Assembly (NCBI GenBank): GCA_965225855.1
Contig: CBDDCK010000005.1
Coordinates: 416,001 to 480,000, forward strand
From: Spirochaetia bacterium
GTDB taxonomy: Bacteria > Spirochaetota > Spirochaetia > SP-2023
Length of the DNA: 64,000 bases
Reading direction: 5' to 3'
The position numbers and the translations under genes were made by a program. The number at the start of each line of letters is the position of its first letter. Position 1 is the first letter of the stretch. Shown piece after piece: positions 1-64,000 of this stretch. The notes beneath the pieces were generated by a model. That model had not been told where the DNA came from and ran no database searches. It saw only the letters and a list, made by a program, of their open reading frames with translations.

Positions 1-780
1 TTTTCTAATTTTAGCTGGAAAGTCGGAATCGGTGATTTTTGGGTAATTATCGGTGCCAACGGCAGCGGCAAAACCAGTTTAATCCGTTTGCTCTTAGGGT
101 TAGAATCTCCGACCAACGGCTTAATACGCATACTAGGTAACAAGCTAGGCCAGCATTTGCGCAGCCTCAATGGACTGGAGCAACACACAGCAAAAGTGCA
201 AATTGGCTATGTGCCACAACATTTACAGTTTGACCACCGTCTGCCAATTCCAGTGTGGGAAGTTGTAGAAGGTGGGGTTTTGTGTTCCTCCTTTTGGAAA
301 AGTTTGTACAACGGCAAATTGGCCAAAGAGCGTGCGGATATTTGCCAGAGTGCTTTGGGTCAAGTAGGCATGGCCTCTTATGCCAAAGAGCGTTTTTCTT
401 CTCTTTCTGGAGGGCAGAAGCAACGTGTATTAATTGCGCGTGCCTTGGCCAGTGAATCACCTATTTTAATTCTCGATGAGCCAACGGCTTCTGTCGATCC
501 AACTGCGGCCCGCGAAATTGTGCAAATTTGCCAACAACTCCGCAAAAAGCACACCATTTTGTTTGTATCCCACGATATTGGCATGATACCAGATGTCTGT
601 GAGTATATATTGTGTCTAAACCCAGCAACAGCAAACAAAAAAAGTAACAAGAATGGGGGGCCAAATAAAGTATTGAGCCAAAGTCAAGGTGCCGTAGCGC
701 ATTCCCATGATGTGCGGGGGCTTTCGCGAGAGGATATTCTATTATTACTATATGGCCACTGGGGTTTTACTGGGGTCTGA
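1..780 (+). CDS. znuC: Metal (Zn/Mn) ABC transporter ATP-binding protein, ZnuC-like; 5'-truncated by the window edge
   Basis: Frame is open from base 1 and contains Walker A GANGSGKT; also GYVPQ, LSGGQKQRVLIARAL, LILDEPT and SHD motifs; precedes a ZnuB-type permease. Confidence 0.85.
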   Translation, partial: FSNFSWKVGIGDFWVIIGANGSGKTSLIRLLLGLESPTNGLIRILGNKLGQHLRSLNGLEQHTAKVQIGYVPQHLQFDHRLPIPVWEVVEGGVLCSSFWKSLYNGKLAKERADICQSALGQVGMASYAKERFSSLSGGQKQRVLIARALASESPILILDEPTASVDPTAAREIVQICQQLRKKHTILFVSHDIGMIPDVCEYILCLNPATANKKSNKNGGPNKVLSQSQGAVAHSHDVRGLSREDILLLLYGHWGFTGV

Positions 781-828
781 ACCCAATATAAAATAACTAT
801 TACAAATCAAATAAACAATGGTGGAAAT

Positions 829-1704
829 ATGAGTGATATTTGGCAATATCTATTTAAAGAAGCGGGCCGACCACTACTCTACGCCTTTTTGTTTTTATTG
901 TTGGCAGCACCCGGGTTTGGCACAATTGGAGTCTATGTCAGTTTAAAAAACTATAATGCCAGTATTGGGACTATTGCTCATGCCTCTTTACTGGGTTTGG
1001 GGCTGGCCAAATATGCCATGTATTATTGGGGTTGGTTGTATCTTACCCCATTTTGGGGCATGGTATTAGTTGCGGGAATTACGGCAATTATTTTGTTTTT
1101 AGTTGAATCGTATCAGAGCGTCCGCATTGGAACTTTATTAAATGTTATTTGGAGTACGGCAATGGCAGTGGGTATTTTGCTACTCCAAAAAGTTCCAGGC
1201 GGGGCCAATATGGAAAGTTATTTGTGGGGCAATATTTTGATTTTACAAAGCTCACAATTGTGGAGTTTATTCGGCCTCAATCTAGCGATATTTTTTATCT
1301 TGATCCTCCCTTGGCGCTACCATCAATTATTGATATTTGACACGGAATTTGCTAAAAGCCGAGGCATGTCAACCCAAACATATTCTTTCCTTTTTTACTT
1401 ATTAGTTTCGTACTCCATTATCATCGTAATTTCTGCAGTTGGTATTTTGCTTTGCCTAGGGCTTTTTAGCATTCCCAGTGCCATTGCCAATTTATTTGCG
1501 CGCAATTTTAAGCAAATGATGATTTATTCATGTAGTGCGCTGTTGCTAAGTTCATGGCTGGGCCTAGCTATCAGTATTGAAACCAATACAGCACCCAGCA
1601 GTTTTATTATCGTGCTACTCACTGCAATTTATGTAGTCCTTGCCACCATCAAATATTTCTGGAGGAAAAGCAAGGGAAAAGGTAAGTGGTTTAAATTTAT
1701 TTAG
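829..1704 (+). CDS. znuB: Metal ABC transporter permease, ZnuB-like
   Basis: Hydrophobic 291 aa with IAHASLLG, SYLWGNIL, FDxEFAxxRG and SAVGILL motifs of ABC-3 permeases. Confidence 0.85.
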   Translation: MSDIWQYLFKEAGRPLLYAFLFLLLAAPGFGTIGVYVSLKNYNASIGTIAHASLLGLGLAKYAMYYWGWLYLTPFWGMVLVAGITAIILFLVESYQSVRIGTLLNVIWSTAMAVGILLLQKVPGGANMESYLWGNILILQSSQLWSLFGLNLAIFFILILPWRYHQLLIFDTEFAKSRGMSTQTYSFLFYLLVSYSIIIVISAVGILLCLGLFSIPSAIANLFARNFKQMMIYSCSALLLSSWLGLAISIETNTAPSSFIIVLLTAIYVVLATIKYFWRKSKGKGKWFKFI

Positions 1705-1758
1705 AAAAATATGTTATTGTCTAATTATTTATAATCAAAATATTTTAAAGTCGTACTA

Positions 1759-1786
1759 TTGACAGAAAGCTCTTAGACCATATAAT
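1759..1786 (+). promoter_or_regulatory. Sigma70-type promoter of the flavodiiron gene
   Basis: TTGACA-N16-TATAAT, both hexamers perfect, about 100 bp upstream of ATG 1883. Confidence 0.75.
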
Positions 1787-1882
1787 AGCGTAAAAAATTA
1801 GACTCAAGTTTTGTTCAATAATCGGTTTTTATTTTATAAATATCTACCAAGCAAATATTAACCAAACTTAAGTGAGGTTTCA

Positions 1883-3121
1883 ATGAAGTATTCCCAAGTC
1901 TGCGATGGAATTTTTAAGCTTTCGGCTAATGCTTATGATTTATTATTTGAGAGCTTGTGGCCTGTGCCTTATGGTGTTGCTATGAATTCTTATATTGTGA
2001 AGGGTGAAAAAATTGCGATTATTGATGGTGTTTGTGGTTGGGATGGCGTTCCCGAAGTATTAGAAGAGCAATTTGAGCAGATGGGTCTTTGTGTTCAAGA
2101 TGTGGATTATATGATTATCAATCACATGGAGCCTGACCATTCTGGCTGGCTTGAGAGCTTTAAAAATAAAGTAAAGAGCGATGTTACTTTGGTTACCCAT
2201 AAAAAAGCTGTTCCACTGTTAGAAAGCTTTTTTGATATTACAGATTTAAAGATTCAATCTGTGAAAGATGGCGATACCTTGGATTTAGGCCATGGTAGGG
2301 TTTTGGCTTTTGCCGAAATACCCAATGTGCATTGGCCCGAAACGATTGCCACTTTCGATACGCTTTCTGGTACTTTGCTCCCTTGTGATGCCTTTGGGGC
2401 TTTTGGGGCCAGAATTGAAGGTAAGATGTATGATGATGAATTGACGGAAGCAGAAATTCTTGAGCTAGAGTCAGAAACTAGGCGTTACTACGCTAATATT
2501 GTGGGAGCGTTTTCATTGCCAGCGAATAAGGCCATTAAAAAGGCGGGTACACTTCCCATTAAAATTATTGCGCCCGGCCATGGTTTAGTTTGGCGTAAAA
2601 ATCCTAAATATATTGTTGATCAATACATAGAATATACCAATTATTCACAAGGCCCTGCCAAAAAGAAAATTACGCTATTGTGGTCTTCTATGTATGGCAA
2701 CACAGAAAAAGCGGTGCAGCCTGTACTCGATATATTAGAGCAATCGGGCATCGAATACGCAGTGTACCAATTACCAGATACCGATAACTATTCTTTTATC
2801 ATTAGTGATGTTTGGAATTCTAGTGGTGTGATTATGGGTGCGCCCACTTATGAATATAAAATTTTTCCGCCAATGGCGATGGCTTTGGAAGAATTGGGTA
2901 ATAAAAAAGCGTTGAATCGGCGTGCATTTTTATTTGGTTCCTATGGTTGGTCTGGTGGGGCCGATAAAGAAATGAATGAAATCATTGAACGGAAGAAGAT
3001 GAAATGGCAATTGCTTCCCTACATTGGCTTTAAAGGTAGGCCCAGTGCGGACGATATCGCAAACATTCAAAATCAAACAAAGCAGTTGATCAAAGAAATA
3101 GAGCAGTGGTGTGATAAATAG
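1883..3121 (+). CDS. fprA: Flavodiiron protein (FprA family, O2/NO reductase)
   Basis: NSYIV, HMEPDHSG, HWPE, CDAFG and PGHG diiron motifs plus a C-terminal flavodoxin domain (SMYGNT, FGSYGWSG). Confidence 0.9.
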   Translation: MKYSQVCDGIFKLSANAYDLLFESLWPVPYGVAMNSYIVKGEKIAIIDGVCGWDGVPEVLEEQFEQMGLCVQDVDYMIINHMEPDHSGWLESFKNKVKSDVTLVTHKKAVPLLESFFDITDLKIQSVKDGDTLDLGHGRVLAFAEIPNVHWPETIATFDTLSGTLLPCDAFGAFGARIEGKMYDDELTEAEILELESETRRYYANIVGAFSLPANKAIKKAGTLPIKIIAPGHGLVWRKNPKYIVDQYIEYTNYSQGPAKKKITLLWSSMYGNTEKAVQPVLDILEQSGIEYAVYQLPDTDNYSFIISDVWNSSGVIMGAPTYEYKIFPPMAMALEELGNKKALNRRAFLFGSYGWSGGADKEMNEIIERKKMKWQLLPYIGFKGRPSADDIANIQNQTKQLIKEIEQWCDK

Positions 3122-3236
3122 GCGCAGATAAGTCTTCATTTTTGGTTCTATTTTGATCTTAGATTTGAAAGTTTGTTGTCTTTTGGACTGTGTTTGCCTT
3201 TGTTAGTTGCTTTTGCTAGCAACTTTGGAACAAATT

Positions 3237-4105
3237 ATGGTTCGTAATATTCTTGAAGAAATTGTTGCAGACAAACGCAAAGATTTAGTGCAGCTGAAAC
3301 AAAATTACCCTATAGACAAAGAGCAAGGGCGCAAGCGCCGTAGAATTAGGCCTCAAACAGTATTAGATTGTTTGGCAAAGCAGCGTATTATTGCTGAAGT
3401 CAAATGCGCCTCACCTTCGATGGAGGCCATTGATTTAGATGTAGATTATGTACAGAAAGCAATGGACTATCAGTCTGGCGGGGCTGCCATGATCAGTGTG
3501 CTTACCGATGAGAGGCATTTTTCTGGCAGTTTTGTCTTTCTCGAAGAAATAGGCCATCATGTTGATTGCCCTTTGCTTTGCAAGGATTTTATTATTGATG
3601 AATGGCAATTAGAGGCTGCCGATTTTGTCGGTGCGGACGCAGTATTATTAATTGTGAGTTGTTTTGCTCAAGAAATCGAAAGATTGCAATATTTGTATCA
3701 GTATGCTTTAGCAAAAAGGTCTTGTCCCCTTGGTTGAGTTGTATTCTGCTGAAGAGCGCTATGATGCTTACCAATTAAAGCCATATTTACTTGGGGTCAA
3801 TAGCCGCAATTTTAAAAAGTATGGAAATTGACTTGGCACAGGGTGCGCAAATTTTAAGTTTGTTGCGCTGCGAACTTTCCATGCCTCAAGCAATTGCTGT
3901 GCGTGTTCAATCTGGGCTACCGGATTTACCTTTGTTTGTGGGTGAATCGGGAATTGATACAATAGAAGATGCACAAATTTGGTTTGAAGGTGGGGCCGAT
4001 TGCTTATTGATTAGTACCAGTTTAATGTTAGCCGATAAAAGTACAGGTAAAAATGACATGGCAAAGCAACGGATTGTTTCATTTCGTCAAGTGTTTGAAA
4101 ATTGA
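3237..4105 (+). pseudogene. trpC: Indole-3-glycerol-phosphate synthase interrupted by two +1 frameshifts (pseudogene or assembly error)
   Basis: Frame 1 has IIAEVKCASPS, ISVLTD and LLCKDFIID. After the A5 run at 3713-3717, frame 2 reads GLVPLVELYSAEE...GVNSRN. After the T4 run near 3810-3813, frame 3 reads LKSMEIDL...VGESGI. The joined product is a full-length TrpC. Confidence 0.85.
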
Positions 4106-4141
4106 CAATTTCGTTTGTAATTTCAAATTTACAATTTTAGC

Positions 4142-5563
4142 TCAATATTTTTTACCAAATATTTGTTGTAATATTTCTGAAACTGAAGCTACGAGCAAGC
4201 TTTCGCGGCTTGCTAATTTGCGCAATTGCCAACGATAATCAGGTTGGAGCAAAAGCAAGTAGTAGCTGTTTTTGGTTTCGGCTCTTTGGAACAATGTGTG
4301 CATTTTTTTTGTGTGGGGCACAACATCGCAAGGTAACCCTGCTTGTTGTAAGCTTTGGCTAAAATGTAAGCAGGTTAAATAGGCACTAGCATCTGCGTTT
4401 TTCCAGTTTGGGTCGAGGCTAATAATGAGGCAGCTTGGGCCTTCTGGGCAGCCTGAAATTTTTGCGCTTTCTTGTGTTTTACTGGTTTCTAATAGTTCGA
4501 GGCCACAAAGCAAACGGTCTAAACCAATGGAACCGCCAACACCGGGCAGCGATTTTGTACTGTAAAGACTGGTCAATTGATCATAACGACCACCGGAACA
4601 AATAGAACCTAAAGAAGGTAATTCTTCCAAGAACGTTTCAAAAACCATTCCTGTGTAGTAGTCTAAGCCACGGGCTATACTCGGGTCGAAGCGCAATTGA
4701 ACACCATTTTGTATGGCAAAATCAGAAATCTGTTGCAGGTCGGTTAGGGTTTGAATCGCCTCGGCAGGCAATGTTGTTTGTTTTTCGTTTTGTTCATAAG
4801 CTACTTGCAATAGCAATAATCTCAATCGCTCTAGTTCATTGGTGAAGCTAGTTTGTTTTGAGTTTTTTCCCAGATAATCAACCAAAGTTTGGGTAACTTT
4901 TGGGCCCAATAAGTTACCCAAACTTTGGTAAACCGTCTCTTCACCTACTTTGTGCAGCTTATCCATAATGCGCATGGCTTGGGTTTGCAATTCTACGGTT
5001 ACTCCGCAAAGTTGCCAAAAAGTTGCTAATAGGCTTCGGTGATTAATGTGGATAATAATATTTTCCAGAGCGGGATAATCAGATTGCAAGCGGTTTAAGG
5101 CATTGTGGGCCATTTGTAGGACGCAAAGATCGGCTAGCAAGCTATTATCGCCGACAATGTCAAAATCACATTGGTAAAATTCGCGGTAACGGCCTTTTTG
5201 GGCATTTTCTCCGCGCCAGACTTTGGCAATGTGATAACGCTTAAATGGTAAGTTCAGTTGTTGTTCGTGCTGCACCATAAAACGGGCAAACGGTACGGTT
5301 AGGTCAAAACGCAAGGCTACATCGCGGCCACCGCTATCTTGAAAGCGATAAATCTGTTTTTCCGTTTCTCCCCCAGCTTTGCCGAGTAGAATTTCTGAGA
5401 ATTCTAATGCAGGGGTATCAATTGGGTCAAAGCCAGAGATTTCAAACAATTGACTTAAATTTTGCATGATTCGTCTGCGGCGTTTTTCTCCTTGTGGCCC
5501 ATAGGGTAGAGCATCGCGGAAACCTTTTAAAATTCGCGCTTCAATTAATTGAGTTTTTGCCAT
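4142..5563 (-). CDS. hisS: Histidyl-tRNA synthetase
   Basis: LRFDLTVPFAR, GRYREFYQCDFD, RGLDYYTG, GGRYD and GGSIGLDRL motifs. Confidence 0.95.
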   Translation of the reverse strand: MAKTQLIEARILKGFRDALPYGPQGEKRRRRIMQNLSQLFEISGFDPIDTPALEFSEILLGKAGGETEKQIYRFQDSGGRDVALRFDLTVPFARFMVQHEQQLNLPFKRYHIAKVWRGENAQKGRYREFYQCDFDIVGDNSLLADLCVLQMAHNALNRLQSDYPALENIIIHINHRSLLATFWQLCGVTVELQTQAMRIMDKLHKVGEETVYQSLGNLLGPKVTQTLVDYLGKNSKQTSFTNELERLRLLLLQVAYEQNEKQTTLPAEAIQTLTDLQQISDFAIQNGVQLRFDPSIARGLDYYTGMVFETFLEELPSLGSICSGGRYDQLTSLYSTKSLPGVGGSIGLDRLLCGLELLETSKTQESAKISGCPEGPSCLIISLDPNWKNADASAYLTCLHFSQSLQQAGLPCDVVPHTKKMHTLFQRAETKNSYYLLLLQPDYRWQLRKLASRESLLVASVSEILQQIFGKKY

Positions 5564-5803
5564 CTATTTTTACCTTTGTTATCATTAGAATTTTATTTTT
5601 TAAGCCAGTCATAACCTTTTAGCAAACTGTGATAAAAAATGAATTTGTAATAAAATACGTTTTTTATTTTATCAAGTTTTCTATACATACAGCGCAATAT
5701 TAAAAGCAGGTAAAAATAACTATTATCGAATTAATGTCTAGACAAAATTAATTAAAATCAATATTCTTTCTCATCAATATAAACTAAAAGGAAGCTCATT
5801 TTT

Positions 5804-6796
5804 ATGAAAAAATGCATTGTACTGGTATTCCTATTTGTTGTCAGCGTTTTTCTGTTTCATGCCTGTAGCCGCAAGACAAAAACGATGATTTTAGAAGAAG
5901 AACCCCAGAAGGTGGTCCATATAGGGGTTTCAAAAATTATTGCTCATCCAGCTTTGGATGCTATTGAAAAAGGGCTGGTTGAGGTAATTACAGATAGTGG
6001 TATTGAAGTAGAGTTTGATTTTCAAAATGCCAACGGTGATAATACGGCTGCAAACTCGATTGCTCAACTGTTTCGGGATCAGAAAGTGGATATTGCAGTG
6101 AGTATTGCAACCCCTACGACCCAAACATTGGTACAACAGCTTACTGGCATTCCGATTTTTTATAGTGGCATTACTGACCCTGAAGGGGCAGGAATCTTGA
6201 GCAAAATTAACGATGGTATGCAAATTGCTGGCTATTCGGATTTGTCTCCCGTAAGCGATCATATTACTTTGATTAAGCGCATTCAGCCGGAAGTAAAAGT
6301 AATTGGCCAAATTTTTAGTGCTGATGAAGATAATTCTCGCTTTCTCAACCAGATGAGCACTAAAGCTACCAAGGATAATGGTATCGAGTTAATTTCGGCG
6401 GCTATAACCAGTACAACTGAAGTTAAAGATGCTGCATTGAGTATCATTGATCGAGTAGAGGCCCTGTATATCACAACAGATAATAAAGTTATTTCGGCTA
6501 TGACTGCTGTCAGTGAGGTTGCAGACCAATACGATATACCTCTTTATTCGGCTGCTCCCATTAGTATGGAAGGCAACAATAAAATAGTGGTAGCTATGGG
6601 CATTGACTATGACAATATGGGTAAATTGACAGGTGAGTTAATTGTGCGCTATTTAAAAGGCGATAACAGTGTTTTTGACAATCCGATCGTCTATCCACCG
6701 TTGAAAGACCAGATTATTTTGATCAACCAAGAGCAAGTTGGTAAATTAGGTTTGAATATTCCTGAAGATATACGGGAAATAGCTAGGGAAAATTAG
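5804..6796 (+). CDS. ABC transporter substrate-binding lipoprotein (putative Trp/Tyr-binding, TrpX-like family)
   Basis: Lipobox-like FHAC; HPALDA, NANGD, IATPT, GITDP and TDN motifs of this SBP family. Confidence 0.8.
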   Translation: MKKCIVLVFLFVVSVFLFHACSRKTKTMILEEEPQKVVHIGVSKIIAHPALDAIEKGLVEVITDSGIEVEFDFQNANGDNTAANSIAQLFRDQKVDIAVSIATPTTQTLVQQLTGIPIFYSGITDPEGAGILSKINDGMQIAGYSDLSPVSDHITLIKRIQPEVKVIGQIFSADEDNSRFLNQMSTKATKDNGIELISAAITSTTEVKDAALSIIDRVEALYITTDNKVISAMTAVSEVADQYDIPLYSAAPISMEGNNKIVVAMGIDYDNMGKLTGELIVRYLKGDNSVFDNPIVYPPLKDQIILINQEQVGKLGLNIPEDIREIAREN

Positions 6797-6806
6797 ATTA
6801 TATCTG

Positions 6807-7865
6807 ATGTTAGGTATATTTGAGGCTCTCTTTGTTGGAGGGGCGATTTATAGTATTACTGCTTTAGGCGTCTTCATTACTTTCCGTATTTTGGACTTCC
6901 CTGACTTGACGGTTGAAGGTAGCTTTCCTCTGGGTGCTGTGGTTATGGGAATCTGTTTGAGTAATGGGTTGCCGTTGTGGTTGGGGTTTATCCTCGTCAT
7001 TATCGGTGGTGTTTTAGCTGGTATTTGTAGTTCGTTAATTCACAATTATTTAAAAGTGCCGGGATTACTTTCTGGTATACTGACGATGATGATGCTGTAT
7101 TCGCTTAATATCCGCATTTTAGGGCGGCCGAACTTGCCATTATTGAACGTTCCCACTCTCCCTATCTTTGCCAGTTTACAAGAATGGAGTAAGAATTGGC
7201 TTAGCTATCTCGATCGTTTGCTAATGCAGTCGGGTATTTTGATTGCTTTTGCCATAGCTTTAATTGCTGTTTTGCTGTGGCTAATCAATTTGTTTTTTCT
7301 TACTGATTTGGGCATTGCTTTGGGGGCTATGGGCGGCAATCAGCAAATGGCGATAAGTTATGGCTTAAACCCCCGTTTGCTAAAAACTATTGGTCTAGGA
7401 CTTTCCAATGGATTGGTCGCTCTTTCTGGTGCATTATTGGCGCAATACCAAGGTTTTGCCGATGTAGGACTAGGGGCTGGAATCATTATCACTGGCTTGG
7501 CTATTGTGATGATGGGAGAATTTTGTATCCATTCTAACCGCATTAGTTGGGTTACTTTTCGTATTCTTTTGGGTGCCATTATTTACCAAACTTTGATTTA
7601 TTTCTCCAGACGCTATGGTGCGGGTATTGGGTTTCTTTCAACAGATATTAAATTGATGACTGGTTTGTTGATCATTTTGTTTTTAGGCTTGAGTCAAGTG
7701 CAACAATATCGTCATCAAATCCATGCATTAAAACAAGCTTTATCTCGTTTCAAAATAAATGAACTGAAGGAAGCTTCTTTTGTGGTCCAAAAAGAAAAAG
7801 CCGTGGTGCAAAATAGCGGGGTTGAAGAACCCGAAGAGCCTGAAATAAAGGGAGAGTGGTTGTGA
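6807..7865 (+). CDS. ABC transporter permease (TrpY-like)
   Basis: FRILDFPDLTVEGSFPLG, LLSGIL, YSLNIRI and GFADVGLG motifs. Confidence 0.85.
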   Translation: MLGIFEALFVGGAIYSITALGVFITFRILDFPDLTVEGSFPLGAVVMGICLSNGLPLWLGFILVIIGGVLAGICSSLIHNYLKVPGLLSGILTMMMLYSLNIRILGRPNLPLLNVPTLPIFASLQEWSKNWLSYLDRLLMQSGILIAFAIALIAVLLWLINLFFLTDLGIALGAMGGNQQMAISYGLNPRLLKTIGLGLSNGLVALSGALLAQYQGFADVGLGAGIIITGLAIVMMGEFCIHSNRISWVTFRILLGAIIYQTLIYFSRRYGAGIGFLSTDIKLMTGLLIILFLGLSQVQQYRHQIHALKQALSRFKINELKEASFVVQKEKAVVQNSGVEEPEEPEIKGEWL

Positions 7866-8659
7866 TTGCTTTACAAGATGCCTGCATGATTTTTCACCCA
7901 GGTAGTGTTGATGAGATGATGGCCCTAAAACCATGTAATCTGCAGATTGACGCTGGTGATTTTATTACGATTATTGGTACTAATGGGGCGGGTAAGTCTA
8001 CTTTATTTAATGCTATTTCCGGCCACTTTCCGCTGAGTAGTGGTAAAATTTTTTTAAATGAAATCAATATTTCCAAAATGCCAGAACATCGTAGGGCCAA
8101 GCTAATAGGGCGCATTTTTCAAAATCCGGCAATGGGTACAGCAGCGAATATGAGTTTAGAGCATAATTTATGTATTGCCAGTAATAAAGAGATGAAGTCT
8201 TTAAAAATTAGTTTGAATGCTGCTAAGCGCAAAGAATTTTGCGAATACTTGAAGCATCTGGATATGAATTTAGAAGAACGATTGAGTGATAATGTTGGTC
8301 AATTCTCTGGCGGTCAACGTCAAGCGATTACTTTATTGATGATGATTCTTTCGCCCCCTAAGTTGGTTTTGTTGGACGAACATACAGCTGCTCTTGACCC
8401 AGCCAATATGGCCAAGATAATGGAATTAACTCGTTATTTTATTGATAAATATCAATTGACAGCGATGATGATCACCCATGATATGAAGCAGGCAATTGAT
8501 TATGGCAACCGCCTATTGATGATGGATCAAGGTGAGATTATTTTTGATATTCGCGGTAAAGAAAAAGAAAACCTTTTTCCTAAAGATTTAATTGATAAAT
8601 TCCATGAGTTGCGAGGTGCTTCATGCGATCTAGGCGACCAAACCATGCTTAGTATATAG
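7856..8659 (+). CDS. ABC transporter ATP-binding protein (TrpZ-like)
   Basis: GTNGAGKST, FSGGQRQ, LLDEHTAALDP and ITH motifs. Confidence 0.9.
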   Translation: MVVIALQDACMIFHPGSVDEMMALKPCNLQIDAGDFITIIGTNGAGKSTLFNAISGHFPLSSGKIFLNEINISKMPEHRRAKLIGRIFQNPAMGTAANMSLEHNLCIASNKEMKSLKISLNAAKRKEFCEYLKHLDMNLEERLSDNVGQFSGGQRQAITLLMMILSPPKLVLLDEHTAALDPANMAKIMELTRYFIDKYQLTAMMITHDMKQAIDYGNRLLMMDQGEIIFDIRGKEKENLFPKDLIDKFHELRGASCDLGDQTMLSI

Positions 8660-8748
8660 CTTAGTTTGAATAAAAGAACCAAGGAGGTATTTCTTGGAAT
8701 TCTAGCTTGCCAATTGCCTGTAACAACATTAGAATCTGGCACCTCTTT

Positions 8749-8822
8749 GGACGATTAGCTCAGCTGGATAGAGTGCTTCCCTCCGGAGGAAGAGGTCGTG
8801 GGTTCGAATCCCTCATCGTTCG
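8749..8822 (+). tRNA. tRNA-Arg(CCG)
   Basis: Acceptor stem GGACGAT/ATCGTTC, D-arm AGCTCAGCTGGATAGAG, anticodon stem CTTCC/GGAAG with loop CTCCGGA, T-loop GGTTCGAATCC; CCA not encoded. Confidence 0.95.
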
Positions 8823-8825
8823 TTT

Positions 8826-10637
8826 TCAAGACTCCTTGATAAGGCCTACAGCTATCGCTCTTTTTCCAGAATGCATTCCCACTATCGGAGAAGTCTCGGT
8901 TATGTAATCGGCAGTTTTTTGGGTGATGCCTTGCAAAATGTTTGCAAGCAATGAAGCATCTTTTTGCGCTGCTGCATGGGTAATGCCGTATGATTGCACT
9001 TTGTTGGTTTTGTGGATTGTTTTGATTATATGGGCTGCTTTTTTTAAAAGCCCTTGGTATGAAAATGCTTTGCTGTAGACAATACCATTACCATTTGGGC
9101 CGAGTGTAATAATCGGTTTTAAATTGAGTAAAGAAGCTAGCCAACCTTTTGTGCGGCTAATTCGTCCACCGCGGATAAAATGTTTCAGCGTGGGCACAAA
9201 CACAAAGGTTTTAATTCTCTTTTTTAGGTTTTCTGCTAGAATTATTAAAGATTCCAAAGATTTTTCTGTGGCAGCGGCCTGGGCAATTTGAATGACTAAT
9301 AAACCCAGAGCAATAGAATTCAGGCAAGTATCCACCACGGCAATCTTTTGAGCTTTGTCATTATATTGTTTGGCGCATTGCTGCAATTGGCCCCAAAACC
9401 CACTTTGCACTTTGGCTATGGGCAAGACAATAATGCCTTCATAATATTCTAGTAAATATTGAAATAAACTGTGGATATTGGCAGGTGCGGGTAGTGAGCT
9501 GCTCGGGAAACAAGAGCTTTGCGCTTGTTTTTGATAAAACTGCTCTGCTGTGATGGTTAAGCGGTCGAGATATTCATTCTGACCCCATATAAGTTTAAAG
9601 CTGATGATATGTATTTGGTAGTTATCTAGTATATCTTGCGGTATATCGGCAACCGAGTCTGTTACAATGGCAATTTCCCCAATTTTTTGTTGTTGTACTT
9701 GTTGTTGGCGAAACATATCATCGACTTTTTGGTCATAAATGATACCCGATTTTTGCAGTATGGCATAGGCTAGCTCTGGTTGGTTGGTATGGATATGCAC
9801 TCTATTTTTTCTAGCACCTTGGCTAAGCACCAATGAATCGCCAATGGTTTGCAATTCTTGCTTTAATTGTTTTTGCGGTATGGAGTCTTCAGCATGCCCG
9901 ACTAAAAATTCAGCACAATAGCGGTATTTCAATTCTGTTTCTAAATTATGTGGGCCATGGGCAAAGGCTTCACTGTTGTATTCAGAGTCTATATGAAAAG
10001 ATTTCCTAAAGGATAAACTGGCAAAATCACTGCGGTTTAATTGTGCTATGCCTTCGAGAAAATAGATAAAGCCCTGCGCACCGGCATCGAATACATTATT
10101 TTTTTGCAAGACGGGAAGTTGTTCTTTGGTTTTATCCAAGCTGTTACGTGCTTGCACCAATGCTTGCGCCAAAGTTTGCAGCAATGGGGTTTGGGAAAGG
10201 CTACTTTGGTAAATAGATTCTGCCCAAGTTTTTAACACGGTTAGAATGGTACCCTCAACAGGGTTGGTTATTGCTTCATAAACTAAGGAAACAGCATTTT
10301 TGGCAGATTGTGCCAACTCGGCTAAAGATAAAAGCATTTTATCTGGGGTATGGGCTGCCAAGCCGTTGAGGTATTGCGAACATATTAAGCCGGAACTGCC
10401 TCTAGCGCTTTCTAAAGATAGGTTGGCAATATTGTTTAATGTTGTTTTTGCCGAGCGAACGGGGCACAGCCTATTGGTAATGGTAGCCATAGTCATACAG
10501 AGGTTGGTGCCCGTATCGCCATCTGCTACGGGGAATACGTTAATCTTATTTAAGTATTTCCTTTGCTTTTGGATGTTGTTTAAGCCAAAGAGAAAACCAT
10601 AGTAAATATGGTAGCCGCTAATATTTTCTCTATTCAT
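8826..10637 (-). CDS. DAK2-DegV fusion (fatty acid kinase FakA/FakB-like)
   Basis: N-terminal LNKINVFPVADGDTGTNL, EGTILTV, DAGA and RVHIHTN; C-terminal DegV domain (IVTDSVAD, RGGRI, LNLKPII, HSG). Confidence 0.9.
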   Translation of the reverse strand: MNRENISGYHIYYGFLFGLNNIQKQRKYLNKINVFPVADGDTGTNLCMTMATITNRLCPVRSAKTTLNNIANLSLESARGSSGLICSQYLNGLAAHTPDKMLLSLAELAQSAKNAVSLVYEAITNPVEGTILTVLKTWAESIYQSSLSQTPLLQTLAQALVQARNSLDKTKEQLPVLQKNNVFDAGAQGFIYFLEGIAQLNRSDFASLSFRKSFHIDSEYNSEAFAHGPHNLETELKYRYCAEFLVGHAEDSIPQKQLKQELQTIGDSLVLSQGARKNRVHIHTNQPELAYAILQKSGIIYDQKVDDMFRQQQVQQQKIGEIAIVTDSVADIPQDILDNYQIHIISFKLIWGQNEYLDRLTITAEQFYQKQAQSSCFPSSSLPAPANIHSLFQYLLEYYEGIIVLPIAKVQSGFWGQLQQCAKQYNDKAQKIAVVDTCLNSIALGLLVIQIAQAAATEKSLESLIILAENLKKRIKTFVFVPTLKHFIRGGRISRTKGWLASLLNLKPIITLGPNGNGIVYSKAFSYQGLLKKAAHIIKTIHKTNKVQSYGITHAAAQKDASLLANILQGITQKTADYITETSPIVGMHSGKRAIAVGLIKES

Positions 10638-10818
10638 ATAGTTTACTCCTCTGGCTATTTAGTTCAATACAGATAGGCTAGCCTTAGCTTTATTGGGAAG
10701 ATCAATTTAGTGAAAAAAATTGTTTTTGCATAGCTATACAAACTACCTTAATTCAAAATTTTCAATTACGATAGGCCCCTAAGATAATTTGTCAAATTAA
10801 TGTGTATAAAGGTTTTTT

Positions 10819-11460
10819 ATGCTAGTAGCCGCTTTATTGTTGACCTATTTGATAGGCTCTATACCTTTTGCCGTGATAACTGGCTATATTGTTGACTCTA
10901 CAGATATTAGAACAAAAGGCAGTGGCAATGCTGGTGCAACTAATGTTTGGCGTGTTTTGGGTTGGAAGCCGGCTGTTATTGTGTTGTTGTTGGATTTTAC
11001 CAAAGCCTTTGTCCCGGTTTTTTGGCTGCCCCAATGGCCTTATTTTTGGCCTTATTTTTGGCCTTATTTTGATAGTTATTTGTATGGACACAAGGAATTT
11101 TTGCAAATGGCCTTGCTGTTTTGCGCAGTTATTGGGCACGCCTTCCCCATTTGGTGTAAATTCCGCGGAGGTAAAGGGGTTGCCACGTGGGCAGGAGGTG
11201 TTGCCGCTATTTTTTGGCCGGCGATTCCGTTTGGTTTGGCGGTGTTTGCGCTAACGGTTGCGTGGACTCGCTTTGTTTCTTTGGCATCGTTAGTTACGGT
11301 ATGGCTGCTGCCGGCTTTTTATGGGGCTTTTGTTGCTATAAGCCAAAAGCAATTTTCTTGGTATTTGTTGGCTTTCTTTTTGCTAATGGCTGTTTTCATT
11401 ACATTTTTACACCGCAACAATATCCGCCGTTTATTGCATAAAGAAGAACCGAAGATTTAA
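10819..11460 (+). CDS. plsY: Glycerol-3-phosphate acyltransferase PlsY
   Basis: YLIGSIP, DIRTKGSGNAGATN, GHAFPIW, GGKGVAT and HRNNIRRL motifs. Confidence 0.95.
   Translation: MLVAALLLTYLIGSIPFAVITGYIVDSTDIRTKGSGNAGATNVWRVLGWKPAVIVLLLDFTKAFVPVFWLPQWPYFWPYFWPYFDSYLYGHKEFLQMALLFCAVIGHAFPIWCKFRGGKGVATWAGGVAAIFWPAIPFGLAVFALTVAWTRFVSLASLVTVWLLPAFYGAFVAISQKQFSWYLLAFFLLMAVFITFLHRNNIRRLLHKEEPKI
11035..11070 (+). repeat. In-frame 12-bp tandem repeat x3 within plsY
   Basis: (TGGCCTTATTTT)3 encoding WPYF x3. Confidence 0.9.
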
Positions 11461-11878
11461 TGGAAAACTGTAATTGTTTGGTAGAAAACTCACTGCTAAA
11501 TTTTAAGTGAGTCTTTTTTGAATGAAATATGAACAAATGTTGCCTTTGGCAAAAATAAGCCCCCACCCCAACACCAAACCAATAGCTGCCCCACCCCCAA
11601 CCAACACCCCAAAGCAACAAACCCGATCAACATTGTATTGCCAAAATTGTTTGCGTGAAGAGCCCCGACTAAATAGTTGATCCGGAACATGATAACTGAA
11701 CGGGATAAGACGCGATAACTCGGGATTTTTTTGGGGACAAATGGAAGGTAAAAATTGGCTTACTTTCCAAAATAAAAAGGTAAAAAAATTTTTGTTTTTC
11801 GGCCTATGGGTTGTCGGCAACAATACGCTTTATATCATGGTAACGGGCCACGGTCTCAAAAAGCTAATAAGGTTTCTG

Positions 11879-11923
11879 AAAAAAGCTAGTAAGGTTTTGA
11901 CTGAAAACCTTACTAGCTTTTTT
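11879..11923. repeat. Perfect 20-bp inverted repeat (possible bidirectional terminator or binding site)
   Basis: AAAAAAGCTAGTAAGGTTTT-gactg-AAAACCTTACTAGCTTTTTT. Confidence 0.8.
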
Positions 11924-12130
11924 GATTGGCAACCTGGGGATTTTCCAACGAGGCTGTGGCAGTCTCTAAAAAAATCGCAAAAAATTGTATTGTATTATTT
12001 TGCTAAAAACTGGGCTGTACTGCGATACAAAAAACTCAAATTCTTATTCTTATACTTTGTGCCATGATGTTTCGTACGATCATACGCAACGCCCGGACTG
12101 CGTCTAGCGTATTACAAATTTTTACCCAAG

Positions 12131-12268
12131 GTATCTCAAGCAATCTCAAGGTATCTCAAATAATCTCAAGCCTTTTGATTGGCATGGATTTTGAACCACC
12201 TTACAACACTAAACAACACTAAACAACACTAAACATAAAAAAACTTACAAAAAGCTTACAAAAAGCTT
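12131..12268 (+). repeat. Phased 10-11-bp microsatellites upstream of lipoprotein copy 1
   Basis: (NNATCTCAAR)4 at 12131-12170; (ACACTAAACA)3 near 12206-12235; repeated CTTACAAAAAG. Confidence 0.8.
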
Positions 12269-12277
12269 GTATGGGCC

Positions 12278-12304
12278 TTGACGCAACACCCCCCCTAGCA
12301 AAAT
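12278..12304 (+). promoter_or_regulatory. Candidate promoter with C7 tract in the spacer (copy 1)
   Basis: TTGACG-caaca-CCCCCCC-tag-CAAAAT; conserved upstream of all three paralogues. Confidence 0.55.
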
Positions 12305-12367
12305 GGGGATTTACAGACTAGCCCGTATGGGTTGGCCAATCTTTATCCATTGTTGGAGGTATTGCTT

Positions 12368-14401
12368 ATGTATAAGCTCAAACTACTTTTATTGCCATTA
12401 GCCTGGCTACTGGCCTTTATGGCCTTTGCCTGCGCCCCACCCGATGACGATGATCGATCTTCTGGGCCGTCTGGGCCTGCAATCACCAGTGCAAGCTACG
12501 ATGTTGGCACGGCTCTGTTAACCGTACAAGGTACTGACTTAAGTCCTACAGAAGCGCAAATCCAAACCATCGTAGTAGATGGCGTAGCTTTAGATTCCTA
12601 TACTGCAGATGACCCAGCCACTGGGCCAGATAGTAGCGATCTTGCAAAAGGTAAGTACCGTATTAAAAGCGATGGCACAGCGATTTGGCTGAAACTTAAA
12701 GATCAACATAAAGCTACTCTGAATGGCAAGGTGGGTAGCAATGGTCTAAAAAAAGGCTTGCTTAGCGTTGGCACTGGTGCTTGGGCGGGTTTAAATACAG
12801 CCAAAGACTTGGAAGTTAGTAATGTACCCGAAAATAAGCAGTCTAAAGTATCCGATGACAATCAGCCATCTAAGCAAACTGAAGAAGCTGAACAAGACGA
12901 ACAAGCTGAAGAAGTCGAACAAGCTGAAGATAAGCAGTCTAAGACCGAAACTGAAGAAGAGTCGCCTAAGCAACCTAAAGCCGAAGATCAGTCGCCTGAA
13001 GCCGCAATTACCGGTGCAAGCTACCATGTTGGCACGGCGCTGTTAACCTTGCAAGGTAATGACTTAGGTAGTGCAACCCAAGCCCAAATCCAAACTATCA
13101 CGGTAGATGGCTTAGCCTTCAGTTCCTATATTGCAGATGCCACAGCCACTGGGGCAGATAGTCGCAGTCTTGCAAAAGGTAAGTACCGCATTAAAAACGA
13201 TGGCACAGCGATTTGGCTGAAACTTACCGATACCGATAAAGCTGCTCTGAATGGCAAGACAGGTATGGATAGCAATGGTCTAAAAGATGGGTTGCTTACT
13301 AGCACTGGTGCTTGGGCGGGTTTAGATACAGCCAAAGGCTTGGCCGTTAGTGGACACCCACCCACAATTACCCGTGCAAGCTATGATGTTGGCACGGCGC
13401 TGTTAACTGTACAAGGCACGAACTTAAGTCCTACAGAAGCCCAAATCCAAACCATCGTGGTAGATGGCTTAGCCTTAATTTCCTATACTGCAGATACCAC
13501 AGCCACTGGGGTAAATAGTAACGGTCTTGAAAAAGGTAAGTACCGCATTAAAAACGATGGTACAGCGCTTTGGCTTTACCTTACCGATCGACATAAAGAT
13601 GCTCTGAATGGCAAGACAGGTATGGATAGCAATGGTCTAAAAGATGGGTTGCTTACTAGCACTGGTACTTGGGCGGGTTTAGATACAGCCAAAGGCTTGG
13701 CCGTTAGTGGAAACCCCGCACCCGCAATTACCCGTGCAACCTACAATGTAAATACAGGCTCATTAAAGATTACAGGTACTAATTTACCAAAAGCAGTTAC
13801 AGGCTGGGACTTTAGGGAATTGACGATTGTATCCGGTGATGGTAAGAAGAGATTGACATTATCCCGGTATACAATAGGTTCTGCAGCAAGTGCAACAAGC
13901 TTAAAGATTAGTTTAAATAGAGCCAAAGCCAATGCTATATTGGTTAAGGATGGTGATAGTGATGATGCTGGTGCATACAACCTGGAAGCAGCAGCAGGCT
14001 TTGTACCTGGTAGTAGCGCTGAAGACACAAGCAACCCTATTACCGTTAGTGGGAATACCATCGCCAGCGCAGAATACAATCCTAATACAGGCAAGTTAAC
14101 TATTGTCGGTAAAGGTTTACCGACAACAATTGCAGAGTGGGACTTTAGCAAATTGACGATTGTATCCCGTGATGGTACTAAGAGATTGACATTACCACGG
14201 CACTCAACTGTAGGTGAAAACAGAGCCACAGGTACTGTAGCAGTTACAAAAGGCGTAATTATTATTTTAAGCGGTAGTGTAAAAACCAATGCCGATGCTA
14301 TAATGCAGGATCGTTTTGGTCATTACAAACTTGAAGCAGCAGCAGGATTTGTACCTGGTGGTCCAGCAGACCCAACAGTTGTTCTTACTAGGAGTTCCTA
14401 A
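12368..14401 (+). CDS. Repeat-domain surface lipoprotein, copy 1 (A-linker-A-A-B-B), 677 aa
   Basis: GGAGGT RBS at 12355-12360 before ATG 12368; signal peptide ends FMAFA-C; three ~115-aa A repeats, an acidic linker and two B repeats (WDFxxL, YxLEAAAGF). Confidence 0.9.
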   Translation: MYKLKLLLLPLAWLLAFMAFACAPPDDDDRSSGPSGPAITSASYDVGTALLTVQGTDLSPTEAQIQTIVVDGVALDSYTADDPATGPDSSDLAKGKYRIKSDGTAIWLKLKDQHKATLNGKVGSNGLKKGLLSVGTGAWAGLNTAKDLEVSNVPENKQSKVSDDNQPSKQTEEAEQDEQAEEVEQAEDKQSKTETEEESPKQPKAEDQSPEAAITGASYHVGTALLTLQGNDLGSATQAQIQTITVDGLAFSSYIADATATGADSRSLAKGKYRIKNDGTAIWLKLTDTDKAALNGKTGMDSNGLKDGLLTSTGAWAGLDTAKGLAVSGHPPTITRASYDVGTALLTVQGTNLSPTEAQIQTIVVDGLALISYTADTTATGVNSNGLEKGKYRIKNDGTALWLYLTDRHKDALNGKTGMDSNGLKDGLLTSTGTWAGLDTAKGLAVSGNPAPAITRATYNVNTGSLKITGTNLPKAVTGWDFRELTIVSGDGKKRLTLSRYTIGSAASATSLKISLNRAKANAILVKDGDSDDAGAYNLEAAAGFVPGSSAEDTSNPITVSGNTIASAEYNPNTGKLTIVGKGLPTTIAEWDFSKLTIVSRDGTKRLTLPRHSTVGENRATGTVAVTKGVIIILSGSVKTNADAIMQDRFGHYKLEAAAGFVPGGPADPTVVLTRSS

Positions 14402-14444
14402 GTAAGTAAGGGTTTGGTTTAACTGCGCTTGCATTTGAAAATTG

Positions 14445-14640
14445 CAACCTTGGTAAGTTTTCTTATCAAGGCTGCTTTTATCAATTACAGCCTTGGTATG
14501 GATAAAATAGCAAGGCTGGAAAAAAATTTATTAAGGCTACAAATTTTTTTGTCAAGGCTGGAAATTTTTTTATTAAGGCTGCTTTTGCCAATTATAGCCT
14601 TGGTAAATACGGGAAGCCAATATAGCCAAAGGCTGGTACA
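14445..14640. repeat. Downstream palindrome cluster and 21-bp-period repeat (copy 1)
   Basis: Alternating CCTTGG and CAAGGCT elements; AAGGCT recurs at 14512, 14533, 14554 and 14575. Confidence 0.75.
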
Positions 14641-14869
14641 ACCAAGCTAAAAAGAACAAAAAAACTTGGAAGCCCAATTTACAGGCTTTAGACGGCTAAG
14701 TGTTTATGAGCGCAGTACAGCCTAAAAAGTAAGTAAATTTGCACGCAAGTCGTTTCATTTTGTGTGCGCCGTTACAAAAATCCAATTTTAGTTTCTAATG
14801 AGTTGACCTAAGTCTATACTGTCCATACTATAAAGCATATCAAAAATATGCGGGTTGACCGCAATATAA

Positions 14870-16186
<1,317 letters not shown>

Positions 16187-16190
16187 AAAC

Positions 16191-16230
16191 TTAAAAAGCC
16201 GACTTGTGCCCTCCCAAGTCGGCTTTTTAA
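16191..16230. terminator. Bidirectional intrinsic terminator between convergent eno and glnA
   Basis: Perfect 16-bp inverted repeat TTAAAAAGCCGACTTG / CAAGTCGGCTTTTTAA. Confidence 0.9.
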
Positions 16231-16231
16231 A

Positions 16232-18352
16232 TTACAAGGTAAACAACAATTCTTCGTAAGAAGGATATGGCCAAGCTTTCCGATCACATAAATGTTCTAA
16301 TCGGTCAATCTTTTCACGTAAATTATTCATCAACGGAATCATTTTACTGTAAACAAAGTCGGCTTGTTGTTGATCCGCACTGATTATTTCCGACTCTTGA
16401 CGAACAATACGTAAATTTTCAACCGATTCAACAATAGCTTCTAATAATTCATTAATTTCTGTAATCCGAGTTAATTGTCGCTCTACCTTCAGACTCAATT
16501 TCTGCTGCTTACGAACAACATTAATACTGTTTTCCAACTGTTTTTCTCCAGCAGGAATAACGCCAGTATTAGCCATTTCTTCCAATACTAAAGCCTCTAT
16601 GTTCAACAATTTATTGTAAACTTCTAAACGAATTTCATAACGAGAATGCAATTCTTCTTTATTTAGAATACCGTGTTTTTCAAACAGAGCTATAGTTTCA
16701 TCACTAATCAATGTCGGAAGAACATCAGGACTACTCTTCAAATTGGGCAATCCCCGTTTACGAGCTTCTTCTTGCCATTCTTCTGCATAACCATTGCCAT
16801 TAAAAATAATCCGCTTATGTTGCTCATAAGTTTGAGAAACCAATTCTTGGATCGTCTTGTTAACATCAGAACTGCTTTCCAACACATCAGCAAAATCAGA
16901 GAGAACATCGGCAACCGCTGTATTTAGGACAATATTGGAATCCGCAATGGACATAGCCGATCCAACCATACGAAATTCAAACTTATTCCCAGTGAAGGCA
17001 AAAGGAGAAGTTCTATTGCGATCACTATTATCTTTAGGTAACTCTGGCACAAGTGCAGAGCCAATGCCAATCATATCTTTATTTTTTGCTTTTTGAAATG
17101 TACCATTAGCAAATCCAGCCAAACTATTTTCCATTTCCTTTCCCAGAAATATAGAAATAATTGCCGGTGGGGCTTCATTTGCACCCAAGCGATGATCATT
17201 GCCTGCAGAACTCGCTGTCAAACGCAGCAATGCTGCATTTTGATCGACAGCTTTTAGTACCGCCGCGACAAACAACAAAAAGCGACAATTATCTTCTTCG
17301 GTTTTTCCCGGGTCAAATAAATTGAGACCGGTATCAGTACTTAAAGCCCAATTGTTGTGTTTCCCCGAGCCATTGACTCCAGCATAAGGTCTTTCATGCA
17401 ACAAACAAACTAAACCATTGCGCTGAGCGATTCGTTTCAAAGTTTCCATTATAATTTGGTTTTGGTCGGTTGCCAAATTAGTCGTGCTAAAAATAGGAGC
17501 TAATTCAAATTGATTGGGAGCAACTTCATTATGCTGAGTGCGAACAGTAACACCTAAATCCCATAGTTCTTCATTCAATTCAGCCATAAATTTAGAAACT
17601 TTTTCTGGAACACTGCCAAAATAATGATCTTCCATTTCTTGGCCTTTTGCTGGCATTGAGCCCATCATAGTTCGACCTGTCAAGCGCAAATCAGGACGTT
17701 TGTCAAATAATTCTTGATTTACCAAGAAATATTCTTGTTCAGCACCAACAGTACTGTCTACATAGGAAATATTTTTCATACCAATAGAGTATAAAACACG
17801 CACAGCTTGCTGGGATACAGCTGCCATGGAACGCAGCAATGGAGCTTTTTTATCCAGAGCTTCACCTGTATAGGAAACAAATACAGTTGGAATACATAGA
17901 ACCAAAGAATTTTCAGCATTTTTCTTTAAAAAAGCGGGAGAGGAGGTATCCCAAGCTGTATAACCACGTGCTTCAAATGTGGCACGCAAGCCACCATTAG
18001 GAAAAGATGAAGCATCAGGTTCACCCATAATCAGTTCTTTACCGGAAAACTCTGAAATTACTAAACCGTCTTCTTTTAACACAATGAAAGCTTCATGTTT
18101 TTCTGCTGTTAAACCAGTCAATGGATGAAACCAATGGCTAAAATGTGTTGCACCATTTTCCAATGCCCAATCTTTCATTGCGGTCGCAATAATATCAGCT
18201 GTATGCAAATCTAAGACATTTTTACCGTTCCGAACAGCCTGAAGAAATTTGTAGCATGATTTAGGCAAACGATTTTGTAATTGCCTTTCCGTAAAACAAT
18301 GTCTACCAAATGATTTTTCAAAATCATAGTTTTTTGTCACTTTCTCGGACAC
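16232..18352 (-). CDS. glnA: Glutamine synthetase type III
   Basis: 706 aa; HWFHPLTGLTAEKH, EPDASSFPNGG, HNEVAP, GSGKHNNW, RLGANEAPP and DRNRTSPFAFTGNKFEFR motifs. Confidence 0.95.
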   Translation of the reverse strand: MSEKVTKNYDFEKSFGRHCFTERQLQNRLPKSCYKFLQAVRNGKNVLDLHTADIIATAMKDWALENGATHFSHWFHPLTGLTAEKHEAFIVLKEDGLVISEFSGKELIMGEPDASSFPNGGLRATFEARGYTAWDTSSPAFLKKNAENSLVLCIPTVFVSYTGEALDKKAPLLRSMAAVSQQAVRVLYSIGMKNISYVDSTVGAEQEYFLVNQELFDKRPDLRLTGRTMMGSMPAKGQEMEDHYFGSVPEKVSKFMAELNEELWDLGVTVRTQHNEVAPNQFELAPIFSTTNLATDQNQIIMETLKRIAQRNGLVCLLHERPYAGVNGSGKHNNWALSTDTGLNLFDPGKTEEDNCRFLLFVAAVLKAVDQNAALLRLTASSAGNDHRLGANEAPPAIISIFLGKEMENSLAGFANGTFQKAKNKDMIGIGSALVPELPKDNSDRNRTSPFAFTGNKFEFRMVGSAMSIADSNIVLNTAVADVLSDFADVLESSSDVNKTIQELVSQTYEQHKRIIFNGNGYAEEWQEEARKRGLPNLKSSPDVLPTLISDETIALFEKHGILNKEELHSRYEIRLEVYNKLLNIEALVLEEMANTGVIPAGEKQLENSINVVRKQQKLSLKVERQLTRITEINELLEAIVESVENLRIVRQESEIISADQQQADFVYSKMIPLMNNLREKIDRLEHLCDRKAWPYPSYEELLFTL

Positions 18353-18490
18353 AATGATTCTCCTTTATGAGTTTATTTGCATAAACTATATTCTACAAAG
18401 CAAATATTATGTCAACCTAAATATATATAAAATAACTTTTAATAATGATATATAAATAAACAAATAGAAGTGAGTTTCATGACTATATAC

Positions 18491-18532
18491 AAACAAAGAC
18501 GCTCTGAACAAATCAAATGCTCAGAGCGTCTT
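18491..18532 (-). terminator. Intrinsic terminator after the flaA-like pair
   Basis: AAGACGCTCTGA / TCAGAGCGTCTT stem followed by a T-rich tract on the minus strand. Confidence 0.75.
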
Positions 18533-18577
18533 AAAGAATAGATTATCCTATACTAGCAGACATAATTTCTAAATCTC

Positions 18578-19345
18578 TCACCAATTATCAGCCGGATCAT
18601 CGGGATCTTTGGCATTAATACCAAAAAGGTCTGTAGTAGCTCGTAAATCATCAAAATAAACATAAAAATTACCAATAGAATCTTCTAAACTAGTCTCAAT
18701 TTTAAAGGATTCTATTAAAAGACCTGTTCCTAAATCACTTTGCTGAAAGTCACGCTGTTTCAAACTAGGAGGTATAGTAGCTGTCAATTTCTTCCAACCC
18801 AAAAAGTTAAGATTACCCATATACAATTCGTATCGCTTACCTTTTCCAACGAGCTCTTTGACAACCAATTTTAAAACATGATTTGCATTGCGCCCAGCAA
18901 CCCACACAGACACAGTTTTAACTGTACCTTCAATTGGGACAGGACGTCTAGGTACAATGAAAGCTTCACCGATAGAACGCCTCTTAAAATTTATACGAAC
19001 ACCCAAAATATTAAAATCTTGGTTAGCAGAAGCATCATTGCCCTCTTTTAATTGAGGAATCTTTGGCTTTGCTTGGGGACCAGAAGATATACGAGTGCGA
19101 GTTAAAATCGTACCATTATCCCTAGAAAAATGACCAGACCAGAATCCTTCATCCTCAAAACTACGTATAGGAATCTCTTTAATGTTCTGCTGAGCTTTTA
19201 TTTGATACATCATAGTTGGATCTGTATCGGGAGCACCAGCATCAACGACAACATCCGTGTTTTCTTGAGCAAACAGTGTTAAAGTGGTAAAGACCATAAA
19301 AACTAGATTTAGTAAGCTCAACAATGTCATGCGATATTTATTCAT
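18578..19345 (-). CDS. flaA: Flagellar filament outer-layer protein, FlaA family
   Basis: Signal peptide; PIEGTVKTVSVWVAGRN, LNFLGWKKL and YVYFDDLRA motifs typical of spirochete FlaA2. Confidence 0.8.
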   Translation of the reverse strand: MNKYRMTLLSLLNLVFMVFTTLTLFAQENTDVVVDAGAPDTDPTMMYQIKAQQNIKEIPIRSFEDEGFWSGHFSRDNGTILTRTRISSGPQAKPKIPQLKEGNDASANQDFNILGVRINFKRRSIGEAFIVPRRPVPIEGTVKTVSVWVAGRNANHVLKLVVKELVGKGKRYELYMGNLNFLGWKKLTATIPPSLKQRDFQQSDLGTGLLIESFKIETSLEDSIGNFYVYFDDLRATTDLFGINAKDPDDPADNW

Positions 19346-19372
19346 CTCTTTTCAATTCTCCTTTTCCTAAGT

Positions 19373-20305
19373 TTATTGCTCTTCTGCAGTTGCATCAGGT
19401 GCATCTTGAGTCTCAGTTTCTTGCGCAGAACCACCAGACACACTAGTATCCCAGATTTCTTGTATACGTCTAGGTATTGCCAAACTTTTACCATCATAAA
19501 AATTAGAATAAGTATCCAAGGTTACTTGCATCTGGTCAAAGTAAATATAGAAATTATCCACACGTTCATAAGGGTTTGTACGCACTACAAATTTCACAAA
19601 TTTCAAACGATAGTCTTGTAAGCTGTAACGACTATTTTGAGAAATATTATTGGGAACATTTGAAGCCATTTTGTGCCAACCATTAAACAACAGACTACCC
19701 GCACCATATTGCTGACGATTAATTCCTGAAACAACTCGCATCGGCAATACATGTGTTACACCTTTGAAATCTTGTACATGCATTTCAATTGTATAATCAT
19801 AGTTCGCACCCCAAACCCAAATATTGATGTTTTTAATACGGCCTGGCAAGTCTTCTTCTGATAGAGGCAATGGTTGAGGTTTCCATTTACCATCGATATC
19901 AACACCTACATAAACAGAAAAATAATTATAACCTTGACGATCAAACTTAACACGCACACCATAAACATTTTTCTTATTAGCTTCTGGTGGATCCTGACCA
20001 AAGAGATCGATTGGCCAATTATTGATATATTGTCCGATAGGAAAGCCTTCTGTTGCATAACGACTAGCTAAAGAATTACCAACACGCCAAACAACAGGCT
20101 CACCGGAAATATTTTTATTTTGAATACTCCCATCTTTTTGCAATATTCTTGCAGTTGTCCCTTTGGGAAATTTACTTATACCTCTACCATCAAACGTCTC
20201 TACTACAACATTTTCATAAAGAGGGTCCTGCTCAGCCCAAATAAACGCCCCCCCACTCAATAAGAAAACTGTAGTCGCAAACAGAATAGATACAGCTTGC
20301 TTCAT
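19373..20305 (-). CDS. flaA: Flagellar filament outer-layer protein, FlaA family
   Basis: FDRQGYN, PGRIKNINIWVWGANYDY, FNGW and PYERVDNFYIYFD motifs typical of spirochete FlaA1. Confidence 0.8.
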   Translation of the reverse strand: MKQAVSILFATTVFLLSGGAFIWAEQDPLYENVVVETFDGRGISKFPKGTTARILQKDGSIQNKNISGEPVVWRVGNSLASRYATEGFPIGQYINNWPIDLFGQDPPEANKKNVYGVRVKFDRQGYNYFSVYVGVDIDGKWKPQPLPLSEEDLPGRIKNINIWVWGANYDYTIEMHVQDFKGVTHVLPMRVVSGINRQQYGAGSLLFNGWHKMASNVPNNISQNSRYSLQDYRLKFVKFVVRTNPYERVDNFYIYFDQMQVTLDTYSNFYDGKSLAIPRRIQEIWDTSVSGGSAQETETQDAPDATAEEQ

Positions 20306-20361
20306 ATAAACTCCTTTTCAGCTTTGTCTAACTATTTTGACAAAAAATGCCATTAGCTAAG

Positions 20362-20389
20362 GTATCGTATCGAACGATAAAAAACTTTA
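20362..20389 (-). promoter_or_regulatory. Candidate sigma28 promoter of the flaA pair
   Basis: Minus strand reads TAAA-N16-TACGATAC, about 60 bp upstream of the ATG. Confidence 0.45.
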
Positions 20390-20440
20390 CAAAGTATTTT
20401 CACGAAAGCAAAATATTTTTCATATTTTGCTTTTACTATA

Positions 20441-23400
20441 TCAATAGGCGGAAACAGGCAACAAATCTTGTAAAGCCACAATCTGGATTTTATTTTTATA
20501 GTACCAACTGATAGCTTTAACTAAAGCTTTTGCTCCGTTCAAAGTAGTTGTATAGGGAATATTATGAGCTACAGCAATTTGGCGAATTTTGCGGTATTCA
20601 CTGCTATGCGCTTCATTGTTTGCAGTCTGATTCAAAATTAAAGAAACTTGGCCATCAATAATCATATCCAATACATCAGGCCTCTCTGCACCTACAAAAG
20701 GCACAGAATAAAATTCTATGCTTTCAAACATTTTTTCGATTTCTTGCGTAGCTAGTAGGCCAACACACAACCCTAATTCGTACAACGATTGAGCCAATTC
20801 CTGCCACAATTGCAGATGTTCTCGATCTTGAAGAACAAACAAAATTAAGCCATTTTTTTCTTTTTTCGGCAAATGCTGATCACCGGCCAAATAAGCTTTA
20901 CAAAAAGCTTCAGCAAAAGTCTTACTGAGCCCCATCACCTCTCCTGTCGATTTCATTTCCGGCCCTAAAATAGTCGTAGATTCAGGAAAGCGGCGGAAAG
21001 GCAAAACAACCTCTTTTATCGCATAGTGTGGCACATTGAACTTCGTCAAAACATCAGGCGACAATAATTCGTCTAACGTCTTCCCCACCATAACCTGAGC
21101 TCCAATTTTAGCAACAGGCAAACCAGTCGCTTTAGCAACAAACGGGGTAGTACGGCTAGCCCGTGGATTCACTTCTAACAAAAAAATCTCGCTAACAGAC
21201 TCTTCACAAGTCAAAGCAAACTGTATATTGATTAGACCTTCCACTTTTAATTTCAAAGCCAATTTTTCAACAATCGTTCGTACTTGGGCTAAAGTTTCTT
21301 CCGCAATAGAAAATGGAGGCAGTGAACACGCCGAATCACCCGAATGAATACCCGCTTCTTCAATATGTTCCATAATTCCAGCAATATAAACTTTTCTCCC
21401 ATCGCAAATAGCATCAACATCTAATTCTGTAGCCATTTCTAAATAAGAGTCTATTAATAAAGGGCCTACATTATAATCAATTTGTGCTGTAGCTAAATAA
21501 TCCACCAATTCCTTCTCAGAATGCAAAATACGCATCTTCGTGCCACCCAAAACAAAACTGGGCCTTACCAAAACCGGATAACCTAAAGCACGGGCCACTT
21601 CACAAGCTTTTTCTTTGTTTATAGCTGTACCGTGCGGAGCTTGCTTTATTCCCAAACTTGAAAGCAATTTACTAAATTCTTCACGATCTTCTGTCAAATT
21701 TATAATCTGTGGCGATGGCCCCAATAGCCGAACCCCAGCGGCTTCAAGCCCCTTAGCTAATTTCAACGGTGTCTGACCACCATATTGCACAATAACCCCT
21801 TTTAGTTTCCCACGTTTTTGTTCAGTCGCCACAATATCTAACACATATTCCAGTTCAATTGGCTCAAAATACAATCGATCCGCAATATCATAATCAGTCG
21901 AAACCGTTTCTGGATTACAATTGATGATAATAACTTCATAGCCCAAACGTTGTAGGCCAAAAATCCCTTGCACACAGACATAATCAAATTCAATCCCCTG
22001 ACCAATGCGATTGGGACCACTACCCAAAATAATAACTTTTTCGCGCTCACTGGGGTTGGCCTCACAATACAACAAGACTGGTTTCACTCCTGCTATTTGT
22101 TGAACGTGTTGAAAACGCTGTTCCCAACTGCTATAAAAATATGGCGTACTGCTAGCAAATTCAGCAGCACAAGTATCAATGCATTTATAAATACGCTCTA
22201 AACCTAACTTGCAATACAGCTGACGCAATTCACCAAGGTCAATGCCCCAAAGTTGGGCAATATAATTCTGGCTAAAGCCTTGTTGCGCACAGCGTAATAG
22301 TAAAGCAGTATCGAAAGGCTTTTTCTGTAGTTCCCGTTCCATAACGACAAAGCTAGCCAATTGTTCCAAATACCATCGATCAAAATGCGTTACTCGATGA
22401 ATATGCTCCAAACTAATACCTTCACGAATGGCTTGCACAATATTTAACAAACGCTCTGGCAAAAGTTTAGCTAAAGTATTGAGAATCTCTTCTTCCGGCT
22501 GACCTTTCAAAGAAACTTGCTCACTAAGAGTAATATGGCCTTCTTCCAAAGATTGATAAGCCTTCTGCAAACTTTCGAGGAAATTGCGGCCAATAGCCAT
22601 TACCTCACCCACAGCCTTCATCGAAGAACCTAAATTGCGGGGGCTTTCGGGGAATTTTTCAAAATTAAAACGCGGAATTTTGGTTACAACATAATCGAAA
22701 GTCGGCTCAAAAGAAATTGGGGTTACTCCTGTACAAGAATTGGGAATTTGTTCCAAGGTGTAACCAACTGCCAACAAAGCCGCAACCTTAGCTATGGGGA
22801 AGCCTGTTGCTTTACTAGCCAACGCCGATGAACGAGAAACACGGGGGTTCATTTCAATTACCATCAATTCACCATTTGCTGGGTTCAAAGCAAATTGGAC
22901 ATTTGAACCACCCGTCTCAACCCCTACAGCACGTAAAATGGCAAAAGCGGCATCTCTCATTTGCTGAAATTCTTTATCCGTAAGCGTTAATGCCGGTGCT
23001 ACCGTAATACTATCCCCAGTATGAACACCCATCGGATCAACATTTTCAATGGAACACACAATAATACAATTGTCATTTTTATCACGCACGACTTCCAGCT
23101 CATACTCTTTCCAACCCAACAATGATTGATCAATTTGCACTTGATGAGCAGGTGAGGTAGCTAAACCATTGCGTACAATCTGTTCAAACTCTTCATGATT
23201 ATAAGCCACTCCGCCACCATTACCACCTAAAGTAAAAGAAGGGCGAATAATCGCTGGCAAACCAACAAATTCCAAGGCATTACAAGCTTCATCAAAACTT
23301 TGAACAACTGTATTTTTGGGAGTTCTCAAACCTATTTTACGAATTAAATTATCAAATAATTGCCGATCTTCTGCTTTGCGAATCGCTTCAATCGAGATCC

Positions 23401-23794
23401 CAATGAGCTTACAATTATATCGCTGTAAAATACCCAATTGATCCAATTCTATCGCACAATTGAGCGCAGTCTGGCCACCCAAAGTTGCCAAGACCGCCTC
23501 TATTTTTTCTATTACAATAATTTGCTCGACAATTTCTGGGGTAATCGGCTCTACATAAGTGCGATGCGCCAAATCCGGGTCGGTCATAATTGTTGCCGGA
23601 TTAGAATTAATAAGAACAACACGAAAACCAACTTCCTTTAACGTTCGACAAGCTTGAGAACCAGAGTAGTCAAATTCACAAGCTTGGCCAATAACAATCG
23701 GACCTGCCCCAATTACCAAAATATTTTGGAAATCCACGGGCGCAAGAGGAAGCTCTGCTAAAGAATTAGCGAAATTCAATTGCTCAAAAGCCAT
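20441..23794 (-). CDS. carB: Carbamoyl-phosphate synthase large subunit
   Basis: [47 protein letters not shown] and [11 protein letters not shown] motifs. Confidence 0.97.
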
Positions 23795-25068
23795 TCACAT
23801 TTTTCCATCAAACGAATAAAATCATCAAACAAATACACACTATCATGAGGCCCCGGCGAAGATTCAGGATGATATTGCACAGAAAATGCCGGATATTTTC
23901 GGCTGCGAATACCTTCAATACAAAAATCGAATAATGAACGATGAGTTATTTCTACATCTTCCGGTAAAGAACTTTCTTCAATACAAAATCCGTGGTTCTG
24001 CGAAGTGATTTCTACTTCATTGCGTAAAATATTCAAAACAGGATGATTAGAGCCCCTATGCCCATGATGCATATGTATCGTTTTGGCTCCCAAACTCAAA
24101 GCCAATATTTGATGTCCCAAACAAATACCAAAAATCGGCAATCGAGCAGCAAATGCTTGCTCTAAAATAACGGCAATTTTATGGTAAACAGGCTCTGGGT
24201 CTCCTGGCCCATTAGACAAAAATAAACCGTCTGGTTGAAGAGCTACTATTTTTTCCCAACTGCTTTCATAAGACAATACTGTAACAGTCGTAACAAAATG
24301 TTTTAACGAACGAAGGATATTTTCTTTAATACCAAAATCTAACACCACAACATGGAGATTTGCAATTCTAGCACACTCTTTGTCTATGTCTGGCGTTTGT
24401 AAAAGATTTTTCTGCTCCAGCGGTAACCATTCTAAAAATAACGAACCGTGATATTTTCCTACTGGATAACGAGATATTTGAGAAACAACATTTTGACCGC
24501 TCATCACCGGGCTATCTTGCAGATGCCGCAACAACATAGTAATAGCCTTGGATTTTAATTCATTATCATCAAATAGGTTTTGCTCCAACGTCCCCAATAA
24601 AGCCCGCTTTGAACCATGCTGACGCAAATAAATAATCAACGCACGCGTATCGATACCACTAATACCACTAATATGGTGTTTTTCTAACCATTGTTGCAAA
24701 GTCTTTCCACTGCGCCAATTAGATGGATTCGTTGGATATTCACGGCTAATCATAGCCAATGCTTTTGGCACAACACATTCATTATCTTCAGCATTACAGC
24801 CTACATTACCAATGTGTGGAAAACTAAAGCAAATCATCTGCCCAGCATATGAAGGGTCGCTGAGAACTTCTTGATAACCTGCCATACTGGTATTAAAACA
24901 CAATTCACCGCAAAGCCGGCTAACATCGGCTGCTAAAAAACCATTTACATCAATACAAATCTGATTGGAAAACCCAAAACTATGGCCTAGAAAAAAATGC
25001 CCATCCTCAAGCAATAATAGGCCCAGTAAATCCGACTCACAAGAATCTGATTTCTGCTTATTTTGCAT
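23776..25068 (-). CDS. carA: Carbamoyl-phosphate synthase small subunit
   Basis: [31 protein letters not shown] and QYHPE motifs; ATG 25068 chosen as start. Confidence 0.95.
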
Positions 25069-25389
25069 ATAATATATAAGAGTCCTTTTCAAAAGAGCCC
25101 ACTATAAAAAAACAGCACCAGCCCTTAAATTGGCCGCATTATATGAAATAATAACAATTCTTGCAACAAAACAAACTATAGCCTTATATTATATAAAAGC
25201 CAATAAATCAAACCTAAAGAAAAACTAGCTGCTATAATCAAAAGCACAAATGCTATACTGAAAAAACTATGTTGCAAGTTTTGTGAAAAACTTTTGGTAT
25301 TTTTGCCCTTAAAATCTTTACGTTTAGTCATAAATTTTCCAATTTCCCATAATTAAAATATTCAATATTTTTGCAATTCTCAAGTAAAA

Positions 25390-26406
25390 TTAACGGATTT
25401 TTAAATTGTAATCATTGAGGTTATAACTACCATCAACATATTTCTCAGCCACAGAAACCCGCACCGAATTTTTTACTTTATCTTGTAAATTGATTGTCCC
25501 CAGAAAAAAACGGCCTTCTTTCTCTCCCAAAATATAAAGGTCCTGCAAATCTCGATCATTGATACTTAACCGAGAATCAATATTATGAACTTGGTCGAAC
25601 AATTCACTGTATATTTTTTTGTTATCAATACTGATATTCAGCCTCAAAGGCGGGCCTTGTTTTAGCGGGAAACGAAAATTCAAATTATAAATACCACGCA
25701 GGACTTGGTCCGATTTTTTCATTGGCTGATTCTTTACAGTTTTATCCTCTAATTCAGTCAAAGTTACGGATTCAAGATAGAGCTCACTTGACTCCAAACT
25801 TTTATCAATACTAGGCATAATCAATTTAGGATTGATCACGGTTTGAAATTGAGTATCAAAAATTTCCATATATAAACGCGATACTGCTTTTTCCTGTTTA
25901 CCTGCTGCTTTTGTTTTTATTGGTTGTTTTTCATTTACAAACAAAAAATCATCGCTAGTAACTTGATAACTATCCTGTAATCGCAACGCTAAATTATCGC
26001 CCGAGTAACGAAACAAAAGTTTGTTGTGCTGCACGATAATAGTATTGTCAATATTTTGAGGAATGGGTCCCAGCATATTCCTAGCAGAACTAGTTTCAAA
26101 ATAAATAATTTCTCCAACATGATAAGGCTGAACAATTCCTTCTGCACCTTCTCCATTTTCAATATCAAACCAAATGCCTAAGCTAGGCAAAAATTTTTTT
26201 GCTATCGTCTGGTCATTTGAGGGGGGGCGAATTGTCAAAAAACCTTGGGTGATCTGCTTACTCGGTAGAGGCCATTGGTACGCAAATAATGGCCACATTA
26301 CAGATAATCCAGCTAATAATAAAAACAAGTATTTAGCCATTGTCCGACCGAACCATACAGACACTCTTTTTTTACAGTTTTTACTCTTAAAATATGGATT
26401 CATCAC
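25390..26406 (-). CDS. Exported hypothetical protein, possibly a degenerate M23-like N-terminus
   Basis: 338-aa ORF with signal peptide followed by YQWPL; M23 zinc ligands not recognisable; true start probably internal (MAKYLF). Confidence 0.6.
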   Translation of the reverse strand: MMNPYFKSKNCKKRVSVWFGRTMAKYLFLLLAGLSVMWPLFAYQWPLPSKQITQGFLTIRPPSNDQTIAKKFLPSLGIWFDIENGEGAEGIVQPYHVGEIIYFETSSARNMLGPIPQNIDNTIIVQHNKLLFRYSGDNLALRLQDSYQVTSDDFLFVNEKQPIKTKAAGKQEKAVSRLYMEIFDTQFQTVINPKLIMPSIDKSLESSELYLESVTLTELEDKTVKNQPMKKSDQVLRGIYNLNFRFPLKQGPPLRLNISIDNKKIYSELFDQVHNIDSRLSINDRDLQDLYILGEKEGRFFLGTINLQDKVKNSVRVSVAEKYVDGSYNLNDYNLKIR

Positions 26407-27530
26407 AAATATTCTGTCCGATATGATGCAATTAAATTGTCTTGACCAAAATATATAATATCCTTTTTAACTTGCAACGAATAATTTTGGCCACGCAATT
26501 TTAATCGCAGTAATTCTCCTTGAGTGCCATGAACTGCAATTAAGTTACCACCTTCAGGCGAACCAAAAACAAAAAACTGAATGTTTAATTGTTCTCCTTG
26601 TTCGCCAAATTGATTTAAGAAACCGTCTTCACGGTAAAGCCGATGTTCTTTATAACCATAATCATACACAGCAAAACCTTGCGAACTATTATAAAACACG
26701 TAAAGGGAGTAATCGGAAAAACGCAGCCATTGTGAATTACGTAGCTGGTTGGGTAATTCTTTGGCATACTCAAATAAATAGGTCTCTTGCTGTTTCTTTA
26801 AAAACACAAAACGCTGTTGATCCAAACCCGCAATCAACGCTATATTTTGTGAATCTGGCGACAGTGCCCCACCATAAATGCTATTGATTCGGCTGCCAGA
26901 ACTAATATATTCATTATCCATTTTGCCATTTTTGTCGAGCAAAACAACACGTCCATTGACATACGAAACCAGAGTATCACCCATAACATTGTTGTCTAAA
27001 CTACTAATATATGGCAACAAATCGCTGCGCCACTCTTGGCTACCATTTCGGCTATAGCGGTATAGACTGTGGCTTTCATTGCTAAATTGATAAATATTAT
27101 CCTTAATAATAAAAGCATTGCCAACATCGAGGAAGCGGCCTATTTCTCTTCGGGCTATATCCCGAACCACGACATAATTGGGGATACTGCTAAAGTCTAA
27201 ATAAAAATCATTGCCCAAAATTTGGTAACTCAACGGCAAAGGTTGATTCAGTATATCATAGCTAAGCAAATTTAATTCCCAGTCATGGAAACCATAATAT
27301 CCACCCAAACGAAATGGTACAGCTAAACTAGAAATATCTTTTAAACCCAAAGTACCCGCTTGGGCATTCAGCTTACCAAACACATCAGGATAACTAGAGC
27401 CCACTTGATACTTGGATAAAAATAGCACCTTTTTAGGCTGGAAACTAATTTCTAACTCACCACTGCGGGGCAAAACAATTTCTAGCAAAAATACAACGAA
27501 AAGTAATAAAATAAATACATATTGGTTCAT
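26403..27530 (-). CDS. Hypothetical membrane-anchored beta-propeller-like protein
   Basis: 375 aa, N-terminal TM segment, repeats such as GRVVLLDKNG and ALSPDS. Confidence 0.65.
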   Translation of the reverse strand: MNQYVFILLLFVVFLLEIVLPRSGELEISFQPKKVLFLSKYQVGSSYPDVFGKLNAQAGTLGLKDISSLAVPFRLGGYYGFHDWELNLLSYDILNQPLPLSYQILGNDFYLDFSSIPNYVVVRDIARREIGRFLDVGNAFIIKDNIYQFSNESHSLYRYSRNGSQEWRSDLLPYISSLDNNVMGDTLVSYVNGRVVLLDKNGKMDNEYISSGSRINSIYGGALSPDSQNIALIAGLDQQRFVFLKKQQETYLFEYAKELPNQLRNSQWLRFSDYSLYVFYNSSQGFAVYDYGYKEHRLYREDGFLNQFGEQGEQLNIQFFVFGSPEGGNLIAVHGTQGELLRLKLRGQNYSLQVKKDIIYFGQDNLIASYRTEYL

Positions 27531-27598
27531 AGATAACCTACATTAATGGTTTGCCCAGCGAAAGTCTAGCCCAATTGTTGCAACCACTCTTTCATTTA

Positions 27599-28342
27599 TT
27601 AAGGGAACTTAGCAGAAGTATTGAGTAAGCGTTCTTCTGCATCACTTTGGCGTAGATACAACGGCCCGTCTGACGCTTTCATAAAATTCTGTTTCTGATA
27701 TTGCTGGCTAGCTAGCTCCAACATACTCGCAGCTAGAGCAGCTTCATCAATTACAGCACAATGCTCTATGGATTCAATTTGACAACCCTGGGAAGCTAAT
27801 TCTTCCAAAAACATAGAGCTTCCGGGCCCAATAATACAAAGTTTGGCCAAGAAATCTGCATCGTAGTTTTCTTGCAATTCCCGATAAAGCTGCTGGCTAC
27901 TTAAATCTAACGATCTGTTTTTACGCCCTTCTATAAATAAACGTGCATAAAACCGGCGTTTGCGTCCATCAATCAATACGCATAAAGGCCGCTCTCCCAG
28001 ATAATCCTGGCCATAACACAACAAAAAGCTATGCCGCCAAATGACAAAAGTATCAAAACCTATCAAAGGCTTGTTCAACGCAAAACTTAGACCTTTGGCA
28101 AAAGACAACGAAATCCGTTGGCCGGTAAATGAACCAGGACCCAAATCCACAGCTAGGGCTTGTAAATCGCATAGCTCTAAGCCAGCTTTTTCCAAAAGTT
28201 GCTGGCACAAAGCCACCATTTGTTCATTGTGTTGAAAGCCTTGATTATAGGCTTGGGTAAATATTTTGCCATTTTGAACGGCGGCTAACAACAATTCATG
28301 GGCCCCGCTAAGTGCTAAAATTTTCTCTCTAAATTCTGTCAT
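27599..28342 (-). CDS. tsaB: tRNA t6A biosynthesis protein TsaB
   Basis: GPGSFTGxRI, AKGL and PLYLRQSDAE motifs; adjacent to tsaE. Confidence 0.9.
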   Translation of the reverse strand: MTEFREKILALSGAHELLLAAVQNGKIFTQAYNQGFQHNEQMVALCQQLLEKAGLELCDLQALAVDLGPGSFTGQRISLSFAKGLSFALNKPLIGFDTFVIWRHSFLLCYGQDYLGERPLCVLIDGRKRRFYARLFIEGRKNRSLDLSSQQLYRELQENYDADFLAKLCIIGPGSSMFLEELASQGCQIESIEHCAVIDEAALAASMLELASQQYQKQNFMKASDGPLYLRQSDAEERLLNTSAKFP

Positions 28343-28372
28343 TTTGCTACATAAACTACTATATTACAATTA

Positions 28373-29017
28373 TTAAGATAAGGTAATAATACGAATTTTG
28401 CGTAGAGTATCACCATCTTCAAGCATGGGCTCACCCAGCTCACCCATAGCCATAGATAGGATAACTTGGAAACACGGTAATGGCAGCCTTTCAGCTCCTT
28501 GAGTTTCTTGGGCTGCTTTAGTAGAAAACTTGGCAGCCCACTCTAAACGTTCTGGCCACTCTAACAGTGATACCCCCGGGCCATAAGTTCCTCCATTAAA
28601 CAAAATATCTTCACCACCGATTAAGTTAAACTCTTCACTATCGGCTAAACGATATAAATCAAAATGATAGAGCGGCACTGACTTTATTGGAGTGCTAGGG
28701 CTACTCTGACTATTTGGCACTTTTTGGGCTTGGTCTTGATATTCGAGCAATATAGGGAACGTTGGGCTTGGCAATGGCTCTGCGATACCCAGCCCCTGTG
28801 CAAAACCTTGGGCAAACACCGTTTTGCCCAATCCCACCTCTCCTTTGAGGAAAACAAGAACAGGAAAACAAGCTATGCTAAGCAATTTACTTGCCAAGCG
28901 GTAGCCTAGTGCTTTAGTAGCTTCTGGGCTATTACAAGCATGTAAAGCACTAAACAAATCATCGGTACTTGAACCTTCACAAAAGCCTTGCTCAATAGAA
29001 TTTTGCCTATAATCCAT
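28373..29017 (-). CDS. tsaE: tRNA t6A ATPase TsaE
   Basis: GEVGLGKT, SPTF, HFDLYRL and EWPE motifs; start uncertain (ATG 29017 used). Confidence 0.9.
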   Translation of the reverse strand: MDYRQNSIEQGFCEGSSTDDLFSALHACNSPEATKALGYRLASKLLSIACFPVLVFLKGEVGLGKTVFAQGFAQGLGIAEPLPSPTFPILLEYQDQAQKVPNSQSSPSTPIKSVPLYHFDLYRLADSEEFNLIGGEDILFNGGTYGPGVSLLEWPERLEWAAKFSTKAAQETQGAERLPLPCFQVILSMAMGELGEPMLEDGDTLRKIRIITLS

Positions 29018-29446
29018 ATTCCACACCCATTTCCAAGAAAAGTTAATGAAAAACTGACTAAACCACAATAGGAATTGATAAACTCTTTTGTGCAAAAAAT
29101 CGCTTTGCTTTATTTAAGTCATTACTTGAGTTTTCTACAATAAATGGCGCTTAAATTGTTTGCTTCTCTGCGTCAATCCTCTAATCTTGCTCAAACTCAT
29201 AATCCAAACTATACCTAATCAAGGTAATACCATAAACTTAGGTAGAGTAAATATAGCAGACTTTTAGGTGAGATATTTTAGCCCTACTGAATTGGTTCTT
29301 ACAATACAAGGCGCAAACTACATAATAGCCGATTGAAGGAGAATAATTGTAACGGCGCACGCAAAATGAAACGACTATTGCTAGCCATAGTACCCACCCA
29401 AAAGGCCAGCAAGGCTTGGCCAAAGTTTATCTTGTTACAAAAAATT

Positions 29447-29538
29447 CTTGTTAGTTATTAAGAGACTCTCTTGTTGGGCATTAAGAAATTCTGTTGTTGG
29501 GTATTAAGAGACTCTCTTATTGGGCATTAAGAAACTCT
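29447..29538 (-). repeat. 23-bp tandem array x4 downstream of lipoprotein copy 2
   Basis: Minus-strand units AGAGTTTCTTAATGCCCAATAAG, AGAGTCTCTTAATACCCAACAAC, AGAATTTCTTAATGCCCAACAAG and AGAGTCTCTTAATAACTAACAAG. Confidence 0.9.
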
Positions 29539-29689
29539 CTTAATTTTTATGCCAACGTTTTAGCTTGGTTGTTTTGGCCTTGGTATTTTCTCCATACCAA
29601 GGCTATAATTGGCAAAAGCAGCCTTGATAAAAAACTTACCAAGGCTGCAATTGGCCAATGCAAGCGTTGCAACAACCAAACCCTACTTA

Positions 29690-31867
29690 CTAAGAATTAC
29701 TAAGAATATTTTTTAGGTCTGCTGTACTACCAGGTACAAATCCTGCTGCTGCTTCAAGGTTGTATAGACTAAAACGATCCTGCATTATAGCTTCGGCTTT
29801 CTGTTTTACACTACCGCTTAAAATAATCTTTAAGCCTTTTATAGCTGCTACAGTACCTGTGGCTCTGTTTTCACCTAAAGTTGAGTGCCGTGGTAATGTG
29901 TATCTCTTCTTACCATCACTGGATACAATCGTCAATTTGCTAAAGTCCCACTCTGCAATTGTTGTCGGTAAACCGCCACCATAAATAGTTAACTCGCCTG
30001 TATTAGCATTGTATGATGCGTTATTGATAAAACCTGCATAACCTCTAACGGTAATCGGGTTATTGCTTGTGTCTGCTATGTTACCACCTGCAAATCCTGC
30101 TGCTGCTTCCAGGTTGTATGCACCATTATTATCACGAACACCATCGTTAACCAGTATCTTCTCGGCTTCCGCTTTTACACTACCCGTTAAAAAAATCGCT
30201 AAGCCTCTTGCATTTGCTCCAGAACCTGTGGCTGTGTTTTCACCTGCAGTTGAGGAGCGCCGGGGTAATGTGAATCTCTTATTACCATCACCGGATACAA
30301 TCGTCAATTTGCTAAAGTCCCAGCCTGTAACTGCTGCTGGTAACCTGCTACCAAAAATAGATAACTCGCCTGTACTTACATTATAGGTTGCACTGGTAAT
30401 TGTGGGTTCAGGATTACCACTAACGGTAATAGGGTTGCTTGTGTCTGCTGCGCTACCACCTGCAAATCCTGCTGCTGCTTCCAGGTTGTATGCACCATTA
30501 TCATCACTATCACCATTCTTAACCAGTATCTTATTGGCTTCCGCTTTTACACTACCGCTTAAAATAATATTTAAGCCTGTTGCACTTGCTTTAAAACCTG
30601 AGGCTAGGTTTATACCTGCAGTTGAGTGCCGTGGTAATGTGTAGCTCTTACTACCATCACCGGATACAAGCGTCAATTTGCTAAAGTCCCAGCCTGTAAC
30701 TGCTGCTGGTAAATTAGTACCTGTAATCACTAACACGCCTGTATTAACATGGTAGGTTGCACGGGTAATTGTGGGTGGGTTTCCACTAACGGCTAAGGCT
30801 TTGGCTGTATCTAAACCCGCCCAAGTACCAGTGCTAGTAAGCAACCCATCTTTTAGACCATTGGTATTCATACCTGTCTTGCCATTCAGAGCATCTTTAT
30901 CGTCATCGGTAAGGTAAAGCCAAAGCGCTGTGCCATCGCCTTTAATACGGTACTTACCTTTTGCAAGACTGCGACTATCTGGCCCAGTGGCTGGATCATC
31001 TGCAATATAGGAACTTAAGGCTAGGCCATATACCGTGATGGTTTGGATTTGCGCTTGGGTCGCACTACCTAAGTGAGTACCTTGTACGGTTAACAGCGCC
31101 GTGCCAACATTGTAGCTTGCACCGGTAATTGCGGCTTTAGGCGACTCCTCTTCGACTTGTTCGTCTTTAGGTTGCTTAGGCGACTGCTCTTCGGTTTCAG
31201 TCTTAGACTGCTTATCTTCGACTTCTTCAGCTTGTTCGACTTGTTTGTCTTTAGGTTGCTTAGGCGATTGATCATCGACTTCTTCGGTTTGTTCGGCTTC
31301 GGGTAACTTAGGCGACTCTTGTTCAGCTTGTTCGACTTGTTCAGCTTGTTCAGTTTGCTTAGATGGCTGATTGTCATCGGATACTTTAGACTGCTTATTT
31401 TCGGGTACATTACTAACGTCCAAGTCTTTAGGTGTATTTAAACCTGCCCAAGCACCAGAGCTAGTAAGCAAGCCTTTTTTTAGACCATCGCTATCCATAC
31501 CGGGCTTGGCCTCAAGAACAGCTTTATCGTCATCGGTAAGTCTAAGCCAAAGCTCTGTGCCATCGCTTTTAATACGGTACTTACCTTGTTCAAGACCGTT
31601 ACTATTTACCCCAGTGGCTGGGTCATCTGCAGTATAGGAACTTAAGGCTACGCCATCTACTACGATGGTTTGGATTTGCGCTTCTGTAGGACTTAAGTCA
31701 GTACCTTGTACGGTTAACAGAGCCTTGCCAACATCGTAGATGGCGTTATTGATAGTCGGCTTAGACGGCCCAGAAGACGGCGCATCGTCATCGGGTGGTG
31801 CACAGGCCAAGGCCATAAAGGCCAGTAGCAGTGCTACAGGCCATAAAAATAGTTTGAGCTTATACAT
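29690..31867 (-). CDS. Repeat-domain surface lipoprotein, copy 2 (A-long linker-A-B-B-B), 725 aa
   Basis: Same RBS and signal peptide (FMALA-C) as copy 1; two A and three B repeats. Confidence 0.9.
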   Translation of the reverse strand: MYKLKLFLWPVALLLAFMALACAPPDDDAPSSGPSKPTINNAIYDVGKALLTVQGTDLSPTEAQIQTIVVDGVALSSYTADDPATGVNSNGLEQGKYRIKSDGTELWLRLTDDDKAVLEAKPGMDSDGLKKGLLTSSGAWAGLNTPKDLDVSNVPENKQSKVSDDNQPSKQTEQAEQVEQAEQESPKLPEAEQTEEVDDQSPKQPKDKQVEQAEEVEDKQSKTETEEQSPKQPKDEQVEEESPKAAITGASYNVGTALLTVQGTHLGSATQAQIQTITVYGLALSSYIADDPATGPDSRSLAKGKYRIKGDGTALWLYLTDDDKDALNGKTGMNTNGLKDGLLTSTGTWAGLDTAKALAVSGNPPTITRATYHVNTGVLVITGTNLPAAVTGWDFSKLTLVSGDGSKSYTLPRHSTAGINLASGFKASATGLNIILSGSVKAEANKILVKNGDSDDNGAYNLEAAAGFAGGSAADTSNPITVSGNPEPTITSATYNVSTGELSIFGSRLPAAVTGWDFSKLTIVSGDGNKRFTLPRRSSTAGENTATGSGANARGLAIFLTGSVKAEAEKILVNDGVRDNNGAYNLEAAAGFAGGNIADTSNNPITVRGYAGFINNASYNANTGELTIYGGGLPTTIAEWDFSKLTIVSSDGKKRYTLPRHSTLGENRATGTVAAIKGLKIILSGSVKQKAEAIMQDRFSLYNLEAAAGFVPGSTADLKNILSNS

Positions 31868-32268
31868 AAGCAATACCTCCAACAAGGGATAAAGATTGGC
31901 CAACCCATACGGGCTAGTCTGTAAATCCCTATTTTGCTAGGGGGGGTGTTGCGTCAAGGTCTATATAAGCTTTTTGTAAGTTTTTTTGTGTTTTTTGTGT
32001 GTTGTAAGGTGGTTAAAAATCCATGCCAATCCATTTGCATTCCATATTATTGTAATCTATAAACCATCAAAGCAACCAATCCATAGTTATAGACGCAACA
32101 AGTCGATAACTATGGACCGACCTAGTCCATAATTGTTACTTTTCAAAAGTACATAATTAGGGCATGGTTTGGTTTTTGTTGTGAAGGCTTGGGGGGTGGG
32201 GCAGTTATTGGTTTGGGGGCGGCAGAGGGATTCATACCAAACCAAAGAGAAAAACAAAAATGAACAAC
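31868..32268 (-). repeat. Conserved ~400-bp upstream non-coding module shared with copy 3 (proximal part also with copy 1)
   Basis: Highly similar to 48107-48518 in reverse complement. Confidence 0.9.
31931..31957 (-). promoter_or_regulatory. Candidate promoter with C7 tract (copy 2)
   Basis: Minus strand TTGACG-caaca-C7-tag-CAAAAT. Confidence 0.55.
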
Positions 32269-32386
32269 CCAGACCCTATACAAAAGGAAATTATTTTATT
32301 ATTTTATAAAGCTTTTTTGTAAAGCTAGGGCAAATTAAAGCGGAACTTTTTATTGTAAAACTATCAATTTTATATTTTGATAAAAC

Positions 32387-33181
32387 CTATCTTGTAATAC
32401 CTTTACGGTTGTTGGAGAGAATGCTGCGCAAACGCGTTACAGCCCGAGTATGTAGTTGCGATACCCGTGATTCTGTAACATCCAGCAAGGCACCAATTTC
32501 TTTGAGTGTCAAATCTTCATAGTAATATAATACTAATATCATTTTCTCTTTTTCCGGTAACTCATTAATCGCTTTGACAATAACTTGGCGAATCTCTTGC
32601 CTCTCTGCTACTTCTTCAGGCTGGTAGCGGTTTGGGGAGCGAACAGTTTCGATACGCGGAAGGCTCTCATCATCTGCCACGCTGAGCATATCACTCAATG
32701 AGAGTAATGATGTATTACTAAGCTTTAACTGGGTTTGATTAAATTCTTCTTGCGACATATTTAAAGATTTCGCTATTTCGTCATCTGTCGGAGGGCGGCC
32801 ATAACGGACTTTCAAGTATTGAATTTGTTCGTCAATTTCACGCGATTTTTGGCGTATAGAACGAGGAATCCAATCAATTGCACGCAGCTCGTCAAAAATG
32901 GCCCCTCTTATGCGGGTTACTGCATACGTTTTAAATTTTACATGTTTATCTGGATCAAATTTTTCAATAGCATCTAGTAGACCAAACGTACCAAAACTAA
33001 CCAAGTCGCTAAAACTAACTGAAGGCGGAAGACCTACAGAAACTTTTCCGGCAACGTATTTTACTAAAGGAGCATACTGGTTGATAATCTTATCTCGTGT
33101 TTGTATATCATGGTTTTTACAGTATTGCTGCCAGAGTATATCTTCTGGAATACCATCTATAATATTTTCTTCCACTATCAA
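32387..33181 (-). CDS. fliA: RNA polymerase sigma28 factor FliA/WhiG
   Basis: YAPLVKYVA, GLLDAIEKFD, RIRGAIFDELR, DWIPRS and LTLKEIG...ESRVSQLH motifs. Confidence 0.95.
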   Translation of the reverse strand: MIVEENIIDGIPEDILWQQYCKNHDIQTRDKIINQYAPLVKYVAGKVSVGLPPSVSFSDLVSFGTFGLLDAIEKFDPDKHVKFKTYAVTRIRGAIFDELRAIDWIPRSIRQKSREIDEQIQYLKVRYGRPPTDDEIAKSLNMSQEEFNQTQLKLSNTSLLSLSDMLSVADDESLPRIETVRSPNRYQPEEVAERQEIRQVIVKAINELPEKEKMILVLYYYEDLTLKEIGALLDVTESRVSQLHTRAVTRLRSILSNNRKGITR

Positions 33182-33670
33182 TTATTCCTCATTCATGGAA
33201 TGCCGCACTATATTAGCCAATTCTTTGGAGTCTGCACTGCGCAATTGCTCTTCTAGCGTACTTGAAATGCTTCGTATATTGGCTTCTCGCTCAATTGTAT
33301 TAGCCATATGGCTTACACCTGCACGGTTTTCTGTATTTGAATGACGGTTTTCATCAGTCATATCTTGATTTGAGTTAGAAAAGCTTTGTTCTTCTAATTG
33401 TTCCTGAGGGATATTTTCTTGATTATTAGAGCTATGCTCTTTTTTACTGACTGTATGGGCAAATAAATCAATACCCTGAAACAGGGCTCGAGATAGCAGA
33501 AAAGCTAGACCTGATAAAATAATGCTAGAAATAACCATCGCAAACAAGCTGCGAATTAGTAGTACTGAAAGTTCAACATCACCAAGAAGACCTCCTGAAA
33601 AGGTAACTAACCCGCCCAAAAAGCTAAATGGAAGGAGGACGATAAGTCTTTTCATTGTTCCCACACTCAA
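33182..33670 (-). CDS. Hypothetical membrane protein immediately upstream of fliA
   Basis: Two TM segments and a polar tail; stop codon abuts the fliA start. Confidence 0.7.
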   Translation of the reverse strand: MSVGTMKRLIVLLPFSFLGGLVTFSGGLLGDVELSVLLIRSLFAMVISSIILSGLAFLLSRALFQGIDLFAHTVSKKEHSSNNQENIPQEQLEEQSFSNSNQDMTDENRHSNTENRAGVSHMANTIEREANIRSISSTLEEQLRSADSKELANIVRHSMNEE

Positions 33671-33768
33671 TTATTAGTTAATTGTAGAACAAAATACTCT
33701 AGTAGCCAAGCAAAGTCAATAGCAATTTAGTGGGTAAGTAAATATGCGAATATGGACGTAAATGAATT

Positions 33769-35103
33769 TTAATCGTTATTTTGCCCGTCTAATCGTTCTT
33801 TAGGTTGTTGAAGGATTGGAATGTAGCGAATGGATTCTTGTTTGGCTAATTCTTGCCAAGAACTTTGTGCTTGAAAAAATATGCTGTAGTCATCTAAATC
33901 AAATAATTTTTTCCCTAATGGGGGGTATAAAAAATTACTGTGAATAAAACCTAACCAGTTTTGTGGCTGTTTTGCCCATTGATTTTTAGGGTTTATTTGG
34001 AGCTGTGTTGGCTCCACTACTCGTGGCCAGTTTGGGTAATCATAAAAAGCTTGGGAATAGCTACCATTTTGAATTTGGCAGAGGTCTGAAAGTATGGCAG
34101 ACGCAGTGGCACTGGCACCAGCCCCACGTCCTTCCAGATAAATATGGCCAACATTATTACCATAAAAAGAAATACCATTAAAGCTATCTTGTAAAAAAGC
34201 TAGTGGTGATGCATGTAATTCAATGCCCAACTGGGATTGCAGGCCGTTTTGGTTTGGAATATAACTAGGTCCTACACGCAAAAAAACAGAAGTCCCAGAA
34301 TCTTCAGCTGAATTTTGAAATAGCTGGGCAGATGCGAGAAGTTTCACCGTTAGGCCGAGTTTTTTTCCTGCTAATACTTGTACTTTGTCTATGGTATTGA
34401 TACCTGTAATTTGTATTTCTGTTAACTTGATGTTATGGCCAAAGCTCATTGTTGCTAAAATTGCCAATTTATGGGCAGCATCGGTACCCGAAATATCGAG
34501 GTAAGGGTTGGCTTCAGCTAGGCCAATTTCCTGTGCTTGGCGGAGAGTTTCGTTGTAGCTGCAGCCTGTTGTTACCATTTGAGAAAGAATAAAATTGCAA
34601 GTACCATTGAGAACCCCATGAAATTCATCGATTTGATTGGCTCGAAGGCCGTAAAGCAAAGTTTGTAAAATTGGGATACCACCACCACAACTAGCCTCAC
34701 AGGCAATAAAAGTTTGGTTTTGCTTAGCTAGAGGAAACAGCGTATCGCTGTATTCAGCTAACAAGGCCTTGTTAGCTGTAATGATAGGGACTTTGTTTTT
34801 CAAAAAATAGTGATAAATAGGCAAACAATTGTCGATACCGCCAAGCAATTCTATCACAACATCAAGGGGGCCTATATTTTCTAGTTGAGTTTTTAACTCG
34901 TGCCAGCTGCTAAAAATTTGTTGCTTGTCCAGTTTTTGCAAATATTGGGGGGCCCGTTTTTGCAGCGATGCTACGGCATTCCGCGACATGACGGCAGCAA
35001 TTTCAACATTGTTTTGCTGTTTTTCTAAAATACGCAATACCGCGCTGCCGACTGTGCCGATGCCAAGTAATAGTATACGAAATGACTTTTTTTCAGAATT
35101 CAT
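33769..35103 (-). CDS. hom: Homoserine dehydrogenase
   Basis: GIGTVG, TANKAL, EASCGGGIP, GVLNGTCNFIL, AEANP, DAAHK and GRGAG motifs. Confidence 0.92.
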   Translation of the reverse strand: MNSEKKSFRILLLGIGTVGSAVLRILEKQQNNVEIAAVMSRNAVASLQKRAPQYLQKLDKQQIFSSWHELKTQLENIGPLDVVIELLGGIDNCLPIYHYFLKNKVPIITANKALLAEYSDTLFPLAKQNQTFIACEASCGGGIPILQTLLYGLRANQIDEFHGVLNGTCNFILSQMVTTGCSYNETLRQAQEIGLAEANPYLDISGTDAAHKLAILATMSFGHNIKLTEIQITGINTIDKVQVLAGKKLGLTVKLLASAQLFQNSAEDSGTSVFLRVGPSYIPNQNGLQSQLGIELHASPLAFLQDSFNGISFYGNNVGHIYLEGRGAGASATASAILSDLCQIQNGSYSQAFYDYPNWPRVVEPTQLQINPKNQWAKQPQNWLGFIHSNFLYPPLGKKLFDLDDYSIFFQAQSSWQELAKQESIRYIPILQQPKERLDGQNND

Positions 35104-35148
35104 GAGATGCCTTTAAAATTTTTTATTTAGTTTTGTTTCAACTTTGTT

Positions 35149-36996
35149 TTAATTTTGTTGCGTAATATGTAATTCGGCTAGTTGGCCCTGTGTAATTTCG
35201 CCAGGAGAATAGTCGAGCAATGATTGACCTAAGTTATTTTTAGGGAAGGCAATAACGTCTTTGATACTTTCTTTACCAGCCATAATCATTGCCAAACGGT
35301 CTAGCCCCAAAGCAATACCGCCGTGGGGTGGTGCTCCATAACGGAAGGCTTCGAGGATAAAACCAAAGCGTTGTTCTGCGATTTCTTTAGAATATCCTAC
35401 AATATCGAAAATTTTCGCCTGAATATCGGCACGGTGAATACGAATGGAACCAGAACCTAATTCATAACCATTTAATACTAAGTCGTAAATATCGCCACGC
35501 ACTGGGCCGGGATTTTGTTCCATGGTCTCAAGATATTCAGGGTAGGGCATACAAAACATATGGTGGGCCGTTGTCCAACCTGTATTGTAGGTGCCTGTAT
35601 CATTGACTTCTTTATCTGTTGGCAAAAATAATGGGAAGTCAACGACCCAAACAAAAGTAAAGGCATTTTCATTGATAAGTTGTAGACCTTCGCCCAATTT
35701 TTTGCGTACAGCTCCTAATGCTTCACAAGCGGTATCCCAGCGGTCAGCAGCAAAAAATAAAACATCGCCGGCCTTTAGTTGGAAATTTTGGGAAATGGCA
35801 GAAAATTGTTTTTGAAAAAATCGCCCAATACCACCAGCAAAATTTTCTTGGCCAACTTGCATCGATGCTAAGCCTTTTGCTCCGTATTTTTTGGCTTCAT
35901 CTTCTAATTCACTAATTATTTTACGGCTGCAATACTCGGCAGATTCTGGGGCTACCAGCATTTTTATACAGCCATTTTTAGCTAAGCATTGTTGGAATAT
36001 ACCAAATTCTGATTTTTTGGCAAACTCGGAAAAATCTTTTAATTGCAAAGGGTTGCGTAAGTCAGGTTTGTCGCTACCATAACAATTTATGGCTTCTTCG
36101 TAGCTTAACCGAGAAAAAGGAAGCTGTAGCTTCTGATCAAAAATTTTATACCAAATACAACTAAGCATTTTTTCTGTAAGCTGCCGGACATCTGTGCCTT
36201 GGACAAAACTCATTTCTAAGTCCAACTGGGTAAATTCTGGTTGCCGATCTCCGCGGGCATCTTCATCGCGGTAACAACGGGCAAACTGGTAGTAGCGGTC
36301 AAGGCCGCCAACCATCAAAAGTTGCTTATAGAGTTGGGGCGATTGAGAAAGGGCATAAAATGCGCCAGAGTGGAGGCGCGATGGAACCAAATAATCCCGT
36401 GCACCTTCGGGCATAGAGCGAATGAGGGTCGGAGTTTCTATTTCCAGAAATTGGTGCTGGTGTAGAAAATTGTGAATTTCATGCTTTAGCTGGTGGCGTA
36501 GTTGAATGCGTTTTTGCATGCCATTACTGCGAAGATCGAGGTAACGATATTTTAATCGCAAAGCTTCGTTGCCATCACTTTCCCCGCTTTGCTCTTTTTG
36601 TAGCATGAAGGGTAGGGGGGCACAGGTGTTGAAAATTGTGAGCACCTTTGTAAAAATTTCAACCTTACCTGTTTGCATAGAAGGATTTTGCATGTTTTCG
36701 GGACGCAATTGCAGAACCCCTTGCACGGCAATACAAAATTCAAGGCGCAGCAACTCAACGGTATTACTGAGCTCTATTGTTTGTTCGGTATCAATCGTCA
36801 GTTGGATTTCTCCATAGCGGTCGCGCAGGTTAATAAAGCTAATGCTACCGTGTCGCCGAATTTTTTTGATCCAACCGTTAAAAATTAAAGTTTGCCCGAG
36901 CAGAGATTCTATTGGCATGTTTGTGTATGTATCATTAGTATCATTGGGGCTGTTACTATCAACTGGGCTCAAGTTACAATAATAGCTACGTTGCAT
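35149..36996 (-). CDS. aspS: Aspartyl-tRNA synthetase
   Basis: LRDRYG, YRYLDLR, QSPQLYKQLLM, RQPEFTQLD and PPHGGIALGLDR motifs. Confidence 0.97.
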   Translation of the reverse strand: MQRSYYCNLSPVDSNSPNDTNDTYTNMPIESLLGQTLIFNGWIKKIRRHGSISFINLRDRYGEIQLTIDTEQTIELSNTVELLRLEFCIAVQGVLQLRPENMQNPSMQTGKVEIFTKVLTIFNTCAPLPFMLQKEQSGESDGNEALRLKYRYLDLRSNGMQKRIQLRHQLKHEIHNFLHQHQFLEIETPTLIRSMPEGARDYLVPSRLHSGAFYALSQSPQLYKQLLMVGGLDRYYQFARCYRDEDARGDRQPEFTQLDLEMSFVQGTDVRQLTEKMLSCIWYKIFDQKLQLPFSRLSYEEAINCYGSDKPDLRNPLQLKDFSEFAKKSEFGIFQQCLAKNGCIKMLVAPESAEYCSRKIISELEDEAKKYGAKGLASMQVGQENFAGGIGRFFQKQFSAISQNFQLKAGDVLFFAADRWDTACEALGAVRKKLGEGLQLINENAFTFVWVVDFPLFLPTDKEVNDTGTYNTGWTTAHHMFCMPYPEYLETMEQNPGPVRGDIYDLVLNGYELGSGSIRIHRADIQAKIFDIVGYSKEIAEQRFGFILEAFRYGAPPHGGIALGLDRLAMIMAGKESIKDVIAFPKNNLGQSLLDYSPGEITQGQLAELHITQQN

Positions 36997-37044
36997 GTGG
37001 TCTCCATATCTGGCGCAAGTTATTTATTAAAAGGTCTTTGGGCT

Positions 37045-38934
37045 CTATGTATTTGTCTTTTGGAAAAAATTTTTTTCTGCTAATTCAAGGTCATGCTGTA
37101 AATTGTGTTGACTGAGCAGAATTTCAAAAGCGGTGTAGAGGTTGATAAATATTTGGCTTTCCTTATTAAGTTGGGTTTCATAAAATTTAGTATCTGAAGT
37201 ACTTTGCAAAGTGTCTTGACTTAAACCGTAATGCAAAGCTTGTTTTTGTTTTTGCAGTTCTTCAGCTAGGCGCGGCTCGCGAATAAAAGATGTTGCAATG
37301 CTAAATAAAGAACGGGTTTCGTGAAGAAATAGCTCACAATTGACAATTAACTGAATGTAAAGATTTTGGATAGATTTATTGATAATCATTAAATTATTAC
37401 AGTGCTCGGGTTCAATCTGGCTAAAATTGTGGCATTTTTTCAATAGTTCTGTAGCTCGTTCATGGTATTTATGCAAATTAAAATTATGAAAAATATTTTG
37501 CATAGTGGTTAGCTTTGGCGTTACATCTTCAACGAGTTGTATCGGGGGTATTGTACTACGGACTTCGGTTAAAACTTTTTGGGACAGCTCTAAGTAATTT
37601 TTGGCAAAACTATTGAATAGCTCTAGTTGTTTGATTGGATTTTCACGAGATAATAGGGTAAATAATAATTGGGCTCGTTCTAAATGCTTGCGTTCATATT
37701 CGATAATTTTATATCGCCCTGCTACTTTACCTGTATCATCACTAATTAATATCATAAAATATTGTATTTCGCTATGTACTTTGACGGTAGAAACATGGAA
37801 GCTTATATAACTACGCCCTTCATACGAATAGATTTTGATCATTTTGAGTGGGTCAATGCAGGCAAGCTCTTCATCATTCAGTTGTTCTGTTTTTAACATT
37901 TCAAAATAATGCTCTATCCGTTTTTCCCATTCATCTAAGTCATGAATATAGTTACTTTCTTCTTCGGGATCGTTACCGTAGTTCATCGAATTGATAAAAC
38001 ATTGGTTTTCTTCCACAATATTTCGCAATAGCTTAGGGAAATATTTTTCACGTAAATCTTTTTTATGCAACATTTTCACACAGATGTCGCTAAAATTAGG
38101 CCGTATTTTAAGTTCTAAATTCAATAGCATTAAACCACTATTCATATTTTCTTTGATCAGCTCTATTTCTAAAGCACGTTCTCGCAAGCGATAAATGGCT
38201 TCATGGAGCCTCATTTCACGGCGATAGTATTCCATTTGTATCATCATGATGAATAGGGTCAAAAATAAGGAAACAATACTAATCAGGATATTATGAGGGC
38301 CGAGCTGGTGATTGACAACTGTATGGTGCAACGCCAAATTAATCAGCAATAGCGGAAGTGAGGAGCGGGTACCAACCGAAGGAACGATGATGATAGGCGC
38401 CATGATCAGCCAGATGTCGGCGAATGCGGGAGAAATGGCAAAGCTTGTGATAGTTTCTAAATTGTTTGCTATTATATAAACAATACATAAAAGCAGCGAT
38501 GTCTTTTTAGAAGTACATCGCCCCTGGGCATAATGAATATAAAGCCAGAAAATTAAAAACAATGTGAATAGGACAATATTGATTATGTGAAAACCTAGCT
38601 CCTGAAATTTTTGAGCCACACGATAATTAAAATTTTGTAAAGCAATCATCGGCCCTTGGCTTTCTAATTGTATGTCAAAATTAGGCAAATTATCTGGGTC
38701 AGAAATCATAATTATATAAAAAATTAAATGAATAATAGCAATGCCGACTGAACACCATAGCCCCATACTGTTGACTCGGTTACGAGTTGTTAACCAAAAA
38801 TTCTTAGATAAGGAACTTTTTGGAAGACTAAAAAAACTTTTGAACTCATGAAAAATAAAATTATGCAAGCGCCAAAATGATTTAAAAATTATTTTTAGAA
38901 TAGATAAATTGTTGAACATTTTGTCAGCACACAT
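37045..38934 (-). CDS. Membrane sensor-like protein (multiple TM, coiled coil, PAS-like and degenerate HPt-like helical region)
   Basis: Hydrophobic N-terminus, then ELIKENMNSGLMLLN...IRPNFS...DLREKYF; no HATPase motifs. Confidence 0.55.
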   Translation of the reverse strand: MCADKMFNNLSILKIIFKSFWRLHNFIFHEFKSFFSLPKSSLSKNFWLTTRNRVNSMGLWCSVGIAIIHLIFYIIMISDPDNLPNFDIQLESQGPMIALQNFNYRVAQKFQELGFHIINIVLFTLFLIFWLYIHYAQGRCTSKKTSLLLCIVYIIANNLETITSFAISPAFADIWLIMAPIIIVPSVGTRSSLPLLLINLALHHTVVNHQLGPHNILISIVSLFLTLFIMMIQMEYYRREMRLHEAIYRLRERALEIELIKENMNSGLMLLNLELKIRPNFSDICVKMLHKKDLREKYFPKLLRNIVEENQCFINSMNYGNDPEEESNYIHDLDEWEKRIEHYFEMLKTEQLNDEELACIDPLKMIKIYSYEGRSYISFHVSTVKVHSEIQYFMILISDDTGKVAGRYKIIEYERKHLERAQLLFTLLSRENPIKQLELFNSFAKNYLELSQKVLTEVRSTIPPIQLVEDVTPKLTTMQNIFHNFNLHKYHERATELLKKCHNFSQIEPEHCNNLMIINKSIQNLYIQLIVNCELFLHETRSLFSIATSFIREPRLAEELQKQKQALHYGLSQDTLQSTSDTKFYETQLNKESQIFINLYTAFEILLSQHNLQHDLELAEKNFFQKTNT

Positions 38935-38967
38935 TGGAAACCCGCTAAACTTTATTTTATAAAATAA

Positions 38968-40215
38968 TCATTGCTTAGATGCATCACTGTAAAATCTATC
39001 GTATAAATAATTTGACAGGTTCCAACTGAGTAAATCAATGCAACAAGCAAAGCTCTGACTTAATAGTAAAATGGGTGTCATAATCACAAAAGTATCGGTT
39101 GTTCCAAGCCCGAACAATATAAAATAAAAAGGTATTACCATATAATAGTTGGGAATAGAAAATAACCCGATAATAATTGCCAATCCTATAGGTATGAGCA
39201 TCGTCCAAAATATGTCAGGAAAGAAACTCAATTGCCATCGAGTGTTGCTAGAGTAATATGTAACAAATGAGTAGGCAAGCACGATAGCCGAACCTGGGCG
39301 TAGAAACACTATATTCAAAGGATTTAACAAACCAGTGTTGATACGCTGTATTCCAAAGTGATTTTTTTGTTCTAGTATAAGGGTTACCATGCTAAATACG
39401 GCATTACCGGTTAGGAAGCTGGTAAAGATGCTTAAAAAAGTTTTCCAAAAAAATAAGTGAGCTTTTTGATCTTTATAGATGATGAACAAAACAAGTGGAA
39501 CAAAGAGGAATAATATAGCTGTAATTACTAACAAACGCAAAATAAAGCCCATGTAAAACATGAGTAAATCATTATTACTGAATTGCCAGACTGTATAAAA
39601 AACATAAATAACCAAGTAAACACTCAGTAAAGAAAATATTCTCTGCAATAAACTAAATGTAAGACGATTGATAGAGTCAGCTAAGTTATAGCTTGGTTCG
39701 GCAACTTCCATATCATAGAGCATAACAAAACCTATAGCAGCAAAAAAAACAAACCAGATGATATATTGGTTTGGACTCAAATGAGAAAAAGCTAGTACCC
39801 AAGAAAAAAGGCCTGTTATTTCTTGTATATTATTCCATGTATCTATTTTAAGGCCAAAAGTCGAAGCTAAATTATTCAGTTGTGAAATATCCGGTACTTG
39901 ATTGCTAGGTAAAAAAGATACTTTACTTATTAAGAAAGCTAATAATTGAGTTACCGAGTAAGTGATTATTGTGAAAGAAAAAAAATAGCGTACAGTCTTC
40001 CAAAAACAATTATTCCTAAATAATTGATTGGTTGAAATACATAAACCACTGAACAGCAGTATCATATTGAGAAAGGCTATCCCCTGAAAGATAAATGTTG
40101 TAGTTGTATTGAATATTTTTTCTATTTGGAAAGTTGTTTTATAATCACCAACAATAAGTACGGCTAAAATCATACTTATAATAATGCTAATGAAACTTAG
40201 TATCCTATATTTCAT
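38968..40215 (-). CDS. Divergent dicarboxylate/amino acid:cation symporter-like membrane protein
   Basis: 415 aa with about 10 TM segments; length and topology fit DAACS, but core motifs are eroded. Confidence 0.5.
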   Translation of the reverse strand: MKYRILSFISIIISMILAVLIVGDYKTTFQIEKIFNTTTTFIFQGIAFLNMILLFSGLCISTNQLFRNNCFWKTVRYFFSFTIITYSVTQLLAFLISKVSFLPSNQVPDISQLNNLASTFGLKIDTWNNIQEITGLFSWVLAFSHLSPNQYIIWFVFFAAIGFVMLYDMEVAEPSYNLADSINRLTFSLLQRIFSLLSVYLVIYVFYTVWQFSNNDLLMFYMGFILRLLVITAILFLFVPLVLFIIYKDQKAHLFFWKTFLSIFTSFLTGNAVFSMVTLILEQKNHFGIQRINTGLLNPLNIVFLRPGSAIVLAYSFVTYYSSNTRWQLSFFPDIFWTMLIPIGLAIIIGLFSIPNYYMVIPFYFILFGLGTTDTFVIMTPILLLSQSFACCIDLLSWNLSNYLYDRFYSDASKQ

Positions 40216-40218
40216 AAA

Positions 40219-40905
40219 TTATTTCCAAAGATTGATAAAATTTATTCCATTTGATGGCAAGAACCAAAATTCTTTAAAATTCATCCATTTACCGATATGT
40301 CGCTCGGGGCGTTTTTCTAGTTGGTTTAAAATAAATTCACTAAAAGCTTCGTAATTATTGTTTTGCGAATAAAAGCCAAAAATATTGGGATCATCGCTAT
40401 TACTAAGCATATGTTGAAAACTGTAGTGCAGCGCTGAATAAATACAACCACCTAGGAGCTCAACAGGGTTATTTTCTTCAAGAACAATAAAAACAATACG
40501 GCTATTTTCTTCAATATTTCCAACGAATTTAGCACGTTGGGTTTCCAATTCGCGCAATAAAATTAATTGACCATACAGCTGCTCTTCTATTTTTTGATGT
40601 ATTTCATGGGGCTTATCGCGGAATAAAGCTGCTGAGATCATGCTACTTTGCAGCAAAAATAAGTAAGTACTGGGAGTTTCGTTGCCCCAAATAAAACTGC
40701 ATTGTCGTAAAACCAAACGAATGGAAAAAATAGAGGCTAAATTCCAAGTTAATATAAATGGAGAATGCGCCCTAGATAGTTGAACATCTTTATTTTCATC
40801 TGATATTTTCTGACGAACTGCAATAATTGAATGCCCTTTGTCATTGGCCACTTCGATAAAACATCGTGCAAATGGGCTTTCAGCATCATTGAGAAATAGC
40901 TTCAT
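40219..40905 (-). CDS. Hypothetical protein, degenerate Rossmann/SDR-like
   Basis: 228 aa; N-terminal beta-alpha-beta pattern and TWNxxSxxS; co-oriented with greA. Confidence 0.55.
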   Translation of the reverse strand: MKLFLNDAESPFARCFIEVANDKGHSIIAVRQKISDENKDVQLSRAHSPFILTWNLASIFSIRLVLRQCSFIWGNETPSTYLFLLQSSMISAALFRDKPHEIHQKIEEQLYGQLILLRELETQRAKFVGNIEENSRIVFIVLEENNPVELLGGCIYSALHYSFQHMLSNSDDPNIFGFYSQNNNYEAFSEFILNQLEKRPERHIGKWMNFKEFWFLPSNGINFINLWK

Positions 40906-40993
40906 AGTTTGCTTGAATTTCCTAACAAAATTGAATTACAAAAACACTAAGGAAATTTTAGGTATTATGGAGCATAACATCGAATAAAAGATT

Positions 40994-43708
40994 TTAAAAT
41001 AAAGCTTTTTCAATAGATAAAACTTTATAATGAGATTTTCTTTCATTGATTTCAAACGAAACTTCTTTATTTTTTTTGGTGCCCAGCAGTGCATTCCCAA
41101 ATGGCGAAAGATAAGAAATAACACCTTTGTCTGGGTCTGATTCCCATGGTCCCAAAATTGTAAAGGATTCTTCTTCCGATTTATACATATTTAACAAAGT
41201 TACTTTTGTGCCAAAACCAACTTCTGAAAGATTAATTTCCATAGGATTAAAAACTTTTGCTTTGTCAATTTCTGAACGCAATTTTCCAACTTGAATATTC
41301 AAAGATTCCTGTTTTTCTTTACCGGCTTTATATTCAGCATTTTCACTTAAGTCGCCCAATTCGATAGCAGCACCTATTTCCTTAGAGTTTTGGGGAATTT
41401 CAACTTCAAGAATATGCCGTAGTTCTTCTCGCTGTTGGTCAAGGCCTTCTTGTGTTACCAGAATAAACTGACCAGCACTATTGATTATATTCGGAGTGCT
41501 ACTGTCATCTTGCTCTAATTTAGGGAAGCGATTGGTAAGCATTTGGTATGTATCTTGAAACCAATTGGTCTCTAATTTGGTTATATCTTTATCCATTCGG
41601 TCAATTTCTCTAAGCAGGGCATAAATACGAGTAGCAAAGGTAATATTACAGACATCGCCATTGATAAATTGATAGAGATAAGACTCTTTAATTAGGATTT
41701 TGTGCAACACACGAAGTAACTTGCGATTTTCTTGGACATCTTTTTTGCTCGAAATATCACGAGCAGACAAATCGAATAGTCGCAACATAGAGACGACAAG
41801 TTGTTCATTGGGTATTTGGCAATCTTCAAACCAAGTTTTCTTTCGTGTATTTTGCATCAACCAAACAAATGCAATACGCATTTCCCGAAAATGAGTGACA
41901 ATATTTAATACAATTTCTTTAAGCTGCTCAAATAAATCATTGTCCAGCAATAAATCGATAATAATCTCACTGGGACTTACAGGGAAAAGTTTTACTAATT
42001 CTGAAGGCCACGAAGAAACTTCTGCTTGAAGTTGTCGGAGAAAAAGATTTTGTAATTCTTTGTTATTAATTTTGGCATAAACTTCACTGGGTTTCTCCAA
42101 TTGAGCATATATGATATGGAAAGAAGGTATCTCGGTTTCAATGGTTAAAAATGGATGCTCTTTTTGTAAATACTTGATATATAAATAAGAAGCCACATAT
42201 TGCTCGTTTATATTTTGAATTTTGAGATTCGAGCTAAAATAACGAAACATTTCAAGAAAATAATCGGTATCGGCATCATTATTTTCTAAATATTCCTGGG
42301 CGATTTTTAGTCGCTTGAAGAAGTCATTTTCACCGGAAAAGCTATTGGCCAATTTTTCACCGTGAGACATTGGTTTTTCTCGCACAATGAAAACATTTGG
42401 TAGTTCATGATGTATACCAAAAGTAGCATCTTCTTTTAACATTTTGCGAGCATTCTTACTCCAAGTACCCCATTCACCTTCGGTCAAAACATAAGGAACC
42501 AATTCAGCCTTAATCTTTTTTATATCAGCCTGATTATTAAAACTTAGAATAATGGTCCGCAACGTCCAAGATATATCATTTTTCACACGGCGATGTAATT
42601 TCTCTTTACTAATTGCACTTTTTAGAACCCAGATATGTTCTTTGGGTAGGTTTTGAAGAGCTTCAATAGCCATTTTGATGGAAAATTTATGGCCACGCTT
42701 TTTGGAAAAATCAATGATCATGCTTTCTCCTTCAATTTCTTTTATTCGGCCAACACCCCAATTATTGTGATAAACAAAGTTACCAACATCATAAAAAATA
42801 TGTTTTTCAAAGTCTGAAATGGCTTCTGCTATGTTTCGCGAAGATTGATCTAAGCATGAAGATTTTATGTAGTCTTCTAAATGACTATGGTTTGAGTAAA
42901 GCTCTCGATAAGCTTGAATTAGTGCTTTGCGAGAACGAGGGTCATTGGGCTCCAGCTCTAATAGCCATTTTAAAACTGTTATTAAACGTGCATTATTACC
43001 TTCTTTCTGATAAGCCTCACAAAGCATTTCTAAATTAGAAATAGCTTGCATCGGAGCTATGGCAGCGATTTTGCGTGAGACTTGCCCGAATATTTCAATA
43101 TGATCTAAATCAAGACGAATCAGAGCTTCCCATGATTCTGTAATAGATTTTACTTTGCGGTTGTTAATATAGCGATTTATTGCTTTGTGATAAAATTCTA
43201 TTGCTAGGAGCTCATCTCCTTGTTTTTCGTAATGGCGAGCCAGTGCCATTACAATCTCAGCTTCTTGATAATCGACTTTTACTAAGCGTGCCCAAATACT
43301 ATATAGCTCTTCTTCTTGATTTTGCTGTTCACAACATTTTGCCAAGATACGAAGTATCACTGCATTTTCACCAAAATTTAGTGCACGTTTACAAAGGTAC
43401 TGGCAAAGCCCCCAACGTTTATGTTTATGGAATAGATCAATGACAGAAAGAATATAGCCATCATCAATTTGCTGACGGTGTAAAGCCATAATACCGCAGA
43501 GGTACAGCGCAATAACGCTATTTTTATTTTGTTCAAGGAATTGCTCGCAGAGTTCCTTTGCAGCATTCTGCTTTCCTGCATCAAAAATTTTTTCTAGTAG
43601 TTGATCCGAATTATCAAAATTGCTGATGGTAAACTCTGAAACAGGAGTACGAGTCCATTGTTCTGCAGTGAGTTGACGCTCTATCTCTAGTAGGATGTCA
43701 TTGGCCAT
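40994..43708 (-). CDS. greA: Transcription elongation factor GreA, long spirochete type with TPR-like N-terminus
   Basis: C-terminal PQNSKEIGAAIELGDLSENAEYKAGKE, FGTKV and ILGPWESDP...ISYLSPFG; 904 aa. Confidence 0.95.
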   Translation of the reverse strand: MANDILLEIERQLTAEQWTRTPVSEFTISNFDNSDQLLEKIFDAGKQNAAKELCEQFLEQNKNSVIALYLCGIMALHRQQIDDGYILSVIDLFHKHKRWGLCQYLCKRALNFGENAVILRILAKCCEQQNQEEELYSIWARLVKVDYQEAEIVMALARHYEKQGDELLAIEFYHKAINRYINNRKVKSITESWEALIRLDLDHIEIFGQVSRKIAAIAPMQAISNLEMLCEAYQKEGNNARLITVLKWLLELEPNDPRSRKALIQAYRELYSNHSHLEDYIKSSCLDQSSRNIAEAISDFEKHIFYDVGNFVYHNNWGVGRIKEIEGESMIIDFSKKRGHKFSIKMAIEALQNLPKEHIWVLKSAISKEKLHRRVKNDISWTLRTIILSFNNQADIKKIKAELVPYVLTEGEWGTWSKNARKMLKEDATFGIHHELPNVFIVREKPMSHGEKLANSFSGENDFFKRLKIAQEYLENNDADTDYFLEMFRYFSSNLKIQNINEQYVASYLYIKYLQKEHPFLTIETEIPSFHIIYAQLEKPSEVYAKINNKELQNLFLRQLQAEVSSWPSELVKLFPVSPSEIIIDLLLDNDLFEQLKEIVLNIVTHFREMRIAFVWLMQNTRKKTWFEDCQIPNEQLVVSMLRLFDLSARDISSKKDVQENRKLLRVLHKILIKESYLYQFINGDVCNITFATRIYALLREIDRMDKDITKLETNWFQDTYQMLTNRFPKLEQDDSSTPNIINSAGQFILVTQEGLDQQREELRHILEVEIPQNSKEIGAAIELGDLSENAEYKAGKEKQESLNIQVGKLRSEIDKAKVFNPMEINLSEVGFGTKVTLLNMYKSEEESFTILGPWESDPDKGVISYLSPFGNALLGTKKNKEVSFEINERKSHYKVLSIEKALF

Positions 43709-43769
43709 GATAAAACAGAACCTCCATAACTATATTCTTTCTATATTGATTTTCATAGGACCAGCCTAT

Positions 43770-45044
43770 TTAAGAAAAACGGTTTTTACATCGCAAGAAT
43801 ATATCTTCCGATAGCGAATAAATCTCAATCAAGACATTGTGCCATAATGCAGAATTTTCTTCTAGTACTTGGTTAGAGTTTTCTGAATTGCGAATCAAGG
43901 CTAAATGTTCTAAAATCAATATATAGTAAATTAATAATTGAGCCCTTTGTAAGCTGTAAAATCCATTGGCAGTATTCTCATAATTATTTGAAGCAGTAGG
44001 ATTTATTTCATTATTGCGCAGTTCGTGCTTTTTATGTTGTTTTGTGGCTATTTTCTGACTGCTAATTGTTTTTTTCAGTTGTAAAATTTGGTCCCAATAT
44101 GTTTTTTGTTGCTGATGATTTAATGTGTTTCCCAAGTCGTATTTGCCATCTGCAAGGGCGCAGAGGCCTGCCCAATTTAGGGCAACAGGGTCATCATTAT
44201 TGGAAAATTGGGAACGAATGTTATAGGGTAATTTTTGTAGTAACTGTTGGCAAAATTGACTACCTACTAAGGTGAAGTCCCAATGTAGTGGGTCTAACAA
44301 TAATAGTTTTCGTACATTTTGGTGAAACAAAGAGTTTTGTTCCATCTGCACATAAATATCGCAAAGTTCAAACATGGCAGAGCTGAAAATGGCACTGTTT
44401 TGCTGTAGATTGGTTAGTAACATTTTGAGTATTTTTTCTGCTTGGGCCAAGTAACCTACCGTTTTTTGAAATTTTGCAGTTAGCAGAGCCATAGTCCAAT
44501 AATGTTCGATTCCAAATTCGCCAGAAATCGCACTATCGTTGATAGTGCTATCAACGATAGTGCGTAAAGAGGTAAGACTTCGATGTTGTGAAGTTTCTTG
44601 GTTTATGGTTTGAATAATGGCTAGGCCTGCAAAACTGTAAGGCATAGCCATCGCCTTTGTCAAAATTTTACGATATTGCCCAGGAAGCCTGGGGATAAAA
44701 CTGTTTTGGAATAATTCCCAAGTTTGCAGTATGGTGTTTAAATTTACATCATGGTTGTTTTGTTTTTTTGGGGAGTAAATTCTTTTTTTGAGGTGGTTGC
44801 GCTGAATTTGCAGTTGCCAAAAGCGGAGTGCTTGGCATAAAGGACTCGATAAGGGATGGGTCAAAAGCATATCAGAACTTTGGAAAAGATATTGCTCTAA
44901 AAGCTGTAATAACTTGTAAAAATTTGTAGAGTGCTCTTTGGATAGTTGATGCCAGTCTTTCCAGAAAGCTAAAAAAATTTCAGGAGATTCATCGTATTGA
45001 TCTATTTTTTCTTGGAAAATACGCGATTGCTGGGCGTTGTACAT
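43770..45044 (-). CDS. Hypothetical TPR-like helical protein
   Basis: 424-aa helical ORF directly upstream of greA. Confidence 0.6.
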   Translation of the reverse strand: MYNAQQSRIFQEKIDQYDESPEIFLAFWKDWHQLSKEHSTNFYKLLQLLEQYLFQSSDMLLTHPLSSPLCQALRFWQLQIQRNHLKKRIYSPKKQNNHDVNLNTILQTWELFQNSFIPRLPGQYRKILTKAMAMPYSFAGLAIIQTINQETSQHRSLTSLRTIVDSTINDSAISGEFGIEHYWTMALLTAKFQKTVGYLAQAEKILKMLLTNLQQNSAIFSSAMFELCDIYVQMEQNSLFHQNVRKLLLLDPLHWDFTLVGSQFCQQLLQKLPYNIRSQFSNNDDPVALNWAGLCALADGKYDLGNTLNHQQQKTYWDQILQLKKTISSQKIATKQHKKHELRNNEINPTASNNYENTANGFYSLQRAQLLIYYILILEHLALIRNSENSNQVLEENSALWHNVLIEIYSLSEDIFLRCKNRFS

Positions 45045-45087
45045 AAGAAGCAGATTATGTTGCTTAGTTGGCCTTCATGAAAAAATT

Positions 45088-46212
45088 TTACTTTATAATA
45101 ACAGTTTGATTTCTTCCATTTTGTTTTGCACGATATAAAGCTTGATCGGCTCTTTCGATTAAATCTTTTGACTGCTCACTTTGGCGGAAACTGGTTATCC
45201 CTATTGAGACGGTTGGACTTGGAATGATTTGCTCTTTTGCATCATACAATTCTATTTTTTTAATGGCTTGGTGGATACGTTCTGCTATGACTTTTGCTTG
45301 CTGTAAATCACTTTGGGCAAAACAGACGAATTCTTCCCCACCAAAACGGCCCGTAAAATCCCGAGTCCGTACAGAAGCTTTAATTATTTTGGCAATAGCA
45401 TAAAGACATTGATCTCCTGCTAAGTGTCCATAGGTATCGTTAAATTTTTTAAAGAAATCCACATCAATAATTAGCAGTTGGTATTGCTTTATTGCCGATT
45501 GATTATCTAATTGTTTTTTTATAAGTTTGAGAAAATAATATTTATGGTGTAATTGGGTCAATTGATCAAAAGTAGCATAATTTCTTTCTTTTTGATAATC
45601 CAAAGCTAACGATAAAAGAGTTTGGAATTGTTGTAAGTACACAGGGGCATTAAATACAGGATGGCATAATGGGCGTTCGTAGATTAAAATACCATAAACT
45701 TCTTGCGAATTAGACGTTAAAAGCATACCACAGCGAATATACTCTTGAAATTTTTGAAACTGGTATATGAAAAAATTGTTAGTTGATTGAGCAACGACAG
45801 AAAAAAATCTTGTAGAAAGAATGTCTTTTATTTGCGGTTCATACCAGTATTTTGTTGAGTTGGGATTGGTGCTTTTAGAAACATCAATAGAAATGGAAGT
45901 GGGAAATTTGTCATACAGTGTTTTTGGATATGGAAATTGTTCTGAATAACTACCACGTTGCAAAGTGTAATTTGTTTGATTTTCTTTTTGATCAATATTG
46001 AGGTAGAGCAAACATGTGCGCTGTTGTAGAACTTGATACATGAAAGAAAACAAATTGATTTCAAAATCTTCCAGATTATCGGCAGTTAAAATGCTTTGGT
46101 AGAAAAAGATAAAAGTCTCATAATCGTTGTGAATATTATTATAATGGGCACCGTTATTGGCCAATGCTAAGTTGGGATACTCTAGTGCTGAAGTTTGGCA
46201 TGTTAGATTCAT
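45088..46212 (-). CDS. GGDEF-domain diguanylate cyclase
   Basis: DVDFFKKFNDTYGHLAGD, RTRD I-site, RFGGEEF and ADQALYRAKQNGRN motifs. Confidence 0.92.
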   Translation of the reverse strand: MNLTCQTSALEYPNLALANNGAHYNNIHNDYETFIFFYQSILTADNLEDFEINLFSFMYQVLQQRTCLLYLNIDQKENQTNYTLQRGSYSEQFPYPKTLYDKFPTSISIDVSKSTNPNSTKYWYEPQIKDILSTRFFSVVAQSTNNFFIYQFQKFQEYIRCGMLLTSNSQEVYGILIYERPLCHPVFNAPVYLQQFQTLLSLALDYQKERNYATFDQLTQLHHKYYFLKLIKKQLDNQSAIKQYQLLIIDVDFFKKFNDTYGHLAGDQCLYAIAKIIKASVRTRDFTGRFGGEEFVCFAQSDLQQAKVIAERIHQAIKKIELYDAKEQIIPSPTVSIGITSFRQSEQSKDLIERADQALYRAKQNGRNQTVIIK

Positions 46213-46242
46213 AATTAAACTCTAATTCGATATCAAAATAGT

Positions 46243-46316
46243 TGGGCCCACCAGGACTTGAACCTGGGACCCTCTGATTATGAGTCAGATGCTCTAACCG
46301 ACTGAGCTATAGGCCC
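46243..46316 (-). tRNA. tRNA with CAT anticodon, probably tRNA-Ile2
   Basis: Minus strand GGGCCTATAGCTCAGTCGGTTAGAGCATCTGACTCATAATCAGAGGGTCCCAGGTTCAAGTCCTGGTGGGCCCA; Ile-like acceptor stem. Confidence 0.9.
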
Positions 46317-46338
46317 TACTTGATAATATAATTCAAAA

Positions 46339-46411
46339 TAGTGGCGGAGGGACTTGAACCCCCGACCTAACGGATATGAGCCGTGCGCTCTACCGACTGA
46401 GCTACGCCACC
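46339..46411 (-). tRNA. tRNA-Met(CAT), probably elongator
   Basis: Minus strand GGTGGCGTAGCTCAGTCGGTAGAGCGCACGGCTCATATCCGTTAGGTCGGGGGTTCAAGTCCCTCCGCCACTA. Confidence 0.9.
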
Positions 46412-46424
46412 ATTCTGGCCATAT

Positions 46425-46452
46425 ATTCTACAAAAAACGGTAAGCTTGTCAA
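46425..46452 (-). promoter_or_regulatory. Sigma70 promoter of the tRNA pair
   Basis: Minus strand TTGACA-N16-TAGAAT, just upstream of tRNA-Met. Confidence 0.75.
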
Positions 46453-46467
46453 TAACTTTGTTGTTAT

Positions 46468-46559
46468 TGTAAGGGGGCATGAAGAATGAAATGTGGGGTA
46501 TTTGGGCAAATTGTTGCGTGATGCCCTGCTTATTGGGCTTTCAGAGGGTTCTTGACGGG
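46468..46559 (+). repeat. 92-bp direct repeat, left copy
   Basis: TGTAAGGGGGC...CTTGACGGG; matches 47886-47977 with 3 substitutions. Confidence 0.95.
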
Positions 46560-46680
46560 GTTTTGAATTTGAAATTAATTGCAACTTTTTGCTGTTTTTT
46601 GGGATAATTTGCAAAAAAGTTGCAGGTTTTCAGAGTGTTTTTTGGCTGTAAGTGCTTTGGAAACATGATATTTTTGCTCT

Positions 46681-46956
46681 ATTGCCACTAAAAATTACGA
46701 CCTTAATCAAAAGAAAAATAATCTTACTGGAACTGTTGAAGTAGACGAAACCTACATAGGTGGAGAAGAGAACAATAAACATTGGGATAAGAAAGCAAGT
46801 AATAACAATGAAACTTGGGCAGACAAAAAGACAACTGTAATAGGTGCTGTTTCAAGAGAACAGAAGATTGTTACAGCTAAGGTAATTTCTAAAACAGATT
46901 CTTCTAATGTTCAACCGTTTATAAGAAAAAATATTGATATTGAGGCTTACATAATC
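46681..46956 (+). mobile_element. IS1595-family (ISXO2-like) transposase internal fragment
   Basis: Uncalled frame reads LTGTVEVDETYIGGEENNKHWDKK...KTTVIGAVSR...VQPFIRKNI; no start codon (TGA at 46666) and similarity ends before the expected second catalytic Asp. Confidence 0.85.
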
Positions 46957-47039
46957 GGAAGGCAGCCCTTAAACTTATTGCTAGGCATTAAGTTTAAGTT
47001 GTTAGAAATTTAACTTGAATCTTTTATTAGAGAAATTAT

Positions 47040-47873
47040 ATGAAATATAGAGATAGTCTTTATTCTGAATATTTATTTGGAAATCGCTTTACTAGTAAAC
47101 AAGAGATTATTAAAAATATAGCTAGATTTTTATTCTGTGATTTAGCAACTATATCAAAATTAAATATTAAAGATTTAATGGCAGCACAATATATTATTGA
47201 ACAGATAGGGGCTATAAATCGTGATGGCGTTCATTTAATTTCAGGAATAAAACATATAATCGTTAATTCAATTATTGAAGGCTCAAGCAAGCGTAAAACG
47301 GCTGAAGCTTTGCGTATACGTTTAGGAGGATATAATCACGACTGGCTAAAAATTGCGAATACAAAGCTACAGGTTGCTAATGATGCAGGCAAAGTGGCAG
47401 AAATAGCAACTAACACACCCGAAGGCGAGCCAGTTTTGCTCAAGCGCTGGGAGATGTACGACCCCGCAGTATGCAACATTTGTAAGAGGTTTAATAAAAA
47501 AATAGCTATGCTTGTGGAAGGTGAACGGGAGAGCGATATAGCACCCAAAGACAGCCCAGCCGATTATCTAATTTGGCCAAGCAAGAATAACTGTAACCGT
47601 AAACGCTCCGAATGGCAATTATCTTTTGGGCCTATCCACCCCAATTGCCGGGGCAGCTGGGACCTCTACACCAAAATAGAACAAGAAAACAAAGACTTAT
47701 TTGCTAGCTGGGAAAAAACTAAAAAGTTAAAGACTAAATTATGGCAACAAGCCGAAAAGCAAGCCAACGCCCCTGTTACCATGCCAGACGGCACAACCAG
47801 AAGAGGCAAAGGCAATGTCGGTACAGTTTATAGCCAATTATTACAGCAGGCAAAAAAAGAAGGGAAATTATAG
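47040..47873 (+). CDS. Phage head-morphogenesis (MuF / SPP1 gp7-like) protein, orphan
   Basis: DWLKIANT, VCNIC and GPIHPNCRGSW (CxxC...HPxCR signature). Confidence 0.7.
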   Translation: MKYRDSLYSEYLFGNRFTSKQEIIKNIARFLFCDLATISKLNIKDLMAAQYIIEQIGAINRDGVHLISGIKHIIVNSIIEGSSKRKTAEALRIRLGGYNHDWLKIANTKLQVANDAGKVAEIATNTPEGEPVLLKRWEMYDPAVCNICKRFNKKIAMLVEGERESDIAPKDSPADYLIWPSKNNCNRKRSEWQLSFGPIHPNCRGSWDLYTKIEQENKDLFASWEKTKKLKTKLWQQAEKQANAPVTMPDGTTRRGKGNVGTVYSQLLQQAKKEGKL

Positions 47874-47885
47874 CTTGTTGGGAGA

Positions 47886-47977
47886 TGTAAGGGGGCGTGA
47901 AGAATGAAATGTGGGGTATTTGGGCAAATTGTTGCGTGATGCCCTGCTTATGGGGCTTTCAGAGGGTGCTTGACGGG
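47886..47977 (+). repeat. 92-bp direct repeat, right copy
   Basis: Matches 46468-46559; offset 1418 bp. Confidence 0.95.
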
Positions 47978-48106
47978 ATTTGAAGTGGTTTATAGTTGGC
48001 CTTCCGCCTTTAACTTCGCCTGTTTTCGCCTTGGTTCTTCTATAGATTAAAAATCTCTATCCCAACCTTTTTATAAAGTCCAGGGCAAGGAAAAATCAAA
48101 TATGGG

Positions 48107-48518
48107 TTGTTGTTCATTTTTGTTTTTCTCTTTGGTTTGGTATGAATCCCTCTGCCACCCCCAACCAAAACCCCACCCCCAAACCTTCACAGCAAAAACC
48201 AAACCATGCCCTAATTATGTACTTTTGAAAAGGAACAATTATGGACTAGGTCGGTCCATAGTTATCGACTTGTTGCGTCTATAACTATGGATTGGTTGCT
48301 TTGATGGTTTATGGATTACGATAATATGGAATGCAAATGGATTGGCATGGATTTTGAACCACCTTACAACACTAAACAACACTAAACATAAAAAAACACA
48401 AAAAAACTTACAAAAAGCTTATAAAGGCCTTGACGCAACACCCCCCTAGCAAAATGGGGCACTGTACACTAGCCCGTATGGGTTGGTTAATCTTTATCCC
48501 TTGTTGGAGGTATTGCTT
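48107..48518 (+). repeat. Conserved upstream non-coding module of lipoprotein copy 3
   Basis: Highly similar to the reverse complement of 31868-32268; proximal ~180 bp also matches 12177-12367. Confidence 0.9.
48430..48455 (+). promoter_or_regulatory. Candidate promoter with C6 tract (copy 3)
   Basis: TTGACG-caaca-CCCCCC-tag-CAAAAT; one C shorter than copies 1 and 2. Confidence 0.55.
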
Positions 48519-50555
48519 ATGTATAAGCTCAAACTATTTTTATTGCCTGTAGCATTGCTACTGGCCTTTATGGCCTTTGCCTGCGCCCCACCCGATGACA
48601 ACGATGACAATGGTGCGCCATCTTCTGGGCCGACTATCAATAACGCCATCTACGACTTTGCTACGGCTATCTTAACCGTACAAGGTACTGACTTAAGTCC
48701 TACAGAAGCCCAAATCCAAACCATCGTAGTAGATGGCCTAGCCTTAAGTTCCTATACTGCAGATGACGATGCCACTGGGGTAAATAGTAACGGTCTTGCA
48801 AAAGGTAAGTACCGTATTAAAAGCGATGGCACAGCGCTTTGGCTGAAACTTACCGATCCACATAAAGCTGTTCTTGAGGCCAAGGTGGGTAGCAATGGTC
48901 TAAAAAAAGGCTTGCTTAGCGTTGGCTCTGGTGCTTGGGCGGGTTTAAATACACCTAAAGACTTGGACGTTAGTAATGTACCCGAAAATAAGCAGTCTAA
49001 AGTATCCGATGACAATCAGCCATCTAAGCAAACTGAAGAAGCTGAACAAGTCGAACAAGCTGAAGAAGAGTCGCCTAAAGCCGCAATTACCGGTGCAACC
49101 TACCATGTTGGCACGGCTCTGCTAACTGTACAAGGTACTCACTTAGGTAGTGCGACCCAAGCACAAATCCAAACCATCAAAGTATATGACCTAGTCTTAA
49201 ATCCCTATATTGCAGATGCTAAACCCACTGGGCCAGATAGTCGCGGTCTTGCAAAAGGTAAGTACCGCATTAAAAACGATGGCACAGCGCTTTGGCTGAA
49301 ACTTACCGATCCACATAAAGCTACTCTGAATGGCAAGACAGGTATGGATAGCAATGGTCTAAAAGATGGGTTGCTTACTAGCACTGGTACTTGGGCGGGT
49401 TTAAATACAGCCAAAGCCTTGGCCGTTAGTGGTAACCCCGCAATTACCCGTGCAAGCTACAATGTTGGCACGGCGCTGCTAACTGTACAAGGTACTCACT
49501 TAGGTAGTGCGACCCAAGCCCAAATCCAAACCATCGTGGTAGGAAGCCAAACAAATGGTGTAGCCTTAAGTTCCTATACTGCAGATGACGATGCCACTGG
49601 GCCAGATAGTCGCGGTCTTGCAAAAGGTAAGTACCGCCTGCATAGCGCTGGCACAGCGCTTTGGCTGAAACTTACCGATCAACATAAAGCTGCTCTGAAT
49701 GGCAAGACAGGTATGGATAGCAATGGTCTAAAAGATGGGTTACTTAGCGTTGGCACTGGTACTTGGGCAGGTTTAGATACAGCCAAAGCCTTGGCCGTTA
49801 GTGGAAACCCACCCGCAATTACCCGTGCAACCTACAATGCTGCTACAAGTGTGTTAGTGATTACAGGTGTCAATTTACCGTCATCAGTGCGGGGCTGGGA
49901 CTTTAGCAAATTGAGGCTTGTCGCAGGTAATGGTCGTACTAAGAGTGCCCCATTATTACGGCACAACCCAACCGGTATTAATAGAGCTACAGGTTCTGCA
50001 GCAAGTGCAACAAGCTTAACGATTACTTTAAAGGGTAGTGAACACACAAAAGCCAGCAATATACTGGTTAAGAATGGTGATAGTGATGATAATGGTGCAT
50101 ACAACCTTAAAGCAGCAGCAGGATTTGTAATTGGTAGCGCTGAAGACACAAGCAATAACCCGATTACTGTCAGTGGCTACAAAAGCTATCTCCACAGCTT
50201 AACCTACTTTGCTAATAATGGCAAGTTATTGATTCAGGGTAAAAATTTACCGACAACAATTGCAGACTGGGACTTTAGCAAATTGACGCTTGTATCCGGT
50301 GATGGTAGTAAGGAATACACATTACCCCAGCACGCAACCGCAGATGCAAATACAGCCACAGGTTCTGATGCAAATATAGGCGGCGTAGTAATTACTTTAA
50401 GCGGTACTGTAAAAGCCAAAGCCGAGAAGATACTGGTTAAGAATGGTGTTCGTGATAATAATGGTGCATACAACCTTAAAGCAGCAGCAGGATTTGTAAT
50501 TGGTAGTCCAGAAGACCCAACCACTTCAATTAGAGTTTTTGGTGTTGGTAAATAA
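48519..50555 (+). CDS. Repeat-domain surface lipoprotein, copy 3 (A-short linker-A-A-B-B), 678 aa
   Basis: Same RBS, FMAFA-C lipobox and A/B repeats as copies 1 and 2. Confidence 0.9.
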   Translation: MYKLKLFLLPVALLLAFMAFACAPPDDNDDNGAPSSGPTINNAIYDFATAILTVQGTDLSPTEAQIQTIVVDGLALSSYTADDDATGVNSNGLAKGKYRIKSDGTALWLKLTDPHKAVLEAKVGSNGLKKGLLSVGSGAWAGLNTPKDLDVSNVPENKQSKVSDDNQPSKQTEEAEQVEQAEEESPKAAITGATYHVGTALLTVQGTHLGSATQAQIQTIKVYDLVLNPYIADAKPTGPDSRGLAKGKYRIKNDGTALWLKLTDPHKATLNGKTGMDSNGLKDGLLTSTGTWAGLNTAKALAVSGNPAITRASYNVGTALLTVQGTHLGSATQAQIQTIVVGSQTNGVALSSYTADDDATGPDSRGLAKGKYRLHSAGTALWLKLTDQHKAALNGKTGMDSNGLKDGLLSVGTGTWAGLDTAKALAVSGNPPAITRATYNAATSVLVITGVNLPSSVRGWDFSKLRLVAGNGRTKSAPLLRHNPTGINRATGSAASATSLTITLKGSEHTKASNILVKNGDSDDNGAYNLKAAAGFVIGSAEDTSNNPITVSGYKSYLHSLTYFANNGKLLIQGKNLPTTIADWDFSKLTLVSGDGSKEYTLPQHATADANTATGSDANIGGVVITLSGTVKAKAEKILVKNGVRDNNGAYNLKAAAGFVIGSPEDPTTSIRVFGVGK

Positions 50556-50668
50556 GTAGGGTTTTGTTGTTGCGGTAAGCAATGCTTGCACTGGCCTATT
50601 GCAGCCTTGGTATGGAGAACATACCAAGGCCAAAAACACCAAGCTAAAACGTTGCCATAAAAATTAAG

Positions 50669-51105
50669 AGATTCTCTTAATGCCCAATAATAGAGTTTCT
50701 TAATGTATAACAAGAGAGTTTCTTAATACCTAACAACAGAGTTTCTTAATGCCCAACAACAGAATTTCTTAATACCCAACAACAGAGTTTCTTAATGCCC
50801 AATAATAGAGTTTCTTAATGCATAACAAGAGAGTTTCTTAATACCTAACAACAGAGTTTCTTAATGCCCAACAAGAGAATTTCTTAATACCCAACAACAG
50901 AGTTTCTTAATGCCCAATAATAGAGTTTCTTAATGCATAACAAGAGAGTTTCTTAATACCTAACAACAGAGTTTCTTAATGCCCAACAACAGAATTTCTT
51001 AATACCCAACAACAGAGTTTCTTAATGCCCAATAATAGAGTTTCTTAATGCCCAATAATAGAGTTTCTTAATGCCCAACAACAGAGTCTCTTAATAACTA
51101 ACAAG
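50669..51105 (+). repeat. 23-bp tandem array x19 with 115-bp higher-order period
   Basis: Consensus AGAGTTTCTTAATRCCCAAYAAN; five variant units recur in the same order three times. Confidence 0.97.
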
Positions 51106-51271
51106 AGATTTTTGTAACAAGATAAACTTTGGCCAAGCCTTGGTAAGTTTTTATCAAGGCTGCTTTTATCAATTACAGCCTCGGTAATATAGACGATGGG
51201 TTGGGCTTTTTTTGTTTTGTTGCTAAAAATACTGTTGACCCTTCTATATGGTTAATCTATCATGGCCCCCA

Positions 51272-52447
51272 ATGGAAAAATCCATAAAACGCATTATATT
51301 TATTAGCAAAAAAAAGTTTCCTATCCAAAGGATTCAGCAATACTTTGCTTTAGAATATATGAAAGAATATGATGTTCAGCTTTGTTCTAAATATAGCGAA
51401 GCAGAGCAATTGCTATTGGACTCTAAATATATCGTTAGTCTTTTGGTTGTGGATTTTCGCGAAACCAGTTTGTTCCGAGATATTCAAATTTTAAAAGAAC
51501 AAGAATGTTTTGGTTTGTTACCAATATTAGGCATCATTCCTGAAATAACAGAAGTTACTTTATCTGCGCTCATTAATTGTGGTTGCCAAAGTTACTTAGA
51601 TGAAATCCGTTTAAAGACTTCCCTAATTGAATATATTTATATGCTGTTAGAAAATTCTAATCGTATGGAAATTAATTGTAGGCAAATTAGCCAATTGAGA
51701 GCAAAAAACCAGCAAGACACGGTTTTATTAGATATTGTGCGCAACTATGTTCCAAAGGCTGTTTGGCGCAAAGCAGAAAATTTTGCCCAGACCCAGCAAC
51801 AAAAGCTCGATAGCGAAGAAAGCGAACTGGTGGTTTGCTTTGCCGACATTTGCCAGTTTTCTACATTATCGCAACAAAAGCAACCACAACAAATAATGAA
51901 TATCCTTAATGTAGCCTTTGAAGTGGCAACACGCTATATTTACCATTTTTCCGGCGATATTGACCGGTTCATCGGCGATACTTTGTTAGCTATTTTTGAC
52001 GATGTTGAGCAAGCAATCAAAGCTAGCTACTGCATCCAAAAGGATTTAGATGAAATAAACCGAGGCAAAAATTCCGATGAAGTGATCGAATTTCGTATTG
52101 GTATGCATATAGGCAAAGTGCTTCGTGGTAATATCGGTGGCAATAAACGCTATGACTACGCCCTAATGGGGGATACGATTCAGCGGGCATCTCGCTTAGA
52201 AAGCCGTTCTCCTAACGGTGGTTTTGTTATTTCTAAAGCAATGCACGATCGCTTGGGTTTTACCGTTCCTGAAGAATATCGCTGCTCGGCAGAATTAAAA
52301 GGGAATGAAGGTAGAGAAATTTATTATCTGATGTTTGATTATCTGCAAAACAATCCCGATGCCATGCCAGAATTACAAGCAGAACTTGAGGCAATCAAAA
52401 GTGATACGGATAATTTGAAATATACTAACGAAGAATACTTATTATGA
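51272..52447 (+). CDS. Class III nucleotide cyclase with receiver-like N-terminus and atypical active-site residues
   Basis: FADICQFS, DRFIGD, FRIGMHIG and GDTIQRASRLES motifs; ATG 51272 chosen as start. Confidence 0.85.
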   Translation: MEKSIKRIIFISKKKFPIQRIQQYFALEYMKEYDVQLCSKYSEAEQLLLDSKYIVSLLVVDFRETSLFRDIQILKEQECFGLLPILGIIPEITEVTLSALINCGCQSYLDEIRLKTSLIEYIYMLLENSNRMEINCRQISQLRAKNQQDTVLLDIVRNYVPKAVWRKAENFAQTQQQKLDSEESELVVCFADICQFSTLSQQKQPQQIMNILNVAFEVATRYIYHFSGDIDRFIGDTLLAIFDDVEQAIKASYCIQKDLDEINRGKNSDEVIEFRIGMHIGKVLRGNIGGNKRYDYALMGDTIQRASRLESRSPNGGFVISKAMHDRLGFTVPEEYRCSAELKGNEGREIYYLMFDYLQNNPDAMPELQAELEAIKSDTDNLKYTNEEYLL

Positions 52448-52462
52448 AATTTATATTGTTTA

Positions 52463-53440
52463 GTGAAGCCTTGCTTTCATCTTCTTAAGCTTTTAAATCT
52501 TACGCTTGCTTCACTGGGGGGGACAATGACACAAGCACCAAAGTGGTGGAATGAAATAACCCATTCTGCTACCAATAATGGCCAGCGATATTTAGAGCAG
52601 AATTTAGAACAGCAACTGCTATTGCTGCCTGAAGCTTTGCAATACGAATTGCTAGATTATTTTTGCTGCTTAAATTTTTCACAACGCCGCAATTTTATTT
52701 TGGAAACCTTAAATCGTATGGGCATAGCCCACCGTATTTTGCGTACTGAAAATGCCTTTCATATTGTGGTAAAACCAGAGTATAACTTGGATAATGTGAA
52801 TCACAAATTATTTCAAGTAAAATGTTTTGTGGCCCATTATGATCGGCGTTTGCAAACCCCTGGAGCCAATGATAATAGTGCGGCTGTTTGGCATTTGCTA
52901 AACCTTACTGCACAAATGAAGCGCGAACGCCCATTGATCCAAACACCTATGCAGATTATCTTCACCGATCATGAAGAATTGCGTTCTAAAGAACACGTGA
53001 GTAGACAAGGGGCCTATATGCTAGCCCAATATCTGCGCAATCGAAATCCCAAACTACAGTATGCTTTTTTTGTATTTGACCAATGTGGTATAGGGGATAA
53101 TCTTTGCTATTTGCCCCATATTATCACCAACAAAAAAATAATGGAAAAACAAACACAGATTATTGAACATATTGTGAAAAATGAATTATCAAACGTTCCT
53201 ATCAGGAATATAACTAAGCACCAATATTATTTTTCGGATAATTTGGGTTTGAATCTGTGGGACTATCCGGCTTTGCTGCTATCGACCTTACCCAAAAAAG
53301 ATATTATGGCTTGGCAGGTTTCTGGAGAAAAACCAATATCTTGGCGTACAGTTCATACTCCTCATGATACACCCGATTTATTGGAAGCCAGTAGCTTTGC
53401 TTTGATGAATCAAGTTTTAAGTAGATTGTGTCGGATTTAA
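52463..53440 (+). CDS. M28-family metallopeptidase
   Basis: AHYD, PGANDNSAAV, FTDHEE and HTPHD motifs; start may be 52526. Confidence 0.8.
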   Translation: MKPCFHLLKLLNLTLASLGGTMTQAPKWWNEITHSATNNGQRYLEQNLEQQLLLLPEALQYELLDYFCCLNFSQRRNFILETLNRMGIAHRILRTENAFHIVVKPEYNLDNVNHKLFQVKCFVAHYDRRLQTPGANDNSAAVWHLLNLTAQMKRERPLIQTPMQIIFTDHEELRSKEHVSRQGAYMLAQYLRNRNPKLQYAFFVFDQCGIGDNLCYLPHIITNKKIMEKQTQIIEHIVKNELSNVPIRNITKHQYYFSDNLGLNLWDYPALLLSTLPKKDIMAWQVSGEKPISWRTVHTPHDTPDLLEASSFALMNQVLSRLCRI

Positions 53441-53448
53441 AGAAGTAC

Positions 53449-53490
53449 AAATGAAAGGAAGTAATAAATACCTTGCTTCCTTTCATTTTT
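53449..53490. terminator. Terminator between convergent M28 and htrA genes
   Basis: AAATGAAAGGAAG / CTTCCTTTCATTT stem with T tract. Confidence 0.7.
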
Positions 53491-53508
53491 TAGTTTGATT
53501 TGAGCTGG

Positions 53509-55059
53509 CTACTTCAGCTTGATTCTGGGAGTATCCAATTCATAGCCTTTTCGCTTATAGCTAAAAATCGTGTTCTCGGTATTGTTTCTATTCAATTCAC
53601 GGTAAAAATCTAATAAAGTATTGACTTTCTTGCCGTTGATTTTGGTAATGACATCCCCATTTTTGAGACCAACGATTTGTATTGGTGAATCTTGAATCAC
53701 GTTTAAAACCATAAGTCCGGAATTCTCTACACCTACCAAGGGAGAAGAAAGGGTTTCTTTCAGTTTTTTGTTGATCTTGTTGTTAATGGGCATGACTATA
53801 AGGCCTGGCCAAGTATTGTCTAAACCTTTGTCTAATTTTTCTTGGGGCTGGCGTTCCCCCAGAGTTACGCTGACTCGTTTTTCTTTGCCATTGCGGAGTA
53901 GGCGCAAATTTATTTTTTGTTTGGGTCGCAGCATTCCTATTTCAAATGTTAGTTCATCAGAAGATTGAATGAGTTGACCATTTAATTCAATGACAAAATC
54001 CCCAGGTAGCATACCGCCTTTATCTGCTGGAGAATTTTTATAGACATCGGCAATAAAGGAACCTTGCTTTTCGTAAATTTTCATTGGGGTAAAAATTTCT
54101 TGAGCTAGCTCTTTTCCTACCAGTCGGGTTATTTGTTTACGATAGTCCTGCAGTGTAACACCTAGCCAACCATAACTCAGTTTACCTTTCTCAAGGAAAG
54201 ATTCTACAGCAAATTTGACATTGTTAATTGGGATAGCAAAACCTAGGCCAGCACTCGTACCACTTTGAGAAGCGATCCAAGTATTGATACCAACAATTTC
54301 TCCATTCATGTTCACTAATGGCCCACCAGAATTTCCTTTATTGATAGAGGCATCGGTTTGAATGAAGTCATTGATATTGCCGCCGGGGCCACCACGGCGG
54401 CCGATATAGCTAATAATCCCTTGGGTTACGGTAGACTGAAACCCATCGGGGCTACCAATTGCCATCACCAAATCGCCAATTTTTAAATCGTCAGAATTCC
54501 CAAGCTCAGCAATCGTAATTTCAATATCTTTGTCTGGTTCAAATTTGACAATCGCTAAGTCAACTCGGCTATCGCCACCGACAATTTCAGCAGAAAATCT
54601 ATCCCCCGTATGCATGAGCACTTCAATATCTACAGCATCTTTAATTACATGATTATTGGTGAGTACATAATATGTATTATTTTTTTTGCGAATGATTGAA
54701 CCAGAGCCTAAGCCCGTACGGCGGTATTCTTGGGGACTACGTTTTTCTTCTGGCGGCTCTTCTCCGAAAAAATAGTAAAAAGGGTTTTTAAGCATATTTT
54801 GCTCTTGAACTGATGAAACATTAAGCTGGACTACACTGGGCAAAATTTTGGCTGGTACGGCGCGAAATACTTCTTGCAATTGAGTAAAATTAGGGTTTCT
54901 AAATGCCAAATTGTTTGTATCTTCTTTGGCGTAAACTTCATTTTTGCTGATCAAATTCTGCGGTATTTTTTGTGCAAAATTGGCATAACTAAGCAAGTAA
55001 CCACCAAGCACACTAAAAAATACCACACAAAACAAAGCTAAATATTTTTGGTATTTCAT
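53509..55059 (-). CDS. htrA: HtrA/DegP serine protease, 2 PDZ domains
   Basis: TNNHV, DLA and TDASINKGNSGGPL catalytic motifs; two PDZ domains. Confidence 0.93.
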   Translation of the reverse strand: MKYQKYLALFCVVFFSVLGGYLLSYANFAQKIPQNLISKNEVYAKEDTNNLAFRNPNFTQLQEVFRAVPAKILPSVVQLNVSSVQEQNMLKNPFYYFFGEEPPEEKRSPQEYRRTGLGSGSIIRKKNNTYYVLTNNHVIKDAVDIEVLMHTGDRFSAEIVGGDSRVDLAIVKFEPDKDIEITIAELGNSDDLKIGDLVMAIGSPDGFQSTVTQGIISYIGRRGGPGGNINDFIQTDASINKGNSGGPLVNMNGEIVGINTWIASQSGTSAGLGFAIPINNVKFAVESFLEKGKLSYGWLGVTLQDYRKQITRLVGKELAQEIFTPMKIYEKQGSFIADVYKNSPADKGGMLPGDFVIELNGQLIQSSDELTFEIGMLRPKQKINLRLLRNGKEKRVSVTLGERQPQEKLDKGLDNTWPGLIVMPINNKINKKLKETLSSPLVGVENSGLMVLNVIQDSPIQIVGLKNGDVITKINGKKVNTLLDFYRELNRNNTENTIFSYKRKGYELDTPRIKLK

Positions 55060-55214
55060 TTTTATAAAACCTCCGAAATAAATTTTTCTGACAAATTCTT
55101 TAACTGTAAAATTACAAAAACATTGGCAAAAAGAAAACTTTTTTCAAAAACAATTTTCACAAATTGGCATATAGTTTGGGCTAAAAAATAATCGATCATT
55201 TGATAACGGCTCTA

Positions 55215-55859
55215 TTATGGCAATTCTTGTTTGTCATTCTGACGAAAAATTTCTTCCATAATTCCACGCAATTTTGGATCATCATGGTAATAGTACGCTT
55301 CCCGTTCTTCCAAAGTCAAACCATATAATTCATGGGAACTGTAATGTATCCAAAAATCATCTTCTTTCTGTTCAATTTTGTGATGAACGGCATAGTAATC
55401 TGGGGTTTTGGTGAGCTTAGGGTGGTAGGTAAATTCCTTATAGTCGTGAACAGCCAAACGCAAATTCTCTGGATGCTTGTTATAATTGAGAATTGAATTC
55501 CACAGATAATTGGCACTTTTGCCCGTATCGTATATATCATCTACCAGCAAAACGTGGTCTACAGGCCGAATTTTTTCTGGCGAAGTAGTCCAGCCATCTA
55601 CGTTGACACCAGATTCTAAGTTTAAGTCAAAGCCATTATAACTGTGAGCAATTACTGCGCAGTACATACTGGGCGTTTGGGGGGCTAACAGCTTAAACAC
55701 TTCACTGATGATATTACCTAAATTGGCCCCCCCGCGCAAAGGCACATAAATCATGCTGGGGATAAAACCGTCTTGCCACATTTGGTAAGCCATGCGGATA
55801 CCGTTGTTGCGCACCACAGAAGGCTCGATAATTATTTTCTTTCTACTCATACACACCAT
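55215..55859 (-). CDS. Type I phosphoribosyltransferase (purine salvage-like)
   Basis: LRGG and VLLVDDIYDTG PRPP-binding loop. Confidence 0.85.
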   Translation of the reverse strand: MVCMSRKKIIIEPSVVRNNGIRMAYQMWQDGFIPSMIYVPLRGGANLGNIISEVFKLLAPQTPSMYCAVIAHSYNGFDLNLESGVNVDGWTTSPEKIRPVDHVLLVDDIYDTGKSANYLWNSILNYNKHPENLRLAVHDYKEFTYHPKLTKTPDYYAVHHKIEQKEDDFWIHYSSHELYGLTLEEREAYYYHDDPKLRGIMEEIFRQNDKQELP

Positions 55860-55877
55860 TCATATACGCCATAAAAT

Positions 55878-57443
55878 TTATTGTTGTTTTGCCTGAGAAC
55901 TTTGCATTTCTTTTCCTTGCCGTTCGTAGGTATAACTTAAATTGCCTTTAGGGCCAATTTCATTGAGAATCCGGTAAAAATCTTTCAGGGTTTTCACTTT
56001 TTGGCTATTCATCTTGGTAATAATATCGTTGGGCTTTAAGCCCTGCATATCCGCAGTGGACTGAGGAATTACGCGCAGAATCCAAAGCCCTTCGGTATCT
56101 TCATTGGCAATTTGAAAATTGGGGTTGCGTTTTTTTAGTGCTTGGATTACATATTTGTTCATGGGGATTAAATCGAGCCCGGGCCAAGTGCGGTAAGATT
56201 CGGCATCTAATAATTGCTTTCCTTTTCGTTCCCCTAAAGTGATACTGATTTTTTGGTTTTTACCATTGCGCAAAATTTGGAGCAAGGCTGTTTGCCCCGG
56301 CAGAATAATCCCTACGGAAAAGGTTAATTCTTGAACACTACTAATTTTTTTGTCATTGATTGCGGTAACGAAGTCTCCTGGCTTGAGGCCGGCTTTAGCG
56401 GCGGGAGAACCTTCGTAGATGCTAGTAATAAATACCCCTTTCAAACTGTAAACCCCATAATCTCGGAGTACAGAACGTTCGATATTGGGACTGACACGGT
56501 TCAAAATTTTGTTGTATTCTTTCATAGTAATGCCAAGCCAACCGTAGCGAACTTTACCTTCTTTGAGAAAGGCTTCGATAATATATTTGGCATTGTTGAT
56601 GGGTATCGCAAAACCTAGGCCAGCACTGGAGCCACTTTCTGAGGCGATCCAAGTATTGATCCCAATTACTTTTCCATGCATATTGACCAACGGCCCCCCA
56701 GAATTGCCGTGATTGATAGAGGCATCGGTTTGAATAAAGTCATTGATATTTTGGCCGGGGCCTCCGTGCCTTCCTATATAGCTGATAATGCCCATCGTTA
56801 CAGAAGATTGGAAACCATTGGGGCTGCCGATGGCCATCACCCAATCGCCAATTTCTAATTGCGATGAATCTCCCAGTGTAGCCACTTTCAAGGTTTTGGC
56901 TTCTTCTTCACTGGCTTCAAAACTGATTACAGCTAAATCCACCCGCTCATCGCGCCCAACAATTTTGCCAGAAAATTTGCGTTCATCGTATGTGAGAATT
57001 TGGATTTCATTAGCGTCTTCAATTACATGGTTATTAGTTACTAAAAAAAATACTCTATCTTTTTGACGAAAAATTACGCCAGAACCCATTACCGTTGAAT
57101 GATATTTGCGAAGTTTTTCGGGCTTTTTTTGTTTGTCGTCAAAAAATTCAAACAGGAAGTTGAGGTTATTCGGGCTATCTTTTAGAGCAGAAATATTGAG
57201 CTGCACAACCGAAGGTAGGATTTTTTTGGGAACAGCACGTAGAACATGTTGTACGCGTTGAAAATCTTCATTAAACGTATTAGCGGCATTTTGAAGTGTA
57301 TCAAACTTACTTTGGGCTGGGGCTTGTTGAGTTGTATTTTGAGCTGCTATTGAAGGCAGCAACATCGCCCCAAAGAGAAATATTGCCGGTAATATTGCCA
57401 AGTTCAAGTATTGTCTGTATTGTCTGCGCCTTATAAAATCCAT
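55878..57443 (-). CDS. htrA: HtrA/DegP serine protease paralogue
   Basis: TNNHV, DLA and INHGNSGGPL motifs; two PDZ domains. Confidence 0.93.
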   Translation of the reverse strand: MDFIRRRQYRQYLNLAILPAIFLFGAMLLPSIAAQNTTQQAPAQSKFDTLQNAANTFNEDFQRVQHVLRAVPKKILPSVVQLNISALKDSPNNLNFLFEFFDDKQKKPEKLRKYHSTVMGSGVIFRQKDRVFFLVTNNHVIEDANEIQILTYDERKFSGKIVGRDERVDLAVISFEASEEEAKTLKVATLGDSSQLEIGDWVMAIGSPNGFQSSVTMGIISYIGRHGGPGQNINDFIQTDASINHGNSGGPLVNMHGKVIGINTWIASESGSSAGLGFAIPINNAKYIIEAFLKEGKVRYGWLGITMKEYNKILNRVSPNIERSVLRDYGVYSLKGVFITSIYEGSPAAKAGLKPGDFVTAINDKKISSVQELTFSVGIILPGQTALLQILRNGKNQKISITLGERKGKQLLDAESYRTWPGLDLIPMNKYVIQALKKRNPNFQIANEDTEGLWILRVIPQSTADMQGLKPNDIITKMNSQKVKTLKDFYRILNEIGPKGNLSYTYERQGKEMQSSQAKQQ

Positions 57444-57471
57444 GAATTCTCCTTTCAGTTTAGTTTACAGT

Positions 57472-58338
57472 CTAGTTCGCATCTAGCCCGGTTAGGCGCA
57501 GTGCATAATTGGGTAAGGCAAAGCAAGCTGAGATGATTTCTCGGTTGAGATAATTCAAGCCTTGATTTGAATTGGCTAGCTGTTGTAAACCATCTTCGCG
57601 CAATATCCATTCTGAACGCAATTTGTTGCAAGCATAAATTAAATTCCACGTACCCAAAGGATAAAATGGGATAGCACTAGTATAAAGGCCATAGGCACAA
57701 AAATACTGGCGCAAAATCCTTAGGATTTGTTTTTGGAAATGTGCCATGCCATAAAAAGTTTCACCTTGAATAACTAAAATTCCTTCTGATCGCAGGGCTT
57801 TATAGCAATTTTGATAAAAAGTCTGGCTAAACAATCCCGTTGCTGGGCCTTGTGGGTCTGTAGAATCTACTAAGATTATATCGAAAAGCTCTTGCTGATT
57901 TACACAATTGGCCAAGTATTGGATACCATTTTCAATCTTTAGTTTCATACGCGGATCATCATAGGCGCAAGTTAAGGTCGGAAAATGTTCTCGGCAAATT
58001 CGGATTACTTGTGCATCAATTTCCACTTGTATGAGTTGTTCTACTTCGGGGTGGCGCAATACTTCCTTGCTGGTACCACCATCTCCACCGCCAATGATAA
58101 GGACGCGTTGTGGTTTGGGGTGGTATAGTAGGGGCACATGGGCAATCATTTCGTGATAGGCAGCTTCATAGGTTTCGGCCAACATCACCACATTATCGTG
58201 CACAAGCAATTTGCCCAACTCTGGATGCTTATAGACTGCTATATGCTGGAATGGGCTTTGCTTTTCGCAAAGTAGCTCCAGGTCCGGATATTCCAATATT
58301 AAGTTGTGCGGGGTCTTCTCTCGTATGATCGATTCCAC
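57472..58338 (-). CDS. speE: Spermidine synthase
   Basis: YHEMIAH, VLIIGGGDGG, VEID and DSTDP motifs. Confidence 0.95.
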   Translation of the reverse strand: MESIIREKTPHNLILEYPDLELLCEKQSPFQHIAVYKHPELGKLLVHDNVVMLAETYEAAYHEMIAHVPLLYHPKPQRVLIIGGGDGGTSKEVLRHPEVEQLIQVEIDAQVIRICREHFPTLTCAYDDPRMKLKIENGIQYLANCVNQQELFDIILVDSTDPQGPATGLFSQTFYQNCYKALRSEGILVIQGETFYGMAHFQKQILRILRQYFCAYGLYTSAIPFYPLGTWNLIYACNKLRSEWILREDGLQQLANSNQGLNYLNREIISACFALPNYALRLTGLDAN

Positions 58339-58387
58339 TAAATTACTTTCTCTTACAATATAAAAAGATGAAAAGATATAAAGTAAT

Positions 58388-58777
58388 TCATATATCAGTT
58401 TTTTGCCAATTTTCGATTTCTTCTAAATCACCTCGGCGCAGCTCCACTGTTGAAGTATGCTGGGCGCCTATTTTATTACGGATATAGTTCAATGCTTTAT
58501 GAGAATCTATTTGATTACCACAAGTATATAAATCGAGCGAAGCGTAACCGTATTCGGGCCAAGTATGAATTGTCAAGTGGGATTCGGAAATAACAACAAC
58601 ACCAGAAACACCATGTGGGTTAAAACGATGGAAGACCTGATTGACAATGGTTGCCCCGGCTAAATAAGCTGCTTCGCTAAGGATTTTTTCAAGGTATTTT
58701 GGATCATTTAAAAACTCGTTATCACAGCGATACATCTCTACCAATACATGGTGGCCTAGAGTCGTGTTTGTTGTCAT
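58388..58777 (-). CDS. speD: S-adenosylmethionine decarboxylase proenzyme (SpeH type)
   Basis: GVSGVVVISESHLTIHTWPE cleavage motif and YTCG. Confidence 0.95.
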   Translation of the reverse strand: MTTNTTLGHHVLVEMYRCDNEFLNDPKYLEKILSEAAYLAGATIVNQVFHRFNPHGVSGVVVISESHLTIHTWPEYGYASLDLYTCGNQIDSHKALNYIRNKIGAQHTSTVELRRGDLEEIENWQKTDI

Positions 58778-58902
58778 TCCTAAAGTAAGCCTTCCTTCAA
58801 TCTATCAAGTCAATAAAAAAGCAGACTGTATACTGTTTGTTTAGACCTTGTCAAGTCTTGAAAAAGTTAAATTCATTAGCTAATCCAATATGAATTGCTT
58901 TT

Positions 58903-59706
58903 TCAAAAATTAATATGTTTATGAGAGCATAAACCACAGAGAGAAATATTGAGTAGAATATGCAGGTTTTGGTGAAGCAGCTCGGTAAATTCAGGGCGAT
59001 TCAGCCATTCTTGGTAGTTTTTAAATTTTGGAGGAACTTGATAGCCGGTAATTTTATCGTCCCACATATAGGCACCAATCACTTGGCCTTCTTTGTTGAG
59101 CATAAAGCCATCTTGGTAGCGTATGTTTTTAAAATTTGTTTGGCCTTGGGAATCCAGTATCAACTTACCTTCTCCTAGCAGAATGGGTGATTCTCCAAAT
59201 ATTTCAATACCGCCATAATTAATAACAGCGATAAATGCTGTTGAGATTCTCGATATACCGGCAATGCCTTTGTCTAATTTATTTTTTGGTTGCTCTAGCC
59301 CTACCAGTTTAAGAATTTGGAGGTATTCTTTGCGATGTTTTTTTTGCGCACCGTCCCCACGAAAACCTGTAATATCCCAGTACCAAATTTCAGGAATTTG
59401 TTTTTCTTTGGCAATTTGGTTGAGTATTGGCAGAGATACTTGGCACCAAGGACATTGGCTAAGGCCAACATAAAGTACAAAACTTTCTTCATTTTTAGCG
59501 GCACTGAGAATTTGACTGGCACTTTTACTAACAAGAATATGTTCAAGGTCATCGAGAAGTTTATACTCTTTGATGAAATCTTGATGGCGGAGAAGATTAT
59601 TTTCTGCGGTATTCCGACAAGAAGCCAATAATATCATAGCAACACAGAATAATAATTTTTTTTGCATGTTTTTGTTCATGGAATATACCACCATCAAATT
59701 TATCAA
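58903..59706 (-). CDS. Thioredoxin-fold lipoprotein
   Basis: LLAS-C lipobox and CPWC motif; true start probably downstream (MNKNMQ). Confidence 0.7.
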   Translation of the reverse strand: MINLMVVYSMNKNMQKKLLFCVAMILLASCRNTAENNLLRHQDFIKEYKLLDDLEHILVSKSASQILSAAKNEESFVLYVGLSQCPWCQVSLPILNQIAKEKQIPEIWYWDITGFRGDGAQKKHRKEYLQILKLVGLEQPKNKLDKGIAGISRISTAFIAVINYGGIEIFGESPILLGEGKLILDSQGQTNFKNIRYQDGFMLNKEGQVIGAYMWDDKITGYQVPPKFKNYQEWLNRPEFTELLHQNLHILLNISLCGLCSHKHINF

Positions 59707-59728
59707 AATCCCAAAATTGCAGAATACT

Positions 59729-60565
59729 TTAACGTGTTGTATATGTTTTTATGTTGTGCGCACCCATGTGCAGCCGTACTTTTGCTCGTATTTCACTACT
59801 GCCCACAGTCATTTCCGGTACGGCACTGAGAGCAAGGCTCACACGAATTTGTGCGGGTTTGTTGCGCAAATACCGGCGAAAATAATTGCGTACTGCTTCT
59901 TTTATCGCATTATCAATAGCAGATTTTCGCAGTTGGATCATCAATTCTGGTTCTAAATTGTGTTTTGTTGTATTACTGGCTGCCTGAAAAGGCACAACCC
60001 CAACAGCATGTAGTGTTTTTTTATCAGCTTGCTGCCAAGCTTGGATGTTAAAGCTTTCAAAACGACTAATCTTTTTGCGAACAGAGTAATAAAAACGGTT
60101 GCTATTGCGTCCAATATGGTAAATTTCCAAATTATTAGGGGCAATAAATTCAGGGTTTTCGGCAATAATTAAGAATGTTTCTTCTTGTTGGTGAAATTTA
60201 TCTGCAGGGTTATACAAAACTTGATAGCCATGAATCATGCCATGGAATACATAACTAGCTTCTTCTAAGACAAATACTTGTGAATCTCGGATTAAATCTT
60301 TTAGTTCGATTTGCTGCCCTTTTTTGAGTTGTTGGCTGTAGGGCGAAACAACGAGGTTTAAATCTAAATCTAGCCAAAATGTTCCATTTAAATTGGAAAA
60401 TTGCTGGGGTTGGGCCCATAAAGTTTGACCTATTTGATTTGAAAAATTTGGAAATAAAGGAAAAACTAAAAACCATAGTTGCAAAATGACAAAAAAAGCA
60501 TGGCCACGGGTGTAATGGACTATTCGCCGAAAATGTTTTTTTCGTTCCATTCTAAAGCGGTTCAT
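59729..60565 (-). CDS. Hypothetical exported protein
   Basis: 278 aa; LEEA..F.GMI.GY...Y.P.D and AIKEAVR..R....NKP pattern. Confidence 0.65.
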   Translation of the reverse strand: MNRFRMERKKHFRRIVHYTRGHAFFVILQLWFLVFPLFPNFSNQIGQTLWAQPQQFSNLNGTFWLDLDLNLVVSPYSQQLKKGQQIELKDLIRDSQVFVLEEASYVFHGMIHGYQVLYNPADKFHQQEETFLIIAENPEFIAPNNLEIYHIGRNSNRFYYSVRKKISRFESFNIQAWQQADKKTLHAVGVVPFQAASNTTKHNLEPELMIQLRKSAIDNAIKEAVRNYFRRYLRNKPAQIRVSLALSAVPEMTVGSSEIRAKVRLHMGAHNIKTYTTR

Positions 60566-62171
60566 GCCCCGTTTGTGTAGGAAATAGAGGTATTTGTCGT
60601 TCGGAATTTGCTATACAGCCATTATATAACTGGATATATTGATCTAAATTATTTTGCCAAGAAAAATCCTGCCCCATACCAAATTCTCTCATACTCCAAA
60701 GTTGTCGTGGTTTGCGATGCCATAAATACAAGGCTTCGTTTAAAACCGCGCCTAATTCATCGGGATTTTGATAAACCAGCCCGTTGATTTTGTGTTTGAT
60801 TGTATCGGCTAAACCACCGGTTTGCTTGACAATAGGAGTGGTTCCATAGCGCAGGGAGTATATCTGGTTTAGGCCACACGGTTCATAAAGACTGGGCATA
60901 ATAAAAAAATCTGCAGCTGCTGTGAGAATATGGGCCATTTCTTCATGAAAATAGTTGAGGAACATAAAATTGCGAGAATATTGCCACGAGAGCATTTGTA
61001 ATTGCAATTCTAACTGTTGATCGCCTTCCCCTAAAAGAATGAGTTGGCAGTGATCTTGTTCTAGGGCTTCCACGAATGGACCACTTCCGTGCTGTTCTTT
61101 ATTTTCGCTGTTTAGGCCAAATAATTGATCTAGCCCCTTTTGCTTTACTATCCGGCAGATGCTGATCAATAATGGAATTTTAGTATTGATGGGGAATTGG
61201 AGCTGTTCCTCTAAATGTTTCTTCCAGTACAGTTTGGCTTTGCGCACTTCTGATTTTATTGCTCTGTATCTATGTTTCTTTAAAAATGGATCGGTAGCTG
61301 GAGCCCAATTTTGATTGTCAACTCCGTTGAGAATACCACAGAAATCTTGATGGCGTTTTTGTAAGATGGACGAAATTCCTATATTTTTTTCTAGCAGTTC
61401 ACGGGCATAAGTTGGCGATACAGTGTTTATTTTTTCTGCATAACGCAGCCCGGTTGCCAATAAATTTATTTCACCACTAAACTTCCAATAATCAATTTCC
61501 AGATTATTAGGAGTAGCTATGCCCCATCGTCGGAGTAGGTTATAGAAATTGTTGGCAGTGTTATCGCTAAACGTACCTGTATAGCTTGCATTATGAATTG
61601 TAAAAAGAGAGGGGAGTTTATGGTATGGTAGTTTTGGGAAAAGTGATGAAAAAAATTGATTAAAATAAGGGAATAAACCGCAGAGCCAATCGTTGCAGTG
61701 TACAATATCGGGTTTCCAAGAAATACTTGGATTTTCTCTAATGGCAAAAGGAGCTAAGGCTAGAAAAATGGCTTGGAGTAAATCTAATGAGGAGCCATTA
61801 TTTGAATAACTAGGACTATAAGGTTCATGGATTGTATCCAAAGCTGGATGTTTGATTAAATAAAATATATGCCCAGGATAATCTGGGTGAATACATTCTT
61901 CAAGCAAGAAAAAAGGTAGTTGAGGACTAAAGTATTTGTTTCGCAGTTTCATGCGAATATGACGATAGCCGATCAAAATAGTGCGCACCTCTAACCCTTT
62001 CTCCAGCAATGCTTGGGATAGAGATTCTACAACATCTGCTAAGCCTCCTACCTTGGTGATGAATCCCCATTCGGGAGCTAGCAATAAAATTTTTTGGGCA
62101 GTTGTATCTTGTATTGTTGAATTATCAAGCTGATCCATATCACGCTCATTTATCGGAATTACATATAGCAA
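60552..62171 (-). CDS. glgA: Glycogen synthase
   Basis: KVGGLADV, HCNDW, TIHN, GILNG, QKG, PSLYEPCGL and TGGLADT motifs; start may be 62138. Confidence 0.93.
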   Translation of the reverse strand: MLYVIPINERDMDQLDNSTIQDTTAQKILLLAPEWGFITKVGGLADVVESLSQALLEKGLEVRTILIGYRHIRMKLRNKYFSPQLPFFLLEECIHPDYPGHIFYLIKHPALDTIHEPYSPSYSNNGSSLDLLQAIFLALAPFAIRENPSISWKPDIVHCNDWLCGLFPYFNQFFSSLFPKLPYHKLPSLFTIHNASYTGTFSDNTANNFYNLLRRWGIATPNNLEIDYWKFSGEINLLATGLRYAEKINTVSPTYARELLEKNIGISSILQKRHQDFCGILNGVDNQNWAPATDPFLKKHRYRAIKSEVRKAKLYWKKHLEEQLQFPINTKIPLLISICRIVKQKGLDQLFGLNSENKEQHGSGPFVEALEQDHCQLILLGEGDQQLELQLQMLSWQYSRNFMFLNYFHEEMAHILTAAADFFIMPSLYEPCGLNQIYSLRYGTTPIVKQTGGLADTIKHKINGLVYQNPDELGAVLNEALYLWHRKPRQLWSMREFGMGQDFSWQNNLDQYIQLYNGCIANSERQIPLFPTQTGHEPL

Positions 62172-62373
62172 GATTTAGAAAGATGATAATGTAACATGAA
62201 AAATTTATGGATTGGGTTTACAAAATTTAAATTTTCATTGATTTGTCGTTTTTTATATATGAAAATCATGAAAATTTTGTTTGATACTAAAAAATATTTT
62301 TCTTTTTCTACAAAAGACTTAAAGTTAAAATATTTTATGAAATTAGAAAAAAAGTAAAAAAAATAAAAGAAAA

Positions 62374-62404
62374 CAAAATTTTTCTGAAACACTGCCGATA
62401 TAAT
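62374..62404 (+). promoter_or_regulatory. Candidate sigma28 promoter overlapping a TATAAT box, upstream of flaA
   Basis: CAAA-N16-GCCGATAT (62394-62401), with TATAAT at 62399-62404. Confidence 0.5.
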
Positions 62405-62443
62405 GTGTACTAAATCAACATTAAGACAAGGAGTCGTATATAT

Positions 62444-63571
62444 ATGTTACGCAAAGTTCTTTTGCCCTTAATCTTTTTACAGTTAGCAGCAGCGCTGTAT
62501 GCTAAAGATCAAACCTGGATTGATTTTGGGGAGTTACCTCCAGGTTATATACCTCAAGAGGGGCAGCCTTATGTTCGCCAATATGATCCAGCCCCAATCC
62601 AAGAAGATGATACCACCATTGTAGATTTTTCTAGTGTTTATGATCCTTCTGAAATTTCAAGCGATCGAGATATGAGATTATCTTTGGCTTTGGATCGCTG
62701 GCAAGTAAAGCTTTCTGGTTCCTCAAATTTCCATAGTACAAAGACCAGTACTATGGTTCGGGCCTATAAAATCAAAGATACGTCTAAGAGATTTTCTGGT
62801 GAGAATTTAATGGCGGTTCATTTTGAGTTGCCTATCTTGCCTGTAAATTCCAAGATATGGATTATGCCTGAATTTAATATTCCAGCTTATTCTATTGTTG
62901 CTGGAGAAGATAGATTGGCAGACAGCCAGAAACCTGCTATGGAGAGAATGGGGCAATTTCTTGGTAAAGGTGTCCTCCGCAATGTAGGGCCCATTCGATA
63001 CATTACTGCGACAGTCTATGGTCGTCGCTTTCCTTTGACTTTTACTGTTGAAGCTGAGAATACGAATGAAGGTTCTGTTAAATATCCAATGGGTAGTCTG
63101 CAATTTTCTGGTTGGCAAGATTTAGTTTGGAAGAACTCAAACTATATTACTGATGTTCGCAAACGCAAGTATAACAATACTCCAGAGTATCCTAGAGCTA
63201 TGCCTTCTCTGATTTTGCGCTCTCTTCGTTTAGATCGTCCAGTAAAGGCTGTAAATGATTTATCTTCTCAAGTAGTTTTCTATATCAAAAAGATTACAGC
63301 TGTTTACGATGAAGCTGTTTCTGAGGAATTTGACAAGCAGATCGATGATGAGATGATATGGCAATTGAATACTGCTGCCGCAGAAAAAAATAATTATGAT
63401 AATGCTCGTACTTTAAGCGAACTTCTAGATGATCGCTACGATGAATTGAAGCGTAGACATGATTATCCAGGCCAAGAAACCCTAGTAGGTGGTGCTACCC
63501 CAGCAGCAAATAATCCTGCTCCAGCTGCTGATGATAATGCTGCTCAACAAGAAGAGGCTGCTGCTAACTAG
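62444..63571 (+). CDS. flaA: Major flagellar filament sheath protein FlaA
   Basis: Signal peptide; WQVKLSGS, P.FNIPAY, GKGVLRNVG, VYGRRFP, F.GW..L.W.N.NYI and DDE.IW motifs. Confidence 0.9.
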   Translation: MLRKVLLPLIFLQLAAALYAKDQTWIDFGELPPGYIPQEGQPYVRQYDPAPIQEDDTTIVDFSSVYDPSEISSDRDMRLSLALDRWQVKLSGSSNFHSTKTSTMVRAYKIKDTSKRFSGENLMAVHFELPILPVNSKIWIMPEFNIPAYSIVAGEDRLADSQKPAMERMGQFLGKGVLRNVGPIRYITATVYGRRFPLTFTVEAENTNEGSVKYPMGSLQFSGWQDLVWKNSNYITDVRKRKYNNTPEYPRAMPSLILRSLRLDRPVKAVNDLSSQVVFYIKKITAVYDEAVSEEFDKQIDDEMIWQLNTAAAEKNNYDNARTLSELLDDRYDELKRRHDYPGQETLVGGATPAANNPAPAADDNAAQQEEAAAN

Positions 63572-63593
63572 TATTTTAGCAGGTGATTTCCCC

Positions 63594-63630
63594 AAAAACC
63601 AAATCTCGAATTCCGAGGTTTGGTTTTTTT
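63594..63630 (+). terminator. Intrinsic terminator after flaA
   Basis: AAAAACCAAATCTCG-aattc-CGAGGTTTGGTTTTTTT. Confidence 0.85.
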
Positions 63631-63635
63631 ATTTC

Positions 63636-64000
63636 TTATAAATTATTCAGCAAATTCTCTTGAAAACTTTGGCGTAGAGCATTCATGAAATATTTACGAT
63701 TTAAGCTTTGATCATTTTGTTTCCATTGTACCAATTTGGGCTGTGTATTTGTTTTTTCATTACTGTAAATGCGATGACTGGGGATCCATTGTTGCAAATG
63801 CCCAAGAAATATATTAACTCGTTGTAAATTCCATGAAAAAATTGGAGATCGATTGTCTGAATAAAAAAGAAAGCTGATTGTTCGTTCAATATTTTGTGGA
63901 CTTTGACGGTGTAGTATAATTAGAAAATCCGCTTGATGGCGTTTTGTACAACGGTTGAAAAAGTTTTCTAGTTCCCCTTTTTTATAAAGTTTTCGGATGA
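63636..64000 (-). other. Probable 3' end of a gene entering from the right edge, apparently frameshifted
   Basis: A ~115-codon minus frame (KRGTRKLFNRC...ENLLNNL*) lacks an upstream start and begins at an A6G4 run, where another open frame (IRKLYKK) arrives from the edge. Confidence 0.35.

Follow-up and report, generated by a model that had tools for sequence, protein, structure and literature searches.

Variable surface lipoprotein families are best known from mycoplasmas and from the pathogenic spirochaetes of vertebrates. The variable regions of Borrelia vlp/vsp and vlsE, like those of Neisseria pilE/pilS, are exchanged by gene conversion and have conserved flanks; the tpr family of Treponema pallidum has about 12 members, and vlhA occupies a large share of the small genome of Mycoplasma gallisepticum. 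In M. gallisepticum, vlhA comprises dozens of full-length lipoprotein genes with their own promoters, conserved flanks and a variable upstream repeat (PMC6258824). Mycoplasma synoviae vlhA is described as having one expression site, silent cassettes and gene conversion (PMC2825196), and the promoter homopolymer of T. pallidum tpr is reported to vary from 7 to 11 G and to set transcription (PMC7864442).

Here we analyse a 64,000-nucleotide stretch of a spirochaete genome (the window) and the genome around it. The three lipoprotein genes in the window are best read as members of a new variable lipoprotein multigene family – one unrelated in sequence to those already known, very large, with nearly all copies intact, and carried by a poorly known spirochaete lineage. 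Literature searches on Haliotispira and on spirochete and abalone genomes yielded, among the papers listed, no account of the family.

Lipoprotein cassettes in the window

The initial annotation had placed three paralogous genes between plsY and eno, between tsaE and fliA, and between a tRNA island and a cyclase gene, each encoding five domains of two types (A and B). The genes, their neighbours and the domain orders – the latter derived from motif positions and an alignment of 8 A and 7 B units – were all verified. Homology was also said to extend into the non-coding DNA on both sides: it does, and copy number by BLASTN shows the repeated units to be longer than had been thought.

11551-14800: repeated unit of copy 1
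12368-14401, + strand: copy 1 lipoprotein gene, 677 aa, AAABB; signal peptide and lipobox Cys in codons 1-22
12476-12826 (A), then an E/Q/K-rich linker, 13001-13360 (A), 13361-13720 (A), 13721-14062 (B), 14063-14398 (B), + strand: copy 1 domains
10819-11460 and 14882-16186: plsY and eno, neighbours of copy 1
29351-32250: repeated unit of copy 2
29690-31867, - strand: copy 2 lipoprotein gene, 725 aa, AABBB
31400-31759 (A), then a long E/Q/K linker, 30776-31135 (A), 30407-30775 (B), 30035-30406 (B), 29693-30034 (B), - strand: copy 2 domains
28373-29095 and 32387-33181: tsaE and fliA, neighbours of copy 2
48101-51200: repeated unit of copy 3
48519-50555, + strand: copy 3 lipoprotein gene, 678 aa, AAABB
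48630-48977 (A), then a linker, 49080-49436 (A), 49437-49811 (A), 49812-50183 (B), 50184-50552 (B), + strand: copy 3 domains
46243-46411 and 51248-52447: two tRNAs and a class III cyclase-domain gene, neighbours of copy 3

The lipoprotein gene is the sole long ORF within each unit, and, as had been noted at the outset, no ORF for a transposase, integrase or reverse transcriptase lies inside them. Each unit is autonomous and has the same order: promoter region, 5′UTR, signal peptide with lipobox, acidic tether, first A domain, linker, a run of A followed by B domains, and a 3′ hairpin module. The linker after the first A domain consists of E/Q/K-rich repeats and varies from 0 to 185 aa (median 68); the remaining domain junctions are of about zero length. 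The ends of the cassette are conserved and enclose a variable middle: from -90 to +160 around the ATG nearly all columns are at least 90% identical (102 genes), and about 110 nt past the stop codon are conserved across the family.

All three proteins begin MYKLKL...FMA(F/L)AC, a signal peptide with a lipobox (MYKLKLLLLPLAWLLAFMAFAC). A signal of the MYKLK type is present in 106 of the family's 112 ORFs and a lipobox in 105, and a profile search of the genome detected both lgt (TIGR00544, 199 bits against a cut-off of 118.9) and lspA, encoding signal peptidase II (TIGR00077, 110 bits against 73.95). The family products are thus predicted to be bacterial lipoproteins processed by Lgt and LspA. 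They are likely to be exposed on the cell surface, although spirochaete lipoproteins can be periplasmic.

The 5′ regions are composed of modules, several of which recur elsewhere in the genome.

11551-12150, + strand: far-upstream repeated non-coding modules of copy 1; about 28 genomic copies, differently combined at other loci
11879-11923, + strand: perfect 45-nt hairpin between A6 and T6, within these far-upstream modules
12131-12170, + strand: four 10-bp units (GGTATCTCAA-like) upstream of copy 1; similar units at other loci
12177-12204 (+ strand), 32004-32031 (- strand) and 48340-48367 (+ strand): upstream box GATTGGCATGGATTTTGAACCACCTTAC, conserved among the three copies
12205-12277, + strand: A-rich units of about 10 bp, AACACTAAAC three times and CTTACAAAAAG twice, between the upstream box and the -35
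12278-12304, + strand: predicted promoter core of copy 1; -35 TTGACG (12278-12283), 15-nt spacer with C7 (12289-12295), -10-like CAAAAT (12299-12304)
12355-12359, + strand: Shine-Dalgarno GGAGG of copy 1, 8 nt before the ATG at 12368; conserved at 90% identity or more in 102 genes
31868-32250, - strand: 5′ flank of copy 2; Shine-Dalgarno 31876-31880, promoter core 31931-31957 (C7), upstream box
within 31868-32250, - strand: upstream module of copy 2, about 25 copies, with a 35-nt palindrome-bearing element (32081-32115)
48101-48518, + strand: 5′ flank of copy 3; upstream box, A-rich units, promoter core 48430-48455 (C6, inferred 14-nt spacer), Shine-Dalgarno 48506-48510
within 48101-48518, + strand: upstream module of copy 3, about 25 copies; shares 95% identity with the copy 2 module; 35-nt element at 48256-48290

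No conserved ORF is present in 11551-12150 in any frame, and the hairpin that it contains is likely to be a bidirectional terminator or insulator. A BLASTN search with the upstream module of copy 3, as the initial annotation had proposed, showed it to be repeated from about 25 to about 83-91 times depending on the segment, the higher figure applying from the upstream box onward; its left homology endpoints are nested (48107, 48147-48167, 48327 and 48367-48387). The upstream box may be a regulator site. On inspection by eye its reading as a sigma-54 site (TGGCAT-N-TTGAA) was rejected, because it lacks the -12 GC and differs among copies. The A-rich units that follow it differ in number and kind among the 83 promoters compared. 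Downstream of these a TTGAC(G/T) box and then a tract of six to nine C occur in all 106 genes with a signal peptide. The hexamers are predictions, the -10 having been chosen by eye; a consensus scan missed the family promoter because its 15-nt spacer falls outside the 16-18 window of the scan.

The 3′ flanks carry terminator-like hairpins and, in copies 2 and 3, arrays of a 23-bp repeat delimited with TRF.

14448-14479, + strand: terminator-like hairpin with a T-rich tail (CCTTGGTAAG...CTTATCAAGG CTGCTTTT), copy 1; part of the family's conserved 3′ module
14480-14800, + strand: distal repeated 3′ flank of copy 1; 6-69 genomic copies by segment
29351-29689, - strand: 3′ flank of copy 2; terminator-like hairpin 29614-29644, second hairpin 29578-29602, distal repeated segment to 29351
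29435-29549, - strand: short 23-bp tandem array of copy 2, 4 units
50556-51200, + strand: 3′ flank of copy 3; hairpin 50605-50629, terminator-like hairpin 51138-51167
50597-51186, + strand: 23-bp tandem array of copy 3, about 18-25 units

In copy 3 the array sits between the stop codon and the terminator-like element.

A dispersed family and its relatives

That many more copies would exist genome-wide, with gene and flanks behaving as a dispersed unit, had been suggested from the window, and the genome bears this out. The family accounts for 112 of 2016 ORF segments and for 233,529 nt (233.5 kb), or 8.6%, of a 2.71 Mb genome assembled in 5 contigs. Its members are scattered singly and without clustering amid unrelated housekeeping genes at more than 100 loci: neighbouring copies lie a median of 14.8 kb apart, with gaps shorter than 1.5 kb in only 3 of 107 cases. 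Almost no pseudogenes are present, 106 of the 112 copies being complete genes with signal peptide and promoter region. Nor is there a silent archive, since the genome outside the ORFs holds only 3 orphan, promoterless domain fragments.

Independent short-read contigs of the same strain agree with this number. Family bins reach a summed depth of 640-2436 in these contigs and the intervening housekeeping genes one of 9-15, which places family segments at some 50-200 times the single-copy level; the contigs (Logan contigs, in which family segments are broken into pieces of about 50 nt) end exactly at the cassette borders 14733 and 29386. A depth so far above that of the housekeeping genes argues that the 112 copies are not an artefact of assembly.

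The nearest named relative is Candidatus Haliotispira prima, whose host – judging from the name – we take to be a marine invertebrate. The family was not found among 200 other genomes of the class. A search with the promoter and signal-peptide DNA (241 nt), run without a positive control, gave no match in 5 genomes of the order, and 209 pattern matches among JGI metagenome contigs included no relative. Other assemblies do carry the family with a different repertoire: five proteins of ENA source have a best match to any copy of 76-86% amino acid identity. Comparison of insertion sites is uninformative at the distances available. Upstream of eno, Candidatus Haliotispira prima has a PilZ-domain gene and not plsY; in three genomes of the same genus tsaE-tsaB and two more neighbours are syntenic and fliA is not adjacent, so that synteny is already broken, and TsaE and TsaB share only about 50% amino acid identity with their counterparts there.

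Mosaic genes and domain diversity

Recombination had been put forward as the source of diversity within the family, and our data support it: the paralogues are mosaics of one another in which the register of domains is maintained. In 85 of 108 cases, no fewer than three quarters of a gene's domains find their best partners in different genes, a discordance that can come in part from near-equidistant paralogues. The five domains of copy 3, for instance, have their nearest relatives in five different genes. At the same time the closest domain in another gene keeps its positional class, for the first A domain in 102 of 106 cases and for the last B domain in 100 of 107. Contrasts of identity within gene pairs point in the same direction. 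Twenty of 1004 pairs of the same architecture, involving 29 genes, combine one domain of at least 98% nucleotide identity with another of at most 88%, and in one such pair the successive values are 100, 98.9, 93.1, 90.1, 79.9 and 69.9. Copy 2 and a gene on contig C4 share 98.4, 93.8 and 99.7% of nucleotides in their three B domains and 85.2 and 92.8% in their A domains. Finally, a PHI-like test on 35 AABB genes (290 informative sites) gave a neighbour incompatibility of 0.408 against 0.478 +/- 0.005 after permutation, with none of 500 permutations as low as the observed value.

The two domain types differ in the substitutions that they have accumulated. By the NG86 method the median dN/dS of B domains is 1.41, with values above 1 in 93% of 3950 pairs, and that of A domains is 0.81 over 3957 pairs; these figures come from an approximate method applied to non-independent, recombining pairs of paralogues without a control gene set. 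B domains probably evolve under diversifying (positive) selection. A model of the B domain (pLDDT 96.9) places an alternation of hypervariable and invariant columns in the strands at 14-20 and 67-72, as expected of strands with one exposed face.

Checks of fold had also been recommended. Foldseek with the B model returned no match at E<=0.001, the top TM-scores being 0.35-0.46, and the A domain has no usable model: AlphaFold of an A-B pair with 26 paralogues gave a pLDDT of 52.1. VIA-align of the B model listed SbsC (Z 8.0, rmsd 2.8, 94 residues aligned), EA1 (Z 6.0) and SGBP-B (Z 5.7), all at background level. A and B profiles align in hhalign only over their first 23 residues (probability 87%). 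No family in Pfam or NCBIfam scored above cut-off for the three window proteins, and a search of the PDB by sequence profile had no match at E<=1. SWM_repeat (PF13753), a language-model look-alike with scores of 0.90-0.91, is a lead only; hmmscan found it neither in the window proteins (E<=1) nor in 7 remote proteins with the B repeat (E<=0.001).

The B domain does have homologues. It is related to a tandem repeat of about 120 aa in giant secreted proteins found elsewhere in bacteria, with 464 representatives at E<=1e-3, in which a single protein may carry as many as 31 repeats; the repeat lacks a curated model in Pfam and NCBIfam. The proteins reach about 5,500 aa, and one example combines DUF4347, HemolysinCabind (RTX) and DUF4214.

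Explanations and comparison with known systems

We consider it probable that the family is a set of 112 modular genes that exchange domains, that encode surface-exposed lipoproteins with diversifying B domains, and whose expression would be set gene by gene by the C tract, a candidate for the per-locus switches that the initial annotation had suggested. The repertoire would be reshuffled by gene conversion of the RecA type, acting between the conserved ends and between domains in like positions. Slipped-strand changes in the linker repeats, the upstream 10-bp units and the C6-C9 tract would vary size and expression; depending on the length of the tract, the predicted -35 and -10 stand 14-17 nt apart. 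Together the proteins would form a lipoprotein coat or adhesin layer that is heterogeneous or can be switched.

A central issue is the C tract. Contingency loci are recognised by a repeat in or beside the promoter, and here both a homopolymer inside the predicted promoter and variable 10-bp upstream units were found. The tract is C7 in 84 genes, C6 in 20, and C8 and C9 in one each (106 genes; the C8 and C9 genes lie at C5:1508576-1510498 and C5:800634-803198), with an inferred spacer of 15 nt in 84 genes, 14 in 17, 16 in one and 17 in two. C7 is short for a high-rate contingency locus. By summed depth the same-strain contigs hold only C7 and about 6% C6 (runs X1, X2), and C6 is absent from those of a second strain, roughly 1-2% diverged (runs X4, X5); C8 or C9 rows are lacking in the read-derived contigs, which collapse about 100 near-identical promoters and drop rare variants. 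Some of the C6 calls in the assembly (19% of genes against about 6% of depth) could be homopolymer errors.

Near-uniform tracts (C7 in 84 of 106 genes), together with contigs that show no heterogeneity, would also fit a functional repertoire that is constitutively co-expressed or under ordinary regulation and serves as adhesins, as ligand binders or as a lipoprotein coat akin to an S-layer, in which recombination and positive selection widen binding specificities and the C tract and 10-bp units are fixed promoter architecture (curved DNA or an UP element). Were every copy under selection, the genes would stay as intact, and their promoter regions as complete, as those of the 106 copies are; the solved structures closest to the B model come from S-layer proteins and from surface domains that bind glycans. 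We nevertheless hold this to be possible rather than likely: a cell would pay heavily to make at least 100 lipoproteins of 70 kDa from promoters that are near-identical and look strong, a sigma-70-type promoter is poorly served by spacers of the inferred 14-15 nt, and the fold matches are at background level.

Sigma-70-type promoters prefer a spacing of 16-17 nt, 14-15 nt being poor, and only 3 of the 106 genes have a spacer of 16-17 nt. Taken furthest, the reading would be an expression lottery in which slippage of the C tract turns on single genes, a few of the 112 at any time, and continual gene conversion among complete paralogues renews a VSG-like coat whose building domain comes from giant adhesins. 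We regard such a lottery as unlikely; were it true, and with a nearest named relative from a marine invertebrate, the selecting agent would be phages or diversified innate receptors and not antibodies.

We give little credence to a third alternative, that the cassette is a selfish, non-autonomous mobile element mobilised in trans and that family size reflects transposition. Single-gene units with repeated flanks do sit among housekeeping genes at more than 100 loci, and the flank modules are themselves repeated 25-115 times. Yet the homology endpoints are nested and modular instead of being fixed termini, the ORFs remain intact with a B-domain dN/dS above 1, and the units are without transposase or reverse transcriptase. 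Profile searches of the genome found two tyrosine recombinases (PF00589), neither of them in the window or adjoining its three copies, no serine recombinase (PF00239) and no invertase. That assembly or binning inflated a smaller family is scarcely credible: repeats of 2 kb that resemble one another closely are difficult to assemble, and the genome stands in 5 contigs, but the depth of the independent contigs, their breaks at the cassette borders and the differences among copies (the median identity of nearest-neighbour domains is 93%) all speak against it.

The family shows how an adhesin repeat joined to a lineage-specific domain can give rise to a library of recombining genes under standardised control regions. 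It also offers a clean system for the study of gene conversion, diversifying selection and possible promoter-tract switching beyond the classical models. Should the host be without adaptive immunity, what drives diversification becomes the question.

The family departs from each of the known systems in some respect. Unlike the vsa, vpma and vsp inversion switches, its genes are dispersed and no recombinase adjoins the three window copies; unlike vls, pilE/pilS, vlp/vsp and M. synoviae vlhA, it has neither a single expression site nor a promoterless archive. The initial annotation had likened it, in logic and not in sequence, to tpr and to Borrelia vlp/vsp: the distinction between logic and sequence stands, given the lack of any Pfam or NCBIfam match above cut-off, while the likeness to vlp/vsp is poor for want of a single expression site and a silent archive. 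The giant repeat proteins are single and secreted, whereas here two to four B repeats are fused to a lipoprotein signal and A domains, in a gene amplified 112-fold; neither RTX nor DUF4214 was detected in the proteins of the window. With tpr the family shares its occurrence as a set of paralogues in a spirochaete and its promoter homopolymer. Variation of the tract within a population and its effect on transcription have been demonstrated for tpr, whereas here both are proposed, and tpr products are putative outer-membrane porins, whereas the 112 copies here encode lipoproteins built of putatively Ig-like repeats.

Closest in logic is vlhA of M. gallisepticum. The two have no relation of sequence or domain, as judged from the lack of Pfam or NCBIfam matches above cut-off for the window proteins. 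In place of (GAA)n the repeat here is a C tract inside the predicted spacer together with 10-bp A-rich units, and in place of clusters the genes are dispersed singly, in a diderm spirochaete; expression of one gene at a time is a vlhA trait. What the two families have in common is the arrangement itself: lipoprotein genes that are numerous and complete, and that each have a conserved promoter of their own with a variable repeat upstream of it.

Size and architecture of the family

The initial annotation took three lipoprotein genes as cassettes of a candidate variable-antigen system with shared regulatory flanks. All three open reading frames were found, with the neighbours and domain orders it had given:

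12368-14401 (+), copy 1, repeated unit 11551-14800: order AAABB; neighbours plsY and eno
29690-31867 (-), copy 2, repeated unit 29351-32250: order AABBB; neighbours tsaE/tsaB and fliA
48519-50555 (+), copy 3, repeated unit 48101-51200: order AAABB; neighbours two tRNAs and a cyclase-domain gene

The repeated units were delimited by BLASTN copy-number mapping. Translation starts at ATG codons at 12368, 31867 (minus strand) and 48519, each preceded by GGAGG at 8 nt. The products open with MYKLKL...FMA(F/L)AC-APPDDD, in which an acidic tether comes after a lipobox-bearing signal peptide. Each is made up of five units, some 115-125 aa long and of either type A or type B, with an E/Q/K-rich low-complexity linker after the first A (A1). 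No Pfam or NCBIfam model matched the three proteins at cut-off. In the 2-kb bins that hold these genes (12001-14000, 30001-32000, 48001-50000) G+C is 45%, against 33-42% in the other bins of the window.

The prediction of many more copies genome-wide was borne out. The window's own genome (2.71 Mb, five contigs, 94% complete) yielded 326 matching pieces by protein search; of its 2016 stop-to-stop segments that are 150 aa or longer, 112 were assigned to the family by blastp and by profile HMMs of A and B. These 112 ORFs total 233,529 nt, or 8.6% of the genome, and lie scattered, with a median of 14.8 kb between one copy and the next and just 3 of 107 gaps below 1.5 kb. Only three domain-bearing fragments lie outside them. 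A signal peptide is kept in 106 and a lipobox in 105, and the genome encodes both lgt and lspA. Architectures follow the form A(n)B(m).

Architectures of the 112 family genes
AABB: 36 genes
AABBB: 20 genes
ABBB: 15 genes
AAABB: 13 genes
AAAABB: 9 genes
16 rarer architectures: 19 genes together

Contigs assembled from public runs of the same strain, which match the housekeeping genes with zero differences, have a summed depth of 640-2436 on family bins against 9-15 elsewhere and end at cassette borders; this excess and these breaks indicate that the copy number is real.

Outside the window, contig C5 carries an ORF of about 1000 aa (206269-209289) with one B domain and a signal peptide akin to that of the family; a 33-nt in-frame tandem repeat, in about 74 copies, fills the remainder. 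The same contig has two long divergent members (353640-357599 and 571721-574798) whose domains interleave (BABAABABB and AABBABA) and whose signal peptide is a variant one (MNKHRLFLWP...). It is these two that the most distant relatives in ENA assemblies resemble, at about 48-52%.

Exchange and selection among domains

Comparison of 251 A and 258 B domains revealed mosaicism. The closest domain in another gene nearly always belongs to the same positional class. The best-partner gene nevertheless changes from domain to domain: it is different for three quarters or more of the domains in 85 of 108 genes, and for every domain in 44. Copy 1 draws on four partner genes and copy 3 on five. With one gene on contig C4, copy 2 shares 98.4, 93.8 and 99.7% identity over its three B domains and 85.2 and 92.8% over its A domains. 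Of 1004 same-architecture pairs, 20 have one domain at 98% or more and another at 88% or less. For 35 AABB genes a PHI-like permutation test gave a significant result (0.408 versus 0.478 +/- 0.005; none of 500 permutations as low), and 48% of informative site pairs in that set failed the four-gamete test. In-frame repeats make up the linker after A1, whose length varies between 0 and 185 aa. The genome encodes two tyrosine recombinases, and a genome-wide search for a serine recombinase found none; exchange is therefore likely to be driven by general homologous recombination.

By the NG86 method on random paralogue pairs, dN/dS was 0.81 for A and 1.41 for B, where it exceeded 1 in 93% of pairs. 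Along B-domain strands 14-20 and 67-72 hypervariable and invariant columns alternate, as would be expected if one face of the modelled domain were exposed.

Predicted promoters and shuffled flanks

All 106 signal-peptide genes carry TTGAC(G/T) followed by a short spacer with a C run (C7 in 84, C6 in 20, C8 and C9 in one each), and in 104 CA(A/C)AAT follows the run. If these hexamers are the -35 and -10 elements, the predicted spacer measures 15 nt in 84 genes; in 17 it is 14 nt, in one 16 and in two 17. A variable number of A-rich units of ~10 bp separates a conserved upstream box (GATTGGCATGGATTTT...) from the predicted -35. With the hexamers so predicted, the layout is the anatomy of promoter-located contingency switches, documented for the poly-G tracts of Treponema pallidum tpr genes (PMC7864442) and the (GAA)n of M. 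gallisepticum vlhA (PMC6258824). Contigs of the same strain carry C7 plus about 6% C6 by summed depth and no other length; those of a second strain are without C6.

Across 102 genes almost every column from about -90 to +160 around the ATG is at least 90% identical, and about 110 nt past the stop are conserved across the family and hold a terminator-like hairpin whose tail is T-rich. Outer flanks are shuffled non-coding modules with nested endpoints. BLASTN of the 48107-48620 module, the check the initial annotation had proposed, found it repeated genome-wide at a copy number that differs by segment.

Genomic occurrences of segments of the 48107-48620 module
Promoter-proximal part: about 112-115
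Box-containing part: about 83-91
Next 170 nt: about 25-28
Full reach to 48107: only 3

The far-upstream module of copy 1 is a different one, present in about 28 copies, with a perfect 45-nt hairpin; a search for a conserved ORF within it found none. TRF located 31 arrays of a 23-bp TCTTAAT unit, 22 of them (2-33 units) no more than 600 bp downstream of a family gene and nine elsewhere.

Several further features deserve mention. The same 35-nt element, whose 10-nt ends are inverted repeats of each other (CCATAGTTAT...ATAACTATGG), occurs at 32081-32115 (-) and 48256-48290 (+), within the ~25-copy upstream module common to copies 2 and 3, and may serve as a binding site for a protein or form an RNA hairpin. 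A 96-nt direct repeat (46468-46563 and 47886-47981, 96% identical) lies on both sides of an ORF (47040-47873) beside two tRNA genes that has no Pfam or NCBIfam match; together they may form a small inserted element. One contig from the second strain (run X4, roughly 1-2% diverged) covers 28843-29437 and so links tsaE with the distal 3' flank that belongs to copy 2; it shows 8 differences over 595 nt, and a cassette probably occupies the same locus there. Outside the window, C5:664690-670396 and C5:1074339-1089837 have TRF periods of 66/132/198 and about 190 nt and share constant 36-nt units (GTTGCAGTTGCATACC...TTTAAT and ATCTACAACAGTAGAAATTAAATAGTGTCCTTAGAC); from their repeats they look like CRISPR arrays.

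Distribution and comparison with known systems

A whole-protein search of 5.8 billion proteins returned 85 from the genome itself, six from ENA assemblies and one weak Nitrosomonas match. Five ENA proteins are full family members but match their closest copy in this genome at only 76-86% identity, so a different repertoire exists in at least one other assembly. Neither a protein query against 40 relatives nor an A-B profile run on 200 genomes of the class found the family. A profile search of 1.84 billion representatives gave 464 proteins at E<=1e-3, and nearly all matches outside the family span the B half only. The proteins concerned are giants, reaching 5,527 aa and as many as 31 repeats; one that was scanned also carries DUF4347, RTX repeats and DUF4214. 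Among the 144 remote proteins listed, 141 have B matches and six A matches. The B-domain model (62-sequence alignment) is confident (pLDDT 96.9), a predicted beta-sandwich with one helix. Against solved structures Foldseek yielded weak Ig-like matches and nothing stronger, and VIA-align scored highest with a domain from SbsC, an S-layer protein (Z 8.0, rmsd 2.8, 94 residues), which is at background level for searches of this type. The A-B pair model is poor (pLDDT 52.1), and profile alignment of A with B is confined to the first 23 residues.

The initial observation thus stands and is extended, and the reading of these genes as a recombining cassette family is supported. We infer that the proteins may be surface antigens and that their predicted promoters may act as per-locus switches. 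Judged by sequence the family is new. It does not fit the single-expression-site systems; closest in design is vlhA of M. gallisepticum, with its many complete genes, each carrying a standard promoter and a variable repeat.
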